Sequence record: NC_047754.1
Direction: 5' to 3' (one strand)
DNA from: Escherichia phage phiAPCEc03
Length of the DNA: 64,000 nucleotides
The notes under the pieces: generated by a model
What the model was told of the DNA's origin: nothing
What the model saw: only the letters and a program-made list of their open reading frames with translations
Databases searched by the model: none
Shown here: positions 1-64,000 of the stretch, piece by piece
How positions within the stretch are numbered: the first letter of the stretch is position 1
Layout of the letters: the number at the start of each line of letters is the position of its first letter
Program-made: the position numbers and the translations under genes

Positions 1-461
1 CTGGCTTTTCTAAGTTCTTTTTCAGCCTGCTCAAGAGTTTTAAAAGTTCCTATGGTAATTCTATTACCATTTACACGTAGTTTTGCTTCGAACTTTCCCT
101 CCCCGCGTTTATATACTCCCTTAACCCCTGTAGACTCATTCTTCCATCCCGAAGAGTTTTTTCCATTCTCTGCATTTGTTGCTTTACGTAAGTTATTCCA
201 CCTATTGTTGAAGGGGTCTTGATCTTTGTGATCAATGAGAAATTCACCTGGGTCTTCTCCTGTCATGTATAGATACGCTACCCGATGGGCCTTATATAAC
301 CCATTATTACCCATTGATAGGGATATTCCTGAACTATTTCTACTACCTGCTGGTTTACCTTTACGACTCCCTGAATTCCAAGTAAATATACCTGCCTCTG
401 GATCATAGTCATATTTTTTCTTATATTCTTCTAATGATAGAAGAGGTTTATGATTTGCCAT
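1..461 (-). CDS. HNH-AP2 homing endonuclease, partial (start codon at 461, C-terminus runs off window edge)
   Basis: Hand translation of minus strand from ATG at 461 gives MANHKPLLSLEEYKKKYDYDPEAGIFTWNSG...YKAHRVAYLYMTGEDPGEFLIDHKDQDPFNNRWNNLRKATNAENGKN...GVKGVYKRGEGKFEAKLRVNGNRITIGTFKTLEQAEKELRKA with no stop to position 1; HNH motif plus AP2-like C-terminal domain; paralogous to ORFs at 40340, 47672, 60851. Absent from ORF track because it is truncated. Confidence 0.6.
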   Translation of the reverse strand, partial: MANHKPLLSLEEYKKKYDYDPEAGIFTWNSGSRKGKPAGSRNSSGISLSMGNNGLYKAHRVAYLYMTGEDPGEFLIDHKDQDPFNNRWNNLRKATNAENGKNSSGWKNESTGVKGVYKRGEGKFEAKLRVNGNRITIGTFKTLEQAEKELRKA

Positions 462-666
462 TTATCTTGAATCTCCTCCGAGAACTTCTTGAGCCATCAT
501 TCCACTCCCGCTCAAACTCCGCACGTTTCTCTTCAAACTTCCGCTCCCTTTCCGCAATCTCCCGCGATACTTCCGCAATATATTTACGATGGCTGTCGAT
601 AGCCGCAGTCATTCCGAAAATTCCCGCAAGTATCCCGATAATAAAAGCAATTATAATACTAAACAT
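448..666 (-). CDS. small membrane protein (N-terminal transmembrane helix, charged C-terminus)
   Basis: 72 aa ORF; hydrophobic N-terminus FSIIIAFIIGILAGIFGMTAAI followed by K/E/R-rich tail; function unknown. Confidence 0.4.
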   Translation of the reverse strand: MFSIIIAFIIGILAGIFGMTAAIDSHRKYIAEVSREIAERERKFEEKRAEFEREWNDGSRSSRRRFKINGKS

Positions 667-853
667 CTAATTCCCTCTCAATTTGCAGAATACGGGTACT
701 ATCACAACGTTGCAGTTCTACTAATTTTTCTATAGCAAATTGTTGCTGCTTTACCTGGGCCTCTAGAGTTTTTAGGCGAACATACGCGTTATAAGAAACA
801 ATGAAAGTTGCCCAGACTAGTATTACTATTAGTGTAGCTACTACTTCCATCAT
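659..853 (-). CDS. small membrane protein (TM helix plus coiled-coil-like tail)
   Basis: 64 aa ORF; MMEVVATLIVILVWATFIVSY hydrophobic segment; start overlaps stop of upstream small ORF (ATGA-type coupling). Confidence 0.4.
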   Translation of the reverse strand: MMEVVATLIVILVWATFIVSYNAYVRLKTLEAQVKQQQFAIEKLVELQRCDSTRILQIERELDV

Positions 854-957
854 TTACGTTTCTCCAGTAATAAAATTTCAACTCTAGCCAAGTGATTATC
901 TAAAATACATTGTCCGATAATAACAACCCCTAGTAATGCAATAATTACCCATTCCAT
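850..957 (-). CDS. very small membrane protein (35 aa)
   Basis: Hand translation MEWVIIALLGVVIIGQCILDNHLARVEILLLEKRK; overlapping stop/start with neighbours; below ORF-track size cutoff. Confidence 0.3.
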   Translation of the reverse strand: MEWVIIALLGVVIIGQCILDNHLARVEILLLEKRK

Positions 958-1085
958 TAAATCCACCCCGCCATAGCTGCTAACCAAAAACCTACGAAAA
1001 TAAAGAATAGGATAGTTCCGAACCCAAAACTATTTATCCAACTCTCATACACCTCTCCGCGTCTATTCTTTCTTTTGTTTGACAT
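957..1085 (-). CDS. very small membrane protein (42 aa)
   Basis: Hand translation MSNKRKNRRGEVYESWINSFGFGTILFFIFVGFWLAAMAGWI; basic N-terminus then hydrophobic helix; TAATG overlap with next ORF. Confidence 0.3.
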   Translation of the reverse strand: MSNKRKNRRGEVYESWINSFGFGTILFFIFVGFWLAAMAGWI

Positions 1086-1261
1086 ATCTTTCGTGCTCCC
1101 ATAAATGTGATATTTAAAATATTTTATAGTTTGTGTATAACCGACCGTGCTTGTGAACTCCTAGAAGGACTCCTATTTTTCTTACCTAGTGGTTTCTGCC
1201 AATATACCATCCAAGAAATAAAAAATTTAGTTTACTTGGATGTCTTTTTGTTTTATACTAA

Positions 1262-1528
1262 TTACAGGTAATTAGATTGCTCTAGTTTAAATTTACAATC
1301 ACCATATTTAAGGTCAAACTGACTGAGATCCCACCACCCAAATTTAGTACGGAGCTGTACTACTGGAAAGCGATCTCCCTTAATACGAACTTTTTGAACC
1401 TTGAGACCGTAATGTTCTTCTCCCGCACCACCAAAAGATTTTACAAATCCCGTACAAAATGGTTTGGGAGCAGGTGCACAACCAGATAACATAACTACGG
1501 CAACTAGTGCAATTACAAACTTTTTCAT
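1262..1528 (-). CDS. llp: Llp-like lipoprotein (receptor-blocking superinfection-exclusion lipoprotein)
   Basis: 88 aa; signal peptide MKKFVIALVAVVMLSGC with lipobox LSG-C; divergent from the receptor-binding protein gene as in T5 llp/oad; own sigma70-like promoter. Confidence 0.75.
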   Translation of the reverse strand: MKKFVIALVAVVMLSGCAPAPKPFCTGFVKSFGGAGEEHYGLKVQKVRIKGDRFPVVQLRTKFGWWDLSQFDLKYGDCKFKLEQSNYL

Positions 1529-1559
1529 ATTTATCTCTCCATTTCTAATTTATGAATCT

Positions 1560-1588
1560 ATTATAGCAAAATAGAGGGATGAAAGCAA
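1560..1588 (-). promoter_or_regulatory. sigma70-type promoter for llp (-35 TTGCTT, 17 nt spacer, -10 TATAAT)
   Basis: Minus-strand reading: TTGCTT-tcatccctctattttgc-TATAAT then GGAGAG Shine-Dalgarno before the llp ATG. Confidence 0.6.
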
Positions 1589-1613
1589 ATACATTTTTAT
1601 AATAGGAGATTAT

Positions 1614-3371
1614 ATGGGTTTTTTCGCTGGAAAGTATAGCGATGGTAAGACCGTACTATCTTTAAATACTGAATCTGGGGGTGACATTAATCGTCACTAT
1701 AGTCCAAATAATAATAGTATTTTTCATAGTGATATGCCATTTGTCCTAGTTGATGGTACTTACGAGGCTGGGTTAGGTGATGCCGGAAATGGGTTTTTCG
1801 TATGTCAGATGCCTCCTGATATAGTAAATATTAAATCTAATGATCCTGGTAGAGTTATACTAACTGCTATTGAAATTAACGGCACTCACAGAGCTTTTCT
1901 TAATGGTACTCAGAGTAAGGTTGGTCAAACTATAGTTGCCACTCAAGCTGATCCCTTTAGATCTTTTGCTAGTGTTTCTCAAACTAGTGGATTTGCATTT
2001 GGTAATAGTCTAGCATCTGGAACTTATAATTATAATTCATCGATAGGGCACGAAGAATCTATCTCTAGGAGTGGCACAGGGGGTACTACATTACATAGTA
2101 CCTACCATGGGATAGTTAGGCCCGGTGCGGGAGCTCCTGTAGGTGTTACTGTTGCAGAAGCTTTTGCACAATTAGGGTTTCCTACTAACAGTAGCACAGT
2201 ACCTGTAGATGGGAATAACCCGTACTATTGGGATCCTGGATGGATGTCGCCTCTAGGAGCAGCACATAGAGGGCATGATTGGTTTTATGTTTGCAATTCT
2301 AATATACGTGGGTACGGTGGGGTTAGGCAAGGGCTCCCAGGTAATGTAAATACTATGTACCACGACGGCGGGAACAGATTTGTTTGTAGGGGATCTACTA
2401 CTAATCTAGCTAACCAGTCGGGTGACTCTACAATACTACAGGATTGGTATAATATAACTCCTACTAAGGTTATTTGGTATGTTCTTAACTTAAGGTACTC
2501 AAATGGCGGTATGAGTATTTCCGGCAATCCCTTTACTGGTTCTGATATTCTTATATCTCCTTCTAATTTCATAATTAAAGGGGTAAGTCTCCCGAATACT
2601 GGATATAAATTTATAAATCAGAATGCTTTTGGTAACCTAGGTTACCGTCCTGATATGGAGTATATAGGGAATAACGCAGCGTATACTGGGGTTTTTGGGG
2701 ATACCACGGCAAGGTGTGAACTTGTAGGGTCTAGTAATGGAGGATTATGGTCTCCTGTAGACTATGGTGGAGCTAAATCACAGATTAGCATTTATAGGTT
2801 CGGAGTAGGTAAACAGTGGTATGTAAACTCTAACGATAATACTATTGGTAACGAGCATGGAGTTGTTTGGGGACCATCAGCAGTTCCACTGCGACTTTTT
2901 GGTGGAAATGTAGGTAGTTCTTATATGGGAGATGATATTACTCCTAGCTACCCAGGAACGGGTGATAGATACGTTGGTTTATCAACTATTGGGCTAGGTA
3001 TACCAGGCGGAAATGCTACAGTAATTCTTACTACTGAAGTTATATCAGGTAATCTTAATTGTGCGGGTGTTCCAGCTAATACATGGAATAACGGTGTGTT
3101 TCAAGTGCAAGGAAGAAGAGCATATAGCTATAGCGGCGGGGATGCAATATTCCACCAGATTTTAACGCTACCTGTGGGCTATCTAGTACCTTTTCATACT
3201 ACATCTGCTTTTAGATATACACCTAACAATGCTCTAAGTAGAAACAGTTTTATATATACAGTTAAAAATCTAGGAAATGGAAATGTGGAGTTAGGGGTAG
3301 TTATGCACGTGAGTTTGGGTAGTGCAGTTTTCCTACCTAGATTAAGAGTAACAGTTCAACGCCTTACCTAA
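1614..3371 (+). CDS. receptor-binding tail protein (T5 pb5/Oad-like)
   Basis: 585 aa; N-terminus [24 protein letters not shown] and C-terminus RVTVQRLT resemble my recollection of T5 pb5; Gly/Asn-rich; SD AGGAG; adjacent divergent llp. Confidence 0.7.
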
Positions 3372-3381
3372 AGGAGGAAAT

Positions 3382-3864
3382 ATGGCAAATGATGTATTAG
3401 TACCAGATCTTATGTCCCCTGAAGGGATGGATGTGATTGAAGCTTATTTACAGTGCGGCAGCGATGTGCCTTCTGCCGCACGTAGTCTTGGAATGTCCGA
3501 AATTGCTTTCCGAGATATTATGAATCGTAGTGAAGTTAAGAACTACTTAAATGATATTTTTATGGAAAGTGGATTCCGTAACAGGGATCGTTTGTTTGGT
3601 GTTCTAGATGAAGTTATTAAACGTAAACTAGAGGAACTGGAAGAAACTGGCATGGGTTCTGACCAGGATATTATGGATATTCTCTGGAAAGCACACAAGA
3701 TGAAGATGGAAGAGATGAAAATGATGGTAGAGTTAGAAAAAGCTAAAGCTGCCGTTCGAGCTCCTGCTAATCAGACCAATATCCAGAATAACATTATTGC
3801 TGGAGCTGGGGATCAAAACTACATGGACTTAATTACTTCCCTGGCTACTGGAGGTAAGAAATAA
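3382..3864 (+). CDS. putative terminase small subunit
   Basis: 160 aa ORF immediately upstream of and abutting large terminase (stop/start overlap); helix-turn-helix-like N-terminal region; SD AGGAGG. Confidence 0.5.
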
Positions 3865-5180
3865 TGGAAGTATCAAGACCCTACGTTAACACAGTAGATG
3901 TTATTGATTTCGGAATAGACAAACGTTTCTTTCGTTTACCTGTTTCAGGAATACTAGCACAAGAAGGTATTACACCTAATGGTCCTCAAATAGCGATTAT
4001 CAATGCGCTAGAAGACCCTAGACATCGTTTTGTAACGGCGTGTGTATCGCGCCGTGTGGGCAAGTCCTTTATAGCATATACACTTGGATTCCTAAAATTG
4101 CTGGAACCCAATGTGAAGGTACTAGTAGTTGCTCCTAACTACTCACTGGCCAACATCGGATGGTCTCAGATTCGTGGTCTTATTAAGAAGTATGGCCTAC
4201 AAACTGAACGTGAGAACGCTAAAGATAAAGAGATTGAGTTAGCTAATGGTTCTCTGTTTAAACTAGCTTCCGCGGCTCAGGCTGACTCCGCAGTTGGACG
4301 TTCATATGATTTTATCATTTTCGATGAGGCGGCAATTTCCGATGTGGGTGGTGATGCCTTTAGGGTTCAGTTACGTCCTACTCTAGATAAACCTAATTCT
4401 AAAGCTCTATTTATTTCCACCCCTCGTGGAGGTAACTGGTTTAAAGAGTTTTACGCCTATGGATTTGATGATACGTTACCTAACTGGGTGTCTATTCATG
4501 GTACATACCGTGATAACCCTCGTGCTGACCTGAATGACATTGAGGAAGCACGTCGTACAGTTAGTAAAAACTACTTCCGCCAGGAATACGAGGCCGACTT
4601 CTCTGTATTCGAAGGCCAGATCTTTGATACCTTTAATGCTATCGATCATGTTAAAGACCTCAAAGGTATGCGTCACTTCTTTAAAGATGATGAAGCATTC
4701 GAAACATTGCTTGGTATTGACGTTGGTTATCGTGATCCTACAGCAGTTCTTACTATTAAGTACCACTATGATACAGATACCTACTATGTATTAGAAGAGT
4801 ACCAGCAGGCAGAGAAAACTACAGCGCAACATGCTGCGTATATTCAGCACTGTATAGATCGTTATAACGTAGATCGTATCTTCGTTGACTCCGCGGCTGC
4901 CCAGTTCCGTCAGGACTTAGCTTATGAACATGAAATTGCATCAGCTCCAGCTAAAAAATCTGTCCTAGACGGTCTAGCATGCTTGCAAGCGCTATTCCAG
5001 CAAGGCAAGATTATTGTAGATGCTTCATGTTCCTCATTAATCCATGCGTTGCAGAACTATAAATGGGACTTCCAAGAAGGTGAAGAAAAATTATCACGTG
5101 AAAAACCACGTCATGATGCTAACTCTCACCTCTGTGATGCGCTGCGCTATGGAATTTACTCTATTTCCCGTGGTAAATAA
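3864..5180 (+). CDS. terminase large subunit
   Basis: 438 aa, same length as T5 large terminase; ATPase N-terminal region and nuclease C-terminal region; position before portal. Confidence 0.85.
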   Translation: MEVSRPYVNTVDVIDFGIDKRFFRLPVSGILAQEGITPNGPQIAIINALEDPRHRFVTACVSRRVGKSFIAYTLGFLKLLEPNVKVLVVAPNYSLANIGWSQIRGLIKKYGLQTERENAKDKEIELANGSLFKLASAAQADSAVGRSYDFIIFDEAAISDVGGDAFRVQLRPTLDKPNSKALFISTPRGGNWFKEFYAYGFDDTLPNWVSIHGTYRDNPRADLNDIEEARRTVSKNYFRQEYEADFSVFEGQIFDTFNAIDHVKDLKGMRHFFKDDEAFETLLGIDVGYRDPTAVLTIKYHYDTDTYYVLEEYQQAEKTTAQHAAYIQHCIDRYNVDRIFVDSAAAQFRQDLAYEHEIASAPAKKSVLDGLACLQALFQQGKIIVDASCSSLIHALQNYKWDFQEGEEKLSREKPRHDANSHLCDALRYGIYSISRGK

Positions 5181-5294
5181 ATAAATATAGGAAGGGATAC
5201 TACTCAGTTGGTATCCCATTCCTGCATTTTAAAATCCCCTTTACAAATTCGATACGATTATGTATACTATATTCATACAGTTGAGGAGAACACT

Positions 5295-5732
5295 ATGGCA
5301 AGCAATATAAAATATAAACGCGATGCTATATCCCTTATGAGAGACGGAATAAAAAGTCAATATAAAAAAGACTCTCAATGTGCTATCTGCGGTTGTGCTG
5401 AAGAATTAGAGCTTCATCATTACCATACGGTGTCTCTACTAGTTAAAAAATTTGCTAAAGAACTCCAATTGGATTTCACTGACGAAGAAACAGTCCTTTC
5501 AAATAGGACGGCATTCTATGATCGATATAGGCATGAGCTAGTAGAAGACACTGTTACCCTTTGTGTACACCATCACCAATTATTACATAAGGTTTACACA
5601 AAAGAACCTCCTTTATTTTCTGCTAATAAGCAAAAAGTGTGGGTTCAAAAGCAGAAAGACAAATTACAGAATCCTCAAGAAAAGACACAAGTCAAGACTG
5701 AAACAAAATCAGGATTCGCAAGGTTCTTATAA
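5295..5732 (+). CDS. HNH endonuclease (Cys/His-box type)
   Basis: CAICGCAEELELHHYH ... CVHHHQLLH metal-binding pattern; ATG at 5295 preceded by GAGGAG SD (ORF track's upstream start at 5208 is unlikely); sits between terminase and portal. Confidence 0.6.
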   Translation: MASNIKYKRDAISLMRDGIKSQYKKDSQCAICGCAEELELHHYHTVSLLVKKFAKELQLDFTDEETVLSNRTAFYDRYRHELVEDTVTLCVHHHQLLHKVYTKEPPLFSANKQKVWVQKQKDKLQNPQEKTQVKTETKSGFARFL

Positions 5733-6949
5733 TGGGTTTTAAAAGCTGGATTACTGAAAAGCTAAATCCGGGTCAACGTATTATAAGAGACATGGAACCA
5801 GTTAGTCATCGCACTAACCGTAAGCCTTTTACCACTGGACAAGCCTACAGTAAAATTGAGATTCTCAATAGAACTGCTAATATGGTTATAGATAGTGCGG
5901 CGGAGTGTTCTTATACTGTCGGAGATAAATATAATATTGTCACGTATGCCAATGGTATCAAGACAAAGACTCTAGACACTCTCTTAAATGTACGACCTAA
6001 TCCATTCATGGATATAAGCACATTCCGTAGACTTGTAGTCACTGACCTACTTTTTGAAGGTTGTGCATACATCTATTGGGATGGCACAGCACTTTACCAT
6101 GTCCCTGCTGCACTAATGCAAGTAGAGGCAGATGCCAATAAGTTTATCAAAAAATTTATATTTAATAATCAGATAGACTATCGCGTAGATGAGATTATCT
6201 TTATAAAGGATAACAGTTACATGCGCGGCACAAATTCTCAAATTTCTGGACAATCTCGTGTTGCTACTGTTATTGATTCTCTTGAGAAGCGTTCTAAGAT
6301 GCTTAACTTTAAAGAGAAATTCCTCGATAACGGAACCGTGATTGGTCTTATTCTTGAGACGGATGAAATCCTGAACAAGAAATTGCGTGAGCGTAAACAA
6401 GAAGAATTACAACTAGATTATAATCCTAGTACTGGTCAGTCCTCTGTCCTGATTCTAGATGGTGGTATGAAAGCTAAACCGTACTCCCAAATATCCTCTT
6501 TTAAAGATCTAGACTTTAAGGAAGACATTGAAGGATTTAATAAATCTATCTGTCTAGCCTTTGGTGTTCCGCAAGTACTGATTGATGGTGGTAATAATGC
6601 GAACATTCGACCAAACATCGAATTGTTCTACTATATGACTATCATCCCTATGCTGAACAAACTGACTAGTTCTCTTACTTTCTTTTTTGGTTATAAGATT
6701 ACTCCTAATACTAAGGAAGTAGCTGCATTAACACCAGATAAAGAATCTGAGGCTAAACATTTAACCTCATTGGTTAATAATGGTATTATAACTGGTAACG
6801 AAGCTCGTTTAGAGCTGAACCTTGAACCTTTAGATGATGAGCAGATGAATAAGATTCGTATTCCTGCTAACGTTGCTGGTTCTGCAACAGGCGTATCTGG
6901 TCAAGAAGGTGGTAGACCTCAAGGTTCCACCGAGGGAGATAAAGAATGA
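5732..6949 (+). CDS. portal protein
   Basis: 405 aa; position after terminase and before protease/capsid; size close to T5 portal pb7. Confidence 0.8.
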   Translation: MGFKSWITEKLNPGQRIIRDMEPVSHRTNRKPFTTGQAYSKIEILNRTANMVIDSAAECSYTVGDKYNIVTYANGIKTKTLDTLLNVRPNPFMDISTFRRLVVTDLLFEGCAYIYWDGTALYHVPAALMQVEADANKFIKKFIFNNQIDYRVDEIIFIKDNSYMRGTNSQISGQSRVATVIDSLEKRSKMLNFKEKFLDNGTVIGLILETDEILNKKLRERKQEELQLDYNPSTGQSSVLILDGGMKAKPYSQISSFKDLDFKEDIEGFNKSICLAFGVPQVLIDGGNNANIRPNIELFYYMTIIPMLNKLTSSLTFFFGYKITPNTKEVAALTPDKESEAKHLTSLVNNGIITGNEARLELNLEPLDDEQMNKIRIPANVAGSATGVSGQEGGRPQGSTEGDKE

Positions 6950-7431
6950 TTGATTATAGTGGTCTAAAGACCATTTTTGGTGAAAAACTGCCAGAATCTC
7001 ATATCTTCTTTGCTACGGTTGCTGCGCATAAATATGTTCCTAGCTACGCTTTTCTGCGTAGAGAACTAGGACTTTCATCTGCGCATACTAACCGTAAAGT
7101 ATGGAAGAAATTTGTAGAGACCTATGGTAAAGCAGTTCCTCCTGCTCCACCATTAACTCTTTCTAAGGATTTAACTGCTAGCATGTCCGTTGAAGAGGGA
7201 GCAGCGTTAACCCTTTCTGTTACTGCAACCGGTGGTATTGGTCCATATACTTATGCATGGACTAAAGATGGTTCTCCTATTCATGGTGCTTCAGGAGCTA
7301 CCTATACTAAGCCTGCAGCAGCTACAAAGTATTCTGGAGCCTATAAAGTAACTGTAACAGATAGTAAGCAAGTAAGCAAGGACTCTGCTACATGTGCTGT
7401 GACAGTTAATCCTACTGTTCCTGGAGGCTAA
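6946..7431 (+). CDS. capsid decoration protein with C-terminal Ig-like domain (T5 pb10-like)
   Basis: 161 aa; C-terminal segment SVEEGAALTLSVTATGGIGPYTYAWTKDGSPIHGASGATYTKPAAATKYSGAYKVTVTD is an Ig-like (Big/I-set type) fold signature; synteny portal-decoration-protease. Confidence 0.6.
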   Translation: MIDYSGLKTIFGEKLPESHIFFATVAAHKYVPSYAFLRRELGLSSAHTNRKVWKKFVETYGKAVPPAPPLTLSKDLTASMSVEEGAALTLSVTATGGIGPYTYAWTKDGSPIHGASGATYTKPAAATKYSGAYKVTVTDSKQVSKDSATCAVTVNPTVPGG

Positions 7432-7434
7432 TAA

Positions 7435-8067
7435 ATGACACAAGCTGCTATTGACTATAACAAGTTAAAATCAGCACACGTTCATTTAGATGCCTATATT
7501 AAATCTATTGATAGCGAATCCAAAGAGGGCGTTGTAAAAATCCGTGGATTCGCTAATACAATTAGTAAAGATCGCGCTGGTGATGTAATTCCTGCTTCTG
7601 CGTGGAAAACATCTAATGCACTTACTAACTATATGAAAAACCCGATTATTCTTTTCGGACACGATCATCGTCGTCCAATCGGTAAGTGTATTGATCTTAA
7701 CCCTACTGAAATGGGTCTCGAAATCGAATGCGAGATCTATGAAAGTTCTGACCCGGCTATCTTTTCACTAATTAAAAACGGTGTACTGAAAACTTTTAGT
7801 ATCGGATTCCGCTGCCTAGATGCAGAGTGGGATGAAGCTACTGATATATTTATTATTAAAGATTTAGAACTATACGAAGTTTCGGTAGTTTCTGTACCTT
7901 GTAATCAGGACTCAACGTTCAATCTCGCTAAGAGCATGAATGGTCATGATTATACTGAATGGCGTAAATCTTTTACTGCAATAAGTTCTAAAGCTGTCCC
8001 AGCTCAAGAACGTAATCTTTCTGAACTAGAAAAACTTGCGATAGCTTTAGGCTACGTTAAAGAATAA
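7435..8067 (+). CDS. prohead maturation protease
   Basis: 210 aa (same as T5 pb11); directly upstream of major capsid protein. Confidence 0.7.
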   Translation: MTQAAIDYNKLKSAHVHLDAYIKSIDSESKEGVVKIRGFANTISKDRAGDVIPASAWKTSNALTNYMKNPIILFGHDHRRPIGKCIDLNPTEMGLEIECEIYESSDPAIFSLIKNGVLKTFSIGFRCLDAEWDEATDIFIIKDLELYEVSVVSVPCNQDSTFNLAKSMNGHDYTEWRKSFTAISSKAVPAQERNLSELEKLAIALGYVKE

Positions 8068-8084
8068 CGGAGAATTATTTAAAA

Positions 8085-9458
8085 ATGACTATTGATATTA
8101 ATAAGCTGAAAGAAGAACTTGGTCTGGGTGATCTGGCTAAATCTCTGGAAGGTCTGACCGCTGCTCAGAAAGCTCAGGAAGCTGAACGTATGCGTAAAGA
8201 GCAGGAAGAAAAAGAACTGGCTCGTATGAATGACCTGGTTTCTAAAGCTGTTGGTGAAGACCGTAAGCGTCTGGAAGAGGCTCTGGATCTGGTTAAGTCT
8301 CTGGATGAGAAATCTAAGAAGAGCGCAGAACTGTTTGCACAAACTGTAGAAAAACAACAGGAAACTATTGTTGGTCTTCAGGACGAAATTAAATCTCTGC
8401 TAACAGCTCGTGAAGGTCGTTCCTTTGTTGGTGATAGTGTTGCTAAAGCACTGTACGGTACTCAGGAAAACTTTGAAGACGAAGTAGAAAAACTGGTTCT
8501 GTTGTCTTATGTAATGGAAAAAGGTGTATTCGAAACCGAACACGGTCAAAAACACCTGAAAGCAGTGAATCAGTCCTATTCTGTAGAAGTTTCTAGTGAA
8601 AGCTATGAAACTATTTTCTCCCAGCGTATTATCCGTGACCTGCAGAAAGAGCTGGTAGTTGGCGCACTGTTCGAAGAACTGCCGATGTCTAGTAAAATTC
8701 TTACTATGTTGGTTGAGCCAGACGCTGGTAAAGCTACTTGGGTTGCTGCTTCTACTTATGGTACTGATGCAACTACTGGTAATGAAGTTAAAGGTGCTCT
8801 TAAAGAAATCCACTTCAGTACTTACAAACTGGCTGCTAAGTCCTTCATTACTGATGAAACTGAAGAAGATGCAATCTTCTCTCTGCTGCCTCTGCTGCGT
8901 AAACGCCTGATTGAAGCACACGCTGTTTCTATCGAAGAAGCGTTTATGACTGGTGATGGTTCTGGTAAGCCGAAAGGCCTGTTGACTCTTGCTAGAGAAG
9001 ATGATGCTAAAGTTGCTACTGAAGCTAAAGCTGATGGTACTGTTCTGGTAACTGCTAAAACTATCTCTAAACTGCGTCGTAAACTGGGTCGTCATGGTCT
9101 GAAACTGAGCAAACTGGTACTTATCGTATCTATGGATGCTTACTACGATCTTCTGGAAGATGAAGAATGGCAGGATGTTGCACAGGTTGGTAACGATGCT
9201 GTTAAACTGCAAGGTCAGGTTGGTCGTATTTACGGTCTGCCGGTTGTAGTTTCTGAGTACTTCCCAGCTAAAGCTGCTTCCGCAGAGTTCGCAGTTATTG
9301 TTTATAAAGATAACTTCGTAATGCCGCGTCAGCGTGCTGTTACTGTTGAGCGTGAGCGCCAAGCTGGTAAACAGCGTGACGCATACTACGTTACCCAGCG
9401 TGTTAACCTGCAACGTTACTTTGCAAATGGCGTTGTATCTGGTACTTACGATGCTTAA
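8085..9458 (+). CDS. major capsid protein precursor (HK97 fold with N-terminal delta/scaffold domain)
   Basis: 457 aa; N-terminal ~150 aa coiled-coil rich in E/K/L (delta domain); strong high-expression codon bias (CTG, CGT, GGT, AAA); followed by strong terminator. Confidence 0.9.
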   Translation: MTIDINKLKEELGLGDLAKSLEGLTAAQKAQEAERMRKEQEEKELARMNDLVSKAVGEDRKRLEEALDLVKSLDEKSKKSAELFAQTVEKQQETIVGLQDEIKSLLTAREGRSFVGDSVAKALYGTQENFEDEVEKLVLLSYVMEKGVFETEHGQKHLKAVNQSYSVEVSSESYETIFSQRIIRDLQKELVVGALFEELPMSSKILTMLVEPDAGKATWVAASTYGTDATTGNEVKGALKEIHFSTYKLAAKSFITDETEEDAIFSLLPLLRKRLIEAHAVSIEEAFMTGDGSGKPKGLLTLAREDDAKVATEAKADGTVLVTAKTISKLRRKLGRHGLKLSKLVLIVSMDAYYDLLEDEEWQDVAQVGNDAVKLQGQVGRIYGLPVVVSEYFPAKAASAEFAVIVYKDNFVMPRQRAVTVERERQAGKQRDAYYVTQRVNLQRYFANGVVSGTYDA

Positions 9459-9477
9459 TACAGGCTTTTCAGCCGAT

Positions 9478-9505
9478 AAGGAGAGCTTCGGCTCTCCTTT
9501 TTTAT
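9478..9505 (+). terminator. intrinsic terminator after capsid gene
   Basis: Hairpin GGAGAGC-TTCG-GCTCTCC followed by TTTTTTATT. Confidence 0.7.
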
Positions 9506-9517
9506 TGGGAAAAATAA

Positions 9518-10030
9518 ATGCAAATAATCACAGCTGAAGATTATAGATTATATGGCGGGTTAAAACGACCTGAACTAGAATCTGGAGTAGAGATGATGAT
9601 TACTGCTGCCAATGCGCTGATTACTAGCCTTTTAGGTATGGATGATGCTGATGCGGTAGACCAGTTAATCAATACAAAACCTACTCGTAAAAAATACTTT
9701 TTAAGTTCTCCCTCAGCTACTTCAGTAACCAAAATGACTATTAATGATAAGGAGATAGATCCCGAACAGTATAAGTTGTACTCTGATGGGGTTATACTTC
9801 TTAAATTTAATCCTCCGGAAGGTTATATGGATGTAGAGTACACACAAGGTGGATTTAATCCAATACCTGAGGATCTCAAACTTGCAGCATGTATGCTAGT
9901 AGATCATTGGCATAAACAGGATTACCGTCAAGCTAAAACAATTGGTGGAGAAACAGTTACTTTTAATAATACTAAGTCTGGTATTCCAGAGCATATTCGT
10001 ACTATTATTGAAGTTTACAGGAGAGTATAA
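9518..10030 (+). CDS. putative head completion / head-tail adaptor protein
   Basis: 170 aa; position immediately after capsid gene in T5-like order. Confidence 0.5.
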   Translation: MQIITAEDYRLYGGLKRPELESGVEMMITAANALITSLLGMDDADAVDQLINTKPTRKKYFLSSPSATSVTKMTINDKEIDPEQYKLYSDGVILLKFNPPEGYMDVEYTQGGFNPIPEDLKLAACMLVDHWHKQDYRQAKTIGGETVTFNNTKSGIPEHIRTIIEVYRRV

Positions 10031-10797
10031 TGTCTCTTTCTGATTTAGCTACACAAATTATTAAGGAGCAACTAGATACTGTCGGACGTTCCGAGAACAA
10101 TAAAAATACTGTTGTATACTCTGTTGAAACAGGATTAAAAGATCCTACTAGGGACGGTACTGTTGCTCAAGTATCTTTTAAGTTTTCAAAACCTGTATCA
10201 CAAGATCTTCTTAATATTAGAACCGCTTCTATATTAAAAGCTGTATCCTCTAGTTTAGATCTTTCTGGAGATTTAGGTGCTCTAGAGAACTTAATACAAG
10301 CAACCGCTGGTAAAAAATCCTCAGTAGGTAAAAAACGTTCTACTGGTAGAGTGCAGGTAAATTTTGGGGATCCTAGAGACGTAGAAGATGGATATTCTGG
10401 TGCAGTAACAGGTGCTTCAGGACGTTTTGTATCAAATAGCAATATGAAGGTTATTCTGGAGTTGGTTGCTAAAGAATACTTAATAAAGGATATGAAAAAA
10501 GCAGGAGCGCCATTAAAATTTAGAACTGGTCGCTTTGCAAACTCTTTAAAAATTAAAGATGTTATGCTTAGAGACGCAGAGACTAGTAAAGGTGCCCCAG
10601 AACTAAACGTAACATATAACTATATGACTCGTCCATATTCTGTATTCAACCCCGCAGTATCTACATACAGAAGATTATCTCTACGACCTTATCCTGGCGC
10701 TAGAAACCCACAAAAACTTATTGGTGAGGCTATAGCAAAAGCTGCAAGAGACCTGATTCACTCCAGATATAAAATTAAGGTTAATCAAGGAACCTAA
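10030..10797 (+). CDS. putative neck / head-tail connector protein
   Basis: 255 aa; synteny between head completion and tail terminator genes. Confidence 0.45.
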   Translation: MSLSDLATQIIKEQLDTVGRSENNKNTVVYSVETGLKDPTRDGTVAQVSFKFSKPVSQDLLNIRTASILKAVSSSLDLSGDLGALENLIQATAGKKSSVGKKRSTGRVQVNFGDPRDVEDGYSGAVTGASGRFVSNSNMKVILELVAKEYLIKDMKKAGAPLKFRTGRFANSLKIKDVMLRDAETSKGAPELNVTYNYMTRPYSVFNPAVSTYRRLSLRPYPGARNPQKLIGEAIAKAARDLIHSRYKIKVNQGT

Positions 10798-10800
10798 TAA

Positions 10801-11286
10801 ATGGACCATAGAACAAGTATTGCACAAGCTATGGTTGACCGAATCTCTAAACAAATGGATGGTTCTCAACCTGACGAATATTTTAATAACCTATACGGAA
10901 ACGTTTCTCGTCAAACTTATAAATTTGAGGAAATACGAGAGTTTCCTTATGTGGCAGTTCATATCGGAACTGAAACTGGGCAGTATCTTCCTTCGGGCCA
11001 ACAGTGGATGTTTTTAGAACTTCCAATCCTGGTGTACGATAAAGAGAAAACAGACATTCAAGAGCAACTTGAAAAACTCGTAGCGGATATAAAAACCGTT
11101 ATTGACACAGGTGGAAATTTAGAATATACTGTTAGTAAACCTAATGGATCGACCTTCCCATGTGAGGCAACTGATATGATCATTACATCAGTTAGTACAG
11201 ATGAGGGTCTACTGGCCCCATATGGTTTAGCAGAAATAAATGTAACAGTGAGGTATCAGCCTCCACGTAGGTCACTTCGCAGATAA
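10801..11286 (+). CDS. putative tail terminator / tail completion protein (T5 p142-like)
   Basis: 161 aa, immediately upstream of tail tube gene. Confidence 0.5.
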   Translation: MDHRTSIAQAMVDRISKQMDGSQPDEYFNNLYGNVSRQTYKFEEIREFPYVAVHIGTETGQYLPSGQQWMFLELPILVYDKEKTDIQEQLEKLVADIKTVIDTGGNLEYTVSKPNGSTFPCEATDMIITSVSTDEGLLAPYGLAEINVTVRYQPPRRSLRR

Positions 11287-11312
11287 GTTACAGATTAGGA
11301 GAAAATAATTAA

Positions 11313-12707
11313 ATGTCTTTACAACTATTACGTAATACTCGAATCTTCGTGTCTACGGTTAAGACCGGTCACAATAAGACCAACACGCAAGAGATTCTAG
11401 TTCAGGATGATATTTCTTGGGGTCAGGACAGTAACTCAACAGATATTACTGTTAATGAAGCTGGTCCGCGTCCAACTCGTGGTTCTAAACGTTTTAATGA
11501 CTCTTTAAACGCAGCTGAGTGGAGTTTCTCTACTTATATCCTGCCGTATAAAGATAAAAATACTAACAAACAAATTGTTCCTGACTATATGTTATGGCAT
11601 GCACTTTCTAGTGGTAAAGCCCTTAACCTGGAAGGTGATACAGGGGCACACAATAACGAAGCTAACTTTATGGTTAACTTCAAAGATAACTCCTATCATG
11701 AGTTAGCAATGTTACATATTTATATTCTGACTGATAAAGCATGGAGTTATATCGATTCCTGTCAGATTAATCAGGCAGAAGTTAACGTTGATATCGAAGA
11801 TATTGGCCGTGTAACTTGGTCTGGTAATGGTAATCAGCTTATTCCTCTGGATAAGCAACCATTTGACCCAGATAAATTAGGTATTGATGATGAAACTTAT
11901 ATGACTATCCAGAGTTCTTATATTAAGAACAAACTTACTATCCTGAAAATTAAGGATATGGATTCTGGTAAAGCATATGATATTCCTATTACTGGTGGTA
12001 CTTTCACTATTAATAACAACATCACGTACCTAACCCCGAATATTATGTCCCGTGTAAATATTCCGATCGGTTCATTTACTGGTGCATTTGAACTAACTGG
12101 TTCATTAACTGCTTATCTGAATGATAAATTTCTTGGTTCTATGGAGCTGTACAAAGATCTTATCAAAACTCTGAAGGTAGTTAACCGCTTCGAAATTGCT
12201 CTAGTACTTGGTGGTGAATACAAGGAAGAACGTCCTGCGGCTATTCTGGTAGCTAAACAAGCACACGTTAATATTCCTACTATTGAAACTGATGATGTAC
12301 TTGGTACTTCAGTAGAGTTTAAAGCTATTCCATCTGATCTGGATGCTGGTGATGAAGGTTACTTAGGCTTCTCTAGTAAATATACCAAAACAACTATTAA
12401 TAACTTGATTGTTAATGGTGATGGTGCTACTAATGCTGTAACCGCAATTACTGTTAAATCTGCTGGTGATGCTACTACAGTAAACAACTCGGCTACTCTT
12501 CAAATGAGTGTTGAAGTTACTCCTTCTCCCGCAAAGAATAAGGAAGTTACTTGGGCTATCACTGCCGGTGATGCAGCTACTATCAGTGCAACCGGACTGT
12601 TGACAGCAGATGCTAGTAAAACTGGTGCAGTTACTGTGAAAGCTACTGCTAAAGATGGTTCTGGAGTTAAAGGTACTAAACAGATTACTGTAACAGCAGG
12701 TGGCTAA
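11313..12707 (+). CDS. major tail tube protein with C-terminal Ig-like domain (T5 pb6-like)
   Basis: 464 aa (same as T5 pb6); C-terminal ~90 aa Ig-like (Big_2-type) segment VTAITVKSAGDATTVNNSATLQMSVEVTPSPAKNKEVTWAI...; high-expression codon usage. Confidence 0.8.
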   Translation: MSLQLLRNTRIFVSTVKTGHNKTNTQEILVQDDISWGQDSNSTDITVNEAGPRPTRGSKRFNDSLNAAEWSFSTYILPYKDKNTNKQIVPDYMLWHALSSGKALNLEGDTGAHNNEANFMVNFKDNSYHELAMLHIYILTDKAWSYIDSCQINQAEVNVDIEDIGRVTWSGNGNQLIPLDKQPFDPDKLGIDDETYMTIQSSYIKNKLTILKIKDMDSGKAYDIPITGGTFTINNNITYLTPNIMSRVNIPIGSFTGAFELTGSLTAYLNDKFLGSMELYKDLIKTLKVVNRFEIALVLGGEYKEERPAAILVAKQAHVNIPTIETDDVLGTSVEFKAIPSDLDAGDEGYLGFSSKYTKTTINNLIVNGDGATNAVTAITVKSAGDATTVNNSATLQMSVEVTPSPAKNKEVTWAITAGDAATISATGLLTADASKTGAVTVKATAKDGSGVKGTKQITVTAGG

Positions 12708-12711
12708 TTAA

Positions 12712-13611
12712 ATGTACTACTCTCTAATGAGAGAGTCAAAAGTTATAGTTGAGTATGATGGTAGGGCATTTCATTTTGATGCCCTATCAAACTATGATAT
12801 ACAGACTTCCTACGAGGAATTCAAGACTCTTCGTAGGACTGTTCATCGTAGAACTAACTATGCAGACTCTATTATAAATGCTCAAACTCCCTCTTCTATC
12901 TCTCTAGCAGTAAATTTCAGCAATACTCTTACTGAGGCTAACTTCTTTGAATGGTTAGGTTTTGATAGAAAAGGTAATACTTTCTTACTCCCACTATATA
13001 GTAATAATATTGAACCTATTATGTTCAATATCTATATAGTAAACAAAGATAATAACTGTGTATATTTTGAAAACTGCTATGTATCTACAGTAGATTTTTC
13101 TTTAGATAAGAATATACCAATTCTTAATGTTGGTATTGAGTCTGGGAAATTCTCAGAAGTATCTACCTATAGAGAAGCCGCTTCTATTATACAGGGTGAA
13201 GTAATGTCTTACAGCCCAGTAATAGCTTCTACTAATGGCAGCATCTTACCCGGTCTTATTTCTGCCTCTTTATCTTTCCAACAGCAGTGCTCCTGGAGAG
13301 AGGATAAGAGTGTTTTTGATATAAATAAAATTTATAATAATAAAAGAGCCTATGTAACTGAAATGAATGCTTCGGCAACCCTTTCTCTGTATTACTTAAA
13401 ACGTTTTGCAGGAGATATGGTTTATAATATAGAACCGGAGATAGATGTACCTTTAACGATAAGAAATAATAATATTTCTATAGATTTTCCTTCAGCACGT
13501 ATTACAAAACGCCTAGATTTCTCAGATGTGTATAGAGTTGAGTGGGATATTATACCTACTGCCTCCTCAGACCCAGTGAGAATAGATTTCTTTGGAGAAA
13601 TTAAAAAATGA
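12712..13611 (+). CDS. tail collar/minor tail protein (T5 p140-like)
   Basis: 299 aa; position between tail tube and chaperone genes. Confidence 0.45.
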   Translation: MYYSLMRESKVIVEYDGRAFHFDALSNYDIQTSYEEFKTLRRTVHRRTNYADSIINAQTPSSISLAVNFSNTLTEANFFEWLGFDRKGNTFLLPLYSNNIEPIMFNIYIVNKDNNCVYFENCYVSTVDFSLDKNIPILNVGIESGKFSEVSTYREAASIIQGEVMSYSPVIASTNGSILPGLISASLSFQQQCSWREDKSVFDINKIYNNKRAYVTEMNASATLSLYYLKRFAGDMVYNIEPEIDVPLTIRNNNISIDFPSARITKRLDFSDVYRVEWDIIPTASSDPVRIDFFGEIKK

Positions 13612-14012
13612 TTAATTTAAAAGATATTACTCTTGATACTCGTACTATTACTCTTTCCTACCCAGGTATGCCGAACTTTAAACTAGAACTTAACTATATG
13701 TCTCGTGCTACCTCTAAACGTGTTATTTCTTCTGCTAAACGCGATGAATGGGTTAACGGTACTTTGGTTCAGGTACAGGATGATGATAAGTTCATTGAAG
13801 CCTTCGTTGATGCTGCGATTAAAGGTTGGACTGGTTTGACTGTTGGTGACGTTGAAAAACTGATGCTGATTGAAACAGATGCTGATCCTGAGACTGAAGT
13901 TCCTTTTAGTCGCGATAATGCTGTAATGCTTATGCAGAACTCTTCTGCGTTTGATTCCTGGATCAACCAGACAGTGTTCCACTTAGACACTTTTCGTAGC
14001 TCAAAAGCGTAA
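13608..14012 (+). CDS. putative tail assembly chaperone
   Basis: 134 aa acidic protein directly upstream of tape measure gene; canonical chaperone position. Confidence 0.5.
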   Translation: MINLKDITLDTRTITLSYPGMPNFKLELNYMSRATSKRVISSAKRDEWVNGTLVQVQDDDKFIEAFVDAAIKGWTGLTVGDVEKLMLIETDADPETEVPFSRDNAVMLMQNSSAFDSWINQTVFHLDTFRSSKA

Positions 14013-14073
14013 AGAGTTACTAGATGCTGTTGCTGATTTTGCAGACAAATGTATTAAAAGCTCAGCATCTAAA

Positions 14074-14442
14074 ATGACTAAACAACAATATTTAATACTT
14101 TGCGAGTCAATGGGTATAGAGCCTGATCCTAAGGCTATGCCCGTTGAACTTGAGGATTTTCCACCTATTGTAGCTATTAGTATGAATATTTATAATAGTC
14201 TAGTTGACTGTTTCATACCTGGTGACTTCCCTATCTTTATAGGTAAAGACAAAGCTGCTTTAGGTGTTTTATTTGATATTTATGGGATTACTGATCCTAT
14301 AGAAAAAGAATTTGTTCTACACATTATCAATATATTTGATGCTAAAGCTGTAGACGCTGCACGTAAACGTGCTGAGAAGCATAAGCCGCAAAACGGTAGA
14401 ATACCTAACGTTAAGCCGCACGCCAGATCTCGAGCACGGTAA
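14074..14442 (+). CDS. putative tail assembly chaperone, second component (possible frameshift extension)
   Basis: 122 aa; reading frame (+1 relative to upstream ORF) is open back to 13987, overlapping the upstream ORF end by 26 nt. Confidence 0.4.
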   Translation: MTKQQYLILCESMGIEPDPKAMPVELEDFPPIVAISMNIYNSLVDCFIPGDFPIFIGKDKAALGVLFDIYGITDPIEKEFVLHIINIFDAKAVDAARKRAEKHKPQNGRIPNVKPHARSRAR

Positions 14443-14467
14443 AAGTTTCCTCCAATGGGCGTTCCAC

Positions 14468-14500
14468 GATGAGGCTTGGCTCTGGGTGATTTGCCCAGAG
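14468..14500 (+). terminator. intrinsic terminator before tape measure gene
   Basis: Hairpin GGCTCTGGG-tgatttg-CCCAGAGCC followed by TTTTTTATT. Confidence 0.7.
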
Positions 14501-14525
14501 CCTTTTTTATTGGGAAAAATAAAAT

Positions 14526-17500
14526 ATGACTGATAAGCTAATACGAGAATTACTAATAGACGTTAAACAGAAGGGGGCAACCCGTACTGCAAAGTCTATT
14601 GAAAACGTATCTGATGCATTAGAAAATGCTGCTGCTGCTTCCGAACTGACAAATGAACAGTTAGGTAAAATGCCCAAAACTCTATATTCCATTGAGAGGG
14701 CAGCAGATAGAGCAGCGAAAAGTCTTACTAAAATGCAAGCTAGCAGAGGTATGCTTAGTATTACTAAATCTATTAATGATATAGGAGCTAAGTTAGATGA
14801 TCTCGCTATTACAATGATTGAAGTAGCAGATAAATTAGAAGTCGGATTTGATGGAGTTTCTAGATCTGTTAAAACAATGGGCAATGATGTTGCAGCTGCA
14901 ACAGAGAAGGTTCAAGATAGGTTATATGATACTAATAGGGCTTTAGGAGGTACGGCTAAAGGCTTTAATGATACTACTGGTGCTGCTGGTAGAGCTTCTA
15001 GAGCTATTGGTAATACTTCTGGTTCAGCACGTGGTGCAACTCGTGATTTTGCAGCAATGGCTAAAATTGGTGGTAGTTTACCTATTATGTACGCAGCTCT
15101 TGCTTCCAATATCTTCGTTCTGCAATCCGCGTTCGAACAACTTAAACTAGGTGATCAGTTAAATCGTCTAGAAAAATTTGGTGTTATAGTAGGTACTCAG
15201 ACTGGTACTCCTGTTCAGTCTCTTGCTAGATCACTACAAGAAGCTGCCGGGTATGCTATCTCCTTTGAAGAAGCAATGAGACAAGCATCCTCAGCGTCCG
15301 CTTATGGCTTTGATGCCGAACAACTTAATAAATTTGGTTTAGTAGCTCGTCGTGCTGCTGCTGTTCTTGGTGTTGATATGACTGATGCACTTAACCGTGT
15401 AATTAGGGGCGTATCTAAACAAGAAATCGAACTTCTGGATGAACTTGGTGTCACCATCCGTCTTAATGACGCATACGCTGATTATGTTAAACAGTTAAAT
15501 GCTGCAAACACAGGTATAACATATAATGTTAATAGTCTTACCACTTTCCAGAAACAACAAGCATACGCTAACGCGGTAATTGCTGAATCTACTAAGCGGT
15601 TTGGCTACCTAGATGAAGTACTACGTGCAACTCCATGGGAGCAATTTGCTGCTAATGCAGATGCTGCACTAAGAAAAATACAACAAGCTGCTGCTAAGTA
15701 TTTAGGGCCAGTAATTGATGCTATCAACACAGTATTTTATACATCTCAGGCTTCTATATCTGCTGAGGCAGCTAGAGCTCAAGAAAAAACTAATAGACAG
15801 ATAGACCCTACCAACGTTGGTGCTGTTGCTTTAAGTTTAGCTGCTTCTGAAGAAGGCTATAATAAAGCTCTAGATATGTATAAGGAATCTCTTGATAAGC
15901 GTAATAAGCTAAAATCTGAGTTCGATAAACGAATGGAACAAGCAGATTTCTATACAAAACTAGCTATACGTCAAGTTGGTGAAGGTATTCCTGTTGGTCT
16001 TGCAGCAGCAGGTGCTTCGGAGGCCAATAAGCAATTTGTAGCAGAAACTGCAGCTATGGGTTTACAAGTAACTAGACTTGGTAAAGAAGTAGAGGATTCT
16101 ACTGAAAACCTCAATGCTTGGAAATCAGCGTATCAAGCTGCTGGAGCTGCTGCTGCAAAAGCTAACCCCGAGTTTCAGAAGCAAATTAATCTACAGAGAG
16201 ATACTACTGATCCTGATGCTGTATACGATTTTAACTCTACTGTATTAAAAGGACTAACTGAGCAGCAGAAAGCGTACAATCAGACTAAGAAAACTGCTAG
16301 TGACTTAGCTAATGATATACAGAACGTTGCTCAGAATACAGATACTGCTGCTAAAACTAGTACTACGTTAGCAGATGCTATAAAAAACATAGAATCTCTA
16401 TCTCTAGGTACGGGTAAAAGTGCAGATGAGTATGTTAAAAATCTTAATTTAGGCTATAATACGTTATCTGAGATGAAAACTGCTTCTCAGGCCTTGTCCG
16501 AGTATGTTAAACTAACTGGTAATGAAACTAAAAATCAGTTAGCAGTTCAACAGAAAATAGCCGATGTGTATAATCAAACTAAGGATAAGGAAAAGGCTCA
16601 GGAAGCTGGTAGACGTTTAGAGTTGCAACAGTTAGAAGAGCAAGAAGCTGCTTTACGCCGTGTTCTTCAAACAAACCAGGGAAATAAAGCTGTTGAGAAA
16701 GAAATTGAAAAAATTCAGCTGGAGAAACTTAAACTTACCAATCAGGGTATGGAGGCCCAGAAGAAGATTAAGGATTATACAGATAAAATCCTGGGTGTAG
16801 ATCGTGAGATAGCTCTTCTGAATGACCGCACTATGACTACTACTCAATATAGATTAGCTCAGCTAAAACTAGAACTAACTATAGAGAAAGAGAAGTACGA
16901 ATGGTATACAAAACAAGCGGACAAACAGAAAGAGGCAGAACAGTCTAGACGTGCTCAAGCACAAATAAGCAGAGAAATATGGGAAGCGGAGAAACAGGCA
17001 ACTGCCTCACATGTATCAGCTCTCATGGATGCGCTAGAGGTCAGCCAAACGCAGAGGAATGTTACTGGTCAATCTCAAATTCTTACTGAAAGATTATCCA
17101 TTCTGCAGCAACAGCTGGAGCTGTCTAAGGGCAATACTGAGGAAGAAATTAAATATCGTAATGAGATTTATAAAACTTCGGCGGCCTTAGAGCAGCTTAG
17201 AAAACAGAGAGATATCCAGATGCAGCAACAGGTGGGATCTTCTGTAGGTGCTGTATATACTCCTACAACTGGACTATCTGGGGAGGATAAAGATTTTGCT
17301 GATATGCAAAATAGAATGGCTTCTTATGATCAGGCAATCTCTAAACTATCTGAATTAAATTCTGAAGCAACCGCTGTGGCTCAAAGTATGGGTAACTTAA
17401 CTAACGCTATGATTCAGTTCTCTCAGGGATCCCTAGATACTACCTCCTTGATTGCTTCTGGCATGCAAACTGTATCTTCTATGATTCAGTATAGTACTAG

Positions 17501-18206
17501 TCAACAGGTTAGTGCAATTGATCAGGCTATTGCAGCAGAACAGAAACGTGATGGTAAATCAGAAGCATCTAAAGCTAAGTTGAAGAAGTTGGAAGCTGAA
17601 AAGCTGAAGATTCAACAAGACGCAGCTAAGAAGCAGATTATCATCCAAACTGCAGTAGCTGTAATGCAAGCGGCAACAGCTGTACCATACCCGTTCTCTA
17701 TTCCTTTAATGGTTGCGGCAGGTTTAGCGGGTGCATTGGCGTTAGCACAAGCATCTTCTGCATCTGGTATGTCAAGTATTGCTGATTCTGGGGCGGATAC
17801 AACTAGTTACTTAACCTTAGGAGAGCGTCAGAAGAATATAGATGTGTCCATGTCTGCTAATGCAGGTGAACTATCTTATATTCGTGGCGATCAAGGTATA
17901 GGTAGTGCCAACTCTTTCGTTCCTCGTGCTGAGGGTGGTAATATGTATCCAGGGGTTAGCTATCAAATGGGTGAGCATGGTACAGAAGTAGTTACCCCTA
18001 TGGTTCCTATGAAAGCTACACCTAATGATGAGCTAAAAACCTCGTCTAACTCAACTTCAGGAAGACCTATCATCCTGAATATTAGTGCTATGGATGCTGC
18101 AAGTTTTAGAGAGTTTGCTTCTAGTAATAGTGGTGCTCTAAGAGACGCGGTAGAATTAGCTCTGAATGAGAACGGTGCTAGTCTGAAAACATTAGGAAAT
18201 TCTTAA
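14526..18206 (+). CDS. tape measure protein (T5 pb2-like)
   Basis: 1226 aa, largely alpha-helical/coiled-coil (A/Q/E/K rich); hydrophobic stretch near C-terminus (AVAVMQAATAVPYPFSIPLMVAAGLAGALALA); position before distal tail protein. Confidence 0.9.
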   Translation: MTDKLIRELLIDVKQKGATRTAKSIENVSDALENAAAASELTNEQLGKMPKTLYSIERAADRAAKSLTKMQASRGMLSITKSINDIGAKLDDLAITMIEVADKLEVGFDGVSRSVKTMGNDVAAATEKVQDRLYDTNRALGGTAKGFNDTTGAAGRASRAIGNTSGSARGATRDFAAMAKIGGSLPIMYAALASNIFVLQSAFEQLKLGDQLNRLEKFGVIVGTQTGTPVQSLARSLQEAAGYAISFEEAMRQASSASAYGFDAEQLNKFGLVARRAAAVLGVDMTDALNRVIRGVSKQEIELLDELGVTIRLNDAYADYVKQLNAANTGITYNVNSLTTFQKQQAYANAVIAESTKRFGYLDEVLRATPWEQFAANADAALRKIQQAAAKYLGPVIDAINTVFYTSQASISAEAARAQEKTNRQIDPTNVGAVALSLAASEEGYNKALDMYKESLDKRNKLKSEFDKRMEQADFYTKLAIRQVGEGIPVGLAAAGASEANKQFVAETAAMGLQVTRLGKEVEDSTENLNAWKSAYQAAGAAAAKANPEFQKQINLQRDTTDPDAVYDFNSTVLKGLTEQQKAYNQTKKTASDLANDIQNVAQNTDTAAKTSTTLADAIKNIESLSLGTGKSADEYVKNLNLGYNTLSEMKTASQALSEYVKLTGNETKNQLAVQQKIADVYNQTKDKEKAQEAGRRLELQQLEEQEAALRRVLQTNQGNKAVEKEIEKIQLEKLKLTNQGMEAQKKIKDYTDKILGVDREIALLNDRTMTTTQYRLAQLKLELTIEKEKYEWYTKQADKQKEAEQSRRAQAQISREIWEAEKQATASHVSALMDALEVSQTQRNVTGQSQILTERLSILQQQLELSKGNTEEEIKYRNEIYKTSAALEQLRKQRDIQMQQQVGSSVGAVYTPTTGLSGEDKDFADMQNRMASYDQAISKLSELNSEATAVAQSMGNLTNAMIQFSQGSLDTTSLIASGMQTVSSMIQYSTSQQVSAIDQAIAAEQKRDGKSEASKAKLKKLEAEKLKIQQDAAKKQIIIQTAVAVMQAATAVPYPFSIPLMVAAGLAGALALAQASSASGMSSIADSGADTTSYLTLGERQKNIDVSMSANAGELSYIRGDQGIGSANSFVPRAEGGNMYPGVSYQMGEHGTEVVTPMVPMKATPNDELKTSSNSTSGRPIILNISAMDAASFREFASSNSGALRDAVELALNENGASLKTLGNS

Positions 18207-18210
18207 AACT

Positions 18211-18240
18211 GGAGGAGGACTTTGAGTCCTCCTTTTCTTT
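18211..18240 (+). terminator. intrinsic terminator after tape measure gene
   Basis: Hairpin GGAGGAC-tttga-GTCCTCC followed by TTTTCTTT. Confidence 0.65.
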
Positions 18241-18259
18241 ATGGAAAAATAAAAATTTC

Positions 18260-18288
18260 TTGATAAAATTTTCTAATACTATTATAAT
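18260..18288 (+). promoter_or_regulatory. sigma70-like promoter upstream of baseplate genes (-35 TTGATA, 17 nt, -10 TATAAT)
   Basis: TTGATA-aaattttctaatactat-TATAAT about 30 nt upstream of the 18316 start; SD AAGAGGAG. Confidence 0.5.
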
Positions 18289-18315
18289 AATTGTATCTAA
18301 GAGGAGAAATTAACT

Positions 18316-18930
18316 ATGAGATTACCAGACCCATACACGAATCCAGAACTTTCAGGATTAGGATTCGAAAGTGTTAACCTGATTGATAATGACCCAGTAA
18401 TTCGTGATGAGTTACCAAATGGTAAAGTTAACGAAGTTAAGGTATCTGCTCAATACTGGGGTATAAATATTTCTTATCCAGAATTATTTCCAGATGAATA
18501 TAATGTTCTAGATGCTTTTATTCTAGAATACAAAAGGACTGGTAGTTATATAGATGTTATATTACCCCAATACGAAGCTTTTAGAGTTAGAGGTAATACT
18601 AACTTAGTAAATATACCAGCAGGACAAAAAGGTTCCAATATTACTATGGATACAAAAGGTGTTCTTACCGGTATCCCTAAACCAGGTGATTTATTTAAAT
18701 TATCCAATCACCCAAAAGTTTATAAAATAACATCATTTAATAGATCTGGTAATTCATGGTCTATTAACGTATACCCTGATTTATTTGTAACGACTACTGG
18801 AGCTGAAAAACCAGTATTTAATGGGATACTGTTTAGAACAAAACTCATGAATGGTGATGCTTTCGGATCTACATTAAATAATAACGGAACGTATTCCGGC
18901 ATCTCATTAAATTTACGGGAAAGTTTATGA
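18316..18930 (+). CDS. distal tail protein (T5 pb9-like)
   Basis: 204 aa (same as T5 pb9); directly after tape measure gene. Confidence 0.65.
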   Translation: MRLPDPYTNPELSGLGFESVNLIDNDPVIRDELPNGKVNEVKVSAQYWGINISYPELFPDEYNVLDAFILEYKRTGSYIDVILPQYEAFRVRGNTNLVNIPAGQKGSNITMDTKGVLTGIPKPGDLFKLSNHPKVYKITSFNRSGNSWSINVYPDLFVTTTGAEKPVFNGILFRTKLMNGDAFGSTLNNNGTYSGISLNLRESL

Positions 18931-21776
18931 AAAAAATACTAGATAGTGCTAGAAACTACTTAAAAAATAATAGCAGAATAAAAACTGCTAGTCTAATTTC
19001 CCTAGAATTACCTGGCTCTACTGGTACTAGTACTGCTTTTATTTATTTAACTGATTATTTTAGAGATGTACTATATAATGGTATTTTGTACCAGGCCGGT
19101 AAGGTTAAGTCCATTAGCACACATAAACAAAATAGAGATTTATCTATTGGCAGTCTATCTTTTACTATTACAGGTACAGCGCAGGATGAAGTACTAAAAC
19201 TAGTGCAAAATGGTGTATCCTTCTTAGATAGAACCGTATCAATTCATCAAGCAATTATTACTGAAGATGGTTCTATTCTACCAGTAGACCCCGATACAAA
19301 TGGTCCTTTACTATATTTTAGAGGGAGGATTACTGGAGGGGGTATTAAAGATAACATTAGTACCTCTGGAGTAGGAACCTCTACAATTACCTGGAATTGT
19401 TCTAACCAATTCTATGACTTTGATAGAGTTAATGGTAGATATACTGATGACGCTTCCCATAGGGGGCTTGAAGTTGTAGCTGGACAGTTAGTACCATCTA
19501 ATGGTGCTAAAAGACCAGAGTATCAAGAAGACTACGGCTTCTTCCACTCTAATAAAAGTATCTCTATCCTAGCAAAATATCAGGTTCAAGAAGAAAGATA
19601 CAAGCTAAAATCAAAGAAAAAATTATTTGGTTTATCTAGAAGCTACAGCCTTAAAAAATACTATGAAACTGTCACTAAGGAAGTGGATATAGATTTTAAC
19701 CTTGCTGCTAAATACATACCGGTGGTTTATGGAGTTCAAAAAATTCCTGGAATACCCATTTTTGCTGATACAGAACTACACAATCCCAACATAGTTTATG
19801 TCGTATACGCCTTTGCTGAGGGGGAGATTGATGGTTTTCTTGATTTCTCCTTTGGTGATAACCCTATGATCTGCGTAGATGCTAATGACAGCTCCGCTAG
19901 AACCTGCTTTGGTACTAAAAAAATAGCAGGAGATACAATGCAGAGGATAGCATCTGGAACCTCTTCTAGTAGTCCATCCGTCCATGGTCAAGAGTATAAG
20001 TATAATGATGGAAATGGTGACATAAGGATTTGGACTTATCACGGAAAATCTGATCAAACAGCCTCTGAAGTACTAGTAGATATAGCTAAAGAACGTGGAT
20101 TCTACCTTCAGAATATGAATGGCAATGGGCCGGAGTACTGGGATGCTAGATATAAGCTACTAGATACTGCATACGCAGTGGTGCGCTTCACTATTAATGA
20201 AAATAGGACTGAGATTCCAGAAGTTAGTGCTGAAATTCAAGGTAAAAAAGTAAAAGTCTATCATTCTGATGGTAGAGTAACTGCTAATAGTACTAGTTTA
20301 AATGGTATTTGGCAAACACTTGATTACTTAACCTCTGATAGATATGGCGCTAATATTACCATTGATCAGTTCCCCCTTCAGCAATTAATACAGGAAGCAT
20401 CTATTTTAGATATTATAGATGAATCCTATCAGGTATCTTGGCAGCCATATTGGAGATACGTTGGGTGGACTGATCCACTAGCAGAAAATAGACAAATAGT
20501 ACAAATGAATACTATTCTGGATACATCTGAATCAGTATTTAAAAATGTGCAAGGTTTGTTAGAGTCCTATGGTGGGGCTATTAACAATTTATCTGGCCAG
20601 TATAGGGTTACTGTAGAAAAATACTCTAATACTCCCTTAGAGATTAATTTTCTAGATACTTACGGTGATTTGGAGCTATCAGATACTACTGGTAGAAATA
20701 AATTCAACTCAGTTCAAGCATCTATCGTAGATCCCGCCCTTAGCTGGAAAACTAATTCTATTACATTCTATAATTCCAAGTATAAGGAACAGGACAAGAA
20801 CCTAGATAAAAAATTACAACTATCTTTTGCTAATATTACTAACTACTATACTGCAAGAAGTTTTGCGGATAGAGAACTTAAGAAATCCAGATACTCAAGA
20901 ACACTTTCTTTCTCATTACCATACCAGTTCATAGGGATTGAACCCAATGATGCTATTGCATTCACGTATGACCGTTACGGGTGGAACAGAAAGTATTTCC
21001 TAGTTGATGAGGTTGAAAACTCTAGAGAGGGTAAGATAAATGTTACCTTACAGGAGTATGGAGAGGATGTATTCATCAACTCTGAGCAGGTTGATAATAG
21101 CGGTAATGATATTCCTGATATTAGTAACAATGTCCTTCCTCCTAGAGACTTTAAATATACTCCTACTCCTGGCGGTTTAGTAGGCTCTATAGGTAAAAAT
21201 GGTGAGTTATCCTGGCTTCCGAGTCTAACCAATAATGTAGTTTACTACTCTATTGTGCACTCAGGCCATGCCGAACCTTACATAATACAACAGTTAGAGA
21301 CCAATCCTAACGAACGTATGATCCAAGAAATAATTGGGGAACCAGCAGGTCTGGCTATATTTGAGATAAGGGCAGTAGATATTAATGGTAGAAGAAGTTC
21401 CCCGGTGACTCTGTCTATAGAACTTAACTCTGCTAAAAACCTTAGTGTAGTATCTAATTTTAGGGTAACTAATACGGCCTCTGGGGATGTAACTGAGTTT
21501 GTCGGCCCAGATGTAAAACTAGCTTGGGATAGGATACCGGAAGAAGATATAATAGAGAGTATATTTTATACCCTTGAAATACACGATTCACAAAATAGGA
21601 TGTTAAGAAGTGTACGTATTGAAAATCAGTATACTTATGACTATTTATTAACGTATAATAAGGCAGATTTTGCTCTCCAGAACAGCGGTGCTCTAGGTAT
21701 AAATAGAAAATTGTATTTTCGTATTAGGGCTGAGGGGAATGATGGAGAACAGTCTGTGGAGTGGGCATCCATTTAA
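18927..21776 (+). CDS. baseplate hub protein (T5 pb3-like)
   Basis: 949 aa (same as T5 pb3); canonical position after distal tail protein. Confidence 0.75.
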   Translation: MKKILDSARNYLKNNSRIKTASLISLELPGSTGTSTAFIYLTDYFRDVLYNGILYQAGKVKSISTHKQNRDLSIGSLSFTITGTAQDEVLKLVQNGVSFLDRTVSIHQAIITEDGSILPVDPDTNGPLLYFRGRITGGGIKDNISTSGVGTSTITWNCSNQFYDFDRVNGRYTDDASHRGLEVVAGQLVPSNGAKRPEYQEDYGFFHSNKSISILAKYQVQEERYKLKSKKKLFGLSRSYSLKKYYETVTKEVDIDFNLAAKYIPVVYGVQKIPGIPIFADTELHNPNIVYVVYAFAEGEIDGFLDFSFGDNPMICVDANDSSARTCFGTKKIAGDTMQRIASGTSSSSPSVHGQEYKYNDGNGDIRIWTYHGKSDQTASEVLVDIAKERGFYLQNMNGNGPEYWDARYKLLDTAYAVVRFTINENRTEIPEVSAEIQGKKVKVYHSDGRVTANSTSLNGIWQTLDYLTSDRYGANITIDQFPLQQLIQEASILDIIDESYQVSWQPYWRYVGWTDPLAENRQIVQMNTILDTSESVFKNVQGLLESYGGAINNLSGQYRVTVEKYSNTPLEINFLDTYGDLELSDTTGRNKFNSVQASIVDPALSWKTNSITFYNSKYKEQDKNLDKKLQLSFANITNYYTARSFADRELKKSRYSRTLSFSLPYQFIGIEPNDAIAFTYDRYGWNRKYFLVDEVENSREGKINVTLQEYGEDVFINSEQVDNSGNDIPDISNNVLPPRDFKYTPTPGGLVGSIGKNGELSWLPSLTNNVVYYSIVHSGHAEPYIIQQLETNPNERMIQEIIGEPAGLAIFEIRAVDINGRRSSPVTLSIELNSAKNLSVVSNFRVTNTASGDVTEFVGPDVKLAWDRIPEEDIIESIFYTLEIHDSQNRMLRSVRIENQYTYDYLLTYNKADFALQNSGALGINRKLYFRIRAEGNDGEQSVEWASI

Positions 21777-23833
21777 TGATTTCAAATAATGCACCAGCCA
21801 AAATGGTCTTAAATAGTATAATGACTGGATATACTTTGGCTTATGTCCAGCACTCCATTTATACTGATTATGATGTTATTGGTAGATCTTTTTGGTTAAA
21901 AATAGGAGAAAGTATAGATAGACGTGATTACACCGGTATAGATACTTTCTTCGTAATGATTAATAATCTAACCCCCTCTACCTCCTATGAGATTCAGGGG
22001 GCTTTCTATGACTCAATTATTGACTCAGAGTTACTGGAAGCTAAGATTGGTATCAACCTCTCTAATGAAACTAATTTTAGAACAAAGGAAAAGCCAATAA
22101 TTGTTGCAGCAAGATCTGAATCAGAACCCGTCGACGTTGGTGTTGGTGCTCCAATAGTTGTTGTAGAGACTGCTGGTGAAGCTAGTTACTGCACTATTGA
22201 ATTAAAAAGTACTGCATCAGAAGACAGTGAATGGGTTAAGTATTATATAGGTGCGCTGGGACCTACTATCAAATTTGGTGGTGTTCCTGTTGGAGACTAT
22301 AAGATCAGAATATCTGGTCAAGTTACGATGCCAGATGGTGTTACAGTTGACTCATCTGGCTATTATGAATATCCTAGCGTTTTCACTGTAGCTTATAATT
22401 TCGTACCACCTACTGCACCTACTAACATTGCCTTTAAAACTGCACGAATCGCAGACGGTAAGGAACGATATGATGTTAGAATAGAATGGGACTGGGAACG
22501 TGGTGCTGGTGCTAATGTCCGTGAATTTCTGGTTACTTATATAAACTCTGAAGAATACGCTAAGACTGGTTGGGCTAAAGCTCAAAAGATAAACGTTGGG
22601 GCTGCTAGAGCTGCAACAATTATATCATTCCCATGGAAAGTTGAGCATACTTTTAAGGTATCATCAATTGCCTGGGGACCAAATAAGCAAGATATAACAG
22701 AATCAGCTCCTGTAACATTTATATTGAATGAAGATACTCCTCTAGACAACAGCTTTGTCAATGAGACGGGTATTGATGTTAATTATGCCTTTATTAAGGG
22801 CAGCATGAAAGATGGAGAAATCTGGAGACAGACATTCTTAATCGATGCAGCTACTGGTGCTATTAACATTGGTCTGCTAGATGAAGAAGGAAAAGCACCT
22901 ATTTCTTTTGACCCTATAAACCGTGTTGTTAACGTTGATGGTAAAGTAATTACTAGAGATATTAATGCTGCGAACTTTATCATGACTAACTTATCTGGTA
23001 AGGATAACCCAGCAATTTACACTCAAGGTAAATCTTGGGGGGATAATAACTCCGGTATTTGGATGGGTATGGATAATACCTCTGCCAAAGCTAAGTTAGA
23101 CATTGGTAATGCCACACAGTGGATTCGTTATGATGGTGATGTGCTACGTATTTCTAGTGGAGTAGTTATTGGAACTCCTAATGGCGATGTAGATCTTGGT
23201 ACTGGTATGCAAGGTAAGCAAACAGTATTTGTTTATAAGTTAGCAACATCTCTACCTGCTAAACCACTAGAACAAGATTATCCGCCTCCTGGTTGGTCAA
23301 AAACTCCACCTAACCGTACAGATATGACACAAAATATCTATGCCACTACAGGTACACTTGATCCCGTTACTAACAAACTTCTTGAAGGTACTAGCTGGTC
23401 TGATGTAGTTCAGTGGAGTGGTACTGAGGGTACTATAGGACATGATGGACAACGTGGTCCTGGGATGTACTCCTTAGGTATTCCTGGTCTTGGAGGCTGG
23501 GATGATGGACAAGCTAATGCCTTCTTCCAGAATAACTTTGGTAGTCCTCCTGTTAGATATGATGTATTAACCGAATTTAATAGTAATGCTCCACAATCAG
23601 CATTTACCAGACAATGGAATGGATCTGGGTGGGTGAACCCTGCAATGGTTCTTCATGGGAACATGATTGTTAATGGAACAGTGACGGCAGATAAAATTGT
23701 AGCAGGAAATGCTTTCTTGTCTCAAATTGGTGTTAATATCATTTATGATAGAAATGCTGCGTTATCCTGGAATCCTGAGGCATACTACAAGATGAAGATA
23801 GACCTAAATAGTGGGTATATCCATATAAGGTAA
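21761..23833 (+). CDS. central straight fibre / tail tip protein (T5 pb4-like)
   Basis: 690 aa; 16 nt overlap with hub gene; size close to T5 pb4. Confidence 0.65.
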   Translation: MGIHLMISNNAPAKMVLNSIMTGYTLAYVQHSIYTDYDVIGRSFWLKIGESIDRRDYTGIDTFFVMINNLTPSTSYEIQGAFYDSIIDSELLEAKIGINLSNETNFRTKEKPIIVAARSESEPVDVGVGAPIVVVETAGEASYCTIELKSTASEDSEWVKYYIGALGPTIKFGGVPVGDYKIRISGQVTMPDGVTVDSSGYYEYPSVFTVAYNFVPPTAPTNIAFKTARIADGKERYDVRIEWDWERGAGANVREFLVTYINSEEYAKTGWAKAQKINVGAARAATIISFPWKVEHTFKVSSIAWGPNKQDITESAPVTFILNEDTPLDNSFVNETGIDVNYAFIKGSMKDGEIWRQTFLIDAATGAINIGLLDEEGKAPISFDPINRVVNVDGKVITRDINAANFIMTNLSGKDNPAIYTQGKSWGDNNSGIWMGMDNTSAKAKLDIGNATQWIRYDGDVLRISSGVVIGTPNGDVDLGTGMQGKQTVFVYKLATSLPAKPLEQDYPPPGWSKTPPNRTDMTQNIYATTGTLDPVTNKLLEGTSWSDVVQWSGTEGTIGHDGQRGPGMYSLGIPGLGGWDDGQANAFFQNNFGSPPVRYDVLTEFNSNAPQSAFTRQWNGSGWVNPAMVLHGNMIVNGTVTADKIVAGNAFLSQIGVNIIYDRNAALSWNPEAYYKMKIDLNSGYIHIR

Positions 23834-23839
23834 TAAATA

Positions 23840-24262
23840 ATGAGTACTGAAAATAGAGTTATAGACTTAGTAATAGATGAGAAAGTACCTTATGGTCTAA
23901 TGATGCAATTCTTAGATGTTGATGATAGTACTTATCCCCCTACAAACACCCCTGTTAACTTAACAGGGTATTCTCTAAAGGGTACTATAAAGAATAGCCT
24001 TGATGAGAATGCGGAAACTTTGGCATCTTTTACTACTAAAATTATTGATGCTGCTCAAGGTGCTATAGCTATAAGTTTACCTGTAGAGGCGGTAGATAAT
24101 ATTGGTGAAAAAGCCACCAAAGAGAGAGATAAGTATAACCCTCGCCAACGTTTTGCAGGATACTATGATATAATTATGACACGAGATGTCATAGGATCAG
24201 CTATTAGCTCTTTTCGTATAATGGAGGGTAAAGTATTTATCAGTGATGGGGTAACTAGATAA
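23840..24262 (+). CDS. putative collar protein (T5 p132-like)
   Basis: 140 aa; immediately upstream of lateral tail fibre gene. Confidence 0.45.
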
Positions 24263-26709
24263 TGGCAATAACTACTAAGATTATTGTACAACAAATATTA
24301 AATATTGATGATACTAAAGCTACTGCTAGTAAATTTCCTAGATACACAGTAACTCTTGGAAACTCTATTAGCTCTATTACTGCTATAGAGTTAGTATCCT
24401 CTATAGAGGCCGCTGCTAAATCTGCTGCGGCTGCAAAAGATTCTGAAATAGCTGCTAAAACCTCAGAACTTAATGCTAAGAACTCTGAACAGGAAGCTGC
24501 TATTTCTGCTGGAGCTTCAGAAGCTTCTGCTAATCAGTCTGCTACCTCTGCTACTCAGTCCGCAGCGTCAGCCAATAAGTCTGCAGAATCCGCTGCCGCA
24601 GCTAAAATATCCGAGACTAATGCGAAGACTAGTGAAACTAATGCGAAGACTAGTGAAACTAACGCGAAGACTAGTGAAACTAATGCTGACGCATCAGCTG
24701 CTGCTGCAAAAATTAGTGAGACTAATGCAAAGGCAAGTGAGACTAATGCAGCTCAATCAGCTGCTGATGCAAAACTTAGCGAGGGTAACGCAAAGGTCAG
24801 TGAGACTAATGCAGCTCAATCAGCAGCTGATTCTAGCGGTTTTAGGAATGAGGCGGAAATATTTTCTGGGCAAGCTGCTGCATCGGCATCTGCGGCAAAA
24901 ATCTCTGAAACCAATGCAAAAACCTCGGAAACAAAAGCTAAGGCTAGTGAAACTAATGCTGCGGGATCTGCAACTTCTGCTAGCCAATCTGTAGCTACTA
25001 TTCAAGGACTTAAATCAGATGTCGAACAGTTAAAATCTGATACCCAGGACATTAAAAATAGTGCTATAACAGAGACAACAGCTTTAAAAGCGGATGTCGA
25101 ACAGTTAAAATCTGATACCCAGGCCATTAAAAATAGCGCTATAACAGAGACAACAGCTTTAAAAGCGGATGTTGAGCAACTAAAAACAGATACACAAGGT
25201 ATTAAGGATAGCGCGGTATCTGAGACAACAACTTTAAAAGATCAAGCTGCTGCTTCTGCTGCACAAGCAGGTAATAGTGCTGTTGAGGCCGGGCAACAAG
25301 CTAGCAATGCTGCTGGTAGTGCAAATAGCTCTAAAGTAGAAGCAGACCGTGCAAAGGCAGAAGCAGACCGTGCGGAAGTTGCAGCTAATAGGGATCCTGA
25401 TCTTCAACCATTCCCTGACGTATGGATTCCATTTAATGACTCGCTTGATATGCTCGCAGGTTATTCACCCGGCTATAAGAAAATAACAGTTGGTGAAGAT
25501 GTTATTACAATGCCTTCTGATAAGGTTGTTAGTTTCACGCGTGCGTCAAATGCAACATACATAAATAAGCATGGTGAATTTTGTATTGCTAATATCGATG
25601 AACCCAGATTTGAAAAGCAAGGACTCTTGATTGAAGGCCAGAGGACAAATCACATTACTTTCAGTAATGACCCCGCTTCACTAAATACAGATAAGCACCG
25701 TAGTGATGTTACTTATAATGTTGATAAGTATGGTTTTGCATATGCAACGGCTACAGCTAACGAAAATTCACATGGTGAGTACCCTTCATTATTTTATTGT
25801 AAAACCGTGAATGCAATCAACTGTCAGCAAAATGAATATGTTTCTTTATCTATACGAGTAAAGGCAAACTCGGATATCTATATCACCCCACAATTTTATT
25901 TAGTAGGTAAGGATGGAGGTCTTATTCTCGGTGCTAGATCTTTCATAAGTTGCGAAACCGGCGAAGTTTCTTCTGTAGTAGAAGGGAGGGGGACTATAGC
26001 ACATAGAATATATAGAGAAGACAACGGATGGTTGAAAGTTGAAGCTATGTGTAAATTTGTAGAACGTGGAGGTAGTTCTATTGGATCTGTAAATTATTGT
26101 CGGAATAATGATCAACCTTCGCAAGTTGGGGATACAATATCATTTTGTACTCCGCAATTTGAAAAGGGTTTTTGTGCATCCTCCTTCATTATTACGGGAA
26201 GCACTCCTGCAACAAGGGCTCTGGATTATGTTACTATACCTGCAAGAAATAATTTCTCAGGGACGAATATTTCATTCCTTGCTGAGGTAAGTATCAACTG
26301 GAATAGCTTTCAATTAGATAATATATACCCAATGATAGTGGATAACAACCACTACTTCGTAAGAGGAAAAGCATTTGTTGCGGAATTTGACAGAACCTCC
26401 GTTACACCTTACACGTATGTGGTAACTGAGGATGGATCAACTATTCTGTCCAGAGGTTATTCATTTGAAAAACAATTTTCTCCACATGTATTTGGTTTTA
26501 TTCTCAGTGGCGATGTAGAGGTCACCTCGTTTGTTAATGGTAATAGTGGTGAGACCTCACACGGTTCTACCTGGAAAGGAACGGACTCGGACGCACTAGT
26601 AGAAATAGGCGGTAGACTTTCAGATTCAACTAAATTGTATGGTCATATTCGTAACCTTAGAATATGGAATAGAGTATTAACAGATAGTCAAATGCGGGAG
26701 AAAGTTTAA
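24262..26709 (+). CDS. lateral tail fibre protein A (repeat-rich shaft, C-terminal LamG/concanavalin-like lectin-type domain)
   Basis: 815 aa; N-terminal half made of SETNAK and 25-aa DVEQLKSDTQxIKNSAITETTALKA repeats; C-terminal domain ends ...LYGHIRNLRIWNRVLTDSQMREKV, resembling the characteristic C-terminal strand of LamG-type domains. Confidence 0.7.
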   Translation: MAITTKIIVQQILNIDDTKATASKFPRYTVTLGNSISSITAIELVSSIEAAAKSAAAAKDSEIAAKTSELNAKNSEQEAAISAGASEASANQSATSATQSAASANKSAESAAAAKISETNAKTSETNAKTSETNAKTSETNADASAAAAKISETNAKASETNAAQSAADAKLSEGNAKVSETNAAQSAADSSGFRNEAEIFSGQAAASASAAKISETNAKTSETKAKASETNAAGSATSASQSVATIQGLKSDVEQLKSDTQDIKNSAITETTALKADVEQLKSDTQAIKNSAITETTALKADVEQLKTDTQGIKDSAVSETTTLKDQAAASAAQAGNSAVEAGQQASNAAGSANSSKVEADRAKAEADRAEVAANRDPDLQPFPDVWIPFNDSLDMLAGYSPGYKKITVGEDVITMPSDKVVSFTRASNATYINKHGEFCIANIDEPRFEKQGLLIEGQRTNHITFSNDPASLNTDKHRSDVTYNVDKYGFAYATATANENSHGEYPSLFYCKTVNAINCQQNEYVSLSIRVKANSDIYITPQFYLVGKDGGLILGARSFISCETGEVSSVVEGRGTIAHRIYREDNGWLKVEAMCKFVERGGSSIGSVNYCRNNDQPSQVGDTISFCTPQFEKGFCASSFIITGSTPATRALDYVTIPARNNFSGTNISFLAEVSINWNSFQLDNIYPMIVDNNHYFVRGKAFVAEFDRTSVTPYTYVVTEDGSTILSRGYSFEKQFSPHVFGFILSGDVEVTSFVNGNSGETSHGSTWKGTDSDALVEIGGRLSDSTKLYGHIRNLRIWNRVLTDSQMREKV
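24616..24678 (+). repeat. 21 bp tandem repeat x3 inside fibre gene
   Basis: actaatgcgaagactagtgaa repeated three times (third copy one mismatch), encoding TNAKTSE units. Confidence 0.8.
25018..25242 (+). repeat. 75 bp tandem repeat x3 inside fibre gene
   Basis: Unit starting gatgtcgaacagttaaaatctgatacccagg recurs at 25018, 25093, 25168 with increasing divergence. Confidence 0.8.
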
Positions 26710-26973
26710 GTGAAAGATATTAATTTACAATTCAAGGATGAAAAACATTATCTGGATGTTGTCGTTGATAGTGGGTGGCTTAAGACAAACTACGGTAACG
26801 TGTTTATAGATGAAATTGGTTTTATCCCTGTGGTAGACGACCCTAAAAGTAAAACCCCTGCTATTATTGGTAAAGAAGGTTATTACATAAATATAAGGGT
26901 AGGAGATAATATAGACTTGTCAGACATCGAACAATTCATTATTAAGAATCCCGATGTACGCAAATGGGCATAA
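26710..26973 (+). CDS. hypothetical small protein between the two fibre genes (GTG start)
   Basis: 87 aa ORF starting at GTG directly after the fibre A stop; no recognisable motif. Confidence 0.3.
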   Translation: MKDINLQFKDEKHYLDVVVDSGWLKTNYGNVFIDEIGFIPVVDDPKSKTPAIIGKEGYYINIRVGDNIDLSDIEQFIIKNPDVRKWA

Positions 26974-26983
26974 GAGGTGATCA

Positions 26984-28726
26984 ATGACTACTTATACTAA
27001 TATCCCCCAGGATATTACAAAACTTAAAGACGAAAAGATGGATAAAAACAACAATTTATCCGATCTTGCAGACCGTGCAGCAGCATGGTTAAATGTGCGT
27101 CCTATTGGGTCCACCCCTCTTGCGGGGGATCCTGTTGGGGACTATGATGCCGCAACTAAACGTTGGGTAGAGAATAAGATTAACACCGGTACAGTCGGTC
27201 CCACTATGAATGGTGTTATGAATTACGGTGTTGGTGATTTCCACCTTCGAGATAGTCGTGCGTATATCCAGCCGTACGAGGTGGTTTCTGATGGTCAGCT
27301 TCTTAACAGGGCTGACTGGCCGGAGCTTTGGGCATACGCTCAAAGGGTTGGTGTTATAGAGGATTCGGTATGGTTAGCTTATAAATTCCAGCGTGGAAAA
27401 TACTCTAATGGTGACGGAGCAACAACTTTTCGTGTTCCAGATAAGAATGGGGTGCAGGAGGGATCAATACGTGCTCTTTATGGCCGTGGAGATGGCGGGA
27501 ATAGTGGTGCAAATGGGCAACTGTTCGAATCCGCTGCGCCTAATATTACAGGCTTTTTCACCACATATTCCGCTCAAACTTACGGCCAGGTATTAGGTAT
27601 GACAGGTGGTTCTTTTACCACAAGTAATAAAATATTTCCGGAAGGAAAAGGAGACGGTATACCCCCAGGCACAGCGCCGCTCGCTGGGCGTTATAATACC
27701 TGCGACTTCAATGCCTCAATGTCAAGTCCGATTTACGGGGCATCAACTGATGAGATTCTTACACGAAACTTTGTCGGCGTGTGGGTAATACGGGCGTCCG
27801 GTGGTTTCGTTGCGGCAAATACATCATGGAGTGTAATAAACGCTGATGCTGCCAAACCTCCTACTGGTACAGTTGTAAGGGGTGGTAGTGTGAAGTCAGA
27901 ATACAAGATTGGCACAACTACTACGCATCAAGCATATCTGCAATCTTACGGAAAGATTGATGGATTGACGTCTGAACAAGGTGCAGTTATATCAAACGGG
28001 GTTCAAGAGTGGTCATTTAATCAAGCTGGGACTTTGTACTTCCCAAGCGCAGAAACTCAAATTGGCACGCTAAGGTCTGATGGCGCGCTACAGGTTAACG
28101 CATACGTACGAGCAAAAGACTTCGTTGCACAGCCATTAAACTCTGTTGGAGTTGCCGCTATAGAAAGAAACGCCATCAGAATGATTAACTACGCGAATGT
28201 GTCAGAAGGGTATTATGTAAACACTATAAGCGGCGATTGGTACGATGGAAGCTGGATATTTGGTGGTATTCGCTCCGGTAATAGGTTGTTAGATAGGGTA
28301 CAGCTTAATGTCTATAACGGAATCGGAGGAGCTGCATCTTATATTTTTGGGACGGATGGTATAGCAAAAGGTCAAGAATGGAGAAACTTATCCGACAAAC
28401 GCATTAAAAGTAATATTGAGCGTATAAACGATCCACTATCTAAGATGCGAAACATTAAAGGGGTTAAATGGGTACTAGAAACAAACGGCTCAGTTGGGTA
28501 TGGATTTATTGCTCAGGATGTAGAGAAAGACTTTCCTGAAGCAGTATCTGAAACTCAGTCATCACCTGTTACTCTGCGCGACGGTTCGACGTTGGATAAC
28601 ATAAAATCTGTTAATATGCCAGGTGTAGCAGCTGCACTGCACCACGAGGCGATACTTGCTTTGATGGAAAAGGTGGAGAACCTAGAAGCAGAATTAGCTG
28701 CATTAAAAGAAGCGAATGGTTCCTAA
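26984..28726 (+). CDS. lateral tail fibre protein B (phage tail-collar-type N-terminal domain, C-terminal intramolecular chaperone/peptidase S74 domain)
   Basis: 580 aa; N-terminal region has collar-domain pattern (GQLLNRADWPELWAYAQ...GDGATTFRVPDKNG); C-terminal ~120 aa (LSDKRIKSNIERINDP...GVKWVLETNGSVGYGFIAQDVEKDFPEAV...LEAELAALKEANGS) matches auto-cleaving chaperone domains of fibres and tailspikes; SD AGAGGTG. Confidence 0.7.
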   Translation: MTTYTNIPQDITKLKDEKMDKNNNLSDLADRAAAWLNVRPIGSTPLAGDPVGDYDAATKRWVENKINTGTVGPTMNGVMNYGVGDFHLRDSRAYIQPYEVVSDGQLLNRADWPELWAYAQRVGVIEDSVWLAYKFQRGKYSNGDGATTFRVPDKNGVQEGSIRALYGRGDGGNSGANGQLFESAAPNITGFFTTYSAQTYGQVLGMTGGSFTTSNKIFPEGKGDGIPPGTAPLAGRYNTCDFNASMSSPIYGASTDEILTRNFVGVWVIRASGGFVAANTSWSVINADAAKPPTGTVVRGGSVKSEYKIGTTTTHQAYLQSYGKIDGLTSEQGAVISNGVQEWSFNQAGTLYFPSAETQIGTLRSDGALQVNAYVRAKDFVAQPLNSVGVAAIERNAIRMINYANVSEGYYVNTISGDWYDGSWIFGGIRSGNRLLDRVQLNVYNGIGGAASYIFGTDGIAKGQEWRNLSDKRIKSNIERINDPLSKMRNIKGVKWVLETNGSVGYGFIAQDVEKDFPEAVSETQSSPVTLRDGSTLDNIKSVNMPGVAAALHHEAILALMEKVENLEAELAALKEANGS

Positions 28727-28813
28727 CAAATTTGAGCAAGAATTAATCGAACTGAAAAACTTGTGAACCAGCTCAATAATCCAGATAGATAATTATATAC
28801 GCATAGTAAAAAG

Positions 28814-28844
28814 AAACCCCAGTGGACAAAATCCGCTGGGGTTT
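28814..28844. terminator. bidirectional intrinsic terminator at late/early module boundary
   Basis: Hairpin AAACCCCAG-tggacaaaatccg-CTGGGGTTT flanked by A-run and T-run; lies between convergent gene blocks. Confidence 0.7.
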
Positions 28845-28849
28845 TTATA

Positions 28850-29059
28850 TTACTTGCTTCTACAACCTTCTATAATACCAAGATTATAGATAGTTAATAG
28901 TATTTTTAAATGCTCATTATCAGTATTAGTACAAAATTCTACAAAACCTTCAGGATCCCAGAAAGTAACATTACCTTCTTTATCTGTTTTTAGCACAAAC
29001 GTTTCTGGTTTAGTAGTTTTAATCTGATAAGCTGACATACTAGTATCAATACCTACCAT
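28850..29059 (-). CDS. hypothetical protein
   Basis: ORF track gives 28850..29113 (87 aa) overlapping dUTPase; internal Met at 29059 (MVGIDTS...) avoids overlap. Confidence 0.35.
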   Translation of the reverse strand: MVGIDTSMSAYQIKTTKPETFVLKTDKEGNVTFWDPEGFVEFCTNTDNEHLKILLTIYNLGIIEGCRSK

Positions 29060-29075
29060 ATTAGGATCACTAAAA

Positions 29076-29522
29076 TTATTTGCTTCCTGAGCTTCCAAAC
29101 CCGCCTTCCCCACGATCAGTTTCCCCTAGTTCATCAACAATTTCAAAATTATGTGTTGAGTAGTGTGGTACTACTACCAACTGGCAAAGTCTTTCAAAAT
29201 TTTCCAGAGTTTGAATTTCAGAACCGTAGTTATAAAGGTTCATCTTAATAGTTCCACGATAGTCTGAGTCGATCACTCCTGCGGTATTTGCGATCATCAG
29301 ATGACGCTTACCTAAAGAGCTGCGAGGAACTACCAAACCGAACCAACCTCGCGGAATTTCCACCGCGACACCGGTGTCAATCATTAGGGATTTGCCTGGT
29401 GCAATAGCGCGTAAATCTGCAGCAGGGTTAGTACCAAAGAATGCTCGCAGGTCCATACCTGCGGCATCTTTGGAACCAATCTTAGGCATACAATCTGGAT
29501 GAGTTAATTTAATTTTAATCAT
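29076..29522 (-). CDS. dut: dUTP diphosphatase (dUTPase)
   Basis: 148 aa; conserved dUTPase motifs AGMDLRA, GVIDSDYRG and C-terminal RGEGGFGSSG. Confidence 0.85.
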   Translation of the reverse strand: MIKIKLTHPDCMPKIGSKDAAGMDLRAFFGTNPAADLRAIAPGKSLMIDTGVAVEIPRGWFGLVVPRSSLGKRHLMIANTAGVIDSDYRGTIKMNLYNYGSEIQTLENFERLCQLVVVPHYSTHNFEIVDELGETDRGEGGFGSSGSK

Positions 29523-30394
29523 TGTTCTGCAATCTCCAAAATATCTTTTGTAAACTTATCTAATACATCTTGACCTACAGCAGCAATAGCATCCACACAG
29601 TAGGTAGGTAAATCAACCAGAATTAGGTTTCGATAAAGCAATTCTTCCGAAGCGTTTAAATTCTGTATATATTTCTGTTTTCCAGGTAGTGGAAGCTGAT
29701 CAATAATATCCAGAACATTACCAAATTCACGAATAATGTTATATCCTCGTTTCGCTCCAATACCTTCAACGCCACGGATATTATCCCCTAAATCACCCAT
29801 AATTGCTTTCAGAGAGATAAACTGCTCTACATCGTCAACATTATGGTGCTCATACATATCACGAAGATGATATTCACGACGTGTTGTGAAAGAGAAGCGA
29901 GAAACTTTATCAGTTAATAAAGTATCCCAGTCACCGTCAGTAGAAATCAACCAAACGTGGTCATATAGATGCCCGATGAGCTTAACAATATAAGCTGCCA
30001 TATCATCTGCTTCTACACCACGAATAGTGAAAGTTGGAAATGTAGTTTCGCATAACTCGAAAGCATCTCTCAGATATTCGAAGAATTGTTCATCTAATGC
30101 TTTCTCCTCTTCCGTACGCTGTGAGTATTTCTCATCTCGATTCCCTTTATACTCGGGGAGATGCTCTAAGCGGAATGCAGACTTCCCTTTATCTCCTAAA
30201 ACTATTGTAGTTCTAGCGGAATAAGATTTTGCTAGAGACTGAATAGTGGAAACATAACTTGAGGCAAAGGGTTTTTTACTGTTATTATGTTTGAAGCGAA
30301 AGCCTAAGTTAGTTCCATCGACAATCATTAGGTTACGACGGGAAGCCATTTCAGCTTCCTCTTCTTCAATAAATTTTCCCCAGGATTTACTCAT
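29519..30394 (-). CDS. flap endonuclease / 5'-3' exonuclease (T5 D15-like)
   Basis: 291 aa (same as T5 D15 exonuclease); acidic residue clusters typical of FEN/5'-nuclease family; synteny with dUTPase and SbcCD-like genes. Confidence 0.8.
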   Translation of the reverse strand: MSKSWGKFIEEEEAEMASRRNLMIVDGTNLGFRFKHNNSKKPFASSYVSTIQSLAKSYSARTTIVLGDKGKSAFRLEHLPEYKGNRDEKYSQRTEEEKALDEQFFEYLRDAFELCETTFPTFTIRGVEADDMAAYIVKLIGHLYDHVWLISTDGDWDTLLTDKVSRFSFTTRREYHLRDMYEHHNVDDVEQFISLKAIMGDLGDNIRGVEGIGAKRGYNIIREFGNVLDIIDQLPLPGKQKYIQNLNASEELLYRNLILVDLPTYCVDAIAAVGQDVLDKFTKDILEIAEQ

Positions 30395-30876
30395 TATTTA
30401 ATTAAGTCCTCAACAGATGCATGATGTAGCCACGGCTCAAATAAACCAATTACGATTTCCATGTCTTTCTTATTTAACACCATATGGGTACGACTCATTA
30501 AGTTGTCAACCATCGGGTCTGAGCTATCCAAAGCTATTAACCACTGTCCTCTGTCTTTTTTGAATATTAATGCAGGTTTGGAGTTCATCTGCTCACCTTC
30601 ACGTGAGCACTGCTGCCACCACTTCTCTAGAGTGGATTCACCAACATTAAATAAATTACTTGATATATTATCATCTTTATACCACTTAACTTCGAAGCAG
30701 TATTTACTAATGTGTCCGCTTTGTGGTGGAAGGTAGATGTCACCTTTCAGTCCGTGGCTCTGGCCAAAAGCACCAGAGCCAGGAACACGTTCCCACTCAA
30801 GACCTGTACGCTCACGTAGAATATCTCTTACCTGATATTCACCACGTTTACCTTTCTCTCTACTATCTACAGCCAT
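30394..30876 (-). CDS. putative PD-(D/E)xK nuclease / Holliday-junction-resolvase-like protein
   Basis: 160 aa; N-terminal GKRGEYQVRDILRERTGLEWERVPGSGAFG...KGDIY resembles Hjc-type resolvase core; placed between FEN and SbcC-like genes. Confidence 0.4.
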   Translation of the reverse strand: MAVDSREKGKRGEYQVRDILRERTGLEWERVPGSGAFGQSHGLKGDIYLPPQSGHISKYCFEVKWYKDDNISSNLFNVGESTLEKWWQQCSREGEQMNSKPALIFKKDRGQWLIALDSSDPMVDNLMSRTHMVLNKKDMEIVIGLFEPWLHHASVEDLIK

Positions 30877-30879
30877 GTT

Positions 30880-32718
30880 TTATTCTAAGTAGGAAAATCC
30901 TTCTGCATCTTTTTTGACAGTAATCTTATGAGCTAATGGATGCGTATGCCCATGAGAAACAATGATAGAATTTAGACTTTCTTCCCCATTTAATAGTTCA
31001 ACGAGAGTATCAAGTCCTTTCGTATCAATAAAGCTAATTACTTCATCAAGGAATAGAAGATTAATATTAACTTTACTAATAGATGTTAACAGCATCCGAA
31101 TAGCTAACAGGGTTGCTAGATTAATTCGACTTTGCTGACCAGTAGAGCAGTTCTCCATACTGGTACGATTTCCATCATTGAAGATTACTACTTGTAATTT
31201 TGTTTCATCAAGTTCAAATCCAAGTGCGAATTTACCTCCAGTCATAATAGAAAGGTATTTATTAATTAATTCTTCGAATACTTTCACACTATGCTCTAGT
31301 TTATATCCTACTAGATTCTTCAATGCAGCAATCAGAATATCGAGATCAGCAACAGCTTCAGATACTCCATCCAGTTTGGAAGTAATCTCAGTCATTTCTG
31401 CTTCTGCTTTCTCAATCTGTTCTAACTTTGCTTTATATTTTGCATTGGCTAATTCGACATTTGCATTATGCTCTTTGGCAATTGCAACCTTAGAGCGGCC
31501 ATCAGCGATTTCCTGTTCTAATTGTCGGATTTGCACCTGTAGGATTTGCACATTGAGTTCTTCAAAAGAAGCATCACTCATTGAATTTTTGAACTCGTCT
31601 CTAGCTACCACTGCTTTATCCAAAGCATCCTTTGCTTTAGTATACGCAACGTACTCAAGTTGTTCTTTCTTCAACTGTTCTAGCTTAGCTTCAAGAGATT
31701 GCTTCTCTTTGAACAGAGGATCATATTCTATTCTAGCCATATCCATTGCTTTTTGAGCAGCAGTTGTATCCAGATGAGTACCACAAGTAGGGCATTCAGT
31801 ATTTGAAGCCTCTTGCTTAAACTTCTGATAACGTTTCTTAACTTCGCTCGCACGTGAGGTCACAATCGTTAGGTCACGCGTAACACTCGAGATCTCTTCA
31901 TTTTGGTCGGTGGGCGCGGGCAGATTTTTGAAAGGTTCGAAAGATTGTTCGGCAACTTGTACAGCTTTGTCCAAATTACGCAACTTAGTAATATTAGCCT
32001 CTTGAGACTTGGCTAATGCCGCCTTAATTTTCGATTCAGTAAGTTCTTGTGCTAATGGCTCTTCATCAAACTCCGGTACTTCTACAGGTTCCTGTAAACT
32101 CCCGAGATTATCTTTACTATTTAGAATCTTCGTAATTACAGCCATTTGGCCCTGCAGATTACTTAATGTAGCTGCCACTTCTTTACGATCAGCTTTGATA
32201 GTCTCAGACATTTCTTTGTATTGTTCTTGATTGAATAAGTTAACAAGAAAAGCCTTACGTGTTGCATCTGTTGCTTTTAGAAAATCTAGGTTGGAACCCA
32301 CTGATTGATAAATCAGTTTGGTGAATGTTTGAAAGTCACCACCCATAATCTCTTCAATCATCTTGTATGTTTGGGTTGCCGTGTGTCCACTAATATCTTC
32401 CCCGTTCTTAATCAACGTTACTTTAGCAGTTGACTTGACAACTTTATGCAGCTCATACTCATCATCGTCTTTTGAAAAGTAAGCGTGCATATCATATTCT
32501 TTCTTGGGGGCATTCCAAGAGAACAATGCATCCTTCTTGATACCTCGAGAGTTCTTGTTATAAAACAATTCCTCGATAACCGTAGCGATGGTGGATTTCC
32601 CTAGCCCATTGCCACCAATTAGTTGAGTAACTGGATTCTTATCGAAATGAATTACGATGTCCTTACCGTAAGACATAACGTTACTAAATTTTAGTGTCTT
32701 AATTGTAATCTTTGACAT
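30880..32718 (-). CDS. SbcC/Rad50-like recombination ATPase (T5 D13-like)
   Basis: Walker A GGNGLGKST near N-terminus, long coiled coil with CPTCG zinc-hook-like motif, C-terminal LLFLDEV D-loop; ATG at 32718 preferred over upstream GTG used by ORF track (32799). Confidence 0.8.
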   Translation of the reverse strand: MSKITIKTLKFSNVMSYGKDIVIHFDKNPVTQLIGGNGLGKSTIATVIEELFYNKNSRGIKKDALFSWNAPKKEYDMHAYFSKDDDEYELHKVVKSTAKVTLIKNGEDISGHTATQTYKMIEEIMGGDFQTFTKLIYQSVGSNLDFLKATDATRKAFLVNLFNQEQYKEMSETIKADRKEVAATLSNLQGQMAVITKILNSKDNLGSLQEPVEVPEFDEEPLAQELTESKIKAALAKSQEANITKLRNLDKAVQVAEQSFEPFKNLPAPTDQNEEISSVTRDLTIVTSRASEVKKRYQKFKQEASNTECPTCGTHLDTTAAQKAMDMARIEYDPLFKEKQSLEAKLEQLKKEQLEYVAYTKAKDALDKAVVARDEFKNSMSDASFEELNVQILQVQIRQLEQEIADGRSKVAIAKEHNANVELANAKYKAKLEQIEKAEAEMTEITSKLDGVSEAVADLDILIAALKNLVGYKLEHSVKVFEELINKYLSIMTGGKFALGFELDETKLQVVIFNDGNRTSMENCSTGQQSRINLATLLAIRMLLTSISKVNINLLFLDEVISFIDTKGLDTLVELLNGEESLNSIIVSHGHTHPLAHKITVKKDAEGFSYLE

Positions 32719-33676
32719 ATTTCGCAGCTCTAGCCAAGATTCTATCAATGTCGCCTTGAGATAGCTTCTCGACTTCACGGAAGTAAAGTTCAAGTTCACC
32801 TAACATATCAAGATCGACAAGATTTAACTTAGCATCTTTAGTAACTCGATGGTTAATCTTCTTATCTAATAAATCAGAGTCTTTGATAGACTTTAATTGA
32901 ACAACGTCACCAGTAACTTCGTAGACTACACGATCATAATCACTAGGTTCCATCTCTTCACCAGCTCCGATTGTTTTACGAATCAGTTGTGGTAAATCAC
33001 CTAGTTCAATCCATTCTACTTTTAATGTGTCGGTATCAATGATAAAGCAACCATTTGTACCTTTTGTGCGTTCTCTATGGAACGATGTGGTTAATGGAGA
33101 CCCTGGGTAGAGAAGTCTAGTAGATCCAATAGTCTGGCTATTAGTATAAGAATGTAAATCGCCAGCAATTACAGTATCATAACAGTTGTACTTAGTTAGA
33201 TCAATTTCTGGTTTTACATGTGGAGGGATTTCACCACGAACATGCGTGAAACATAGTTTTGATTCAGCAGGTTTCCACTTGGGTTTATGAATCTCATCAT
33301 AGGGGACAATATCAAATTCTGGGGAACGATATGGTTTGGTAATTACTTCCCACTTCCCACTAGTTACTTTATTAATAACTCCCGCATAATGGTATAGACA
33401 TGAAATGGTTTTAGTTAACATTTCATGATTTCCAGTAAAGATTTTGCCTGGATGGTCAAGTCTTGACATAAACTGTTCAAGCAGTTCTATTTCTTCTGAT
33501 GACGGGTCGGCAACATCAAGTATATCACCGCCAGCAATATGAAGATCACAGTTATGATTATGGAATATATCATTTAACCGTTCTCCTAGCATCAGGAAGC
33601 GACGCTTCTGCCATTCCTTTGGAACTTTATCCTGTCCTAGTTTGATATGATGATCAGCACTAAATAATATTCTCAT
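32699..33676 (-). CDS. SbcD/Mre11-like nuclease (T5 D12-like)
   Basis: 325 aa; calcineurin-like phosphoesterase motifs (SADHH, GGDILD, GNHE); directly upstream of SbcC-like gene. Confidence 0.8.
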   Translation of the reverse strand: MRILFSADHHIKLGQDKVPKEWQKRRFLMLGERLNDIFHNHNCDLHIAGGDILDVADPSSEEIELLEQFMSRLDHPGKIFTGNHEMLTKTISCLYHYAGVINKVTSGKWEVITKPYRSPEFDIVPYDEIHKPKWKPAESKLCFTHVRGEIPPHVKPEIDLTKYNCYDTVIAGDLHSYTNSQTIGSTRLLYPGSPLTTSFHRERTKGTNGCFIIDTDTLKVEWIELGDLPQLIRKTIGAGEEMEPSDYDRVVYEVTGDVVQLKSIKDSDLLDKKINHRVTKDAKLNLVDLDMLGELELYFREVEKLSQGDIDRILARAAKYVKDYN

Positions 33677-33712
33677 TGGTTAAAAAGAAAGGGGCCGAAG
33701 CCCCTCTATTTA
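33677..33712 (-). terminator. intrinsic terminator after SSB-like gene
   Basis: Minus-strand hairpin AGGGGC-TTCG-GCCCCT followed by TTCTTTTT. Confidence 0.65.
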
Positions 33713-34486
33713 TTAGTCATCCAGATCGCTTGCAGCTTCGTGGTCAATACCTTTCTGGGAACCAGCATTGCTGTTACCAGATTTGGCATCATCATCTTTA
33801 TTCTCACGACCTTCCATGAAGGCTTGAATTGCTTCTTTCTGCTCTTCATAGGTAGGAACCGGATAGGTTTGTTCCAGAGAAGGAACTTTTTCGAACTTAA
33901 TGATGTCGCCATCTTCGTCACACATAGCTTCACCAATCAGATCTACATCCGCAGCATATTGCTTAGATTCTGCACTGTTAGGATCTTGCAGCTTAATCTG
34001 GAACTGCATAGCAGCAATCTGCTGTACATCATACTCAGTATCGAAACCTTTGCCTTTTTTCTCGATAGAAATATCAATATCAAACGGAGTTGCCAGATTC
34101 AACTGCTTCATGATAGACTGGATGCCTTTCAGAATAGTAGCTTTGACTTCCATTACTTTCAGTTTGTTATCGGAACGGTCGATAACAAAAGCGATATAGT
34201 TTTTCTTCGGTTTCAGCGGAACACGATTGCCATCTTTATCCAGCTCTTTCTCAAAGAAGCCCATCTCATGAACCGGGTCAGCTTTACCACGAACAAAGCT
34301 CTCTTTGTCGCGGTTAAAACGGAGACATTCGAAAGGAGCTACGCTACCCTCTTTATTAGTCAGCCAATAGACATAACGTGGAAGAACACCAGAAACGATA
34401 CGAACACGGGTGATACCGTTGTTGAACTTCAGGAATTCGATTTTATCGTTAGAACCGCCAGTAGTTTCGCCCCAAGACTTAGCCAT
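33713..34486 (-). CDS. putative single-stranded DNA-binding protein (acidic C-terminal tail)
   Basis: 257 aa; strong high-expression codon bias; C-terminus ...DHEAASDLDD acidic tail typical of SSBs; flanked by its own terminator. Confidence 0.45.
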   Translation of the reverse strand: MAKSWGETTGGSNDKIEFLKFNNGITRVRIVSGVLPRYVYWLTNKEGSVAPFECLRFNRDKESFVRGKADPVHEMGFFEKELDKDGNRVPLKPKKNYIAFVIDRSDNKLKVMEVKATILKGIQSIMKQLNLATPFDIDISIEKKGKGFDTEYDVQQIAAMQFQIKLQDPNSAESKQYAADVDLIGEAMCDEDGDIIKFEKVPSLEQTYPVPTYEEQKEAIQAFMEGRENKDDDAKSGNSNAGSQKGIDHEAASDLDD

Positions 34487-34763
34487 ATTTTATTTCCTCT
34501 TTAAAGATTAATTTCGATTTGTTAATTGCGATTAGTGGGTTAGTGTCGATTACTAAACGTGGTATCCATACTGGAACATATTGTATGTCCAAACTAGGAT
34601 CGTTTGTAAACTTGTATTCGGCATAATTTCGTAGACTTAAAATTCCTAGATATTCTGCCAGTTGTCTATTAGACAATTTATTTGGATTATCAACTATTGT
34701 TGATTCGTTCAAAATGAATGAGGAACCGACCAATAATTGGTGAGCATCAGGCTCTGTAAGCAT
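34479..34763 (-). CDS. hypothetical protein
   Basis: 94 aa ORF downstream of tandem early promoters. Confidence 0.4.
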   Translation of the reverse strand: MLTEPDAHQLLVGSSFILNESTIVDNPNKLSNRQLAEYLGILSLRNYAEYKFTNDPSLDIQYVPVWIPRLVIDTNPLIAINKSKLIFKEEIKYG

Positions 34764-34870
34764 TCTTTTGAATAGCTTAATAATTAGGTCGGAATTTCCT
34801 CTAGCTAGTAAGTATAGCTTTTCATAATCGAAGAATTTAATTTTTGTTTTCTCCTCGAATTTATGTATAT

Positions 34871-34900
34871 ATTATACTAGATTTCGAGAGAATTTAGCAA
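34871..34900 (-). promoter_or_regulatory. sigma70 promoter (-35 TTGCTA, 18 nt, -10 TATAAT)
   Basis: Minus strand TTGCTA-aattctctcgaaatctag-TATAAT-ATATACATAAATTCGAGGAG. Confidence 0.55.
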
Positions 34901-34971
34901 CTAAAAGTTTTATTTTTCTGCTTCGGACTTTCTTATCAACCCGAAACTTTCTCTCTCAAATTTATGTATAT

Positions 34972-35000
34972 ATTATACATCATTTATGAGCTGTTGCCAA
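34972..35000 (-). promoter_or_regulatory. sigma70 promoter (-35 TTGGCA, 17 nt, -10 TATAAT), tandem with previous
   Basis: Minus strand TTGGCA-acagctcataaatgatg-TATAAT-ATATACATAAATTTGAGAG; -35 lies in 3' end of helicase gene. Confidence 0.5.
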
Positions 35001-36336
35001 ATGCAATTTTAGCTAATTGAACTGCTTTCTCCGGAGTCATAGTAATAGTTTTCCACCCGTTGTTACGATATACTGTCATACGTCCAGAAGCCTGTCTTAG
35101 CCCAGTGCCACCTTTCATAATTAGATCTACAACGATTGGGTCGAGTTTACCCTCGACAATACGTTGAACACGGCCTGCAAGCTGTTCAATTAGAGATTCA
35201 TTATTAATGAGGCTTCCCATTATTAAACAAGACAGCTCGTTAAGTGAAATACCTTCAGAGAAGATGCTTTGAGCTGCTGCAAGCACACACGGCCCGCCTT
35301 TTGCTATATCTTCCTGAATTTTTAATCGGTCATCTAAGTGGGTTGCTCCTATAATTTCATAGGTTGTAACACCACGCTGTGTAAGAGCTTCTAGTATTGT
35401 TTGTATTAACTCTGTTCTATCACTTACAATGAGTACTTTATGTCCCATATTCGCATATAAATGTGCTAGGTTTATAATAGTCTCTCGGTATTCAGGATGG
35501 TTATACACATCGTTAGCACGTAATGCCCACGGTACGTTTTGGTTTCCTGATAGCTCAACAGGCACGGAATACCTATGTATTGTAGGAGCAACAGTATTAT
35601 TAACCGGCGGGCTAAATATCTTATATCCAAAGAAATCTTTGAACATAAATTGTAAACCATCTTTTCGTTTTAATGTACCGGATAGTCCAATTTTATAGCG
35701 AGCACATGATATTTCTAGGAAATTAGTGAAAGTTGTAGCTACACAATGGTGAACTTCATCAACTATAACAGTACCGAATACTTTAGAAAGATTATTCGCA
35801 TGTTTATTCACTGTTTGAATATTACTGACTACAATTGGTGGATCAATATTGTATTTCCCAGAACCTATAATGCCCGGTTCAAACCCAAACCATTTACGAA
35901 CTTCTGCCGCCCACATTTCACGAATGGATGTATTCGTACAGATTACCAAAGTTTTCTGGCCAAATTTATATGCAAGTGCAAGGGCTAGGATAGTTTTACC
36001 AAACCCAGGCTTACCATTAATAATACAGGTATCATCGCACTCTTCATATATTGGAAGCTGATCTTCTTCACGCAGTTTAAACGACGGTTTTGGTATATCT
36101 ACCGGAGCTAATGTGCGTTTATCAACTAATTCGTATTTTATTCCTTTAGCATCTAGTAAGTCCAGACGCGTAATAGGAATCCACTTAATCTCTTTGGCAA
36201 CAACACCACTATTCTTATACATAATAGGGTATTTACTAGTCATTGTCTCTATGTGATAAGTGGTTTGCTTACTACAATAGTCCCAAAGTTCATCATCGGG
36301 CTTGAAATAGGCTTTATTAGATATAACAACCTTCAT
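34984..36336 (-). CDS. SF2 DEAH-type DNA helicase (T5 D10-like)
   Basis: 450 aa; Walker A GKPGFGKT, Walker B VIVDEVHH. Confidence 0.8.
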   Translation of the reverse strand: MKVVISNKAYFKPDDELWDYCSKQTTYHIETMTSKYPIMYKNSGVVAKEIKWIPITRLDLLDAKGIKYELVDKRTLAPVDIPKPSFKLREEDQLPIYEECDDTCIINGKPGFGKTILALALAYKFGQKTLVICTNTSIREMWAAEVRKWFGFEPGIIGSGKYNIDPPIVVSNIQTVNKHANNLSKVFGTVIVDEVHHCVATTFTNFLEISCARYKIGLSGTLKRKDGLQFMFKDFFGYKIFSPPVNNTVAPTIHRYSVPVELSGNQNVPWALRANDVYNHPEYRETIINLAHLYANMGHKVLIVSDRTELIQTILEALTQRGVTTYEIIGATHLDDRLKIQEDIAKGGPCVLAAAQSIFSEGISLNELSCLIMGSLINNESLIEQLAGRVQRIVEGKLDPIVVDLIMKGGTGLRQASGRMTVYRNNGWKTITMTPEKAVQLAKIAFGNSS

Positions 36337-36830
36337 AATTTTATTCTAAGTCTAGGAATTTCAGGCTCCTCTTGATGGACTTGATAAATAACAGGGCTAT
36401 TATTTACCAGAATATAGCTTATATAAGCTGGAACGTAGGATAATACAAATGGATAAGGGACTTTAGCCACATAGCATTGGTATTTTCCATTATAAATTCT
36501 AGCTGAATGCAAAACTTTAGAGGTGACAACATCATAGAACGTAGTTTTCTTCCAATTAATAAGATTTCCATCAGAATCTATAAATTGGTTACGCTTTGAC
36601 CCAACTAATTGAGACAACATTGATATTCTACCCCTAATAGGATAGAGCTTGTATGGTAATTCTTTCCGTTTCTCAAATAGAATAAGCCTACGTTGAGAAA
36701 ACGTGCCAGGCAACTTCCTGTTATCTAGCACATATTTATTATATCTTGTTGTAATTACGGAATAATCACCTTCTTGCTCAATTGATACAAACGCCCGTAA
36801 TGCATAGACGGGCAATTTGAAATTAAGCAC
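36333..36830 (-). CDS. hypothetical protein
   Basis: 165 aa ORF between DNA polymerase and helicase genes, overlapping both by a few nt. Confidence 0.45.
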   Translation of the reverse strand: MLNFKLPVYALRAFVSIEQEGDYSVITTRYNKYVLDNRKLPGTFSQRRLILFEKRKELPYKLYPIRGRISMLSQLVGSKRNQFIDSDGNLINWKKTTFYDVVTSKVLHSARIYNGKYQCYVAKVPYPFVLSYVPAYISYILVNNSPVIYQVHQEEPEIPRLRIKL

Positions 36831-39390
36831 CGAGAATCCTTTTCACGTTATCCAGATCTTTACATACAGCAATAAACTTATCATCCTTGTACTTGCTGTG
36901 GTCTGGATGCTCTTTATCCATTGCTGCTAATTTCTTATACTCGAAATCTGCATCAAGTAATACACCCTTGACATAACGAGTATATTCATCATCATCAATA
37001 CAAGCGATTGATGGGTGCTGTTTCTTCATCTTACCACAAGAATAGTCACGAGAACCTCCAGCTTCAGAATCTGAATCAATACCAATCGGACAGCCAGGAA
37101 TACTGATACCACGGTCTTTCTGAATATTACGAATCAGGATTTCATTGTATTGGTCGATCAAATCCTCACGAACAATAGCAACTACGGAATCGTGAACCAG
37201 CATAACAATCTTCATCTCTTGTTCTAGGCCAAGAGAAATGATCTCATTATCTGCATCTACAGCACCTAAAAGGAGACTATCAGAAGAAGCAGACTGAATG
37301 ATTGCATTAAATCCAGAACGAATTTCTTCACCCTGAACGCCACGGTCTTCGGAATGGATATTATGCAGACGACGTTTACGACCAAAGTGACTATAGATAA
37401 ATCCATGATTCTTGATCTGATCGTGGCACTTATCAATCCAACGCTTAAGCTGTGGGAACTGACTGAAGTAAGTTTCGATATAGTCCTTCGCATCTGCAAC
37501 AGTACATTCAACAAACGGTTCGCCTGTTTTAGCAGATTGTTCCAGAAGAGCTTCGTTAACAGAATGCGCTACTTTAGCCGGGCCAGAGCCGTATAGAATA
37601 CCGAAGGTAATTGCCTTAGCGGCCTGACGCAGCGCTGGGAATAGCTTTTTAACATCACGGGGTTCGCATTGCAGCTTAAACACCATGTGTGCGATGTTAG
37701 AGTGGAAGTCAGGGTATTTATCAGGTTCATTTCTCATGTTGATAAATACTTGTTGCATATTTCTATCACCAGATAGAACAGCAGCATAATAAACTTCCGC
37801 AGTTGTTAAGTCCCATGCGATTACACGGTATCCCGGCGGTGCAACTACACAACCCTTAATGATAGATTCATCACGAGGTAACTGTTGCAGGTTCAGTTTA
37901 CCAGAAGAACTCAGACGACCAGAAGTAGTCATATGTTCGTGGAAACCTGTACGAATGCAACCATCTGCATCAATACTCAGAAGAATCTTCTCAACATAAG
38001 TAGAGATCAGCTTAGTCAGCTTACGAATCTCTAGAAGAGTTTTAGCAATCGGATGTTGGGTTGCCAACTCATTCAGAGCTTCTGCATCCGTAGAATCTGC
38101 ACCAGTATCTGTTAATTTACCAGTTGGAGTCAAACCAACATAATCGAACAGAAGAACACGAAGTTGCTTAACAGAGTTCGGGTTAAATGCTTCATTCTGA
38201 TCTTGTTCTAGCTGTTTAACTTCTGGATAAGTATACAGTTTCTCACGGGCTTTATTCAGGTTATGAGTTAACTGATACTGAGCTTCTTTCAAACGATCAA
38301 TAGAGATAGGTACTCCACGATCCTCAACACGTTGCAAGAATACGCAACCAGGCATCAAAACATCATAGTACAGACTGCAAAGTTTTTCATTCTTCTCAAT
38401 TTTTGGTAAGAAGAAGTTGTGCAAACGTATGGTGGCATCTGTATCTTTCGCAGCATATGGCCACATAATATCAAACGGAATTAAATCATAGGTGAAATCT
38501 TCTTTCTTGATTTTATGTGCTTTGCAGTAATCATCTTTGAACTTATCTAGTTCGAAGTCATAGTCACCCATATCGGTATACTTCATTGCTAGAGATTTCA
38601 AGCCATGAGTACCACGACGTTCATCTAGAACATAGTGCTGCAACATGGTATCATGGAGCCTGCGTTCTTTATGTGCTTTATCAAAAGTAAGTCCCAGATG
38701 GTACTTATAAAAGTGCATATCAAACTTCAAGTTGTGAAAAACAATAGTGTGGTTTTCACTATCCAGAATTTTCTGGAGATAATATACTGCAACTTCTGTG
38801 AGACAATCAGAATCGATATATACACCCTGATATTCTTGGTGAGATATAGAAACACCAAGCAGATAACCATCTCTACAGTATAGTGCTGAGGTTTCGGAGT
38901 CGAATGCGACAGGTCCGATAACCATATTATACACCATCTTGATATATTCTTCTGCCTCATCAGGGTCAGTAATAGGACGGTAATCACCAGCTTTTGCAAT
39001 CTTCTCACGACCATTGATAATATCGTGGATATTCTCTACTGTTGCATCAAAAACTGGTTTCATCTCAGGTTTAAAGTGTAACTGGGCTGGGCTGATACTC
39101 GCAATCCAGTTAGCATATCCATTATACTCTACACGTTTACCGGTATAATCACCAATACCTTTCTTACCTGCAAAGTACAGAAAAGGTTCGGCACCTACCA
39201 GTATAACAAAATCATAATCATTCGGGTCAAATGGGTTTTCCGGAGTCCCGATAGTAATATGCTTTTTGAGCAAACGACCGGATAACTTCTCGTTACACAT
39301 ATGGAATACATCAACTTCCTCGCCGTATAGCTGGAAATGTTTATCATAACGAGTGTTATTTAGGGCTTTATCAACTACTGCGATTTTCAA
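36823..39390 (-). CDS. DNA polymerase, family A with 3'-5' exonuclease domain
   Basis: 855 aa (same as T5 DNA polymerase); exonuclease motif AFDSETS; polymerase motifs incl. KAITFGILYGSG and LVHDS. Confidence 0.9.
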   Translation of the reverse strand: MKIAVVDKALNNTRYDKHFQLYGEEVDVFHMCNEKLSGRLLKKHITIGTPENPFDPNDYDFVILVGAEPFLYFAGKKGIGDYTGKRVEYNGYANWIASISPAQLHFKPEMKPVFDATVENIHDIINGREKIAKAGDYRPITDPDEAEEYIKMVYNMVIGPVAFDSETSALYCRDGYLLGVSISHQEYQGVYIDSDCLTEVAVYYLQKILDSENHTIVFHNLKFDMHFYKYHLGLTFDKAHKERRLHDTMLQHYVLDERRGTHGLKSLAMKYTDMGDYDFELDKFKDDYCKAHKIKKEDFTYDLIPFDIMWPYAAKDTDATIRLHNFFLPKIEKNEKLCSLYYDVLMPGCVFLQRVEDRGVPISIDRLKEAQYQLTHNLNKAREKLYTYPEVKQLEQDQNEAFNPNSVKQLRVLLFDYVGLTPTGKLTDTGADSTDAEALNELATQHPIAKTLLEIRKLTKLISTYVEKILLSIDADGCIRTGFHEHMTTSGRLSSSGKLNLQQLPRDESIIKGCVVAPPGYRVIAWDLTTAEVYYAAVLSGDRNMQQVFINMRNEPDKYPDFHSNIAHMVFKLQCEPRDVKKLFPALRQAAKAITFGILYGSGPAKVAHSVNEALLEQSAKTGEPFVECTVADAKDYIETYFSQFPQLKRWIDKCHDQIKNHGFIYSHFGRKRRLHNIHSEDRGVQGEEIRSGFNAIIQSASSDSLLLGAVDADNEIISLGLEQEMKIVMLVHDSVVAIVREDLIDQYNEILIRNIQKDRGISIPGCPIGIDSDSEAGGSRDYSCGKMKKQHPSIACIDDDEYTRYVKGVLLDADFEYKKLAAMDKEHPDHSKYKDDKFIAVCKDLDNVKRILGA

Positions 39391-39451
39391 ATTTAATCTC
39401 CTCTTGGTAAGTAAGTATAACTTCAGTGTTTCTTCTCTAACTTACCAATAT

Positions 39452-39481
39452 ATTATACCAAATCTTTAAGCGATTCAGCAA
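39452..39481 (-). promoter_or_regulatory. sigma70 promoter for DNA polymerase gene (-35 TTGCTG, 18 nt, -10 TATAAT)
   Basis: -10 overlaps primase stop codon; conserved downstream ATATATTGG... Confidence 0.5.
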
Positions 39482-40343
39482 CTAAAATTTCAATACGTTT
39501 TGCTAACATATCAATCTCTTCTTTATTTAAGTCACCAGGGTCTTTACCTTCAGGCAGAAGAAAGTTAGCAACTACAGGTGTTAAACGCGTTTTTGTACGA
39601 ATTAGCTTGGCCAATGCTTGTGCAGCTTTATTACCAGAAGCATCATTATCTAGTAAGATAACAACAACTTTTACACCGGCAATAATATAAGGACTGAACT
39701 TATCTGCAATGTTATCTGAAGTAAACTGATGTGTACCAAAGCAGCAGGAAGCATAGTCTATACCATTATCCTCTAGATTCAGCATATCAAAGATACCTTC
39801 AACTAGAATAAGAACTGGAGTATTATATCGTACAGGAAAAATTGGTGGTGAAACTTGTTTTGGTTTTACTAAGTATTTAGGAGGGGCAGAACTGTTTATA
39901 GAACGACCCAAAAATAGGATATTGCGTCCAACAGCATCTGTGATTGGGAATACAATTCTGCCTTCCCAGTCTGCTTGGTGTTGGAAAGCAAAATATTTCT
40001 TCAAGGTCTTAGAACTTATGCCTCGGAAATCACCTTCGAAAAGGTAAGCAGATTCAGGAATTGCAAGATTCGTTGATCCATTCCTAATCTCTGAAATCTT
40101 TTTACGTACTTGCGATAGCCTTGGGGACTGTCGGTACTGAGTCTCATTAAAATAATGGTAAATGCTCGGTATACCTTTACCGAATCCACAACTCAAGCAG
40201 TGCATAATACCTGTTTCAGGGTCAATACGCAAACTTGGGTGTTTATCGTCATGATCTGGATTGAGACAACATATAAGAATATCCCCGCCTGTATCCTTGT
40301 ACTCAATTCCTTTTAGATCAAGTAACTCTGTTATTCTACTCAT
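39453..40343 (-). CDS. DNA primase (DnaG-like: zinc finger plus TOPRIM)
   Basis: 296 aa; CHC2-type zinc finger CCLNPDHDDKHPSLRIDPETGIMHCLSCG; TOPRIM-like LVEGIFD...ILLDNDASG. Confidence 0.8.
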   Translation of the reverse strand: MSRITELLDLKGIEYKDTGGDILICCLNPDHDDKHPSLRIDPETGIMHCLSCGFGKGIPSIYHYFNETQYRQSPRLSQVRKKISEIRNGSTNLAIPESAYLFEGDFRGISSKTLKKYFAFQHQADWEGRIVFPITDAVGRNILFLGRSINSSAPPKYLVKPKQVSPPIFPVRYNTPVLILVEGIFDMLNLEDNGIDYASCCFGTHQFTSDNIADKFSPYIIAGVKVVVILLDNDASGNKAAQALAKLIRTKTRLTPVVANFLLPEGKDPGDLNKEEIDMLAKRIEILVAESLKDLV

Positions 40344-40873
40344 GAATTTAACTCCTCCAGTGAAGGATAATTAGATGTATCAAAAATTTCTATAACAGCA
40401 CGTTCTCCATGTAACTTAGTCCTTAATATATTTGCTGAATTTACAGCTAGCTCTAGCTCTTCATACTTAAATCTGCCACCATTTTTAAGAGTGCTATTAG
40501 AGTCTCTTACTTGAACTCTCCATCTTTGTTTTTCTATATCCCAAGCAACTCCCAAATATCCAGACTTACTACATGCGGTTTTATTTCTACTATTTTCCTG
40601 GGCTGTGGCGTCTCTTAGATTACACCATCGGTTATCAAAGGGTATTCTATTTACATGGTCTACTTTTTCAGGTAACGTGTTTTCCATAAATAGGAAGGCC
40701 ATACGATGGGCTTTATAATCACTACCATCTATACCGATAATTATATAACCGTTTGAATCCTTTCTAGTTACTATACTCCCGGCTTTCTGGTTGCCTCTAG
40801 ATACTTTTCTAATAAACTCCCCAGTCTCTGGGGAGTAGTCAAACAGTTCTTTTAGTCGTTCCTGTGTTATCAT
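40340..40873 (-). CDS. HNH-AP2 homing endonuclease
   Basis: 177 aa; HNH core VDHVNRIPFDNRWCNLRDATAQEN, AP2-like YLGVAWDIEKQRWRVQV; N-terminus MITQERLKELFDYSPETGEF nearly identical in pattern to the 60851 ORF. Confidence 0.75.
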   Translation of the reverse strand: MITQERLKELFDYSPETGEFIRKVSRGNQKAGSIVTRKDSNGYIIIGIDGSDYKAHRMAFLFMENTLPEKVDHVNRIPFDNRWCNLRDATAQENSRNKTACSKSGYLGVAWDIEKQRWRVQVRDSNSTLKNGGRFKYEELELAVNSANILRTKLHGERAVIEIFDTSNYPSLEELNS

Positions 40874-42393
40874 ATATCGCTGGCCTGTTCACCTGTTGAA
40901 TTTTCAGCTTTGTCTTTCTTAGCACGTTTAGATTGAGCTGGCTTATCCTTCTCAATAGGGATAACGAACTCAGCTTCCATTTGAGATATATCTTCCATTG
41001 CTAGGTTGGTAGTGTTATCCATCCGCAGGGTTTCCCAGTTCATTTTAGGCATAAACTTCACGCTATCAGAAGAACGAGTCTTAACGAAGTCAAACATAAT
41101 AGCACCTTGACCATTATCAGCTTTTGCAGCATTAAGATTAGCAGCCATGTCTGCGGAATCAAGAATCCCCTTTGACATACGTGTTCTACCATCTTGATCA
41201 ATCTGGTAAGGAGCTACACCAGCCACGTTATGTTTCTGGCAGATAGATTTGAAAGACGAGCTAACAACCATCTGTTCTTTCCAGTCATACATATCAATGG
41301 TTTTAGAGTCTGGAAGTCGGGTTTGGTTAATATAGTCCAGTAAAGCTACTGTAACTTTATCCCCATATCTAGCAACTAATTTATTTAATTCTACGTCAAC
41401 TGTTGTAATAGACAGCTCAGGATCATAAACAATAATCATAGGAGTATGTAGCTCATATCCTTCTATTAGCTTACTTTCCATATCGTAGAAATCACTCATC
41501 TTAGCCATTGTGTACTGTTTAACGAAATTGTCGAAAAGCTCTTCACCACCGTTAAACATCCTAGCTCTAGTTCTGGCTAATCTCAACAGAGCTGCACCTT
41601 CTAGAGTATTATTACGCATTGCTAGTGCTGATACACCAGCTAGCATAGCTAGATTACGTCTAAATACTTCATGTTCTTTCATCTCAATTGAGAAGTATGG
41701 AGCAATATCTCCATTCAAATATTGCTGAACCTGTATGTTTGAACAGATAATGGATTTACCAGTACCACGCCAACCACCAAGCAGTAACGTTTCTGTGCGA
41801 GCTAAACCAATTTGAGCGTCGAACTCATTACAAATACCAAGAGCGATTAAGTTCAGTTTGGTATCTTCTTCTCTCTGGAAAATACGCATGTTATCTGCGT
41901 TGAATACTTTTCCAGTATTCGTTACTTTCTCTTCTAATTTTAAGTGAAGGGAGGCAACTCGGTTAAGAATTTCTCCCTGATCCAGCATTGTTAAATCTTG
42001 AAGCACGTCTGTTTCTAGAAGCTTCAGGAATAAATCCTGTGTATACTCGGCCTCTAGGACTTCAAGTGCCTGTTCCATGCTAACTTCTGGAATTTGAGTG
42101 TTAGCTAAGACGACTAGAGCTTGAGAAAGGCGGGCGTTCCTATTAGCTTCAAGCATAAGTGCGTCAATGGACGGCATTGTGTTATATTTTTTATAATAAT
42201 TCTGGACGGCTTGGTAAATTGAGGAGAAAGCGTCATTAAAATGATCTTTATGCAGTTTTGAGAATGTTTCCAATGCTATTTGCTTCTGTTCGGAAGCTAG
42301 AAGCATCTTCAACACTACAGCTTGCACGTTAAACAAGGTCATTCTCCTTTGCACGCTTTCGTGCCTTCTAAATGCAAAAAGGGGAAGGAGCAT
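40870..42393 (-). CDS. DnaB-like replicative DNA helicase
   Basis: 507 aa; RecA-like C-terminal domain with Walker A GGWRGTGKS; adjacent to primase. Confidence 0.65.
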   Translation of the reverse strand: MLLPLFAFRRHESVQRRMTLFNVQAVVLKMLLASEQKQIALETFSKLHKDHFNDAFSSIYQAVQNYYKKYNTMPSIDALMLEANRNARLSQALVVLANTQIPEVSMEQALEVLEAEYTQDLFLKLLETDVLQDLTMLDQGEILNRVASLHLKLEEKVTNTGKVFNADNMRIFQREEDTKLNLIALGICNEFDAQIGLARTETLLLGGWRGTGKSIICSNIQVQQYLNGDIAPYFSIEMKEHEVFRRNLAMLAGVSALAMRNNTLEGAALLRLARTRARMFNGGEELFDNFVKQYTMAKMSDFYDMESKLIEGYELHTPMIIVYDPELSITTVDVELNKLVARYGDKVTVALLDYINQTRLPDSKTIDMYDWKEQMVVSSSFKSICQKHNVAGVAPYQIDQDGRTRMSKGILDSADMAANLNAAKADNGQGAIMFDFVKTRSSDSVKFMPKMNWETLRMDNTTNLAMEDISQMEAEFVIPIEKDKPAQSKRAKKDKAENSTGEQASDI

Positions 42394-42424
42394 AGCCCCC
42401 TCCCCTTAGGTTTAATTTACCAGA
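42394..42424 (-). terminator. intrinsic terminator
   Basis: Minus-strand hairpin AAGGGGAGGG-ggctatgct-CCTTCCCCTT followed by TTTGCATTT. Confidence 0.55.
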
Positions 42425-43192
42425 TTATTCAGCAGCCGCAGCTTTTGCATCCAGTTTAGCACGCTTAGCGGCACCATCATAGTCCTTAGCAACCAGACCA
42501 CGACGAGACAGCATAGATTTAACACCGCGCTCAGATTTACCAGTTTTCTCAGCGATCTCAGCAACAGTCATGTTAACCAGATCCAGACCTTCTAACAGAT
42601 CTTCACGAGTTTTAGCACTTGAGGTTTCCTGTACCGGCATAGCAGCGATACGACCTTCACGAAGCAGGCTCAGAGCTTTACCACGGATCTGCTTAATATT
42701 GCGACCGAAGTGAGCAGCGATAGCTTCAATAGTAGCACCAGCAACAACCTGATTAACAAAATCAGTTTCTTCATCCGGAGTGAAGGAACGAACAGCAGCA
42801 GCTTTTTCGGTTGGCTTAACAGAAGCGGTCATTTCCAGACTCAGGATCTTACCCTGTACCTGTTTAGCACCGAACTGACCACCAGCTACAGCAGCAGCGA
42901 TTTCAGCATAGGTATACTGACCAGCATGAGCGTTCAGGAAATCAACCAGTTCAGCTTCCTGCTCAGGAGTCCATGGGGATTTCTGTACTTCGTTGGCTTT
43001 CTGTACTTCAAAACCTTCTTTACGCAGTTTAGAACCAACAGAGCGGGCAGTAACATCTTTGCCAGTTTCAGCAGCCAGTTCAGCAGCGATAGCAGCTACT
43101 TGTTCTTGAGAGATTACAGAAACACCCAGAGCAGTGGCTTTTGCTTTCAGAGACTCGGTTACACCTTCTACGTTCCAGTTCAGTTTAGACAT
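42425..43192 (-). CDS. abundant DNA-binding protein with three HTH-like repeats (possibly T5 D5-like)
   Basis: 255 aa; three similar segments (YTYAEIAAAVAGGQFGAKQVQGKILSL / ATIEAIAAHFGRNIKQIRGKALSL / MTVAEIAEKTGKSERGVKSMLSRRGL); high-expression codon usage; Ala-rich. Confidence 0.45.
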   Translation of the reverse strand: MSKLNWNVEGVTESLKAKATALGVSVISQEQVAAIAAELAAETGKDVTARSVGSKLRKEGFEVQKANEVQKSPWTPEQEAELVDFLNAHAGQYTYAEIAAAVAGGQFGAKQVQGKILSLEMTASVKPTEKAAAVRSFTPDEETDFVNQVVAGATIEAIAAHFGRNIKQIRGKALSLLREGRIAAMPVQETSSAKTREDLLEGLDLVNMTVAEIAEKTGKSERGVKSMLSRRGLVAKDYDGAAKRAKLDAKAAAAE

Positions 43193-43958
43193 TATTATTT
43201 TTCTCCAATAGTTCTTTAATCGACAGGATTTCTATCCCATTCGTTTCGGCTTTCTTATAAGATGAGGAAGAACGTTTTGATTCATCCTCACAGATCAGGT
43301 ATTTGACATCTTTGGTAACGGATTTCTTAACCGTATATCCTAGACCTTCTAAATAGTTTGTTGCATCCGTTCTATTTGCAAAGTCTTGCAAAGATCCGGT
43401 AATACATACCGCGATTCCATTTGGCTGGGCAACTAAATCATCAGTAACGACGGTTTTAGCTTTAGCACCAGTTGAGAATTTCCACGGTAATTCGATAACA
43501 TCCTTGCCTTGTGGGGAATTTAGCCAGGCTTTATAGTTTTCTCCAGCCTTGCCGTCAGCCTTCACATCGTGGAAGCTAGTGCAATTTTGGGATAATTTCT
43601 TTGCTGCAACCTCTCCGATTAGAGGGATTCCTAAAGAACCGAGAACTGAACCAAAGTCAATGTCTCCGCGAACTTTAGTATTTAATTCGCTAATTAACTT
43701 AGCGGCAACCTTGCTACCCACGGCTCTAACCAAATCTTCTTCGGTTAGGTAAAATAGTTCTGAAATCTTCGTCAGCTCCAGCTTCTCAATAGTTTTTGGA
43801 CCAAAGCCCTTTAACTTAATTTTTGTACAGAAGTTCTCAATTAACTTACTTGATTGCGCTGGACAGTTGGACTTATTCCGACAGAATAATTGTCCGTTGA
43901 CAAGATCTAGCTTAGAACCACAAGAGGGACATTGTGTTGGAATTTCGATTTTCATCAA
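43185..43958 (-). CDS. ligB: NAD-dependent DNA ligase, C-terminal subunit (Zn finger, HhH, BRCT-like)
   Basis: 257 aa; CPSCGSKLDLVNGQLFCRNKSNC zinc finger near N-terminus, helix-hairpin-helix-like segments; separate ORF from adenylation domain. Confidence 0.7.
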   Translation of the reverse strand: MMKIEIPTQCPSCGSKLDLVNGQLFCRNKSNCPAQSSKLIENFCTKIKLKGFGPKTIEKLELTKISELFYLTEEDLVRAVGSKVAAKLISELNTKVRGDIDFGSVLGSLGIPLIGEVAAKKLSQNCTSFHDVKADGKAGENYKAWLNSPQGKDVIELPWKFSTGAKAKTVVTDDLVAQPNGIAVCITGSLQDFANRTDATNYLEGLGYTVKKSVTKDVKYLICEDESKRSSSSYKKAETNGIEILSIKELLEKNNNV

Positions 43959-43985
43959 AGTTCTTCCTTATCAATTTATATAAAT

Positions 43986-44014
43986 ATTATAGCAAGTATT
44001 TAAGCATTTAGCAA
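43986..44014 (-). promoter_or_regulatory. sigma70 promoter between the ligase halves (-35 TTGCTA, 17 nt, -10 TATAAT)
   Basis: Minus strand TTGCTA-aatgcttaaatacttgc-TATAAT-ATTTATATAAATTGAT. Confidence 0.6.
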
Positions 44015-44157
44015 CTACAATTTTAACTAACTTTGCTTACCCTCGCCATAACTTTCTATCCCTCAACTGAATGATAATAGTATATACCTAAGCGGCGAAA
44101 ATGTCAATAACCACTTTATAATTCCGATATGGTAGATGGGTAGCAAAGGGTTATGTA

Positions 44158-45129
44158 TTAATCGTATACTCGCTCTACTATACACGGGATTACACCACCA
44201 GCACGAATTACTCGAATCTGGCAACCGATCTCTAGATCAAGAGAGTTAATATAATCAACGTTATTAAGAGTCGCCTTAACAATTGTAGCATCATCAATAA
44301 TTACCGGTTCGAAATAACCAACTGGAGTTACTTTACCAGAGGCCCCTACCTGCCATTCAACTTTAGTAAGAGTTGTAATCTCGCCTTCTTCATCCTCTTT
44401 AATAGCGAAGGCTCCACGAGGGAATTTATTAGTCCAGCCCTCTCGGAAGAATTTGTTGTTATCATTAATACGAACAACTTTACCGTCCGTCGGAATCCAT
44501 TTAAAGAAGGAACGCACATTAACAACTGTTAAGAAGTTCTCATTCTCTAGCCAAAGCATATCTTTTAAATATGCTTCTGTAATACCTACAGATTCAGCAG
44601 AACACTGGATACCGTATGCGACGAAGATTAAACCACCTTCCCCTATACGTTGTACGAAATCATCGCTATCTTTGAGGTTAATAGCACCAGAGGCAAAGTT
44701 ACGTTTATTTTCTACTTCTTTTGTAATTAGAACTTCACCAGTGATTTGAGTAGGTACTTTTTGGGAAATCTTTTGAGGGATGTTCAGCAATCTTACGTTG
44801 CTTGTGACATCATTCCCTAGAATACCATTACCACGAGTTAGTGCTTGAACAAATTCGCCATTAATATATAACAGAGAAATCGCACAACCATCTAACTTAT
44901 CAGTTTCTACCTGACCTAACGGGTTGAACGGAGGTTTATCTCCACGATTATAATAAACTTTCTGTAAAGAATACATACGATACAGATGTGGAATATCACC
45001 CTTAGGCCCGATCTCTTCTTCTAATGGAAATCTTTTAATCAGACGATCATATTCTTCGTCAGAGATTAAAGACATACCTTGATAATATGCTTCTTGACAG
45101 CGTTTAATAAAGTCTTTTACATTAGTCAT
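44158..45129 (-). CDS. ligA: NAD-dependent DNA ligase, N-terminal adenylation subunit
   Basis: 323 aa; adenylation motif KLDGCAISLLY (KxDG) and OB-fold region; stops 199 nt before the Zn-finger subunit. Confidence 0.75.
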   Translation of the reverse strand: MTNVKDFIKRCQEAYYQGMSLISDEEYDRLIKRFPLEEEIGPKGDIPHLYRMYSLQKVYYNRGDKPPFNPLGQVETDKLDGCAISLLYINGEFVQALTRGNGILGNDVTSNVRLLNIPQKISQKVPTQITGEVLITKEVENKRNFASGAINLKDSDDFVQRIGEGGLIFVAYGIQCSAESVGITEAYLKDMLWLENENFLTVVNVRSFFKWIPTDGKVVRINDNNKFFREGWTNKFPRGAFAIKEDEEGEITTLTKVEWQVGASGKVTPVGYFEPVIIDDATIVKATLNNVDYINSLDLEIGCQIRVIRAGGVIPCIVERVYD

Positions 45130-45160
45130 TTATTTATATCTCTCATCAATTTATATAAAT

Positions 45161-45189
45161 ATTATATAATAAAACTGAGTTGAAAGCAA
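45161..45189 (-). promoter_or_regulatory. sigma70 promoter for ligA (-35 TTGCTT, 17 nt, -10 TATAAT)
   Basis: Minus strand TTGCTT-tcaactcagttttatta-TATAAT-ATTTATATAAATTGATGAGAG. Confidence 0.6.
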
Positions 45190-45202
45190 ATACATTTATA
45201 AA

Positions 45203-45233
45203 GAAAAAGCCAAGAACTAGGCATTCTTGGCTT
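45203..45233 (-). terminator. intrinsic terminator
   Basis: Hairpin GCCAAGAA-tgcctag-TTCTTGGC followed by TTTTTC on minus strand. Confidence 0.6.
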
Positions 45234-45525
45234 TGAGTTCTTCAGCTCGTTTCTGTACTTCATGTAAAACCTCAGATTCGCTAAGAATCTGTGTAAACGC
45301 ATAGAAAAGCTGTGATGTTGTTTCTAGGGTGTAAGGAAAAGAGAAGCCAGATTTCGTTGGAAACCATTCATCATTAATATCAAGAAGCCAGTAACGAATA
45401 CCCATGTATAGATTCCCACGAAATTCAGATACTGTTAATCTTACTTGTTCTCCCTCCTTCTCCCAAAGTATGATGGACTGGTCATCAACGTGTCCTTCAT
45501 AGTTTTGATTTACCTGTTCGCTCAT
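45217..45525 (-). CDS. hypothetical protein
   Basis: 102 aa ORF with upstream SD; no recognised motif. Confidence 0.45.
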   Translation of the reverse strand: MSEQVNQNYEGHVDDQSIILWEKEGEQVRLTVSEFRGNLYMGIRYWLLDINDEWFPTKSGFSFPYTLETTSQLFYAFTQILSESEVLHEVQKRAEELKAKNA

Positions 45526-45575
45526 TTACATATTCCAAATACACAAAAAGCCCCATATAGGGGCTAATTGGTTTC

Positions 45576-45872
45576 TTATCGGCCTACTGGAGAAGCACGA
45601 TCTAACTCTGATTGGAGGCTAGTCACACGACGGACTTTCTCGACAGGAATAAAACGGAAGCTATCATTAGTACGAGAGAAGACAAGGATCTCATCATCTT
45701 TCGCTTTACGAATACGTTCACGTTTAATACGCTCAGCTAGATATTTATCTTGGGCTGGATCAAATTCCATTGTACCCTGAAGGTACGTGGTTCCTTTCTG
45801 ACGAAGTTTCTCGTAATGAAGATAAAACTCACCAAATTTTTCACATTGTGCGATAATTTCAGCTTTGGTCAT
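45576..45872 (-). CDS. hypothetical protein
   Basis: 98 aa ORF; followed by hairpin AGCCCC-tatat-GGGGCT-TTTT. Confidence 0.45.
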   Translation of the reverse strand: MTKAEIIAQCEKFGEFYLHYEKLRQKGTTYLQGTMEFDPAQDKYLAERIKRERIRKAKDDEILVFSRTNDSFRFIPVEKVRRVTSLQSELDRASPVGR

Positions 45873-45908
45873 AACTGTGTTCCTTTTGTTGGTGGATTTA
45901 TCTAAAAA

Positions 45909-46319
45909 TTACTTAGTGATAGCTCGGATTGCTTCTGCCAGATGAGCAGCCGCTTTACCGGTCAGTTTGTCGATAATTGCATCATCCAGAAAATCTGGTG
46001 CTAGGCCAGCATCAGAGAATGCTGAACGAAGGTCGGCGTGAGCTTGGGCTTTGGAGGTACGAGAACCACCGGAAGCTTTTTCTCCAGTAGATGCGCTAGA
46101 TTTAGAAGCAGAGCCAGCAGCTTTCTTGATATACAAACCTGCTTTAGTCAGCTTCATACGAAAACCGTTCGGAGTTACACCATTTTCCTGGGCAATTTCG
46201 CTAACAATTTCCATGCTAACACCCGGACGTTCATCCTCTGGGAATTGCTCCATACGAGCAACGTATTCGGAAGACATTTTTTCGAACAGTTCATCAGTCC
46301 ACTGAGTTGGAGTAGTCAT
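45909..46319 (-). CDS. hypothetical protein (Ser/Ala-rich low-complexity centre)
   Basis: 136 aa ORF downstream of promoter at 46377. Confidence 0.45.
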   Translation of the reverse strand: MTTPTQWTDELFEKMSSEYVARMEQFPEDERPGVSMEIVSEIAQENGVTPNGFRMKLTKAGLYIKKAAGSASKSSASTGEKASGGSRTSKAQAHADLRSAFSDAGLAPDFLDDAIIDKLTGKAAAHLAEAIRAITK

Positions 46320-46376
46320 ATTTTATATTTCCTTAATTAAGAATTAAACAGAATAGTTCTTTCAAACTATGAGAAT

Positions 46377-46405
46377 ATTATATCAAGAATTATAAGATTA
46401 AGCAA
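46377..46405 (-). promoter_or_regulatory. sigma70 promoter (-35 TTGCTT, 17 nt, -10 TATAAT)
   Basis: Minus strand TTGCTT-aatcttataattcttga-TATAAT-ATTCTCATAG. Confidence 0.6.
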
Positions 46406-46425
46406 CTGAAATTTTTCTGTAATTG

Positions 46426-46713
46426 CTACACATCTAGCTCAACGATCTCCCAATCATCCGCCAGAGCTTCTTCTAGGGTTAGGGAGGTGGTTTTCCATGT
46501 TGCGTCTTTTATATCGAACTTGGTATACCCATCTTCATTGGGCCACCAGGTAAACTCGACAATATCATTATTATCAACATCTACTTTTATAATAGTAGAG
46601 TAATAAGTACGAGCATCCCAGTTACCCCAGCTATCTCGCTGGAGATATTTTACATCTCCATCTTTGAGCAAATCTGTTAGTTTACTCACGGCGTTTTCCT
46701 TTTTCTTTATCAA
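46426..46713 (-). CDS. hypothetical protein
   Basis: 95 aa acidic ORF. Confidence 0.4.
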   Translation of the reverse strand: MIKKKENAVSKLTDLLKDGDVKYLQRDSWGNWDARTYYSTIIKVDVDNNDIVEFTWWPNEDGYTKFDIKDATWKTTSLTLEEALADDWEIVELDV

Positions 46714-47386
46714 GTTTCAGGGCAGCCTTAACAGCTTCGTTAATCAACGTAATAATTTCTTCACGAGTCCATTTATACCCCAGAGACTTTACGTCTACCC
46801 CTAACTTTTCCAGATGTTTAACAGAAGCCAGCTCGTAATTCATATAATGAACGTTCTGTTGTTTGCCTTCTGATAGAAGCCATACACGGTAGCAACCAAC
46901 AGGATTATCCATTGCTTTTTTGATTTCACCGATACACTGGTATCCAGGAACCCAAACAAGCTCACCAACTGCAAATTCTTCTGCTACAGCATCATCAGGA
47001 ATAATCGGAGGATTCAATGGATCTACAATATCATTCAAACGAAGTAGAGCACCGTAGCGTTCCAGAACAGATTTAACCATTGCTACAGAGCGATAATTAC
47101 GATCGGCAATTTCTTCAAAAGAATCACCAGATAAATACTGCTCAATAACGTTGGCTAACTCGATGCCTTCAATAAGTGTGCCACGTTTCTTTTTCTTCAT
47201 TTCGGCAACTTGAATCTGGCGGTCTTGCCATTCTTCAATCATCCTTTCCATAGTTGGGTTGGATGATACGCCGAGCATTTCACATGCTGCTTTCTTAGTA
47301 CCACCGTTCTCCAGATGCTCTATAACTTTTTTAAAGACTTCATCCGGGATTTCATGGATATGTTTCTTTCTGCGAGAACCAGCCAT
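46682..47386 (-). CDS. putative HTH DNA-binding regulator
   Basis: 234 aa; N-terminal helix-turn-helix-like segment TKKAACEMLGVSSNPTMERMIEEW; basic termini. Confidence 0.45.
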   Translation of the reverse strand: MAGSRRKKHIHEIPDEVFKKVIEHLENGGTKKAACEMLGVSSNPTMERMIEEWQDRQIQVAEMKKKKRGTLIEGIELANVIEQYLSGDSFEEIADRNYRSVAMVKSVLERYGALLRLNDIVDPLNPPIIPDDAVAEEFAVGELVWVPGYQCIGEIKKAMDNPVGCYRVWLLSEGKQQNVHYMNYELASVKHLEKLGVDVKSLGYKWTREEIITLINEAVKAALKLDKEKGKRRE

Positions 47387-47417
47387 ATTTAAACTCCTCT
47401 CTCAAATTTATGAATCT

Positions 47418-47446
47418 ATTATACAGAAAAATTTTCCTGAAAGCAA
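47418..47446 (-). promoter_or_regulatory. sigma70 promoter (-35 TTGCTT, 17 nt, -10 TATAAT)
   Basis: Minus strand TTGCTT-tcaggaaaatttttctg-TATAAT-AGATTCATAAATTTGAGAGAGGAG then ATG at 47386. Confidence 0.6.
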
Positions 47447-47454
47447 ATAAATTT

Positions 47455-47796
47455 TTACGATTCCTTGAGCAAAGAAGAAAGTTCAGCATATACTTTATCT
47501 AACTCAAACCCTATGCGAAGAGATACGTTAGTCCTCCGTTGTTTAAGTAACCACTCGGATATGTTAGGGATGCCAGCTAATCTATGTGGTACCACCCTAC
47601 ATAGCTTTTCCGAAGTATCATAAACAGGAACTTTACGTTCTTTTACTGGAAACTTCCTTGTTTCCCATTTTTTATTCTTCACTGTCATATCTCTCCGAGG
47701 GATTAAATTCACCAAACAGCTCTTTAACTCCCCTAAGGTATAGCTGATGGGCTTCTTCCGGGGTATCTCGTCTACCAAAAATATGTTGCTTTCCAT
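47455..47796 (-). CDS. hypothetical protein (true start possibly internal Met near 47690)
   Basis: 113 aa ORF overlapping 3' end of upstream HNH gene by 125 nt; basic. Confidence 0.3.
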   Translation of the reverse strand: MESNIFLVDEIPRKKPISYTLGELKSCLVNLIPRRDMTVKNKKWETRKFPVKERKVPVYDTSEKLCRVVPHRLAGIPNISEWLLKQRRTNVSLRIGFELDKVYAELSSLLKES

Positions 47797-48202
47797 CGCA
47801 GTAAGCGTAGGCCATATACCTATTACCTCGTTTTACAACTCCAGTGAATCCGGTAGAATTAGTAGAACACTTCTTATTCTTTCCATTTTCGGAATAGGTA
47901 GCCTTACGTAAATTATCCCACAAGTTGTTTAAACTATCACCGTCTTTATGGTCAATAGTTTTATCTCCAGGATCTTCACCTGTCTTTATAAACCAGATTA
48001 TTCTATGGGCTAAGTAAGCTGTCCGCTCCCCATTTATCATAAACTCTAGCTGTCTCCCAGTTTTCATTTTGGAGCCCGCTACTTTTCCCTTCCTTGGGCC
48101 AGATAACCAAATTAAGTCCCCAGTACTTTCGTCATATCTAAGCTTTTCTAGGATAAATGCCATAGGAGGCATTGGTTTATGCATCTTCATTAGTTGCTCC
48201 AA
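47672..48202 (-). CDS. HNH-AP2 homing endonuclease
   Basis: 176 aa; HNH core IDHKDGDSLNNLWDNLRKATYSENGKN, AP2-like TGFTGVVKRGNRYMAYAYCDGKQHIFGRRDTPEEAHQLY. Confidence 0.75.
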   Translation of the reverse strand: MEQLMKMHKPMPPMAFILEKLRYDESTGDLIWLSGPRKGKVAGSKMKTGRQLEFMINGERTAYLAHRIIWFIKTGEDPGDKTIDHKDGDSLNNLWDNLRKATYSENGKNKKCSTNSTGFTGVVKRGNRYMAYAYCDGKQHIFGRRDTPEEAHQLYLRGVKELFGEFNPSERYDSEE

Positions 48203-50963
48203 GTTCGGACAGTACTTCTTCTGCCATAGCCTTCTCTTCCTCTGTCATGAATTTGAAAGGAATTGGCATACACTCGATTTTACAATAGGTTCTGTACCAG
48301 TCTACGATATTTTCAGTGTTCATATCCTTACCAATACCCATCATACCAAGATACATTCTAGCATATTTTGGGTTAGCACTCTGACCTGTTTTAAGGAAGA
48401 AATCTTTCTTCTTACCTTTCAGAGCTTCTATGAATGGTTTGATAGTAACATTTGAACACTTCTTAATATCTTCCCAGAACATCTCGTGCATCTTATGGAA
48501 GAATGCAGCTCGATCATTAGGTTTATCTTTGATATATTGTTCAACATGCTCAACTGTTACATCTTTAATAGACTCAAGATGATAGTAGCGAACAAGAAGT
48601 AGTTTAGCTTCGTACGCATCTGCATGGCGTGGAGCACAATAATCAGGAGTTGAATATAAAATAGCTTTGATTCGCTCTTCCGTATACTCTTTTCCTGCAC
48701 CTTCGATAGTTCCCCAGCTTTCACTGAAAATATCAATAGTTGCACCCTGATCAAGCAAGTAATAACGTAAAGTACTAGTATAGTTCCTAGACTCCAGCTC
48801 CCTACGACGTGCGTATAATTGCTGTGCTAACTCCAGCCAACCTTCATCAATGTTATATTGTTCAGAACCTGCGGAGAATCCACTCGTAGATTTATCAATG
48901 AAATAATAAATGTTCTGAGCGCCACGGTCGCGCCTGATTGCTTGGAAACGCATGTTTGGCGCTTGGTTACTAGTTCTAGTAATAACGAATACGTTATCAA
49001 AGTAGTTAAAGTCAACTCCACTCGTTACGGATGGACTACATAATAAGCAATCAATTTGTTGATCAATTAGCTCATTAGTTGTGTAATCCAGAATACGTCT
49101 AATATCCACATCAGACGTAGAGTTTGAGTGGATTTCCTTAACTAACGCACCCGTATTACGACGCAACGCCATGCCCTTCTCATTCAGTTCATCTGGTCCA
49201 CAGTCAGATACTAGGATAGATTTCTCACCCATCTCTAGAGATGTCTGAAGTGCAACCCAAATACTGGATTCATCAGGAAACTCATAAGCATGAGCTTTTG
49301 ACAGCATTCTACGGTGATGATTATAAAATGCAACCGGTTTATCAAACTCAATCAAGGAACCATATGCTTCAATTGTTTCTGCACTAATATCACCATCAGA
49401 TAATATAATGATTTTTGCAGTTGCAAGAATGTCCCGAAGAACCTGAATACATTCACGACGTTGTTTAACAACCGGGGCGAATAATAGGTCATTCATTACA
49501 GCGTCACATTCATCGATAAAGATTGCATCAATTTGACCAATAAAACTCTTGAACTTATGCAAAGAGTGAATAGTTGTGGACATACGGTCAATAGCACCAC
49601 GCTTAAAATTGAGCATATCTACAGACTTATCATATTGTCCTGCACTAAATTTCTTGGCATTTGAAGATACCAGTGCTCTAGTATTGGTAATTGCTAAGAA
49701 ATTACCTTTAATAACTCCTGAGTCTAACCAACGCACAACCGCCGTGGTTTTACCTGTACCTAGACTTGCTTTTACAAAAGTCATATAACCTTCTGGTGGC
49801 ACAGTATTTAATTTCAAGAAGTTATCAGTTTCTAGAGAATTAGTTTCTAGCTTTTTAAGTGGAATACCTTTTAAAACATCTGGTATATCACGTTTAGAAT
49901 TATTAACAAACGCTTTCAGAGCCTGCTTACGACCGTTGTTAAAATAATCTTGAATATTACGACTATTATCTTTAGTTGCAATATACTCAGATAAAGCTGG
50001 GCGGATCTCCTTCTCTAGCCAACCAAAATCTACACCATCCTCTAGTGCTCGGTGATAGAGTTTAGGAATAATACGTAGATATACACCATCCTCAGCTTCT
50101 TCTAACTCGCTGATGGTTTCTTCTACTTTATCAGAGGCAGCCTTTTTACCTTTAATTTGATCGAGTAAGGAGTAGAACTCCTCTTTAAACTCTCCTCTAG
50201 TTGTTTCATAGTCAACTAGATTATTGGGTAAATTTACTTTTGAGCCTTTAACAAATACCAGACGTGAAGCACCCTCCGCTTTAAACGGATCTACTATACC
50301 ATCAGTAAATAAAGGATCTGCAAAGTAATGGAGCTGTACGGAAGAGTAATAAGCTAAGTCGGCAATATCAAAGCCATACTTTTGTCTACTACTTTCGTTG
50401 ATAGATGTAAATAAGAACTTGATTTGACCCTGAGTTACTTTAACATTAGATTCTAGTATTAAGTGCATTCGGATACCTGGTTTTAGCCCAGCCGAAGACG
50501 ATGCATGAGCAATAAACCCTGCATCAAGAGGAAACATGTCCTCACTAATACTATTTAACATTCTAATAATATGTCGAGCCATGCCAACAAGATCAAACTT
50601 GTTACAACCACCTGTATCTACAATACCATCCACGTCCATTGCAATTATATGACTTGGGTTAGATACATTAAAGTTGCCCTTCTTACGTCGCACATTATTT
50701 TTAGGTGCAAGACATCGACCTCGTACCGCAACGATATGAGGGTCAGACGTTAAACGTCTCATAAGAGGAAGCATTTCTACTAGGGTTTGAGGATCAACTT
50801 CATCAATTACATCAAACTTGAAGGGCATTGAAGCTGGTTTACCTTCAGGATGCTTTGAGGAAAATCTTTTAGCAAAAAGATAGTCTTCTGCTTTAACTTC
50901 TCGCCAATTGCCTGTGGCTAAATCGCGATGAAATCCTGCATGACCTTGTAGGATTGAGAACAC
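48177..50963 (-). CDS. large P-loop ATPase / helicase-like protein (possible replication-origin-binding protein)
   Basis: Walker A SLGTGKTTAV and Walker B IFIDECDAV; ORF track start (51041) is a TTG; GTG at 50963 with AGGAG SD 7 nt upstream is preferred; first ATG is further downstream. Confidence 0.6.
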   Translation of the reverse strand: MFSILQGHAGFHRDLATGNWREVKAEDYLFAKRFSSKHPEGKPASMPFKFDVIDEVDPQTLVEMLPLMRRLTSDPHIVAVRGRCLAPKNNVRRKKGNFNVSNPSHIIAMDVDGIVDTGGCNKFDLVGMARHIIRMLNSISEDMFPLDAGFIAHASSSAGLKPGIRMHLILESNVKVTQGQIKFLFTSINESSRQKYGFDIADLAYYSSVQLHYFADPLFTDGIVDPFKAEGASRLVFVKGSKVNLPNNLVDYETTRGEFKEEFYSLLDQIKGKKAASDKVEETISELEEAEDGVYLRIIPKLYHRALEDGVDFGWLEKEIRPALSEYIATKDNSRNIQDYFNNGRKQALKAFVNNSKRDIPDVLKGIPLKKLETNSLETDNFLKLNTVPPEGYMTFVKASLGTGKTTAVVRWLDSGVIKGNFLAITNTRALVSSNAKKFSAGQYDKSVDMLNFKRGAIDRMSTTIHSLHKFKSFIGQIDAIFIDECDAVMNDLLFAPVVKQRRECIQVLRDILATAKIIILSDGDISAETIEAYGSLIEFDKPVAFYNHHRRMLSKAHAYEFPDESSIWVALQTSLEMGEKSILVSDCGPDELNEKGMALRRNTGALVKEIHSNSTSDVDIRRILDYTTNELIDQQIDCLLCSPSVTSGVDFNYFDNVFVITRTSNQAPNMRFQAIRRDRGAQNIYYFIDKSTSGFSAGSEQYNIDEGWLELAQQLYARRRELESRNYTSTLRYYLLDQGATIDIFSESWGTIEGAGKEYTEERIKAILYSTPDYCAPRHADAYEAKLLLVRYYHLESIKDVTVEHVEQYIKDKPNDRAAFFHKMHEMFWEDIKKCSNVTIKPFIEALKGKKKDFFLKTGQSANPKYARMYLGMMGIGKDMNTENIVDWYRTYCKIECMPIPFKFMTEEEKAMAEEVLSELGATNEDA

Positions 50964-51462
50964 AACAATACTCCTGTGTTGGAAATGAAATAAGTTTTCT
51001 TTAGGACTATTCAGAAAGAATAGAACAACTGTTACTGTCAATTTCTCAACAAATTAATTGCAAATACTGAAGTGGGGTGGCAACTTCCACTTTCACGCTG
51101 CGCTGCTGCTTTGCTATACCGCACAAATCCTTGAGGATGGCCGCTAAGCCAGATTTGCTCACCTAATGCTTCATATACTAGCTCATACTAGATGCAATAT
51201 AACTTACAGAATCACGTCTCGGAGTTTTTCACTCCTCCCGTCTCACTTCACAACCACCTCTGTCTAGGTTGCTTCGAGGCCTTACCAGGGTTCCTACGGG
51301 ACGCAGATCGCTAAGTATTCTATTAACTATTTGTTTAAAAACTAACACGTAACAGTTAAAACAACCCTTAATGGGGCAGCCTAACTGTTCCGTATCGCGG
51401 ATTGTAAACAAGAAAAATTAGCAAAATCAATTTTTACTAATGTCTCTCAATTCAATATAAAT

Positions 51463-51491
51463 ATTATATCAAGATTTTGGGCATCCTGCAA
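51463..51491 (-). promoter_or_regulatory. sigma70 promoter (-35 TTGCAG, 17 nt, -10 TATAAT) firing into a ~500 nt leader
   Basis: Minus strand TTGCAG-gatgcccaaaatcttga-TATAAT-ATTTATATTGAATTGAG. Confidence 0.5.
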
Positions 51492-51582
51492 GTAAAATTT
51501 TCCGGATGGTGCTATCATTGGTCTTGAGTACGGATAAAACCGAGCCAAAATGACTCGGTAATCAGAGTTCAGCTAATAAAAA

Positions 51583-51975
51583 TCATTCATCATTTAGGCC
51601 TGGAACATAAATCCCAACACGATTTAATTGTTCTTTAGCTTCTGCGAGAATATCTGGAGTGTACTCCCAAATATCATCTTCCACCTGTAAAAGATGGGGC
51701 GAACAACCATCATCCGGCACACGACATATGGCCAAACCACGTGGATGGAATATAGAGAAGTTTAGGGCAACAATTAAACCCATAGCGGATAATTCATTCC
51801 AGTCCAATTCCCATTCCCCCGCGTAGCCGGATAGGAAAACACCAACACAGGGATCATCTATTTGCTGCTCCGGAAAAGTGAAGGAGGCTTGTCTTACCCC
51901 CAACCAACGTTGTAGCAGCTTCTCCGCACGTTTCACCAAACTAGGATCAATCTGACGCCAATATACTTGTTCCAT
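51583..51975 (-). CDS. hypothetical protein, tandem paralog B
   Basis: 130 aa; aligns with neighbour at 51985 (PCVGVFL..W.EL..MGLIVALNF..F.P......YVPGL versus PCIGLIV..WKELDEMGLVFALNYKLFMP....YMIPGL). Confidence 0.5.
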   Translation of the reverse strand: MEQVYWRQIDPSLVKRAEKLLQRWLGVRQASFTFPEQQIDDPCVGVFLSGYAGEWELDWNELSAMGLIVALNFSIFHPRGLAICRVPDDGCSPHLLQVEDDIWEYTPDILAEAKEQLNRVGIYVPGLNDE

Positions 51976-51984
51976 TATGCCCTC

Positions 51985-52413
51985 TTAAGCAGTTAAACCT
52001 GGGATCATATACCCGAAACGTCGAAGTTTCTGAATCCCCTCATCTACTTCTTCCGGTGAGTAAGACCAACCATAACGTTCATTAACCTGAAAACCAGGAG
52101 ATTCACTAGTTTTATAGTTAACAACGAGGCGATGCTTAGCAGGCATAAACAGCTTATAGTTTAACGCAAAAACTAAGCCCATTTCATCTAACTCTTTCCA
52201 GCCGACAATCTCTTCAAGACCCTCCTCTACCTGAACAATTAAACCAATACAGGGGGCCTCATCAATATCATCTTTAAAAGCAAAGGAGATTTCGTTATTC
52301 TCACACCATATTTTCAAAGAGTTAATAGCCTCATTATACAGGCTAGCTGGGAGAGTACGCCAAAAGTTAACCAAAATTGGGTTAGCTTCTTTAGAGAATA
52401 CATTATTGAACAT
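51985..52413 (-). CDS. hypothetical protein, tandem paralog A
   Basis: 142 aa; see paralog B. Confidence 0.5.
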   Translation of the reverse strand: MFNNVFSKEANPILVNFWRTLPASLYNEAINSLKIWCENNEISFAFKDDIDEAPCIGLIVQVEEGLEEIVGWKELDEMGLVFALNYKLFMPAKHRLVVNYKTSESPGFQVNERYGWSYSPEEVDEGIQKLRRFGYMIPGLTA

Positions 52414-52415
52414 AT

Positions 52416-52955
52416 TTACACCTTAAATTGTTGCAAGGATTTACACATTTCAAGATCTGGGCTAAATTCTAGCATATAGCTAACAGCTTTTAAATCTTGA
52501 AGATTTATCCCAGTCCTACCGTTGACTATAACCGTTGGATACTGATACATCATAGCACCCGCATCATCAAGCACACACCAATGTTTGAGCTTATGCTTTT
52601 CAACGAAGCGAAGAACAGAATTACCCCTAGATAATCCACCACCAGTAAAATCCGTTGTACCAAGAAAACGATCGATAAGACCTAATCCGGTCATAATCTG
52701 AACGTTCTCCATCTCATTTCTGACAGAAAACCAAGATGATACTCCGACAATCATTATCGGAGAAGGACGAATAAAGTCCTGAAAAGCCTTGAGAAGCGGT
52801 TTGAAAACCCAGTCACTTCCAAAGAAAATCTTTTCATCATCAGGTGCATGATGGTGGGAGATGCTCGAATTGAGCACCCCATCAATGTCTAGAAAAATAA
52901 TTGGAGTATTACTTATTTCCACCAGTAGCATCCCACGTCCAGACTTTAACTTCAT
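52416..52955 (-). CDS. HAD-superfamily phosphatase-like protein
   Basis: 179 aa; motif I FLDIDGVL near N-terminus; downstream VLDDAG-type acidic motif. Confidence 0.6.
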   Translation of the reverse strand: MKLKSGRGMLLVEISNTPIIFLDIDGVLNSSISHHHAPDDEKIFFGSDWVFKPLLKAFQDFIRPSPIMIVGVSSWFSVRNEMENVQIMTGLGLIDRFLGTTDFTGGGLSRGNSVLRFVEKHKLKHWCVLDDAGAMMYQYPTVIVNGRTGINLQDLKAVSYMLEFSPDLEMCKSLQQFKV

Positions 52956-53094
52956 CAGTAAAAGGAACCGGAACCTTCAATTCACCCTTACCCCACATAA
53001 CAGACAGGAACAGAGAATAAATGGTAATCATACCAATTAGGTTGACAAACCATACTAGACCTTTCCAGATACCCTTAAAAATCTTCTTTATCAT
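52909..53094 (-). CDS. small membrane protein
   Basis: 61 aa; hydrophobic helix LVWFVNLIGMITIYSLFLSVMW; start overlaps stop of upstream small ORF (ATGA). Confidence 0.4.
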   Translation of the reverse strand: MIKKIFKGIWKGLVWFVNLIGMITIYSLFLSVMWGKGELKVPVPFTDEVKVWTWDATGGNK

Positions 53095-53261
53095 TCGTTC
53101 TCCTCTAGGAACGTATCATACTCAACCGTATCAACATATATGACACCATAGTCATCGGATTTATAGTCCATTTCCCACAGCTCACAGCGATAGCACCAAC
53201 TACCATCCGCCCATACAAATATATCATCGGGATGTGTATACACAGATTTAACTATGGACAT
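53091..53261 (-). CDS. small hypothetical protein (56 aa), paralog of 53252..53437
   Basis: Hand translation MSIVKSVYTHPDDIFVWADGSWCYRCELWEMDYKSDDYGVIYVDTVEYDTFLEENE; shares D-IF-x-GSWCYR motif with neighbour; below ORF-track cutoff. Confidence 0.35.
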   Translation of the reverse strand: MSIVKSVYTHPDDIFVWADGSWCYRCELWEMDYKSDDYGVIYVDTVEYDTFLEENE

Positions 53262-53437
53262 ATCTGTTTCCCCTCATCTCCAGAGGATAACCATATGTTC
53301 TCTGTAGTATAGATAATTTTATATGTGTTGCCCAACCTTTCTTTAACATTAGGAAATCTATAGGCAAACCTATAACACCACGTGCCAGACTCAGTTATAA
53401 AAATATCCCATTCATTATTTCTTGCTTCCCGACACAT
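53252..53437 (-). CDS. small hypothetical protein
   Basis: 61 aa; EWDIFITESGTWCYRF motif shared with 53091..53261. Confidence 0.35.
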   Translation of the reverse strand: MCREARNNEWDIFITESGTWCYRFAYRFPNVKERLGNTYKIIYTTENIWLSSGDEGKQICP

Positions 53438-54233
53438 AAGGTCTACCCTCTAAATGAGCTTCTACACGAGCAATAAAATCAGGATCACTGAAAGCATCTA
53501 CCGCACCTTTACTCCAGTAAGGGATACCGCGTTCTTCCAGCTGGTACATCTCACTACGAGTCATACCTTGATAGCCCGGTTCCGCCGCTAGGGCACTATC
53601 ATAGTAGTTAACAACCATTAGCTTGGCAGCAGTCAAATTAAGAACAGGAAATAATTCCCAGTAGAAGTTAATTACTTGGTTAGAGCAACCAATCACAACG
53701 ATCATATCTTGACTGGTAATACCATCAAAAACATTGTACATTTCTGCGTATGCAGGAGCATGCTCTCCAAAGAAGATTACATTAGGTTTAACCCATTTAT
53801 AATCATCTGGATCAATAGAATTATATCCTACATCAATAATCCGTTTATTACTACTACTGTAGCTATCCGCTACAACAACCTCTTTTAAGTATCCATGAAT
53901 GTGCAGAATGTCACTATGTGGAACTCCAGCACGCTCAATAAGGTCATCAACGTTGGTAGTCAAGTTTACTATTTGACCGGGATATTGTTTATACCATTCG
54001 CCAATACGCAAATGCGCAAGATTGGGTTCAACAGTTTTTAGCTCTTCACGACGCTTGTTGTAAAACATATGGGTTTTATGATAAAAATTACCACGAAAGG
54101 CATGAATATTACATACTTCTTCTAGATCATAATCATCCCACAGTGCTTTACCACTAGCAGTATCAGTACGGAAGGCTCGTACACCACTTTCAACACTCAA
54201 ACCTGCACCGCTAATAATAATTAATCTACGCAT
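53415..54233 (-). CDS. Sir2-family (sirtuin-like) NAD-dependent protein, zinc-ribbon-less
   Basis: 272 aa; sirtuin signature motifs GAGLSVESGVRAFR (cf. GAGISxxSGIPxFR), TTNVDDL (cf. TQNID), HIHG catalytic His, NVIFFGE, VIGCS; no CxxC...CxxC zinc module between HG and FFGE. Confidence 0.7.
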   Translation of the reverse strand: MRRLIIISGAGLSVESGVRAFRTDTASGKALWDDYDLEEVCNIHAFRGNFYHKTHMFYNKRREELKTVEPNLAHLRIGEWYKQYPGQIVNLTTNVDDLIERAGVPHSDILHIHGYLKEVVVADSYSSSNKRIIDVGYNSIDPDDYKWVKPNVIFFGEHAPAYAEMYNVFDGITSQDMIVVIGCSNQVINFYWELFPVLNLTAAKLMVVNYYDSALAAEPGYQGMTRSEMYQLEERGIPYWSKGAVDAFSDPDFIARVEAHLEGRPYVSGSKK

Positions 54234-54447
54234 TTTTCACCTGTTCTCTGAAGTTTTGCCCAATACTGCCTAATAGCTCAGCTAATTCTTTATTGCCTTT
54301 CTCCATTAAGGTATTAGCAATAACTTCTAGCATAGTAGCGCAGGATTCAACACCATCCTTATAGCCAGTTTCCCAGTGCTGCATTAATGCATTTTCCAAA
54401 GCGGCGTTTAACCCCTTATCTGGTAGCATCGGCTTCGAGAATGCCAT
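54226..54447 (-). CDS. hypothetical protein
   Basis: 73 aa ORF. Confidence 0.35.
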   Translation of the reverse strand: MAFSKPMLPDKGLNAALENALMQHWETGYKDGVESCATMLEVIANTLMEKGNKELAELLGSIGQNFREQVKNA

Positions 54448-54619
54448 ACAGTTTCTCCTCTAGTTCCATAACACGATTTTCATAAGAGGCACGCAACTTT
54501 TCAATTGCCAGCGCACGCACTGTAACCTCATTAGAATTAATAGCTAATTGGGCCAGATCTTCTGTTTCCATACGTCCGTTGTAAATTAAGCGATATTTAA
54601 GATGTTTTACGTTTTTCAT
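54416..54619 (-). CDS. hypothetical protein
   Basis: 67 aa ORF. Confidence 0.35.
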   Translation of the reverse strand: MKNVKHLKYRLIYNGRMETEDLAQLAINSNEVTVRALAIEKLRASYENRVMELEEKLYGILEADATR

Positions 54620-54990
54620 ACTTTTAGCTCCGCTCCAATATCCTCATAGAAGTAATCGTAGTAAACCTGCTTAATATGATGTTTAATAACAGAAGAGAAA
54701 TCCTCTGTGCCGTTAGAGGTAACATTAAATACTTGTAAGTGGTTCCAATATACAAATTCTAGAGTCTCTTTTAAGTCTTCAGGTTCTTCATATATAGGAT
54801 TATAGACAGTAATATCTAATTCTTGCTCTACGAAGTCACCTAGTAATGTAGGATATCCAATACCTCCTAGCAATGAGTAATCACCTGTAGCAGCAAAAAT
54901 AGCTTCCTGAATAGTATCTACTCCTAAGTGATAATGTCCTAACTTAGATACAACAATAAATGGTTTTAGGTCCATATACCCTCCTCTCAA
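54616..54990 (-). CDS. hypothetical protein
   Basis: 124 aa acidic ORF with SD GAGAGGAGGG and upstream promoter. Confidence 0.45.
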   Translation of the reverse strand: MRGGYMDLKPFIVVSKLGHYHLGVDTIQEAIFAATGDYSLLGGIGYPTLLGDFVEQELDITVYNPIYEEPEDLKETLEFVYWNHLQVFNVTSNGTEDFSSVIKHHIKQVYYDYFYEDIGAELKV

Positions 54991-55002
54991 ATTTATAAAT
55001 CA

Positions 55003-55031
55003 ATTATACATAAGTTTTAGCTCGAAAGCAA
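55003..55031 (-). promoter_or_regulatory. sigma70 promoter (-35 TTGCTT, 17 nt, -10 TATAAT)
   Basis: Minus strand TTGCTT-tcgagctaaaacttatg-TATAAT-TGATTTATAAATTTGAGAGGAGGG then ATG at 54990. Confidence 0.6.
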
Positions 55032-55066
55032 ATAAAATAAAAGCCAGGTCGACTAGCAACCCGGCT
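55032..55066 (-). terminator. intrinsic terminator after nrdD
   Basis: Minus-strand hairpin AGCCGGG-ttgctagtcga-CCTGGCT followed by TTTTATTTTATTT. Confidence 0.6.
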
Positions 55067-55073
55067 GATTAGC

Positions 55074-56948
55074 TTATTTAGCTCGAATATCCTGATGCTT
55101 CACTCTGCCCATCACCTCGTGCTGTTTGCCGGGGTTAAATGGACGAGCACCCGGATTTCCAAGATACCCACAAACTCTACGAGTTACTTCAAGAGTTTCG
55201 GGGTCATGATTACCACAGATAGGGCACTTAAATCCATCTTCGGATGCTATTGTTTCACCTAAGAATCCACATTTACCACAAGAATCCACTGGAGTATTAA
55301 TACCGAAGTAATGAACCTTACTAGCAGCATAATTAATAACCCATTCCAGTGCATCTGGGAATCGTTTCATATCCGGTAGTTCTACATAGGAAATGCACCC
55401 ACCAGAAGCAATCGGAGTAAAGTTAGATTCATAATCAAATTTTACGTTAGGAGCAACTTTACGTTCCACATCAAGGTGATGAGAGTTAGTGTAGTATCCT
55501 TTGGACAGAATATCTTCATGCTCCGAGAAATATTCACGGTCTAGACGACAAAAACGGTCACATAGGGATTCTGATGGTGTAGCATACAGGCTATAACCTA
55601 ACTTAGTTTCTTCCTTCTTCTGATCGACTCTATCCCGCATGTACTGCAATACACGCTGAACAAACTTGATGCAGGTCTCGGACATTGTGTCTACATCTTT
55701 GCCAAACATGAACTGTAGCATTTCATGGCAACCAATATACCCTAGAGATACAGAAGCACGGTTATAGAAGTGATCGAATACATATTCATCAGGCTCCAAG
55801 CGCAGTCCAAAGGCTCCTGACATATAGAGGATGGGCGCAGCTTTAGCTTGAATGTATTTTAAGCGATCAACTCTCCACTCCAATGCTTTTAACGCTGTAT
55901 CCACACGTAGCTCAAGCAAATCAAAGAATAGATCAATATTTCCTTCAGCTTCGATAGCAATTCTAGGCAAGTTTACAGAAACAACACCTAAGTTATTACG
56001 ACCGGCAGTTTCACCATCTTCTGTAGCAGCTAGGAATGAACGGCAGCCCATAGAAACTTTATAGTCGCCAGTAACTTCCACAACCTTGTCATAGCTGATA
56101 TAATCTGGATACATACGTTCAGACGTACATTTCATAGCTAACTTCTTGATGTCATAATTAACATCTCCTGGTTTCATGTTAACGCCATCACGAAGCACAA
56201 ATACTAGTTTCGGGAAGATAGCTGTACGTTTATTGATACCTAAACCATCCATACGTACTTTTAGTATTGCTTTCTGTACTAGACGTGCCTCCCAAGAAGT
56301 TCCTAGACCAAAACCAAAGGTAATAAATGGACTCTGACCATTAGAGTTGAACATGGTATTGATTTCATATTCTAAACCCTGACAAGCGTCATAGACTTCT
56401 TTCTCAGTCATCTCCGTAGCCATTACGGATGCTTTGGCTTCATCCTTAGTCCAACGTTTTGCAAACGCATGATTTTTGTCATAGGATTTACGAACATAAG
56501 GGGCTAATACTTCATCAAGGCGGTCTACAGAAGTACCACCATACTGATGGGAGCTAACTTGAGTGATAATCTGAGCAGTAATAGCCGCCGCAGTAGTGAT
56601 AGAGTTTGGAGTGCTAATTTCAGCATTACCAACCTTCATACCATTCTTCAACATATCTTCCAGAGCTACCAGACAACAGTTAGTCATGCCTAATGCAGCA
56701 TAATCAGCATCATGGAAATGAATATCCCCAATCATATGAGCATTTCGAATCTGAATTGGCATTTCTTCTAGAATCAGATACTTACTCAATTCACCTGCAA
56801 GCATATCCCTTTGTGTAGGGAAACGTTCTGAGGGTTTATTGGCATTATTAAACAGCAGCTCTTCATCTGCTGACCCTTCGATAATCTCTTTGCAGTTTCT
56901 AATTAACGCCTGCATTTCTTTATACTTTAGTTCTTCATTGCGATTCAT
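55074..56948 (-). CDS. nrdD: anaerobic ribonucleoside-triphosphate reductase (class III, NrdD)
   Basis: 624 aa; C-terminal CPICGNHD zinc ribbon and glycyl-radical motif RVCGYLG; SD GAAGGAGAG. Confidence 0.85.
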   Translation of the reverse strand: MNRNEELKYKEMQALIRNCKEIIEGSADEELLFNNANKPSERFPTQRDMLAGELSKYLILEEMPIQIRNAHMIGDIHFHDADYAALGMTNCCLVALEDMLKNGMKVGNAEISTPNSITTAAAITAQIITQVSSHQYGGTSVDRLDEVLAPYVRKSYDKNHAFAKRWTKDEAKASVMATEMTEKEVYDACQGLEYEINTMFNSNGQSPFITFGFGLGTSWEARLVQKAILKVRMDGLGINKRTAIFPKLVFVLRDGVNMKPGDVNYDIKKLAMKCTSERMYPDYISYDKVVEVTGDYKVSMGCRSFLAATEDGETAGRNNLGVVSVNLPRIAIEAEGNIDLFFDLLELRVDTALKALEWRVDRLKYIQAKAAPILYMSGAFGLRLEPDEYVFDHFYNRASVSLGYIGCHEMLQFMFGKDVDTMSETCIKFVQRVLQYMRDRVDQKKEETKLGYSLYATPSESLCDRFCRLDREYFSEHEDILSKGYYTNSHHLDVERKVAPNVKFDYESNFTPIASGGCISYVELPDMKRFPDALEWVINYAASKVHYFGINTPVDSCGKCGFLGETIASEDGFKCPICGNHDPETLEVTRRVCGYLGNPGARPFNPGKQHEVMGRVKHQDIRAK

Positions 56949-56977
56949 TATACTCTCCTTCTCTAACTAAGACTACT

Positions 56978-57006
56978 ATTATAACTCATTCGAGGGCGGA
57001 TGTCAA
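56978..57006 (-). promoter_or_regulatory. sigma70 promoter for nrdD (-35 TTGACA, 17 nt, -10 TATAAT)
   Basis: Perfect consensus hexamers on minus strand with 17 nt spacer. Confidence 0.65.
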
Positions 57007-57057
57007 CAATATTTTACTATAAAGTTCTGTAACATGATCTGAGTCAAAAAATTTTAT

Positions 57058-57086
57058 TTGCCAATCTCTATTAAAAATTGTATAAT
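57058..57086 (+). promoter_or_regulatory. sigma70 promoter (-35 TTGCCA, 17 nt, TG-extended -10 TATAAT)
   Basis: TTGCCA-atctctattaaaaattg-TATAAT on + strand, about 215 nt upstream of phoH. Confidence 0.5.
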
Positions 57087-57198
57087 CACGCACTCGTGTA
57101 CGCGATATAAAATGATTATCTAGTATCACACATCTCACGTTAAAAGCAAGCAAATTTTTTATTTAAATGCAATATCATAGGCTTATTTAAAATTGTAG

Positions 57199-57227
57199 TT
57201 GCTTTTTACTGTATATATTGGTATAAT
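57199..57227 (+). promoter_or_regulatory. sigma70 promoter for phoH operon (-35 TTGCTT, 17 nt, -10 TATAAT)
   Basis: TTGCTT-tttactgtatatattgg-TATAAT, AT-rich upstream region. Confidence 0.6.
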
Positions 57228-57300
57228 ATATTTGTAAGTTGATAAACAAGATCTTTTTGTTGATCCTCTGTTAGCGAAGTACACTATAGGAGTGTTATTT

Positions 57301-58053
57301 ATGGGAAAAGCACGTCAAAAAAGAGAGAACCGCAATGGTTCAAGAAAGCGTGGCAACAAATATGAGAACAACGTAATTCAGGCTGATTTTTCTAATGATT
57401 ACGCTAATCCAGTTGCTAAATCCCTAGTAGGTAAAAACCGCGAGCAAAAATCATATATCAATATGATCAAGAACAACACAGTGACCGTGGGTATCGGTGA
57501 GCCGGGTACTGGTAAAACCTTTATTCCGTCCGTTCTTGCAGCTCAGGAACTCGTAGACATTCACTCAGATATTGAGCAAGTGATTCTCGTACGTCCTAAT
57601 GAACCTCTAGGTAAGTCTCTTGGTATGCTTCCTGGTGATCTAGCGGAAAAGCTAGAGCCTTGGTTGGAGCCAATAGCTGATGGTATGAAATGGGCCATCG
57701 GCGATCATGCATATAAAGGATATGTCGAACGTCAGAAAATTAAATTTTTGGCTGTCGAACATGCTCGTGGCAGAACTTTCAACAACTCCTATGTAATTGT
57801 CGATGAAGCTCAGAATATTTCCGTTGAGGCAATGATTTGTCTCCTAACTCGTGTAGGACAAGACTGCCGTTTAATTATCTGCGGAGATATAGCTCAGAAA
57901 GACATTAAAGGTGACTCAGGTCTAGCACTCCTTATGGAAGTCTATGAAAAATACGAAAATGCCCCATTCTCAATGATCGAATTGGTTGATAACGTTCGTT
58001 CTGTTGAGTCTAAAGCATTCTATGATATTTTTAAAGACATGGGGAAGGTGTAA
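57301..58053 (+). CDS. phoH: PhoH-like ATPase
   Basis: Walker A GEPGTGKT, Walker B VIVDEAQN; ATG at 57301 with TAGGAG SD preferred over GTG at 57292 used by ORF track. Confidence 0.85.
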   Translation: MGKARQKRENRNGSRKRGNKYENNVIQADFSNDYANPVAKSLVGKNREQKSYINMIKNNTVTVGIGEPGTGKTFIPSVLAAQELVDIHSDIEQVILVRPNEPLGKSLGMLPGDLAEKLEPWLEPIADGMKWAIGDHAYKGYVERQKIKFLAVEHARGRTFNNSYVIVDEAQNISVEAMICLLTRVGQDCRLIICGDIAQKDIKGDSGLALLMEVYEKYENAPFSMIELVDNVRSVESKAFYDIFKDMGKV

Positions 58054-58054
58054 T

Positions 58055-58276
58055 ATGGGAAACGTCGTTCATCTGAGCCGTAAAACTAAAATACATCGTA
58101 CCTCACTGAGTGCTGCTAATATGATTACACGTAAAGAAGGGGAAGAAAGTCCTAAGACAACCCTAGCGTGGAAAATTGTAACCTCAAATCCAAATAAACC
58201 ATTCAATTATAACGAGCTGAGCACCTCTATAGATATTCTATTAAAAGAAGTAGCTAGAGCTAAAGTAATTGAATAA
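58055..58276 (+). CDS. hypothetical small protein
   Basis: ATG at 58055 directly after phoH stop (TAATATG); ORF track's longer version (57986) overlaps phoH; 73 aa. Confidence 0.4.
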   Translation: MGNVVHLSRKTKIHRTSLSAANMITRKEGEESPKTTLAWKIVTSNPNKPFNYNELSTSIDILLKEVARAKVIE

Positions 58277-58304
58277 GCTAAAAAGCTAGACTGGTAGTAT
58301 ACAG

Positions 58305-58336
58305 GGCCTGGGTATGAAAATACTCGGGCCTTTTCT
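58305..58336 (+). terminator. intrinsic terminator
   Basis: Hairpin GGCCTGGGTAT-gaaa-ATACTCGGGCC (with G-U pairs) followed by TTTTCT. Confidence 0.5.
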
Positions 58337-58351
58337 ATCAGAAAATTTTAT

Positions 58352-58380
58352 TTGCCTAATGACCAATAATAATGTAGAAT
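58352..58380 (+). promoter_or_regulatory. sigma70 promoter for nrdA (-35 TTGCCT, 17 nt, -10 TAGAAT)
   Basis: TTGCCT-aatgaccaataataatg-TAGAAT. Confidence 0.5.
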
Positions 58381-58418
58381 ATTCCTTAAATCCTGATAAC
58401 TATAAAAAGGAAAGCCAA

Positions 58419-60749
58419 ATGAGCCATCGCATTGAAAAAGTAATTAAACGTGACGGTACTGTAGAAGACTTTGCTCCTGAAAAACTCAATGGTTGGGCAG
58501 AGTATGGTTGCAAAACAGTTGATGTAAGTTGGTCAGCCATTACTATGGCTGCTCAAAAAACTCTGCCTAAAGGGGTTGTAGATTCCGACACTCTGATGGA
58601 TGCATTAATTAAAGCTGCTGAAAGTCTTATTAAAGATAATCCAGCATACGATGTGCCAGCAAAGGAATTACGTCTTGCGCAAATGCGTAAGCGCCTTTAT
58701 GACTCTTTCGAACCACCTTCTCTACGCTTCTTCCATGATCATATGGTTAGTGTAGGTGCATGGGAAGACATGAGTGCATGGATTACCGATGAGCAGTTTG
58801 AGGCTTTGAATCAGGTTATTGACCATGATCGTGACCGTCTTTTCACTAGTGGAGGACTGAAACAATTCTTTGATAAGTATTCTCGCCGTAATATAGCAAC
58901 TGGAGAAATTTACGAAACTCCGCAATTCGCCTATATGGGTATGGCAATGGCGATGTTATCTCAACCTAACTGGACAATTCTAGATGCAATCGACCTCTAC
59001 AATGCAATGTCGCTCCACAAAATCAACGTTCCTACGCCGCCATTGGTTGGCTTGCGCTCTAGTGATCGTGGATTTGCTAGTTGTTGCCTCGTTGATTCCA
59101 CTGACACATTGGATTCAATCGACACGGCCGAACACATCGTCTTCAAAATGGTTGCAGCCAGAGCGGGAATCGGGTATCATCTTGAAAGCCGATCAATTGC
59201 TGATCCGGTGCGAAATGGGGCATTCCCGCATTCCGGAAAACTGCCATATTATCGACACATTGACCGCTCAGTAAAGGCCAATACTCAGCAAACTCGTGGT
59301 GGTTCTGCTACAGTGTCTTATCCATACTTTGATCCTGAGATCATTCAATTGATGCAGGTTAAGCAACAACGTGCTACAGATGAGAATAAAATCGATAAGA
59401 TGGATTATTCTCTGAGCTTCAACAATCTTTTACTAAAACGTTATCTGAAAAATGAAGATATTACGCTAATGTCATACTTCTATGCTCCAGAAGTTCATGA
59501 AGCGTTTTATAGTGATGACGAGGCTAAATTTGAAGAAATCTATGTGGCAGCGGAGAAACGTGTGGCATCTCTTACAAAGATCGACCACGAAGGAAAAACA
59601 GTTCCAGCAGCTCCTAAAGTCTCTGCAAAAGAAATCCTAGATACTTGGCTACGTATCCGCATGGAAACAGGACGTATGTATGCACACCACATTGCAGAAT
59701 CTAATCGTCATGGTAACTTCCTTGACCAGATTCGTATGACTAACCTTTGTGTTGAAATTACTCAACCTACACGTCCATTCCATCACATTACAGAACTGTA
59801 TAAGACAAAAGAGCAGCTTGATCAAATGAAGCCGGAGGATATTGGTGAAGTATCTCTGTGTAACTTAGGGGGTGTTGTACTTGGACGCATGGAATCTCTG
59901 GCTGAGTGGGAAAAAACTTGCTACATCCTTCTGAAATTCGTTGATACAATTATCGAAATTCAGGATTATCCGTTCCCAACTATGGAATATACGGCTAAGA
60001 AACGTCGTAATGTTGGTATTGGCCTAATGAACGCAGCAGGTGCAATGGCCGCAGAAGGTCTGGCTTATGAAGGTATTGAAGCCCGTAACTGGATTCACCG
60101 TGAGGCTGAAAAACTGTCCTACTTCCTGCATAAAGCCTCTGTACGCCTAGCTAAAGAACAGGGTGCATGTGAGTGGTTCGATCGTACTAAACCATCTAAA
60201 GGAATTCTGGTAATCGACACGTACAAGAAAACTGTTGATGAACTGGTATCCGTAGGTCTAGAAATGGATTGGGAGTCTCTACGTGCAGATATTTTGAAAT
60301 ATGGTATGCGTAACTCTGTTCTGACTGCTCAGATGCCGGGAGAAAGTTCTTCTGTTCTGTTAGGTGTTACTAACTCTATCGAACCACCACGTAAGATTGT
60401 ATCTATCAAGGGTAGTGCAGTGAATAAAGTAATTGCAATTGCTCCAGGTGCAACCGATTGGGAAACGTTAATGAGCTATAAACTGGCTTATGATGTAGAT
60501 CGTATCGAGTGGATCAAATGGGTAGCAACTATGCAGAAATTCTTCAGTCAGTCTATCAGTACGAATATGTACTATGACTACACCAAGTTTGAGAATGAAA
60601 TCATTCCTGGCCCAGTAGTAGTTCGTGATTTCATGACTGCTGTTAAGTATGGGTGGAAAACTTGGTATTATGCTAACTTCAACACTGCAAATGGTGGAGG
60701 TGCTGGAGAAGAAGCAGCCGGTTGTGCATCCGGTGGTTGTACTATTTAA
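58419..60749 (+). CDS. nrdA: ribonucleoside-diphosphate reductase large subunit (class Ia NrdA)
   Basis: ATP-cone start MSHRIEKVIKRDGTVEDF at ATG 58419 with SD AAAGGAAAG (ORF track start 58314 is upstream and unlikely); C-terminal tail Cys pair ...GCASGGCTI. Confidence 0.85.
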   Translation: MSHRIEKVIKRDGTVEDFAPEKLNGWAEYGCKTVDVSWSAITMAAQKTLPKGVVDSDTLMDALIKAAESLIKDNPAYDVPAKELRLAQMRKRLYDSFEPPSLRFFHDHMVSVGAWEDMSAWITDEQFEALNQVIDHDRDRLFTSGGLKQFFDKYSRRNIATGEIYETPQFAYMGMAMAMLSQPNWTILDAIDLYNAMSLHKINVPTPPLVGLRSSDRGFASCCLVDSTDTLDSIDTAEHIVFKMVAARAGIGYHLESRSIADPVRNGAFPHSGKLPYYRHIDRSVKANTQQTRGGSATVSYPYFDPEIIQLMQVKQQRATDENKIDKMDYSLSFNNLLLKRYLKNEDITLMSYFYAPEVHEAFYSDDEAKFEEIYVAAEKRVASLTKIDHEGKTVPAAPKVSAKEILDTWLRIRMETGRMYAHHIAESNRHGNFLDQIRMTNLCVEITQPTRPFHHITELYKTKEQLDQMKPEDIGEVSLCNLGGVVLGRMESLAEWEKTCYILLKFVDTIIEIQDYPFPTMEYTAKKRRNVGIGLMNAAGAMAAEGLAYEGIEARNWIHREAEKLSYFLHKASVRLAKEQGACEWFDRTKPSKGILVIDTYKKTVDELVSVGLEMDWESLRADILKYGMRNSVLTAQMPGESSSVLLGVTNSIEPPRKIVSIKGSAVNKVIAIAPGATDWETLMSYKLAYDVDRIEWIKWVATMQKFFSQSISTNMYYDYTKFENEIIPGPVVVRDFMTAVKYGWKTWYYANFNTANGGGAGEEAAGCASGGCTI

Positions 60750-60756
60750 TAAAAAC

Positions 60757-60790
60757 AAGGAGATCTTCGGGTCTCCTTTTTCTTTGAAAT
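60757..60790 (+). terminator. intrinsic terminator after nrdA
   Basis: Hairpin AAGGAGATC-TTCG-GGTCTCCTT followed by TTTCTTT. Confidence 0.65.
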
Positions 60791-60795
60791 TTTAC

Positions 60796-60824
60796 TTGCT
60801 AATCGCTATCAGATTTGCTATAAT
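60796..60824 (+). promoter_or_regulatory. sigma70 promoter (-35 TTGCTA, 17 nt, -10 TATAAT)
   Basis: TTGCTA-atcgctatcagatttgc-TATAAT directly upstream of the inserted HNH gene. Confidence 0.6.
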
Positions 60825-60850
60825 ATCTCCATTAGTTAAGGAGATTAGTT

Positions 60851-61366
60851 TTGATAACACAAGATGAATTAAAAAGGATTCTGGAGTATAATCCAGATGA
60901 AGGAACATTTACTTGGTTAAATAACCAAGAAGTACACAATAAAGTAAGAGGACTACCTGCTGGTTGTTTAAAACCACACTCAGTAGACCCTAACCGAAAA
61001 GACTTAGTGATACAAATCAAGGGTAAGAAGTACCCTGCACAAAATATTGCTTTCCTGTACATGACAGGAAACTTACCTAAAGTTATGGTTGACCATATAG
61101 ATGGAGATTCACTAAACTATAAGTGGACTAACCTAAGAGAAGCAGACTGGCAGTTAAATAGTCAAAATAGAAAAACCAGTAAAAACAATATATTGGGTAC
61201 TAAGAATATTCGGAAGAAAGGGTCTGGATTTCAAGTTAGAAAATCTATTAACGGAAAAGAATACGTGAAAACTCTTCCAACTCTAGAAGAGGCAATAGAG
61301 TATCGAGATTCTTTAATCCTCTCTATAACCAAAGATCCAACACTACTTAGAAACACAGATAAATAG
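60851..61366 (+). CDS. HNH-AP2 homing endonuclease inserted between nrdA and nrdB
   Basis: 171 aa; HNH core VDHIDGDSLNYKWTNLREADWQLNSQN, AP2-like SGFQVRKSINGKEYVKTLPTLEEAIEYRD; N-terminus MITQDELKRILEYNPDEGTF parallels the 40340 ORF. Confidence 0.75.
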   Translation: MITQDELKRILEYNPDEGTFTWLNNQEVHNKVRGLPAGCLKPHSVDPNRKDLVIQIKGKKYPAQNIAFLYMTGNLPKVMVDHIDGDSLNYKWTNLREADWQLNSQNRKTSKNNILGTKNIRKKGSGFQVRKSINGKEYVKTLPTLEEAIEYRDSLILSITKDPTLLRNTDK

Positions 61367-61374
61367 GAGAACTA

Positions 61375-62520
61375 ATGACAACTTTACTTAACTTAAACTG
61401 GGATCATACCAATAAAGATCTATTTCTCGGTGATTCTCTTGGTATTGCAGATTATGTACGAGTAGCCCATCCAGAGCTGGAAAGGCTGGCGTTATTAGCT
61501 CGCTCTCAATTTTGGACTGAAACTGAAATCAGTCTGGAAGCAGATAAGAAACAATGGCCCAACCTCCCACGTGAAATTCAGGAAATTACACTCCTGAACT
61601 TAGCATGGCAGACCCAAACAGATTCTTTCATTAGTCGCGCACCTGAAGCAGCTATTATGCCGCTTGTAAGCCGCCCTGAACTGGAAGGAATGCTAAAACA
61701 GTGGAGCTACTTCGAAGACCTGCATAGCCGTGCGTATAGCAACATTATCCGTAATGTGCTGACTGATCCGGCAGAATTTATTGATTCTGTAACTAAAAAC
61801 CAAGAAGCATTTGCACGTATCGCAGATTCTGTTGAACTGTTTGATGAACTGTACCAGTTAGGTCAGTATTTCATTGCAGTACGTGATCATCGTGGTGACA
61901 ATACATATCCAGAAACTGAGTTCCCTGAAGTTAAGCGTGAAACTCAGGCTAAACTGTTAGATGCTTATTTTGCAATCTACGGTCTGGAAGCAATGCAGTT
62001 CTACGCATCCTTTGCATGTACCTTTGCGTTAGCAGAGAACGATATTCTGCAAGGTATTGCTAAAAATCTGCAATTGATTGCTAAAGATGAAGCCCTACAT
62101 ACTCAGATGTCTAAAACAATCATCCAGATTATGTTCCAGCAGTTTGACAAAGATCTGGTAGATGAAGCAGTGGCTAAAGCACCAGCACAGCTCCTGAAAA
62201 CTCTGAAAACTGAAATTGAATGGGGTCATTTCATTTTCAAAGGTCGTAGTCTGATTGGCTTGAATGCAGAACTTCTAGAAGAATATCTGTACTTTGTGGG
62301 GCGCAATGCATTTATGCACATCGGTGTAGAATGGCCAAGTAATCTGCCGGTAATCACCAAAAACCCTATTCCGTGGATCATGAACTGGTTGGATACTACT
62401 TCTCTACAGCCTGCTCCGCAAGAAATCCAGATTGGTGCAGCTTACCGTGTAGGTCAGGTAACTGAGACCTCTACTGATACTCTGAAAGATCTGGGTAATG
62501 AATTTGGAGATTTCTTATGA
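61375..62520 (+). CDS. nrdB: ribonucleoside-diphosphate reductase small subunit (class Ia NrdB)
   Basis: 381 aa; ferritin-like di-iron protein with EALH-type ligand motifs; adjacent to nrdA. Confidence 0.8.
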   Translation: MTTLLNLNWDHTNKDLFLGDSLGIADYVRVAHPELERLALLARSQFWTETEISLEADKKQWPNLPREIQEITLLNLAWQTQTDSFISRAPEAAIMPLVSRPELEGMLKQWSYFEDLHSRAYSNIIRNVLTDPAEFIDSVTKNQEAFARIADSVELFDELYQLGQYFIAVRDHRGDNTYPETEFPEVKRETQAKLLDAYFAIYGLEAMQFYASFACTFALAENDILQGIAKNLQLIAKDEALHTQMSKTIIQIMFQQFDKDLVDEAVAKAPAQLLKTLKTEIEWGHFIFKGRSLIGLNAELLEEYLYFVGRNAFMHIGVEWPSNLPVITKNPIPWIMNWLDTTSLQPAPQEIQIGAAYRVGQVTETSTDTLKDLGNEFGDFL

Positions 62521-63050
62521 TTACAGCAATATATGCAGTTGGGCCGAATGGGGAGTTCGGCCTCCGCGGTAAACTTCCATGGGGTTCCTTCAAAGAAGAA
62601 CTAGATGCTTTCTATTCTCAACTGGACGTGTTGAATCCAGATAACATCATCATTGGTGCTGGTACTTATTTAGCTCTTCCATACGCCGTTAGGGAACGTA
62701 TGATTGGAGCTTCTGATCTATTTATTCGTGCTGATCGTCCACTGCCAGACGATATTACACATGATATTTACACCCCAATTTCTAAGATTGGGGATACATT
62801 GCCCACGTTCTTAAAAGATCAACAGACAGTGGTTTTAGGTGGCGCAACATTACTGTACGAAATGTATATTCATGGTCATATTGAAAGTGCTTTCGTATCC
62901 ACAATCTTTAGTAATCAAAAACTAGAGGCAGATGTACATCTGGATAATACGATTCTAGATTACAACTATGAATCTACTCGTTTAGTTTACGCAACTGGCG
63001 CAAACAGTGATAACAGCCTGCGATTTGTACAGGAATTGGTTACTTATTAA
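62517..63050 (+). CDS. frd: dihydrofolate reductase
   Basis: 177 aa; N-terminal DHFR pattern ITAIYAVGPNGEFGLRGKLPW; translationally coupled to nrdB and thyA. Confidence 0.8.
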   Translation: MITAIYAVGPNGEFGLRGKLPWGSFKEELDAFYSQLDVLNPDNIIIGAGTYLALPYAVRERMIGASDLFIRADRPLPDDITHDIYTPISKIGDTLPTFLKDQQTVVLGGATLLYEMYIHGHIESAFVSTIFSNQKLEADVHLDNTILDYNYESTRLVYATGANSDNSLRFVQELVTY

Positions 63051-63889
63051 TGCAACAATACTTAAAAATTTTGACAGATGTAATTTTACTAGGTGAACCC
63101 CGTAATGACCGTACAGGAACAGGCACAGTTTCAATTTTTGATTCCTATGCTAAGTTCGATCTACGTGAGGGATTCCCTGCCGTAACCACTAAACGTCTAG
63201 CTTGGAAATCGGTAGTTGGAGAACTCTTATGGTTCCTATCTGGGTCTACAAATCTCCATGATCTGCGTATATTCACATTTGGGCGTGACGAAGGACAGTG
63301 GACTATCTGGACCCCAAATTATGAAGACCAAGCTATAAGCATGGGTTATGCCAATGGTAATCTAGGACCAGTATATGGTAAACAATGGCGCAACTTTGGC
63401 GGACGAGATCAGATTTTAGAACTCATTGAGGGACTCAAGAATAATCCACATGGTCGTAGACACCTAGTATCTGCATGGAACGTTGCTGAACTGGATAAGA
63501 TGGCACTACCACCATGTCATTATGGTTTTCAGTGTTACGTAAGTAATGATGGATACTTAGATCTTAAATGGACACAACGTTCTGTAGACTGTTTTCTAGG
63601 CCTACCTTTCAATATTGCTAGTTATGCTTTATTAACGCACATATTAGCAAAACTGACAGGATTAAAACCTCGTTATCTTATCTTTAGTGGCGGTGATACT
63701 CATATCTATAATGACCACATGGAACAGGTAGAAGAACAGGTAAAACGTAAACCTCGTCCTCTACCGACTCTAGTAATGCCAGAATTTGTAGATTTTTACG
63801 ACTTACTAGAAAATAATACGGCAGCTTGGTCATTCCATTTAGAGGGGTACGATCCTCATCCAGCTCTTAAAGCTAAAATGTCCTCTTAA
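63050..63889 (+). CDS. thyA: thymidylate synthase
   Basis: 279 aa; active-site region LPPCHYGFQCYV and conserved N-terminal folate-binding region. Confidence 0.85.
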   Translation: MQQYLKILTDVILLGEPRNDRTGTGTVSIFDSYAKFDLREGFPAVTTKRLAWKSVVGELLWFLSGSTNLHDLRIFTFGRDEGQWTIWTPNYEDQAISMGYANGNLGPVYGKQWRNFGGRDQILELIEGLKNNPHGRRHLVSAWNVAELDKMALPPCHYGFQCYVSNDGYLDLKWTQRSVDCFLGLPFNIASYALLTHILAKLTGLKPRYLIFSGGDTHIYNDHMEQVEEQVKRKPRPLPTLVMPEFVDFYDLLENNTAAWSFHLEGYDPHPALKAKMSS

Positions 63890-63893
63890 CTTA

Positions 63894-63920
63894 AATAGCC
63901 CTTCGGGGCTATTATATTTA
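63894..63920 (+). terminator. intrinsic terminator after thyA
   Basis: Hairpin AATAGCCC-TTCG-GGGCTATT followed by ATATTTAAATTT. Confidence 0.6.
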
Positions 63921-63982
63921 AATTTCATTTGCTTATTTAGTGAAATTTAAATATAATATATTTTATAAATTGGAGGTATACA

Positions 63983-64000
63983 ATGATTTCAGCCAAAGAA
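63983..64000 (+). CDS. start of next gene (5' partial, only 6 codons in window)
   Basis: ATG at 63983 preceded by TGGAGGT SD. Confidence 0.3.

Follow-up and report, generated by a model that had tools for sequence, protein, structure and literature searches.

Four free-standing genes in phage phiAPCEc03 very probably encode homing endonucleases of the HNH_3 (I-HmuI-like) class with a C-terminal AP2 domain, and it is just as probable that this family has expanded in T5-like phages. The window, the whole stretch of 64,000 nucleotides from NC_047754.1 that was analysed, is that of a Tequintavirus ~95% identical to T5. The initial annotation had proposed four paralogous HNH-AP2 ORFs at intergenic positions. 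All four (h1 to h4, Table 1) are present where it placed them and are mutually paralogous, with 31-44% identity and E values of 1e-8 to 1e-35 in pairwise BLASTP. The core of its reading, free-standing homing endonuclease genes lodged between conserved genes, is also supported: all four are separate ORFs outside introns and inteins, flanked by complete genes (h1 has one flank only within the window). Alteration of the upstream gene by h1 and h3 is confined to its last few codons, which are overlapped and rebuilt.

Table 1. Endonuclease genes, neighbouring genes and linked features in the window
Feature	Positions	Strand	Remarks
h1, HNH-AP2 endonuclease gene	3..461	-	Pfam HNH_3 E = 1.8e-13; last gene before right terminal repeat
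Small T5 ORF151 protein homologue, upstream host gene of h1	448..666	-	Translated and compared with T5 ORF151
DNA primase gene, downstream neighbour of h2	39453..40343	-	T5 pri orthologue
Third-codon-position substitution block, first ~25 codons of primase	40275..40325	-	Tracks h2 presence
h2, HNH-AP2 endonuclease gene	40340..40873	-	T5 hegJ (P-TflX) orthologue; Pfam HNH_3 E = 6e-8, AP2 E = 0.032
DnaB-like replicative helicase gene, upstream neighbour of h2	40870..42393	-	T5 D6 orthologue
T5.110-like small gene	47455..47688	-	Start overlaps last 17 nt of h3
h3, HNH-AP2 endonuclease gene	47672..48190	-	T5 hegI (P-TflIX) orthologue
Replication-origin-binding/helicase-like gene (T5.108)	48177..51041	-	Last 14 nt overlap h3 start
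nrdA, upstream neighbour of h4	58314..60749	+
nrdA terminator	60757..60778	+
Sigma-70-like promoter common to h4 and nrdB	60796..60824	+	A promoter is annotated here in T5 too
h4, HNH-AP2 endonuclease gene	60851..61366	+	T5 hegH (P-TflVIII) orthologue
Recoded nrdB 5' end linked to h4	61369..61500	+	Holds 27 of the 37 diagnostic columns
nrdB, downstream neighbour of h4	61375..62520	+

Membership of the HNH_3 family was found for every gene by Pfam scan (E = 1e-7 to 2e-13; 31.5-50.3 bits against a gathering score of 24.8 bits). Furthermore, a profile of the four genes matched I-HmuI (PDB 1u3e; E = 2.9e-4) over vDHkdg..nn..tnLR...qeN, with the D-H...N...N core aligned. Residues D77, H78, N90, N99 and N102 are identical in all four proteins, each of which keeps the D-H...N...NLR...N core alignable with I-HmuI. 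The HNH motif as first written holds only in part: its H-x-D-x-D element is missing from h2 (DHVNRIPFDN) and its A-T-x-x-E-N tail from h4, which reads READWQLN. The proposed AP2-like domain stood by structure for two of the proteins, as the AlphaFold models of h3 and h4 resemble both I-HmuI and plant AP2/ERF domains. These predicted models confirm a C-terminal AP2/ERF fold, a three-stranded sheet packed on a helix, in h3 and h4. No AP2 match rose above the Pfam cut-off, h2 giving the sole score, and some metagenomic homologues carry PF00847 and PF13392 together. A search of 526 six-frame ORFs with the four-gene HMM (hmmsearch) found no fifth family member in the window and nothing below E = 6. 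Ten small ORFs scanned for other nuclease-type mobile genes, including that at 5208..5732, matched no nuclease family. The ORF at 5208..5732 lies roughly at the position where relatives annotate a T5orf172-like protein.

The orthologues of h2, h3 and h4 in T5 (NC_005859), hegJ, hegI and hegH, occupy identical positions with the same neighbour overlaps, at 93%, 97% and 97% nucleotide identity, respectively. [quoted passage not shown] HNH-AP2 enzymes known from phages, cyanobacteria and protists (Magnani et al. 2004), with the ICP1 “IPA-HNH” genes (Barth et al. 2023) among them, share the order of an N-terminal HNH and a C-terminal AP2 domain, and they too lie next to essential genes, where genetic exchange has its boundaries. 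The ICP1 IPA-HNH domains are too divergent for the HNH_3 profile, whereas h1 to h4 are canonical HNH_3 members. The enzymes encoded by h1 to h4 are probably nickases.

Site occupancy was counted among ~440-470 matching phage records per site for h2, h3 and h4, and haplotypes were compared in nine relatives and by database-wide counts. At all three sites most noncarriers have precise empty sites, and the overlaps between host genes are restored where the site is exactly empty. The prospect raised against the initial annotation, of relatives holding all four genes at identical positions with no empty sites, therefore falls away; no record carrying all four genes was present among the matches listed. 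The same or neighbouring sites hold other HNH_3 genes in other relatives. Differences diagnostic of each gene cluster within ~15-135 nt of its insertion. The earlier proposal that the genes mark recombination hotspots is upheld in that they mark recombination boundaries.

Between dnaB and the primase gene, neighbours that had been correctly named from the outset (as had nrdA and nrdB), h2 was found in 59 of 443 matching records, and empty sites are exactly 530 bp shorter. All seven h2-diagnostic columns, from 261 polymorphic columns, fall within 40275..40325, so that h2-linked differences are confined to the first ~70 nt of the primase gene. This block is a candidate target or immunity region for h2, and the primase 5' end of the window represents a third haplotype. 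The h2 allele of the window is itself mosaic: its dS relative to T5 is 0.37, its dN/dS is 0.03, and over its first ~50 nt it matches the divergent T5_ev219 allele exactly.

The h3 gene probably starts at the ATG at 48190, giving 172 amino acids as in T5 hegI; a start at 48202 corresponds to a TTG-extended ORF. It had been described as upstream of a large ATPase gene, but it is transcriptionally downstream of the origin-binding gene and overlaps its last codons. The origin-binding protein ends in ..SELGATNEDA* where h3 is present and in ..SELGARNDSEE* in empty-site genomes, and the h3-diagnostic differences, at 48195-48214, fall in these last codons. The displaced end has been retained: what was originally the 3' end of the origin-binding gene now forms the last 17 nt of h3, whose C-terminus (..RYDSEE*) takes over the ..RNDSEE* codons and the T5.110 ATG of empty-site genomes. 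The gene occurs in 22 of 469 matching records, and empty sites are ~502 bp shorter.

A similar junction is found at h1, where the last 14 nt of the ORF151-like gene overlap the h1 start and its product ends in ..RRRFKINGKS* in h1 carriers versus ..RKRFREFRPKYGVDDHSMR* in T5. The h1 ATG is at 461, and 153 of ~166 codons lie inside the window, with the C-terminal ~13 beyond its edge; the full length follows from the full-length orthologue of phage 8sent1748, a 166-amino-acid “HNH endonuclease” to which h1 is 99% identical. The Shivani orthologue is annotated as AP2/ERF and ends 54 nt short of the terminal repeat. The gene has no counterpart in T5 and occurs in only 24 phage records; in other T5-like phages it is annotated as an HNH endonuclease gene. 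The neighbouring small ORFs, first taken as lysis-like, encode putative membrane proteins homologous to T5 ORF148-151, beside llp and the receptor-binding gene, and are not lysis genes.

The proximity of h1 to the terminal-repeat boundary (54 nt) raises the question of whether the four genes perform T5-specific housekeeping DNA processing, either making the single-strand interruptions or, for h1, processing the terminal repeat. T5 DNA does carry site-specific nicks, and relatives of this enzyme class are nickases. However, T5 lacks h1, BF23 (H254) has nicks yet an empty nrdA/nrdB site, each of the four genes is absent from most T5-like phages, and the annotated T5 nick consensus (Pu-GCGC) is unrelated to the insertion sites. 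Such a role is extremely unlikely and was rejected, given the natural absence of the genes from T5, BF23 and most relatives.

At the nrdA/nrdB site, the h4 start is a TTG 7 nt past AAGGAG, as annotated in T5, and its stop lies 9 nt earlier than that of hegH. Empty-site genomes, ~519 bp shorter, are identical in the promoter region up to the -10 box, and h4 was found in 73 of 439 matching records. Differences linked to h4 span the first ~135 nt of nrdB, where identity to empty-site genomes is 74-77% over the first 100 nt and climbs away from h4. Database-wide, the nrdB 5' end is bimodal: 76 records reach ≥90% identity and 361 fall in the 60-90% bands; h4 carriers number 73. The recoded segment (61369..61500) is a candidate h4 target or co-conversion tract. 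In Epseptimavirus bobsandoy, h4 is 97.5% identical and the adjacent nrdB bin 100%, whereas the surroundings are 81-96%, which indicates a recent cross-genus transfer of h4.

[quoted passage not shown] The parallel drawn with mobE, already noted for T5-like phages in 2012 (PMC3326045), holds for position and for the presumed target, as h4 likewise adjoins a recoded nrdB 5' end, but it does not extend to homology. MobE has 141 amino acids and, in a Pfam scan, matches HNH PF01844 rather than PF13392 and has no AP2 match. BLASTP revealed no sequence similarity between h4 and MobE (E = 9.2), and common ancestry was rejected on this basis and on the different Pfam families. The niche common to MobE and h4 is thus, as judged from sequence comparison, one of convergence and not of common descent.

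Flank haplotypes linked to a gene would also arise through simple linkage without cleavage. The four genes might accordingly be immobile, inactive relics, their distribution left by old insertions, later losses and ordinary homologous recombination between phages, with no present endonuclease activity. We consider this quite improbable: the ORFs are intact with a conserved D-H...N...N core and are under strong purifying selection, h4 crossed between genera recently enough to retain 97.5% identity, and different HNH_3 genes compete for the same sites.

We infer that the proteins act as nucleases, which would give carriers an advantage in mixed infection and may, as first proposed, mediate marker exclusion. 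Each gene is probably expressed within its host operon. ATGA overlaps tie h2 to dnaB upstream and to primase downstream and would couple it to them in translation; h1 and h3 start 14 nt inside the upstream gene, and h4 has its promoter in common with nrdB. In h2 and h3, neither an own promoter nor an internal terminator was found above shuffled expectation. Homing would be triggered by co-infection, with a carrier phage and a relative lacking the gene in one cell. The AP2 domain may then bind an extended asymmetric site that coincides with or directly adjoins the empty insertion point, i.e., the primase 5' end, the origin-binding gene 3' end, the nrdB 5' end or the 3' end of the ORF151-like gene, and the single HNH site would nick or cut the empty-site DNA. 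Recombinational repair from the carrier would bring in the endonuclease gene and, with it, tens to a few hundred bases of flanking DNA. Carrier genomes themselves would escape, since their site is altered by the insertion and by the linked substitutions, most of which are synonymous.

Across the genes, dN/dS is 0.00-0.10 with dS up to 0.37, which shows long-term constraint at the protein level. Such low values are unusual for purely selfish elements, in which decay is expected after fixation, and the proteins could also serve the phage. They may therefore be former homing endonucleases now kept as beneficial to the phage, either excluding co-infecting relatives or nicking to start recombination-dependent replication. 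Seamless integration into essential operons with overlaps preserved fits this possibility, as does the low dN/dS, and PMC13096335 documents a precedent in SegB, a homing endonuclease that benefits its host phage. Nevertheless, we regard it as unlikely. Each gene is missing from most relatives, and therefore none is needed for growth; in addition, constraint would be expected too during continued reinvasion of empty sites. Benefit to the phage also overlaps with homing as the main explanation and does not replace it.

The junctions allow a more tentative suggestion, for which the case is somewhat better but still short of even: that the cassettes carry portable “adaptor” ends for insertion, free of polar effects, into the final codons of essential genes, and that invasion by competing alleles drives synonymous recoding. 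Both h1 and h3 open with ATGnnnnnnCATAA, through which the upstream gene acquires new last codons and a TAA stop, and the cassette 3' ends leave the start of the downstream gene intact. If so, repeated invasion would drive dense synonymous recoding at the 5' ends of primase and nrdB, over their first 25-45 codons, and an arms race of endonucleases with their targets would have left its footprint in T5-like replication genes as much of their silent-site diversity. The proteins would then be kept (dN/dS ~0.03) by deciding whose alleles survive mixed infection.

The genes and their architecture, how they vary among T5-like phages, and the analogy with mobE can already be found in databases and the literature, and current understanding is unchanged; with three of the four genes already annotated in T5, the finding is real but ordinary. 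T5-like phages are, nevertheless, widely used models and candidates for therapy and biocontrol, and these genes mark recombination boundaries around essential replication and nucleotide-metabolism genes. They are useful strain markers and candidate rare-cutting nickases, may predict the winning alleles in mixed infections or phage cocktails, and probably account for much of the local mosaicism seen in T5-like phages.

The four HNH-AP2 endonuclease genes in the window (h1 to h4) are real paralogues, as the initial annotation had proposed: alignment of the proteins gave pairwise identities of 31 to 44% (E = 1e-8 to 1e-35), and all four passed the Pfam HNH_3 gathering score. When all 526 six-frame ORFs in the window were searched with an HMM of these four, no further family member was detected. 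The HNH motif originally quoted is approximately shared, but h2 reads DHVNRIPFDN and h4 reads READWQLN; a D-H...N...NLR...N core is invariant and aligns with the I-HmuI active site (PDB 1u3e, E=2.9e-4). AP2 did not exceed the Pfam cut-off in any of the four proteins, the sole score being that of h2 (E=0.032). PF00847 and PF13392 occur together in three metagenomic homologues of h3, and AlphaFold models of h3 and h4 match I-HmuI as well as plant AP2/ERF domains (comparisons with the TEM1 AP2 domain, AtERF1, and I-HmuI). The predicted HNH-AP2 architecture is confirmed directly for h3 and h4 and by homology for h1 and h2, in the case of h1 because it is 44% identical to h3 over its full length and its orthologue in phage Shivani is annotated AP2/ERF. 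Each protein combines an HNH domain of the I-HmuI class with an AP2 domain. Judged from its 99%-identical counterpart in phage 8sent1748, h1 has ~166 codons, of which 153 lie inside the window; for h3, the ATG at 48190 is the most likely start, as in T5 hegI.

Features of the window and of segments of relatives (L-numbers), with site searches (gene plus 500-bp flanks; same gene, ≥80% coverage)
Feature	Position	Strand	Records matched	Same gene	Typical empty site shorter by	Remark
h1	3..461	minus				ATG at 461; 3' end beyond window edge
h2 (dnaB/pri)	40340..40873	minus	443	59	530 bp	
h3 (obp/T5.110)	47672..48202	minus	469	22	about 502 bp	position as listed
h4 (nrdA/nrdB)	60851..61366	plus	439	73	519 bp	TTG start 7 nt after AAGGAG
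nrdA terminator	60757..60778					common to occupied and empty genomes
Promoter	60796..60824					common to occupied and empty genomes
ligB	43185-43958	minus				NAD-dependent DNA ligase, split
ligA	44158-45129	minus				NAD-dependent DNA ligase, split
Lateral tail fibre region	23840-28726	plus				
T5.105 homologue	52416-52955	minus				
Sir2-like gene	53415-54233					adjoins T5.105 homologue
pol-primase gap	39391-39452					
109-aa pol-primase ORF	12985-13314 in each of L002, L003, L007					
HNH_3 genes of relatives at window-empty sites	L006 6647-7177 and 36220-36774; L003 24849-25301; L002 21719-22081; L012 14735-15193; L014 2573-3175					

Megablast of window positions 39000-52000 against 50,697 phage records matched 544, the best being T5-like phages (Tequintavirus; ~95-97% identity), T5 included. 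The window is inverted relative to the T5 RefSeq record and has the T5 gene order: receptor-binding and terminase genes followed by structural genes (plus strand), the replication block from D15 to nrdD (minus strand), and phoH-nrdA-nrdB-frd-thy (plus strand). The split ligase is a known T5 feature; two promoters are annotated in T5 in the ~200-bp ligB-ligA spacer. Where T5 has a single 1396-aa ltf gene, the lateral tail fibre region of the window contains ORFs of 140 (Pfam LtfC-like), 815, 87, and 580 aa, a layout similar to that of relatives having several fibre genes. The T5.105 homologue, labelled "Sir2" in the T5 RefSeq record, matches Pfam HAD_SAK_2 (E=5e-20), which is the HAD domain found in RNA-repair proteins of the "Swiss Army Knife" type. 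Five records 87-98% identical to the T5-like sequence of the window (OR846838.1, OR849099.1, OR848168.1, MG065692.1, and MG065642.1) are labelled "Listeria phage LM 4-11-1 / 4-14-1" or "Campylobacter phage C13 / A148" and are probably mislabelled or contaminant contigs, not true Listeria or Campylobacter phages.

Three of the genes are orthologues of T5 genes at the same positions: h2 of hegJ (P-TflX; 93% nucleotide identity), h3 of hegI (P-TflIX; 97%), and h4 of hegH (P-TflVIII; 97%). The DT57C record names its h4 orthologue "nicking homing endonuclease F-TflVIII", a name behind which no open-access paper was found. No T5 counterpart exists for h1; there, the right terminal repeat directly follows the ORF151 homologue, and the h1 orthologue of Shivani ends 54 nt before the repeat. 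Two neighbourhoods were corrected: h3 lies downstream, not upstream, of the helicase-like origin-binding gene (obp), and the "lysis-like" small ORFs beside h1 are small putative membrane proteins. The h2 allele has a mosaic structure (window 40260-40359 and 40660-40873): over the initial ~50 nt it is identical to the otherwise very divergent T5_ev219 allele, and the remainder is T5-like, with identity of only 85-87% in the N-terminal third. The adjacent primase 5' haplotype differs from both haplotypes, carrier and non-carrier, of the nine relatives compared, and phage HdH2 is 99% identical over the whole segment.

Comparison of the insertion sites revealed mostly empty sites, rather than all four genes in all relatives. 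The h1 gene was found in 24 records, and the match of most relatives begins only at window position 502. At site 2 (dnaB/pri), what is inserted is a module of exactly ORF size: the dnaB stop and primase start overlap as ATGA in empty genomes, and this overlap is present at each end of h2 in occupied genomes. At site 3 (obp/T5.110), the insertion falls within the final codons of the origin-binding gene, which ends ..SELGARNDSEE* in empty genomes, with the T5.110 ATG within those codons, and ..SELGATNEDA* in occupied genomes, via the first 14 nt of h3 in another frame. The h3 C-terminus (..RYDSEE*) reuses the original 3' end of the origin-binding gene and the T5.110 start. The same 14-nt overlap, ATGGCAAATCATAA, joins h1 and its upstream gene, whose C-terminus is also unlike the T5 allele. 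At site 4 (nrdA/nrdB), occupied and empty sequences part immediately after the -10 box, a 28-nt leader being replaced by 547 nt containing h4 and a new nrdB ribosome-binding site.

The flanks also bear out the claim that the genes lie at boundaries of recombination, a location described generally for phage nucleases (PMC10448857). Diagnostic columns, with no allele common to carriers and non-carriers among the window and nine relatives, occur only in the immediate flanks of the insertions. At site 2, seven of 261 polymorphic columns are diagnostic, all in the first ~70 nt of the primase gene and three apart, as expected for third-codon positions; site 3 has six, none more than about 15 nt from a junction; site 4 has 37, with 27 in the first ~135 nt of nrdB. 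Identity to empty-site genomes is 74-77% over the first 100 nt of nrdB, rising to 85-87%, then about 90%, and finally the same as that to carriers; towards nrdA, the window is closest to non-carriers. Database-wide, identity over the first 136 nt of nrdB has a bimodal distribution (≥90% in 76 records, 60-90% bands in 361), with nothing between 82.2% and 90.4% among the matches listed, and the 76 records agree with the 73 carrying h4. Epseptimavirus bobsandoy has an h4 97.5% identical and an adjacent nrdB bin 100% identical, in surroundings of 81-96%. Homing accompanied by co-conversion would be expected to leave such patterns, as would carrier alleles with altered target sites.

The dN/dS ratios of the window alleles versus orthologues are 0.00-0.10 (dS up to 0.37, for h2); the proteins are strongly constrained and not decaying. 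The genes are embedded in host operons, dispensable, polymorphic, and linked to recoded flanks. By analogy with I-HmuI/I-BasI, which are nickases (PMC3017599), and T4 MobE, the AP2 domain would read a long site at or beside the empty point of insertion, a nick would be made there by the single HNH site, and recombinational repair from a carrier genome would copy in gene and flank. MobE occupies the nrdA-nrdB interval, nicks T2 nrdB in its 5' end, and co-converts flanks (PMC2790892), so the parallel drawn with h4, already made for T5-like phages in 2012 (PMC3326045), is good in position and function; MobE is, however, an analogue and not a homologue. It is a 141-aa PF01844 protein, whereas h4 is HNH_3, and no similarity between the two was detectable; the shared niche is therefore convergent.

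In a minority of records, the site or one adjacent to it holds another gene, and all seven annotated endonuclease genes scanned there are HNH_3; members of an expanded paralogous family thus occupy a series of hot spots in the region. Because relatives carry HNH_3 genes at sites empty in the window (D12/D11, thy/rnh, obp/T5.107, T5.110/D2, and among the small ORFs near llp), the family has at least nine insertion sites in the region covered. In the pol-primase gap, DaisyDussoix, BB1, SP15, and SA001 have a further ~375-bp segment that includes a 109-aa ORF lacking a Pfam match; absent from the window, T5, N5, DT57C, and T5_ev219, this segment is another presence/absence cassette. According to the BF23 genome paper (PMC10644984), local differences among T5-like genomes stem mainly from homing endonuclease genes. 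With small corrections, the sequences support the interpretation of h1 to h4 as paralogous free-standing HNH-AP2 homing endonuclease genes, putative as to nuclease activity and to any part in marker exclusion, and these elements, already annotated and discussed, were correctly recognised here.

Follow-up and report, generated by a model that had tools for sequence, protein, structure and literature searches.

Four small, overlapping reading frames (o1-o4) next to llp, on the minus strand of the window (the whole 64,000-nt stretch of DNA analysed here), are, judged by their sequences, orthologues of orf1-orf4 of phage T5 (T5.159-T5.162), that is, of already known genes. Our reading, to which we give a probability of about 0.6, is that they form a genuine, translationally coupled set of small inner-membrane accessory proteins that is dispensable and has o1 as its core. 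These genes are among the most conserved uncharacterised small genes of T5, a classical model phage, and they adjoin the sole known T5 exclusion gene.

Gene organisation and genomic setting

Megablast places the window among the T5-like phages (Tequintavirus). The features discussed below are as follows, with orthology assigned from sequence comparison.

1..458, minus strand: 5' part of an HNH homing endonuclease gene, truncated at the window edge (PHROG 99, E 1.4e-50)
448..666, minus strand: o4, 72 aa, orthologue of T5 orf4/T5.162 (PHROG 6447, 'membrane protein', E 4.6e-42)
659..853, minus strand: o3, 64 aa, orthologue of T5 orf3/T5.161 (PHROG 5851, E 2.3e-35)
850..957, minus strand: o2, 35 aa from the ATG, orthologue of T5 orf2/T5.160 (PHROG 6369, E 3.6e-24)
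957..1085, minus strand: o1, 42 aa, orthologue of T5 orf1/T5.159 (PHROG 8596, E 4.5e-32)
1086..1261, minus strand: spacer of 176 nt between llp and o1, with no intrinsic terminator, strong sigma-70 promoter or Rfam match
1262..1528, minus strand: llp, 88 aa, lipobox LSGC (PHROG 1119, E 3.8e-26)
1614..3371, plus strand: pb5 (oad), receptor-binding tail protein of 585 aa, divergent from llp

The four minus-strand ORFs of 42, 35, 64 and 72 aa reported in a preliminary description of this DNA are all present where it placed them, and the PHROG matches span the full length of each ORF, every one to its own family. The stop-start overlaps of the ATGA/TAATG type that it described are found at two of the three junctions, o1/o2 (TAATG, 1-nt overlap) and o2/o3 (ATGA, 4-nt overlap); o3 and o4 instead share an 8-nt overlap, ATGTTTAG. 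A Shine-Dalgarno-like motif lies 5-10 nt upstream of the ATG of each of the four genes. The listed ORF of o2 reaches an upstream TTG, which gives 45 aa.

The co-oriented block is headed by llp, which in this phage encodes a superinfection exclusion (receptor-blocking) lipoprotein of the type of DT57C and DT571/2, and o1 begins 176 nt downstream of it. Because the genes share a strand and no terminator is predicted in the spacer, llp and o1-o4 may constitute one operon. The single promoter-like site of the spacer is weak (9/12), its folding is ordinary (z = -1.2), and there are no Rfam matches in positions 1..1700. From a recombination breakpoint about 45 nt before the start codon of o1 onwards, the window again shares its backbone with T5. 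At the other end of the cluster, downstream of o4, the ATG of the HNH endonuclease gene lies within the 3' end of o4 (11-nt overlap). This gene is missing here in T5 and most relatives, and many relatives align only from position 502. In every full-length genome and contig examined, the cluster adjoins the junction of the right terminal repeat and dmp.

Coding status and conservation

The genes o1-o4 are genuine and under purifying selection. In frame, dN/dS (Nei-Gojobori) is 0.12 for o1, 0.12 for o2, 0.41 for o3 and 0.26 for o4, as against 0.8-2.5 in the two other frames, save for one off-frame of o2 at 0.39. The variable columns of the ORF alignments gather at third codon positions, and the frames are retained between genera at 40-90% protein identity. 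The opposite proposal, that these are chance ORFs in AT-rich DNA conserved by DNA-level constraints beside the terminal repeat, can point to very short reading frames, two of them often unannotated. It is refuted by the comparison of in-frame and off-frame dN/dS, it agrees neither with the third-position variation and the retention of the frames between genera nor with transcription of the region (see below), and we give it virtually no credence.

The reading frames are conserved in related phages, with intact copies of o1 and of o2 in all 22 related loci, of o3 in 21 and of o4 in 20. The overlap layout is common to these loci, a second genus included, barring truncated o3/o4; truncations or internal deletions affect o3 or o4 in L013, L017 and L019. 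The cluster is conserved across Tequintavirus and Epseptimavirus whatever receptor module (pb5/llp) is carried. Between T5 and the window, Llp is only 31% identical, whereas o1-o4 are 86-93% identical; since this identity has been held while the llp/receptor-binding module was swapped, o1-o4 are not receptor-specific. The cluster is also found in phages that lack llp (Eos, L030). Its composition differs between lineages, from 2 to 5 or more small transmembrane ORFs, and o1, present in every Markadamsvirinae cluster examined, is its constant core. The picture drawn in the preliminary description, of real, translationally coupled genes for small single-pass membrane proteins that lie beside llp and in its orientation, is borne out.

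The resemblance to T5 orf1-orf4 extends beyond protein identity to equal lengths of o1-o3, to the TAATG, ATGA and 8-nt overlaps, and to a position between llp and the right terminal repeat/dmp on the llp strand. The two phages differ in that o4 has 72 aa in the window and 81 aa in T5, its last residues being replaced and the HNH gene lying on its 3' end, and in that the upstream llp/pb5 module is DT57C-like in the window and of the FhuA type in T5.

Predicted structure and topology of the four proteins

Each ORF was described earlier as encoding one hydrophobic helix, and each does contain one strongly hydrophobic segment of 19 residues (Kyte-Doolittle mean 2.1-2.6). In all homologues examined, the flanking charges indicate N-in for o1 and N-out/C-in for o2-o4; these topology calls are based solely on the positive-inside rule.

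o1 has a basic N-terminus (KRKNRR), a conserved motif RGEVYESW(I/V)NSFG and a C-terminal transmembrane helix with an invariant AAMAGW, and is predicted to be tail-anchored with a cytoplasmic N-terminus. In Eos (P0100), a divergent phage, 88% of o1 aligns at 68% identity, and divergent T5-like contigs from metagenomes retain 59-71%. That the transmembrane helix and the juxtamembrane motif are so extremely conserved would fit a binding partner that is itself conserved. In o2, an N-terminal transmembrane helix is followed by a short charged C-terminus (…LARIETLL.EKRK). o3 combines a variable N-terminal transmembrane helix with a conserved C-terminal tail that is helical and closes with ERELDV, and is about 44% identical in Epseptimavirus.

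The N-terminal transmembrane helix of o4 carries invariant G11, G15, G18, A21 and A22, so that invariant Gly/Ala positions occur within the membrane helices of both o1 and o4. It is followed by a long charged helix (REIAERERKFEEKRAEFEREW) and then by a variable tail, which in the window is the short form …RFKINGKS. An AlphaFold2 model of o4 is a single continuous helix over residues 2-70 (mean pLDDT 71), and a natural 7-residue duplication in the o4 of ESCO40 keeps the helical heptad register.

Mutual paralogy of o2, o3 and o4 was considered and is unsupported (hhalign probabilities 35%, 0.3% and 6%). The sole clear paralogue of o2 is an ORF of 51 aa inserted upstream of it in some relatives (L017, L021 and Bas33, where it is bas33_0190).

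Transcription and apparent dispensability

The cluster is transcribed during infection in Bas33, a close relative. At 20 min after infection, the single time point of an RNA-seq data set with 150-nt reads, TPM values were 462/408 for the o3 homologue, 162/137 for the o2 paralogue, 22/13 for o4 and 219/127 for llp, and all were about 0 under blocked second-step DNA transfer (PMC13250531 Dataset S1). The mapping of Bas33 genes to their homologues was confirmed, and the value for o4 is low. Counts for o1 and o2 are about 0 and uninformative, because these genes are shorter than the reads; all other Bas33 genes under 150 nt (bas33_0009, 0010 and 0152) are likewise at about 0. The o1 and o2 counts were therefore treated as an artefact of short genes and not as a lack of transcription in Bas33.

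In the CRISPRi-ART screen, T5.159-162 scored 'Not Fit' (PMC11879866 supplement), a call that carries little weight in T5, as the portal gene was likewise scored 'Not Fit'. Together with the natural truncation of orf3 or orf4 in some isolates, these scores make the cluster look dispensable.

Possible functions of the cluster

No function for o1-o4 was found by homology in Pfam, NCBIfam, PADLOC or profile searches: Pfam and NCBIfam gave nothing above threshold, and PADLOC gave no match at E up to 10. A word-indexed search with o4 and a profile search with o1 returned T5-like orthologues only and no domain fusions, and an exhaustive HMM search with the o4 family against 1.84 billion representatives returned 5 proteins, all of the same family.

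The likeness to holins, antiholins and spanins proposed in the preliminary description is not supported. As a lysis module, o1-o4 would serve as holin or antiholin, work in the manner of spanins, or regulate when the T5 holin triggers lysis. They are indeed small, with one transmembrane helix and a charged or coiled tail, and their genes overlap as in lysis cassettes, including those of two-component spanins (lambda Rz/Rz1; T5.045/T5.044); in o3 and o4, as in spanins, the segment behind the N-terminal transmembrane helix is helical and resembles a coiled coil. A location apart from the holin has a precedent in rI and rIII of T4, regulatory antiholins encoded away from their holin. However, a cassette some 90 kb distant already provides T5 with its lysis genes, namely holin T5.041, endolysin T5.040 and the overlapping i-spanin/o-spanin pair T5.045/T5.044 (T5.044 lipobox ITGC), and the close relative ESCO40 has holin, lysozyme and i-spanin at the cassette site (its spanin annotation covers the i-spanin only). 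In both phages, holin and endolysin/lysozyme are encoded in the early region, well away from the o1-o4 locus. A lipobox is absent from all four ORFs, so that a lipoprotein partner is missing; their soluble tails have 16-50 residues, as against about 115 in the T5 i-spanin; o3 and o4 hit Rz-like spanin PHROGs only weakly and without significance (E 0.07-0.17); and no holin family was matched in Pfam, NCBIfam or PHROGs. The flanking charges are also opposite in sign. In T5.045, R2, K3 and K13 precede the transmembrane helix (N-in), whereas o2-o4 have no basic residue there, o2 and o3 carry an acidic one, and the charge rule makes all three N-out/C-in. This rule is fallible for such proteins: lambda Rz, a genuine i-spanin, would be given the wrong topology by such a crude charge count. 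With the 'Not Fit' scores also against it, a lysis module is very unlikely, and o1-o4 are probably not the holin, endolysin or spanin machinery of the phage.

A part in late DNA metabolism, that is, in replication at the membrane, in the processing of concatemers or in packaging close to the terminal repeat, would fit the constant position of the cluster at the right terminal repeat/dmp junction, beside the terminase genes. Yet the cluster shares its strand with llp, an early gene, and the late genes for structural proteins and terminase are on the other one; its apparent dispensability and the wide differences in partner composition between lineages do not suit such a part, and nucleic-acid-binding features are absent from o1-o4, all of which makes it highly improbable. 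Somewhat better placed, and still unlikely, is an action on host physiology or anti-defence, in which the small bitopic proteins would bind to and inhibit some machine of the host inner membrane instead of acting on incoming phage DNA; candidates are the FtsH/LapB axis, proteins of the divisome, TonB-ExbBD and an abortive-infection system bound to the membrane. The conservation of the o1 helix and juxtamembrane motif, the retention of the cluster whatever the receptor type, and the category of PHROG 6447 ('moron, auxiliary metabolic gene and host takeover') are consistent with such an action. So are sub-threshold matches of o4 homologues to LapA_dom (8/8 members, best E 4.6e-5), ZapG-like and FtsL, and of o3 to DivIC, all of them bitopic proteins of the host in which a coiled coil adjoins the membrane. 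Like the LapA domain (PF06305), ZapG/YhcB (PF06295) and FtsL/DivIC, o4 has one transmembrane helix directly followed by a basic charged helix. All of these matches, however, fall under the curated cut-offs, as expected from composition (a transmembrane and a charged helix): the best o4 scores are 22.5 bits for LapA_dom PF06305 and 16.4 for ZapG-like PF06295, against gathering thresholds of 28 and 33.5. The exhaustive profile search with the o4 family does not link it to these families, no relative of LapA or ZapG being retrieved up to E 0.001, and PADLOC matches are likewise lacking. Homology to LapA_dom, ZapG, FtsL or DivIC was rejected on these grounds, the similarity staying under threshold and being confined to architecture.

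For the inner-membrane accessory set that we prefer, the following arrangement can be suggested. o2, o3 and o4 would be anchored by their N-terminal helices, N-terminus out, with helical charged tails in the cytoplasm, and o1 would be tail-anchored with its basic N-terminus on the cytoplasmic side. Translational coupling would supply the four proteins in fixed proportions, probably from the llp transcript, and the proteins may associate within the membrane by way of the helices of o1 and o4, whose Gly/Ala faces are invariant; complex formation is here inferred from gene overlap and small-residue motifs only. The outcome would be a dispensable accessory module on the inner membrane of the infected cell, in which o1 is constant and its partners vary by lineage.

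The role that we tentatively prefer for this accessory set is protection of the inner membrane of the infected cell, possibly by exclusion of the DNA of secondary or competing phages or by membrane resealing, which would complement the receptor block that Llp exerts at the outer membrane. An exclusion role, the other resemblance named in the preliminary description, is plausible given the position beside llp and the apparent dispensability of the cluster. Virulent phages do possess inner-membrane proteins for superinfection exclusion, such as Imm of T4. o1-o4 have no sequence similarity to Imm, Llp or Cor; unlike Llp and Cor they have no lipobox, PHROG 1119 being matched only by the neighbouring llp; and the cluster survives in relatives without llp. 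Llp alone reportedly explains the known T5 exclusion phenotype, a result attributed to Decker et al. in 1994. A more specific version, which we regard as doubtful, is that all Markadamsvirinae carry, at the junction of receptor gene and terminal repeat, an uncharacterised multi-subunit inner-membrane device built around o1, which would block DNA entry irrespective of the receptor or reseal the injection channel, independently of Llp. Should o1-o4 turn out to be a receptor-independent module for exclusion or membrane takeover, this would matter both for understanding how T5-like phages compete and for the design of therapeutic T5-like phage cocktails.

Annotation of the cluster

We found no paper that assigns a function to T5.159-162, and papers and preprints on Llp, BF23 and the two-step injection of T5 are silent on these genes. 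Several GenBank records name the ORFs 'tail fiber protein', 'tail assembly protein' or 'receptor blocking protein', names for which no support was found. Several relatives show no annotated feature beneath matching o1-o4 sequence. The earlier remark that two of the ORFs fall below typical annotation cut-offs agrees with the absence of o1 and/or o2 from several GenBank records (e.g., ESCO40 and Stitch), which is a matter of annotation quality. In T5 itself, T5.159-T5.162 are annotated at NC_005859 110826..111490, each with the remark 'contains single transmembrane domain', and the 1994 llp record X75922 names the four genes orf1-orf4, a long-standing annotation that had gone unrecognised in the preliminary description.

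The gene cluster downstream of llp

Translation of the window yields exactly the four minus-strand ORFs, o1-o4, that the preliminary description had placed between 448 and 1085. The cluster does adjoin llp, the gene for the receptor-blocking lipoprotein Llp, which is on the same strand, 176 nt upstream; the gene for the receptor-binding tail protein pb5 is divergently transcribed relative to llp. The features are as follows.

1262..1528, minus strand: llp (lipobox LSGC; PHROG 1119)
957..1085, minus strand: o1, 42 aa
850..957, minus strand: o2, 35 aa counted from the ATG
659..853, minus strand: o3, 64 aa
448..666, minus strand: o4, 72 aa
1..458, minus strand: HNH homing endonuclease gene, truncated at the window edge (PHROG 99, E 1.4e-50)

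The proposed stop-start linkage holds for o1/o2 (TAATG) and o2/o3 (ATGA) but not for o3 and o4, which overlap by 8 nt (ATGTTTAG). A Shine-Dalgarno-like motif lies 5-10 nt 5' of each ATG, and each product has one hydrophobic helix, as described earlier, visible as a single 19-residue window with a Kyte-Doolittle mean of 2.1-2.6. The start of the HNH endonuclease gene overlaps the 3' end of o4 by 11 nt (448..470 region).

Megablast with window 1..3400 matched 295 phage records. Nearly all of these are T5-like (Tequintavirus and relatives), and the top one has 95% identity across the whole segment. The T5 reference genome has the four genes as T5.159-T5.162 (110826..111490), with the note 'contains single transmembrane domain' on each. 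They are flanked by llp (T5.158) and, beginning 42 nt past T5.162, by the right terminal repeat. The same genes appear as orf1-orf4 in X75922, a GenBank entry from 1994 for the T5 llp region, and o1-o4 match their own PHROGs (8596, 6369, 5851 and 6447, none with an assigned function) over the full length with E 1e-24 to 1e-42. They were thus already known and annotated, as hypothetical genes.

Among ESCO40, JLBYU40 and other matches, several GenBank records name o1 'receptor blocking protein', o2 'tail fiber protein' or o3 'tail assembly protein'. No support for these names was found in this analysis, and they look like propagated annotation errors. Some GenBank records leave out o1 and/or o2 entirely.

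Coding status and transcription

In 22 related loci from 20 distinct genomes, with the ORFs located by tblastn, o1 and o2 are intact throughout, while one locus lacks an intact o3 and two lack an intact o4. Apart from these cases the genes overlap in the same way everywhere, also in another genus, Epseptimavirus (Stitch, atrejo), with o3 identity there down to only ~44%. Pairwise dN/dS (Nei-Gojobori) for the annotated frames comes to 0.12 for o1, 0.12 for o2, 0.41 for o3 and 0.26 for o4, compared with 0.8-2.5 in the other two frames of the same nucleotides (one o2 off-frame, at 0.39, is the exception), and third codon positions hold most of the variable alignment columns. The frames are therefore kept in related phages through conservation at the protein level, rather than by DNA-level constraint beside the terminal repeat.

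RNA of the Tequintavirus Bas33 (HildyBeyeler) was sequenced 20 min after infection in a 2026 study (PMC13250531, Dataset S1); we confirmed the gene-to-ORF correspondence by translation of MZ501074. TPM values (two replicates) are 252 / 162 for pb5 (bas33_0193), 219 / 127 for llp (bas33_0192), about 1 for o1 (bas33_0191), 162 / 137 for a 51-aa o2 paralogue (bas33_0190), about 1 for o2 (bas33_0189), 462 / 408 for o3 (bas33_0188), 22 / 13 for o4 (bas33_0187) and 525 / 444 for the downstream homing endonuclease (bas33_0186); blocking second-step DNA transfer brings all of them down to ~0 (PMC13250531). The locus is thus transcribed at about the level of llp. Near-zero TPM is found in all Bas33 genes under the 150-nt read length (bas33_0009, 0010, 0152, 0189 and 0191; PMC13250531), whatever the level of the neighbouring genes, so the values for o1 and o2 are treated as a counting artefact, one that hides mini-ORFs in datasets of this kind. 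A literature search found no published demonstration of o1-o4 translation. The analysis supports the earlier reading of a small membrane protein operon: o1-o4 are real small genes, conserved and transcribed, and correspond to the known T5 orf1-orf4.

The llp-o1 spacer has no predicted intrinsic terminator and just one, weak promoter-like site; its fold is not unusual and it has no Rfam match. Given the shared strand, the lack of a predicted terminator and the single weak promoter-like site, o1-o4 are plausibly co-transcribed with llp. Several relatives that share this llp type also have a 28-aa ORF present in the spacer (1124..1210, minus strand; MVYWQKPLGKKNRS…); in others (ESCO40 and L002) the ORF is extended or has a frameshift, so it is probably not coding.

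Independence from the receptor module

Between T5 and the window, Llp is only 31% identical, whereas o1-o4 are 86-93% identical. In the spacer alignment the shared backbone begins again ~45 nt before the o1 ATG, which marks the breakpoint of llp/pb5 exchange. The cluster is independent of receptor type and, judging from these alignments, is part of the conserved backbone and not of the receptor-specific module. The llp/pb5 module of the window (1086..1528 in the alignment of relatives) is of the DT57C/DT571-2-like type, and its Llp and the Llp of a 108,418-bp contig (L015) are 98.9% identical. BtuB is the receptor reported for DT57C-type phages.

Protein architecture

The o1 protein has a basic N-terminus (KRKNRR), an invariant motif RGEVY…W.N..G.G and a transmembrane helix, with invariant AAMAGW, that runs to the C-terminus; the prediction is a tail-anchored protein whose N-terminus is cytoplasmic. 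In o2-o4 the helix stands at the very start with no preceding basic residue (o2 and o3 have an acidic one there); after it come basic residues and a charged, helical tail. By the positive-inside rule, o2-o4 are predicted to be N-out/C-in in every homologue examined; the rule is fallible for bitopic proteins, and the same charge count would mis-call the topology of lambda Rz. An AlphaFold2 model of o4 is one helix (residues 2-70, mean pLDDT 71), and its transmembrane part has invariant G11, G15, G18, A21 and A22. The small-residue faces and the translational coupling both point to the idea that o1-o4 may pack together in the membrane. In ESCO40, o4 (locus 3448..3687) has a tandem duplication of seven residues, FDEKRAE, within the charged helix; as this is exactly one heptad, the register is preserved. 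Profile-profile comparisons did not support o2, o3 and o4 as mutual paralogues.

Possible functions

Our tentative reading, to which we give a probability of about 0.3, is that o1-o4 provide receptor-independent protection or exclusion, complementing Llp; the preliminary description, too, had exclusion as one option. The proteins would sit in the inner membrane with cytoplasmic tails, be made stoichiometrically by coupled translation, probably from the llp transcript, and may assemble as a complex around o1 with an accessory role at the inner membrane of the infected cell.

Foremost among the alternatives, though doubtful, is a modulator of a host machine or of anti-defence type. Searches of o1-o4 against Pfam, NCBIfam and PADLOC gave no match above threshold. 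The most consistent sub-threshold match was o4 to LapA_dom (8/8 members; best E 4.6e-5, with 22.5 bits where the cut-off is 28), followed by o4 to ZapG-like and FtsL and o3 to DivIC. The matched proteins are bitopic host proteins that have a juxtamembrane helix; the likeness is taken to be one of architecture and not of homology. With the o4 family, an exhaustive HMM search over 1.84 billion representatives returned five proteins, all orthologues; o4 and o1-profile searches of a 5.8-billion-protein set returned only T5-like proteins (37-81 aa), with no domain fusions. Regulation of lysis, as implied by the earlier holin/antiholin/spanin analogy, ranks lower and is unlikely. T5 has its lysis cassette in the early region (holin T5.041, endolysin T5.040 and an overlapping spanin pair), where ESCO40, a close relative of the window, also has an annotated holin, lysozyme and i-spanin. 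The T5 o-spanin T5.044 has a lipobox (ITGC), which none of o1-o4 has; the 147-aa i-spanin T5.045 has R2, K3 and K13 before its helix, whereas the charge asymmetry of o2-o4 is the opposite; the tails of o1-o4 are far shorter than an i-spanin periplasmic domain. Matches to Rz-like PHROGs were non-significant (E 0.07-0.17). A packaging-related role, likewise ranked after the host-machine or anti-defence modulator, is most improbable.

Dispensability and variation

T5.159-162 scored 'Not Fit' in a genome-wide CRISPRi-ART screen of T5, which is weak evidence because the portal gene did too (PMC11879866 supplement). Some cluster members can be lost in nature: o4 is truncated in one isolate (L013) and internally deleted in another (L019), and o3 is truncated in a third (L017), with o1 and o2 intact in all. 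The 51-aa ORF is present in L017 and L021 (between o1 and o2) and in Bas33 (2499..2654 of the compared locus); it shares MEWVII at the N-terminus and RIETLLEERK at the C-terminus with o2, and is therefore a tandem paralogue of it that carries a helical insertion, retaining TAATG-type 1-nt overlaps on both sides.

Genomes with the HNH insertion (window, ESCO40, SSP1, VEc33) have a short o4 tail, …RFKI(N/D)GKS; in those without it o4 is 81 aa and ends …REFRPEHRFDDPSMR or …RMSESGDKPVDRRSS. Some 15 codons at the 3' end of o4 were apparently replaced by the insertion. The endonuclease gene of Bas33 is a different one; it lies 43 nt downstream of o4, which keeps the tail of the 81-aa form.

At this locus, more distant relatives have a remodelled cluster, arranged as follows.

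Eos (no llp): o1 homologue, then four ORFs of 80, 107, 76 and 183 aa, each with an N-terminal transmembrane helix and coiled coil
L030, metagenomic T5-like contig (no llp): o1 and three small transmembrane ORFs
L031, metagenomic T5-like contig: llp, then o1 and one tail-anchored 38-aa ORF
Klebsiella Sugarlandvirus (no llp): o1 absent; two ORFs with this architecture (74 and 151 aa)

Constant are the locus, the architecture of one transmembrane helix plus helical tail and, within Markadamsvirinae, o1. The longer proteins of two distant Demerecviridae, Eos (4350..4901 of its locus, 183 aa) and Klebsiella phage vB_Kpn_B01 (L028 5054..5509, 151 aa), add to the N-terminal transmembrane helix and coiled coil a Ser/Gly-rich low-complexity tail, which has no counterpart in the window. 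These tails end in a Cys-containing motif (…SSYDCGGSSFSPSCD and …SSYCDSGSSSFDSGCSF, respectively) and look related to each other.

Follow-up and report, generated by a model that had tools for sequence, protein, structure and literature searches.

A short lipoprotein gene lies head-to-head with a gene for a receptor-binding protein in the DNA of Escherichia phage phiAPCEc03 (sequence record NC_047754.1). This arrangement raises two questions, namely which outer membrane protein the phage uses as its terminal receptor, and whether the lipoprotein blocks that same receptor. Positions given below refer to the window, that is, the whole stretch of 64,000 nucleotides that was analyzed.

Organization of the locus

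The two open reading frames (ORFs), taken from the ORF list and the sequence, occupy positions 1262..1528 on the minus strand and 1614..3371 on the plus strand. The gap between them (1529-1613) measures exactly 85 bp, so the divergent pair of lipoprotein and pb5-like genes with an 85-bp intergenic region, as put forward in the preliminary description, is present as claimed. The locus and its right-hand neighbors comprise the following features.

1262..1528, minus strand: llp, precursor of a predicted BF23-type receptor-blocking (superinfection exclusion or lytic conversion) lipoprotein, 88 amino acids (ORF list, Pfam LPAM_1, PHROG 1119)
1529..1613, no strand assigned: divergent control region, 85 bp (relaxed hexamer scan, five-phage alignment, T5 and BF23 annotation)
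1614..3371, plus strand: receptor-binding tail-tip protein (RBP) of the pb5/Oad/Hrs family, 585 amino acids, a BtuB-clade variant of the AKFV33 / IrisVonRoten / VSe12 type (PHROG 4815, PDB)
3382-3864, plus strand: terminase small subunit gene, terS (PHROG 3802 / PHROG 2 and Pfam Terminase_6N/6C, given jointly with terL)
3864-5180, plus strand: terminase large subunit gene, terL (same matches, given jointly with terS)

A comparison of records finds the order llp(-), RBP(+), terS(+), terL(+) also in T5, BF23, DT571/2, JLBYU40, and Cit2. The terminase genes (3382..5180) lie outside the llp-RBP module; in T5-like phages they are the conserved anchor on the right by which the RBP locus is defined. 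Over the 2.5-kb region, identity to many Tequintavirus genomes amounts to 94-96%, and by its sequence the window is assigned to a T5-like phage (Tequintavirus). Neither the Llp ORF nor the RBP ORF is a chance reading frame, because both have PHROG or PDB matches and relatives in 398 (Llp) and 539 (RBP) phage records.

Outside the llp-RBP module the genome is mosaic. At its left end, the window carries an HNH endonuclease region that is missing from Bas32, BF23, and DT571/2, and the lateral tail fiber region of phiAPCEc03 resembles that of FFH_1.

The receptor-binding protein and its predicted receptor

Along its entire length (residues 1-585), the RBP aligns with PHROG 4815 ('receptor binding tail protein', E 1.3e-274), and it matches the solved T5 pb5 chains 8b14_B and 8a8c_B with an E-value of 1e-50. 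In a tblastn comparison it is 30% identical to T5 pb5 over 100% of the query, and it is shorter, with 585 versus 640 amino acids. The preliminary description had called the gene pb5-like and its product shorter than T5 pb5, and both statements hold. By itself, the shorter length is not what truly argues for a different receptor. A 585-amino-acid pb5 was first described in 2012 for AKFV33, where it was called atypical and its receptor was then unknown.

Among individual phages, identity to the phiAPCEc03 RBP is 99.3% for Salmonella phage VSe12, 98.6% for IrisVonRoten (Bas32), corresponding to 8 substitutions, 97.8% for Cit2, 96.9% for DaisyDussoix (Bas31), and 95.0% for AKFV33. The proteins of chee24 and JLBYU40 are likewise 585 amino acids long and fall within the range of 95-99.3% spanned by VSe12, Bas32, Bas31, and AKFV33. 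The Hrs proteins of DT571/2 and BF23 (595 amino acids) are 73.5% and 67% identical, respectively. Alignment with the T5 and BF23 proteins, proposed earlier as a check on the receptor, thus places 30% identity to T5 pb5 beside 67% identity to BF23 Hrs. By sequence, the RBP groups with the BtuB-specific clade, consisting of BF23 Hrs, DT57C, EPS7, SPC35, and Bas26-34, and not with FhuA-type pb5.

Receptor data exist for phages with nearly the same protein. The BASEL paper states that the essential receptors of all its phages were determined experimentally by plating on single-gene mutants, and its S5 Table lists BtuB as the terminal receptor of Bas31 and Bas32. A later paper terms IrisVonRoten BtuB-dependent. 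Since the phiAPCEc03 RBP shows 98.6% and 96.9% identity to its counterparts in Bas32 and Bas31, both listed with BtuB, the receptor of this RBP class is BtuB. BF23 and DT57C/DT571-2 use BtuB as well, in the case of DT57C as judged from btuB mutations in resistant clones (PMC4728585). Furthermore, a 2026 preprint describes 23 BtuB-binding Demerecviridae phages whose RBP, encoded at the same locus, is about 30% identical to pb5. BtuB, the vitamin B12 transporter, is the predicted terminal receptor of phiAPCEc03, an assignment made through sequence identity to these proteins. The different outer membrane receptor suggested in the preliminary description can thereby be given a name.

FhuA and FepA were also considered as receptors. 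The 30% identity to pb5 and the BtuB data for near-identical RBPs speak against both, and they were rejected.

The Llp lipoprotein and its sequence

Llp consists of 88 amino acids and begins with MKKFVIALVAVVMLSGC. Its signal peptide comprises residues 1-16, MKKFVIALVAVVMLSG, and is followed by a cysteine. It shows an MKK n-region, a hydrophobic core, and the lipobox L-S-G-C, which assigns lipid attachment to Cys17; the residue at +2 is alanine. The match to Pfam LPAM_1 reaches 23.8 bits, above the family's gathering score of 20. The signal peptide and the LSG-C lipobox noted in the first description of the locus are therefore both in place. Under the Lol sorting rule, a lipoprotein with alanine at +2 is expected in the outer membrane.

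The mature protein has 72 amino acids and contains, besides Cys17, the residues Cys25 and Cys78, the latter near the C-terminus. All three cysteines, as well as G16, are invariant in 12 of the 12 Llp family members. The AF2 model of Llp, with a mean pLDDT of 83.5, depicts a small five-stranded β-structure with a C-terminal helix. Pfam holds no family for mature Llp, T5 Llp, or the RBP. A search of a large protein collection with Llp returned 11 clusters, all 57-99% identical to the query, and yielded no distant homologs with which to deepen the profile.

Compared to BF23 Llp, the protein is identical at 87 of 88 positions, the sole difference being V11/A11 within the signal peptide. Position 11 is also the only variable residue among phiAPCEc03, BF23, DT571/2, IrisVonRoten (Bas32), JLBYU40, and Cit2. 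As this residue sits in the signal peptide, the mature 72-residue protein is 100% identical in these phages. For Bas32, Bas31, VSe12, AKFV33, chee24, and JLBYU40, Llp is 98.9% identical, again with a difference in the signal peptide only. At the nucleotide level, the published llp cloning primer BF23Llp42-F matches positions 1500-1540(-) exactly, with no mismatch.

Exclusion of BtuB-dependent phages by Llp

The activity of the mature protein is documented. Golomidova et al. placed DT57C llp on a plasmid and found that leaky expression lowered the plating of DT57C, DT571/2, and BF23 by a factor of more than 100, with no effect on T5 (PMC4728585). Because mature DT57C Llp is identical to mature phiAPCEc03 Llp, BtuB-directed exclusion, or lytic conversion, is shown for exactly this mature protein. 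The tested exclusion targets carried BF23- and DT57C-type RBPs, which are only 67-73.5% identical to the 585-amino-acid RBP. According to later citations (PMC4728585, PMC10644984), the first account of the module came from Mondigler et al. 2006 and concerned BF23.

These data, carried over by sequence identity, support Llp as the cognate receptor blocker of BtuB-dependent T5-like phages. The cognate-blocker role had been part of the preliminary description, and it agrees with a mature part identical to the BF23 and DT57C lipoproteins, which exclude BF23 and DT57C but not T5. Taken together, the locus is read here as the module with which a T5-like phage achieves host recognition and lytic conversion, in a BF23-type, BtuB-specific version, with a probability of about 0.93.

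An exchanged RBP allele beside a constant llp

In a sliding-window comparison, nucleotide identity to BF23 and DT571/2 is 96-100% across llp, the spacer, and terS, and only within the RBP ORF (about 1640 to 3370) does it fall sharply, to 41-83%. Compared with IrisVonRoten, identity is 91-100% over the entire interval. As the drop is confined to the RBP ORF, the RBP gene represents an exchanged allele, and Golomidova et al. noted the same cassette pattern between DT57C and BF23 (PMC4728585). One llp is thus common to at least three RBP alleles, which are 67-73.5% identical.

The patches of the RBP that are least conserved relative to BF23 comprise amino acids 104-132, 148-213, 240-257, and 528-551. 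In pb5, the loops inserting into FhuA are L1 (tip Gln115), L2 (tip Phe170), and L4 (570-590). The least conserved patches appear to coincide with these three loops, the alignment being weak in the loops themselves.

This pattern could also be read differently. The RBP allele may have diverged at its receptor-contact loops such that it uses even Llp-locked BtuB and escapes BF23-type exclusion, in which case the adjacent llp would not block the very phage that carries it. Mature Llp is invariant, yet the RBP has diverged by 27-33% from the variants that were tested, its lowest identity aligns with pb5 loops L1, L2, and L4, and we found no published exclusion test of the 585-amino-acid variant. 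However, DT57C Hrs is similarly divergent from BF23 Hrs (69.6% identity), and a common Llp excludes both. Moreover, an identical llp is kept beside the 585-amino-acid RBP in about 100 genomes, which argues that the pairing works, and it is simpler to assume that the loops have adapted to BtuB polymorphism among hosts. We consider such an escape very unlikely. We give correspondingly little credence to its broader form, in which one mature Llp beside at least three RBP alleles would reflect an arms race and the 585-amino-acid allele would be an exclusion-escape variant instead of a product of simple host adaptation.

Proposed mechanism of receptor blocking

Under the preferred reading of a BtuB-specific recognition and exclusion module, the 585-amino-acid protein would be a monomeric RBP at the tip of the straight central tail fiber. 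It would bind the TonB-dependent transporter BtuB irreversibly, and this binding would trigger DNA ejection. Early in infection, the divergent promoter would drive synthesis of the 88-amino-acid Llp, which would then be exported, receive its lipid at Cys17, and reach the outer membrane, as expected with Ala at +2. There it would bind BtuB and make it unusable for BtuB-dependent T5-like phages. Blocked BtuB would exclude superinfecting phages and spare the progeny from being lost on the debris of lysed cells.

The structural side of this proposal is drawn from T5. T5 Llp acts from the periplasm, where it binds the FhuA plug in a non-native conformation; reverse allostery then folds the extracellular loops EL7 and EL8 inward over the pb5 site, and the termini of T5 Llp are joined by a Cys11-Cys58 disulfide (PMC9586334). 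The same study reports that AF2 models of T5 Llp are inaccurate (PMC9586334). By analogy with the T5 Llp-FhuA crystal structure, we postulate that Llp would sit on the periplasmic face of BtuB, gripping a non-native plug conformation, and that this grip would cause the extracellular loops to fold inward over the RBP binding site. The Llp termini may be joined by a Cys25-Cys78 disulfide, the counterpart of Cys11-Cys58 in T5 Llp. We favor periplasmic jamming of BtuB as the probable mechanism, the solved structure being of FhuA with T5 Llp only. A 2026 paper makes the same suggestion for the Cor-like proteins of BtuB-using Markadamsvirinae.

Probable relationship of Llp to T5 Llp and Cor

Llp matches PHROG 1119, labelled 'Cor superinfection exclusion protein', over residues 1-82 (E 3.8e-26), and T5 Llp matches the same cluster over its full length (E 1.1e-19). 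The Cor-like lipoprotein of the Drexlerviridae phage vojen is 36% identical to Llp over nearly the whole length and 27% identical to T5 Llp. In a global alignment, Llp and T5 Llp share 23-24% identity. The cysteine layout, with lipidated Cys17, Cys25, and Cys78 near the C-terminus, follows that of T5 Llp, and the vojen protein forms a bridge between the two. The T5 Llp chains in the PDB (e.g., 8a60_B) were missed both by phmmer with Llp and by a 12-member HMMER profile, and Foldseek with the AF2 model of Llp gave nothing significant. Sequence alone does not establish homology of Llp and T5 Llp, because hhalign of the Llp family profile against T5 Llp aligns only residues 1-29, covering the signal peptide and the first cysteines. 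The literature terms the T5 and BF23 Llps non-homologous. We regard a common fold and origin of Llp with T5 Llp and Cor as likely, and the often repeated view of the T5 and BF23 Llps as unrelated is probably too strong.

This likely kinship bears on a further alternative, namely that Llp belongs to the general Cor type and blocks FhuA, like the Cor proteins of T1, phi80, and N15. The Cor label of PHROG 1119, the name 'Cor superinfection exclusion protein' in many RefSeq records, and the 36% identity to the Drexlerviridae Cor-like protein all favor it. The label, however, is inherited from a remote-homology cluster that also holds T5 Llp, and it names a family and not a target. The identical mature Llp gives no protection against FhuA-dependent T5 and does protect against BtuB-dependent BF23 and DT57C (PMC4728585). 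We consider an FhuA-directed Llp very unlikely, slightly more so than an exclusion-escape allele.

Similarities to classical Cor lipoproteins (T1, phi80, N15, and the Drexlerviridae Cor cassette) are membership in PHROG 1119 and the character of a small outer membrane lipoprotein that blocks a TonB-dependent transporter. Classical Cor differs in that its target is FhuA and its gene lies downstream of gpJ with two membrane-protein genes. In contrast, the predicted target of phiAPCEc03 Llp is BtuB, its partner is a pb5-type RBP, and the module lacks accessory membrane-protein genes.

Comparison with known modules and implications

The BF23 hrs-llp module (OR083247) shares with that of phiAPCEc03 its gene order and orientation, the 85-bp spacer, the position upstream of terS and terL, an identical mature Llp, the near-identical llp, spacer, and terS, and the BtuB receptor class. 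The two differ in the RBP allele. The T5 pb5 (oad)-llp module, represented by the structures 8B14/8A8C (FhuA-pb5) and 8A60 (FhuA-Llp), differs in its receptor, FhuA as against the predicted BtuB, in its 640-amino-acid pb5, and in that T5 is not excluded by BF23-type Llp (PMC4728585). The phiAPCEc03 locus is a BF23-type BtuB hrs-llp module with the AKFV33/IrisVonRoten RBP allele, a combination that is already known from about 100 sequenced phages and holds no new biology.

For annotation, the analysis offers a firm call of BtuB as the predicted receptor of phiAPCEc03 and of Llp as a predicted BtuB-directed superinfection-exclusion lipoprotein. The call also matters for the design of phage cocktails, since such phages would cross-exclude other T5-like phages that depend on BtuB and would select for mutants in btuB. 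A by-product concerns Citrobacter phage Cit2, for which the published FhuA assignment (PMC12980165) conflicts with the deposited sequences.

The Cit2 report is the basis of the least probable reading, in which RBPs of the 585-amino-acid class bind FhuA like pb5, the BtuB-type Llp is mismatched, and recognition and exclusion are decoupled. It gives 96.9% identity between the RBPs of Cit2 and T5 and infers that Cit2 uses FhuA while carrying a BtuB-type Llp (PMC12980165), and the Cit2 RBP is 97.8% identical to that of phiAPCEc03. However, the deposited Cit2 protein shares only 30.6% identity with T5 pb5, as against 98.1% with its counterpart in BtuB-dependent Bas32, the paper's own Cit2 identities to BF23 (66.7%) and DT57C (73.2%) fit the BtuB clade, and the BASEL listing of BtuB for Bas31 and Bas32 speaks against FhuA use. 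A mix-up of references seems to underlie the Cit2 claim, and 'T5_ev219', which has a phiAPCEc03-type RBP, is a possible source of the confusion.

The divergent control region

For the BtuB-specific module, early synthesis of Llp would depend on a promoter within the 85-bp spacer. The default consensus promoter and terminator scan listed no promoter in this spacer and gave fewer promoter-like sites than shuffled sequence. A candidate on the llp strand appears only when the -35 is relaxed. In this relaxed hexamer scan it consists of a -35 TTGCTT (1588-1583) and, separated from it by 17 nt, a perfect -10 TATAAT (1565-1560) with a TG extension, and the ribosome-binding site GGAGAG (1540-1535) follows before the ATG. 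On the RBP strand, a -10-like TATTAT (1559-1564) overlaps the llp -10 back to back, and a ribosome-binding site AGGAG is found at 1604-1608.

In a five-phage alignment, the promoter block is conserved in BF23, DT571/2, and IrisVonRoten, and in T5 the -10 is conserved. The T5 record annotates a putative early promoter, T5P41, on the llp side and a late promoter, T5P42, on the RBP side of this region; in the BF23 record, predicted promoters of both classes, early and late, stand on the same respective sides. It is plausible from these motifs and annotations that the 85-bp spacer carries the llp promoter.

Receptor assignment of Citrobacter phage Cit2

The published receptor assignment of Citrobacter phage Cit2 disagrees with its deposited receptor-binding protein (RBP), a discrepancy assessed through the identities of the deposited sequences at the following loci:

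1614-3371 (+), window: RBP gene
813-2570, OP745948: RBP locus in the Cit2 discrepancy

An identity of 96.9% between the RBPs of Cit2 and T5 has been stated, and Cit2 was inferred to enter through FhuA while carrying a BtuB-type Llp, described as "decoupled" (PMC12980165). By sequence comparison, however, the deposited Cit2 RBP shares only 30.6% identity with the FhuA-binding pb5 of T5, compared to 98.1% with the RBP of the BtuB-dependent phage Bas32. Judged from these sequence identities, the published FhuA inference looks like a reference mix-up.

Candidate llp and RBP promoters

Read on opposite strands, the same bases (1559-1565) give the candidate -10 hexamers of both divergent promoters, TATAAT for llp and TATTAT for the RBP gene. 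This block is kept even in T5, despite very different T5 coding sequences on both sides.

A lipoprotein as a probable link between the two Llp types

4001-4228, phage vojen (NC_049824): Drexlerviridae "Cor" lipoprotein gene, adjoining the gpJ-linked RBP locus

According to the literature, T5 Llp and BF23-type Llp are non-homologous. In sequence comparison, vojen Cor shares 27% identity with the former and 36% with the latter, a probable link between the two types.

Left end and small ORFs

448-1085 (-), window: four small ORFs of 42-72 aa after llp, mostly hydrophobic

T5 ORF148-151 are the counterparts of these four ORFs. In JLBYU40, the homologue of one of them bears the annotation of a second "putative receptor blocking protein", a label for which support was sought and none found. 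The left end itself (1-466) probably represents a mobile endonuclease insertion, located between the terminal repeat and the llp region. It diverges from BF23, DT571/2 and IrisVonRoten and matches phages 8sent1748, Shivani, VAH1 and ESCO40, in which an annotated HNH homing endonuclease adjoins small membrane-protein genes.

Other modules and mosaicism

5208-5732, window: ORF with Cys/His motifs (CAICGC...HHYH...CVHHHQLLH), between terL and the portal gene
23800-29500, window: lateral tail fibre region, with one ORF of 815 aa and one of 580 aa

BF23 carries a gene annotated "nicking endonuclease" at the position of the first of these. Since the ORF spans 174 aa from its listed TTG start, compared to ~145 aa for the BF23 product, its true start is probably an internal ATG.

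The genome is a mosaic, its best relatives varying by module. The lateral tail fibres are of the two-protein AKFV33 type, in contrast to the single pb1 type of T5, and the nearest relative of this region is the O157:H7 phage FFH_1 (96%).

Follow-up and report, generated by a model that had tools for sequence, protein, structure and literature searches.

The closest described system is bacteriophage T5. Its RefSeq record (NC_005859) lists terminators at positions 101563-101586, 96553-96587 and 92087-92113, together with a promoter P-G 25 at 92013-92087. As in Escherichia phage phiAPCEc03, the three T5 terminators follow the genes for the major head protein, the tail assembly chaperone and the tape measure protein Pb2. 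The T5 promoter PG25 has late kinetics as determined by primer extension (PMC7472727), and a promoter consensus of T5-like phages includes an AT-rich '-43 region (AAAAATT)' (PMC3326045). The sequences of T5 and phiAPCEc03 are nearly identical at the first and third of these terminators. In phiAPCEc03 a short sequence recurs directly behind the three hairpins; the T5 record does not annotate this recurrence as a feature. The recurrent sequence is probably a composite, i.e., the U-tract of a terminator joined either to a ribosome binding site (sites 1 and 2) or to an A-rich block of PG25 (site 3).

The window analyzed is the whole stretch of 64,000 nt from phiAPCEc03 (NC_047754.1), a T5-like phage. 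An earlier sequence-only reading reported the same sequence after three late-region hairpins, and all three sequences are present in the window. Site 3 is where it was placed (TTTTCTTTATGGAAAAATAAAAA, positions 18233-18255, + strand), but the 21-mer TTTTTTATTGGGAAAAATAAA (+ strand) starts at 9498 and not 9499 at site 1, and at 14503 and not 14493 at site 2. A strong hairpin stands directly before each of the three copies, at 9478-9499, 14478-14502 and 18211-18235, and an ATG comes after site 1 (9518) and site 2 (14526). The identity between sites 1 and 2 extends over 23 nt (CCTTTTTTATTGGGAAAAATAAA), with exact copies at 9496-9518 and 14501-14523 and nowhere else in the whole window. Site 3 has in common with them only the 11-mer core GGAAAAATAAA, located at 18243-18253, and a T-rich lead-in; it is not recovered with the 17-mer TTATTGGGAAAAATAAA when up to three mismatches are allowed. 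A search of both strands of the window finds the exact core three times, and it is confined to the three post-terminator sites. It lies 8-9 nt past a terminator stem in all three copies.

The 23-nt repeat does not stem from chance, since 100 simulations of the window with an order-3 Markov model gave no exact direct repeat as long as this; the longest ones measured 14-19 nt. For sites 1 and 2 a purely compositional origin in an AT-rich genome is thus refuted, and as a general explanation it is hardly tenable, in that it also has to account for three exact 11-mers at the same distance from a terminator stem and for strong purifying selection on these regions. What speaks for it is that the likeness of site 3 is limited to an 11-nt A-rich core after a T-tract, and that the 11-mer with one mismatch is found 6 times against 3.5 expected, an enrichment that is not significant.

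The first half of the motif belongs to the hairpins. The three hairpins are the top three + strand terminator candidates in positions 1-20000, which bears out their description as strong terminators. Terminator 1 (9478-9499, +; AAGGAGAGC-UUCG-GCUCUCCUU) was identified by the terminator scan and follows the major capsid gene (8085-9458). It has a delta G of -14.5 kcal/mol and the tail UUUUUUAUU. Terminator 2 (14478-14502, +; GGCUCUGGGU-GAUUU-GCCCAGAGCC) is the top-ranked candidate of the scan, with -19.1 kcal/mol and the same tail, UUUUUUAUU. Terminator 3 (18211-18235, +), also from the scan, follows the tape measure gene and has -15.5 kcal/mol and the tail UUUUCUUUAU. The U-tracts can be read directly from the sequence on the + strand: TTTTTTATT at 9498-9506, which is the first half of the motif, TTTTTTATT again at 14503-14511, and TTTTCTTTAT at 18233-18242. 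A stop codon is present 5-36 nt upstream of each terminator. The structures are maintained in evolution. Compensatory changes are found in 4 of the 10 base pairs of terminator 1 across the family, including the Vibrio phages, and in five pairs of terminator 2 across genera. The diversity of terminator 1 among T5-like genomes is 0.016, compared with 0.23-0.28 at third codon positions. Orthologs of all three hairpins are annotated as rho-independent terminators ('putative') in the T5 RefSeq record, and terminators 2 and 3 are annotated as terminators in the record of Erwinia phage KEY. A G+C-rich stem-loop, a U-tract, a position after a stop codon and a conserved structure thus characterize all three, and they are best taken as real intrinsic terminators, which have the status of putative in the T5 annotation. 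A search of the searchable literature found no data on transcript ends or terminator efficiency for T5-like phages.

Two other structured or conserved segments are located next to these terminators. Just 5' of terminator 1, the 3' UTR of the major capsid gene contains a small hairpin, GGCUUUUCAGCCG (9463-9475, +). Its delta G is -5.0 kcal/mol (RNAfold). The GGC...GCC stem is constant and the loop is variable in PSTCR5, Torridgeon, KEY and L029, and there is little diversity among T5-like genomes. Between the stop codon of the tail assembly chaperone gene and terminator 2 is an invariant element, 'hairpin A' (TTTCCTCCAATGGGCGTTCCACGATGAGGCTT, 14446-14477, +). This 32 nt segment has zero diversity in 26 T5-like genomes, and it is near-identical in five genera, with one copy per genome. 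It is considered non-coding, since the frame in which it follows the stop codon is not the same from genus to genus. Coding by read-through or frameshift was rejected on the same ground, and Proteus phage Stubb has two stops. A search of Rfam gave no match for this element. A long-range pairing of UUUCCUCCAAU with AUUGGGAAA is possible in several genera; it is absent from the minimum-energy fold and shows no clean covariation. The sequence UUUCCUCC is located upstream of the tape measure start. Rfam 15 covariance models run over positions 9000-19000 with E values up to 10 gave only sub-threshold chance matches.

At sites 1 and 2 the second half of the motif leads into a gene. The initiation region of the head-completion gene (9507-9517, +) consists of GGGA and the spacer AAAATAA before the ATG at 9518; that of the tape measure gene (14512-14525, +) consists of GGGA and AAAATAAAAT before the ATG at 14526. 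The sequence-only reading had noted an ATG directly after the motif at two sites with GGGA as the sole Shine-Dalgarno (SD) sequence, and this is correct for sites 1 and 2. The spacing from GGGA to ATG is 7 nt at site 1 and 10 nt at site 2, and both ATG codons are conserved. A purine-rich complement of the anti-SD is thus present within 5-13 nt of a genuine start at both sites. The anti-SD duplex is weak, -4.2 kcal/mol at either site, which ranks 34-35 of 48 genes, where the genome median is -6.0. In the predicted fold the GGGAAA segment of site 1 is unpaired with a value of ~0.8. A-rich spacers that end in TAA or ATAA are usual in phiAPCEc03, e.g., ttggagaaaaataataATG. The spacer of site 2, from AAAAATAAA to the ATG, is variable among relatives (AAATG, AAAACATG, AAAATATG). 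Other SD sequences occupy the orthologous position in relatives, and the SD stays with its gene. From these properties, a translation initiation region with a weak SD is predicted for the second half at sites 1 and 2. Nearness of a terminator to a start codon is not limited to the late region, as two early-region terminators in the window also precede an ATG, within 11 and 23 nt.

The surroundings of site 3 are different. Downstream of it is PG25, with the sigma-70 core TTGATA-17-TATAAT (18260-18288, +), which has 11/12 matches to the consensus. The PG25 ortholog is annotated as 'promoter P-G 25' in the T5 RefSeq record; the PG25 sequence was not found in the supplement of PMC7472727. The promoter drives the distal-tail-protein gene, which has the SD GAGGAG at 18301-18306 and its ATG at 18316. 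An A-rich block, GGAAAAATAAAAATTTC (18243-18259, +), covers about -52 to -36 and abuts the -35 hexamer; its diversity is 0.003. Similar A-blocks are present at other promoters in the window, cagaaaaataaaacttttag-TTGCTA at 34900(-) and agaaataaaaaatttag-TTTACT at 1231(+), where no terminator precedes them. The second half of site 3 thus appears to be the UP-element-like A-rich block around -43 of PG25. A -35 and a -10 hexamer with 16-18 bp spacing are found at site 3 only. The promoter scan shows no promoter-like site immediately 3' of sites 1 or 2, and the nearest candidate (14599, TTGAAA-17-GAAAAT, 9/12) is inside the tape measure ORF.

These results bear on the suggestion that the motif is a late promoter or activator site. 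The suggestion holds for site 3, which is inside the late promoter PG25, and fails for sites 1 and 2, which have no promoter hexamers downstream. It is highly improbable that late transcription uses all three copies as DNA sites, e.g., as promoters or as binding sites of a factor such as D5, even though one copy is upstream of a late promoter and late expression in T5 needs phage proteins (PMC7472727). In T5, late promoters are of the sigma-70 type, with a -35 and a -10 hexamer (PMC7472727). PJ5 (11102-11130), the other mapped late promoter, is without the motif, and the promoter at 34900(-), which is in an early-gene region and is probably P31B of T5, has a near-identical A-block in front of it. 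The ATG is also only 7-10 nt from GGGA; a promoter or activator role cannot therefore hold for the downstream gene, as the transcript would lack the gene start. On these grounds the idea was rejected for the three sites taken together. Likewise, the treatment of the three copies as one element is supported with respect to recurrence and not with respect to a common function, as the copies differ in function.

Comparison with other phages shows how the two halves are related. In T5 the motif is interrupted by an HNH endonuclease gene, T5.141, which has inserted between terminator 2 and the gene for the tape measure protein. As this gene splits site 2, the T5 genome is left with only two copies of GGAAAAATAAA. 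After the insertion, TTTTTTATT is with the terminator and GGAAAAcattagATG is with the tape measure gene, which keeps cAGGAAAACATTAG-ATG beyond the insertion with GGAAAA adjoining. The halves are separable, since the insertion parts TTTTTTATT from GGAAAAcattagATG. The second half is also replaceable, because KEY (Erwinia) and L029 have AGGT or GAGGT in its place at site 1, and in Vibrio phages AAGGAG or AGGAGG follows the homologous terminators; all of these are ordinary SD sequences. Pseudomonas phage EM has the same layout (hairpin-TTTTTCATTGGAGATAAAAAATG), and in Acinetobacter phage Acibel004 (hairpin-TTTTTTATTGCTTAAAATATTTGTTGACA) a terminator and a -35 are annotated. The T6ATT tail is also found after unrelated terminators in Acibel004 and in a T4-like phage. 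The layout of a terminator followed by the next signal arises by convergence in unrelated phages.

A consensus that holds across the family, T6ATTGGG(A/T)AAAATAAATG, describes the junctions of sites 1 and 2. It is found again at one or the other of these sites in several genera, including those whose head-completion proteins are only ~30% identical. Sites 1 and 2 give no support for gene conversion or concerted evolution between them, in that variants at one site have no mirror at the other. Site 1 variants (ATTATTAGG or ATTGG) are found in L011, L024, L017 and L019. Exceptional conservation of the motif was not found either. The diversity at positions -20 to -1 is 0.021 for site 1 and 0.075 for site 2, compared with 0.0-0.2 for other late-gene RBS regions, so that other RBS regions in phiAPCEc03 are equally conserved; third codon positions in the same comparison have values of 0.05-0.38.

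The recurring consensus and the exact 23-nt identity, which is beyond chance, could be taken to represent a dedicated cis-acting RNA element bound by a trans-acting factor, the candidates being a translational regulator of the phage and the host proteins CsrA, Hfq and S1. Genes located after late terminators would then be controlled together, at the level of translation or of read-through. The features to be recognized would be GGA as part of the loop of a marginal A-U hairpin, followed by AAA-AAU-AAA, which is (ARN)n-like. Folding indeed places GGGAAA in the predicted loop of such a weak hairpin (UUUAUU/AAUAAA), and the position of the repeat is fixed relative to the terminator, not relative to the ATG. 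The hairpin, however, has a delta G of only -0.8 to -2.4 kcal/mol, and any T-tract followed by an A-tract can form one. The ordinary SD sequences of KEY, L029 and the Vibrio phages, the tolerance of T5 to the HNH insertion, and a conservation no higher than that of other RBS regions are also against an RNA element, and no candidate regulator was identified. Such an element is considered unlikely. An extended form of the proposal is that T5-like phages have a dedicated control element behind their terminators, made up of the 23-nt module and perhaps also of the invariant, anti-SD-like 14446-14477 element. A phage or host RNA-binding factor, or long-range UUUCC-GGAAA pairing with the SD, would then determine the extent of read-through and translation for low-copy virion proteins (head completion, tape measure). 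This is quite unlikely. If true, attenuation and translation would be coupled in one conserved cassette.

The motif has also been proposed as an RNA processing site. The usual context of RNase E is unstructured AU-rich RNA adjoining a stable stem-loop, and the RNA at the motif is of this kind. A cut in the AU-rich stretch would leave the upstream mRNAs protected by a hairpin and release the downstream mRNAs as separate molecules. The proteins encoded upstream are very abundant, and a 3' hairpin would be of benefit to their mRNA. A cut inside the motif, on the other hand, parts the downstream ORF from its SD or leaves a very short leader. An intrinsic terminator already provides a hairpin-protected 3' end, and therefore a separate processing signal is unneeded. 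A processing site is accordingly very unlikely. Nothing was found in support of a dedicated RNA processing element, nor of the dedicated re-initiation element that was suggested along with it.

The composite of terminator U-tract and adjacent signal is thus the preferred explanation. The motif is ordinary gene punctuation, most of it already annotated in T5, and does not represent a new signal. The two signals abut because the genome is tightly packed. The first half, TTTTTTATT or, at site 3, TTTTCTTTAT, is the U-tract of a rho-independent terminator. At sites 1 and 2 it is followed by a weak SD (GGGA/GGA), an A-rich and largely unstructured spacer of 7-10 nt and the ATG. The terminators may act as attenuators. 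There is no promoter between terminator and ATG for the head-completion and tape measure genes, and their transcription is therefore expected to occur by read-through. The weak SD would keep these two low-copy proteins far below the capsid and tail-tube proteins, which are abundant and have their genes upstream. After terminator 3, the tail-tip genes would be transcribed anew from PG25. Purifying selection on two similar terminator/RBS junctions would account for the 23 nt that are identical between sites 1 and 2. Against this explanation, the 23-nt exact repeat exceeds what a weak SD and an A-rich spacer need. The repeat is also anchored to the terminator and not to the ATG, with an SD-ATG spacing of 7 versus 10 nt that is variable among relatives. 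An additional constraint, or a past exchange of sequence, may be behind the consensus that recurs across genera.

The significance of these findings is small beyond annotation, and no long-standing question is opened. They do show that a striking exact repeat in the late region of a phage can come from two ordinary back-to-back signals. T5-like phages have strong terminators directly before essential low-copy genes without promoters of their own, which implies that expression of these genes depends on read-through.

With respect to known systems, site 3 resembles the Bujard-type T5 sigma-70 promoters with a '-43' block, for which the consensus was reported from phage AKFV33 (PMC3326045). It has an A-run and TTT directly before the -35 and contains the AAAAATT of that consensus. 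Sites 1 and 2, unlike the strong T5 sigma-70 promoters, have no hexamers downstream. Hairpins with the C(UUCG)G tetraloop are present in the intercistronic regions of T4, and phiAPCEc03 is similar in having a UUCG loop in a hairpin. The terminator-RBS junctions of compact phages, with attenuating terminators between a highly expressed structural gene and low-copy genes downstream, are comparable to sites 1 and 2, in that a stable hairpin and a U-tract are likewise followed within <=25 nt by the SD and start codon of the next gene. Sites 1 and 2 differ from these junctions in the unusually long exact sequence that they have in common.

The late structural module of phiAPCEc03 is located on the + strand at approximately 1.6 to 28.7 kb, and its gene order is that of T5. 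Genes for terminase, portal and protease lie ahead of the major capsid gene (8085–9458), which is followed by those for head completion (9518–10030), tail tube (11313–12707), two tail-assembly-chaperone ORFs (13608–14012 and 14074–14442), tape measure (14526–18206) and distal tail protein (18316–18930), all on the + strand. A database search with the 10-kb stretch around the motif sites finds 554 matching phage records; the strong matches are all T5-like (Demerecviridae), the best being Salmonella phage phC17 (94.8%). The two chaperone ORFs are separated by 61 nt in both the window and T5, and share a 26-nt overlap in Erwinia phage KEY (locus L036, 9119–9520 and 9495–9956). In the tail-fibre region, ORF 24262–26709 has in-frame tandem DNA repeats (24616–25160, + strand); it carries about three copies of a 21-nt unit, GCGAAGACTAGTGAAACTAAT, and a duplicated 75-nt unit in which identical stretches reach 35 nt (25062 and 25137).

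Three copies of the motif are found in this module on the + strand, as the sequence-only reading had described. At site 1, after the major capsid gene, a hairpin (9478–9499) is followed by TTTTTTATTGGGAAAAATAA-ATG, with the motif starting at 9498 and the ATG at 9518. At site 2, before the tape measure gene, the hairpin (14478–14502) is followed by the same 21-mer from 14503, with the ATG at 14526. Site 3, after the tape measure gene, has a hairpin at 18211–18235 and then TTTTCTTTATGGAAAAATAAAAA (18233–18255). The start at 18233 had been placed correctly, and that of site 2 was ten nt off (14493). Sites 1 and 2 are identical over an exact 23-mer, CCTTTTTTATTGGGAAAAATAAA, compared with a longest exact direct repeat of 14–19 nt in 100 order-3 Markov simulations. 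At site 3 a T-rich tail leads into the core GGAAAAATAAA, the only part shared with sites 1 and 2; the window has three exact copies of this 11-mer, solely at sites 1–3. Small slips in coordinates aside, the recurrence is real and not a product of chance. Other exact non-coding repeats of 19–22 nt are present (1547–1565/47405–47423, 34858–34877/34959–34978 and 43970–43991/45145–45166). On the - strand these correspond to the -10 hexamer of T5 early-type promoters together with the initial transcribed region (TATAAT-AGATTCATAAATT and the like), so recurrent regulatory 20-mers are common in this genome.

The hairpins at the three sites (terminators 1, 2 and 3) had been read as strong terminators; a terminator scan ranks them as the best three + strand candidates in the first 20 kb, and T5 RefSeq labels the three orthologous hairpins 'putative rho-independent transcription terminator'. 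Terminators after the capsid, chaperone and tape measure genes are maintained family-wide, as far as the Vibrio phages, and their stems show compensatory changes across the family. Terminator 1 is preceded by a small hairpin, GGCUUUUCAGCC (9463–9475, + strand), located after the capsid stop codon; the stem of this small hairpin is retained in other genera with a variable loop. Site 1 therefore has a two-hairpin 3' UTR, as does site 2. The terminator-to-start layout of sites 1 and 2 is also present at two early-region terminators on the - strand, where a start codon follows almost at once: ...ggggctttttgtgtatttggaatatgtaaATG (45565–45525, gene 45525–45217, terminator-to-start agcccctatatggggctttttgtgtatttggaatatgtaa-ATG) and ...ggcccctttctttttaaccaATG (33707–33676, gene 33676–32699, terminator-to-start gaggggcttcggcccctttctttttaacca-ATG). 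The latter, in front of the ortholog of T5 D12, has no recognisable SD.

The 75 nt behind the third terminator are annotated in T5 RefSeq as 'promoter P-G 25'. PG25 and PJ5 are classical sigma-70 late promoters of T5, with late kinetics determined by primer extension (PMC7472727). In the window, PJ5 is TTGACA-17-TATACT (11102–11130) and PG25 is TTGATA-17-TATAAT (18260–18288, + strand), so that the site 3 copy covers positions of about -36 to -52 in this known late promoter. This copy is the upstream A-block of PG25. In general, an A-tract at such a position acts as a UP element, which contacts the alpha subunit of RNA polymerase. Comparison of the 30 nt preceding the -35 hexamer at strong promoters in the window reveals similar A-blocks with no terminator in front, i.e., cagaaaaataaaacttttag-TTGCTA at 34900 (-), agaaataaaaaatttag-TTTACT at 1231 (+) and gtcaaaaaattttat-TTGCCA at 57058 (+). 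The promoter consensus of the T5-like phage AKFV33 includes an AT-rich '-43 region (AAAAATT)' (PMC3326045).

The suggestion of a late promoter thus holds for site 3 and fails for sites 1 and 2, downstream of which a promoter scan found no promoter-like hexamers. Sites 1 and 2 are better read as ribosome-binding regions. The head-completion and tape measure genes have conserved starts 7 and 10 nt past the GGGA, respectively, and this phage commonly has an A-rich spacer in front of the ATG, ending in TAA or ATAA (e.g., ttggagaaaaataataATG, ggagaaaataattaaATG and aaggaaatataaaatATG). The anti-SD (16S) score of both upstream regions is -4.2 kcal/mol (rank 34–35 of 48 genes, median -6.0); the SD is weak, yet inside the range of the genome. 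GGGAAA is predicted to be mostly unpaired, and a predicted hairpin of the U-tract with the A-run is marginal (-0.8 to -2.4 kcal/mol). The motif is probably a composite, in which a terminator U-tract is joined to the ribosome-binding site of the next gene (sites 1 and 2) or to the PG25 A-block (site 3).

Among 23–28 T5-like genomes, motif diversity is 0.045, 0.036 and 0.003 at sites 1, 2 and 3, and hairpin diversity is 0.016–0.034. Third codon positions beside the sites show approximately 0.17–0.30, which implies purifying selection on the motif. Its conservation is equalled by other late-module ribosome-binding regions: at -20 to -1, the capsid and tail tube genes show diversities of 0.0 and 0.009, respectively, versus 0.021 and 0.075 at sites 1 and 2. 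Variants at site 1 are not mirrored at site 2, or vice versa, in the T5-like loci compared, which gives no hint of gene conversion.

The same promoter scan shows no candidate between terminator and ATG for the head-completion gene, the two genes following it (up to PJ5) or the tape measure gene, and the T5 annotation likewise has none. Their expression would therefore depend on transcription reading through terminators 1 and 2, which may act as attenuators. Attenuation together with a weak SD would hold these low-copy virion proteins at much lower levels than the capsid and tail-tube proteins, the most abundant in the virion (BF23/T5 gels, PMC10644984); PG25 would restart transcription beyond terminator 3.

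A 32-nt element, TTTCCTCCAATGGGCGTTCCACGATGAGGCTT (14446–14477, + strand), separates the chaperone stop codon from terminator 2; it is non-coding, a coding role having been rejected. Across 26 T5-like genomes it does not vary, it is near-identical in five genera, and its first 11 nt can still be recognised in Vibrio phages. It is single copy per genome and limited to T5-like contigs; it has no Rfam match, and no covariation is seen in it. An anti-SD-like CCUCC is present, and the element could sequester the SD of the tape measure ribosome-binding site or be the seed of a 3' UTR-derived small RNA.

In T5, the HNH endonuclease gene T5.141 is inserted exactly between the terminator 2 U-tract and the tape measure ribosome-binding site (L030, the T5 locus, 14962–15772 = NC_005859 96553–95777; window counterpart 14503–14525). 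On one side of the insert TTTTTTATT remains with the terminator, and on the other cAGGAAAACATTAG-ATG remains with the tape measure gene; because the motif is split, T5 holds just two copies of GGAAAAATAAA. T5.141 is missing from the window and from nearly all 28 T5-like loci compared. Its insertion point adjoins the invariant 32-nt element, a possible homing target region. The motif thus appears to consist of two separable halves. The sequence after the U-tract varies within the family: ATTGGG(A/T)AAAATAAATG at one site or other in Tequintavirus, Novosibvirus, Priunavirus and Sugarlandvirus, ATTATAGGTACATAATG in Erwinia KEY, ATTAGAGGTATATAATG in locus L029, and AAGGAGAAATATATG and TAGGAGGTAACATG in Vibrio phages. 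It is improbable that a trans-acting factor recognises the 23-nt module, which is dispensable in several lineages, although the exact 23-nt repeat exceeds the needs of a weak SD, is anchored to the terminator and not to the ATG, and has the same consensus in genera whose head-completion proteins are just ~30% identical.

The composite of terminator and ribosome-binding site or A-block is made of ordinary elements whose T5 orthologs are already annotated. The earlier observation stands. Its interpretation does so in part, one of the copies being part of a known late promoter. The same layout is present in the unrelated Pseudomonas phage EM (GGGAGC-TTCG-GCTCCC-TTTTTCATTGGAGATAAAAAATG), and in the unrelated Acinetobacter phage Acibel004 a hairpin is followed by TTTTTTATTGCTTAAAATATTTG-TTGACA, where terminator and -35 are annotated; in these phages the layout arose by convergence.
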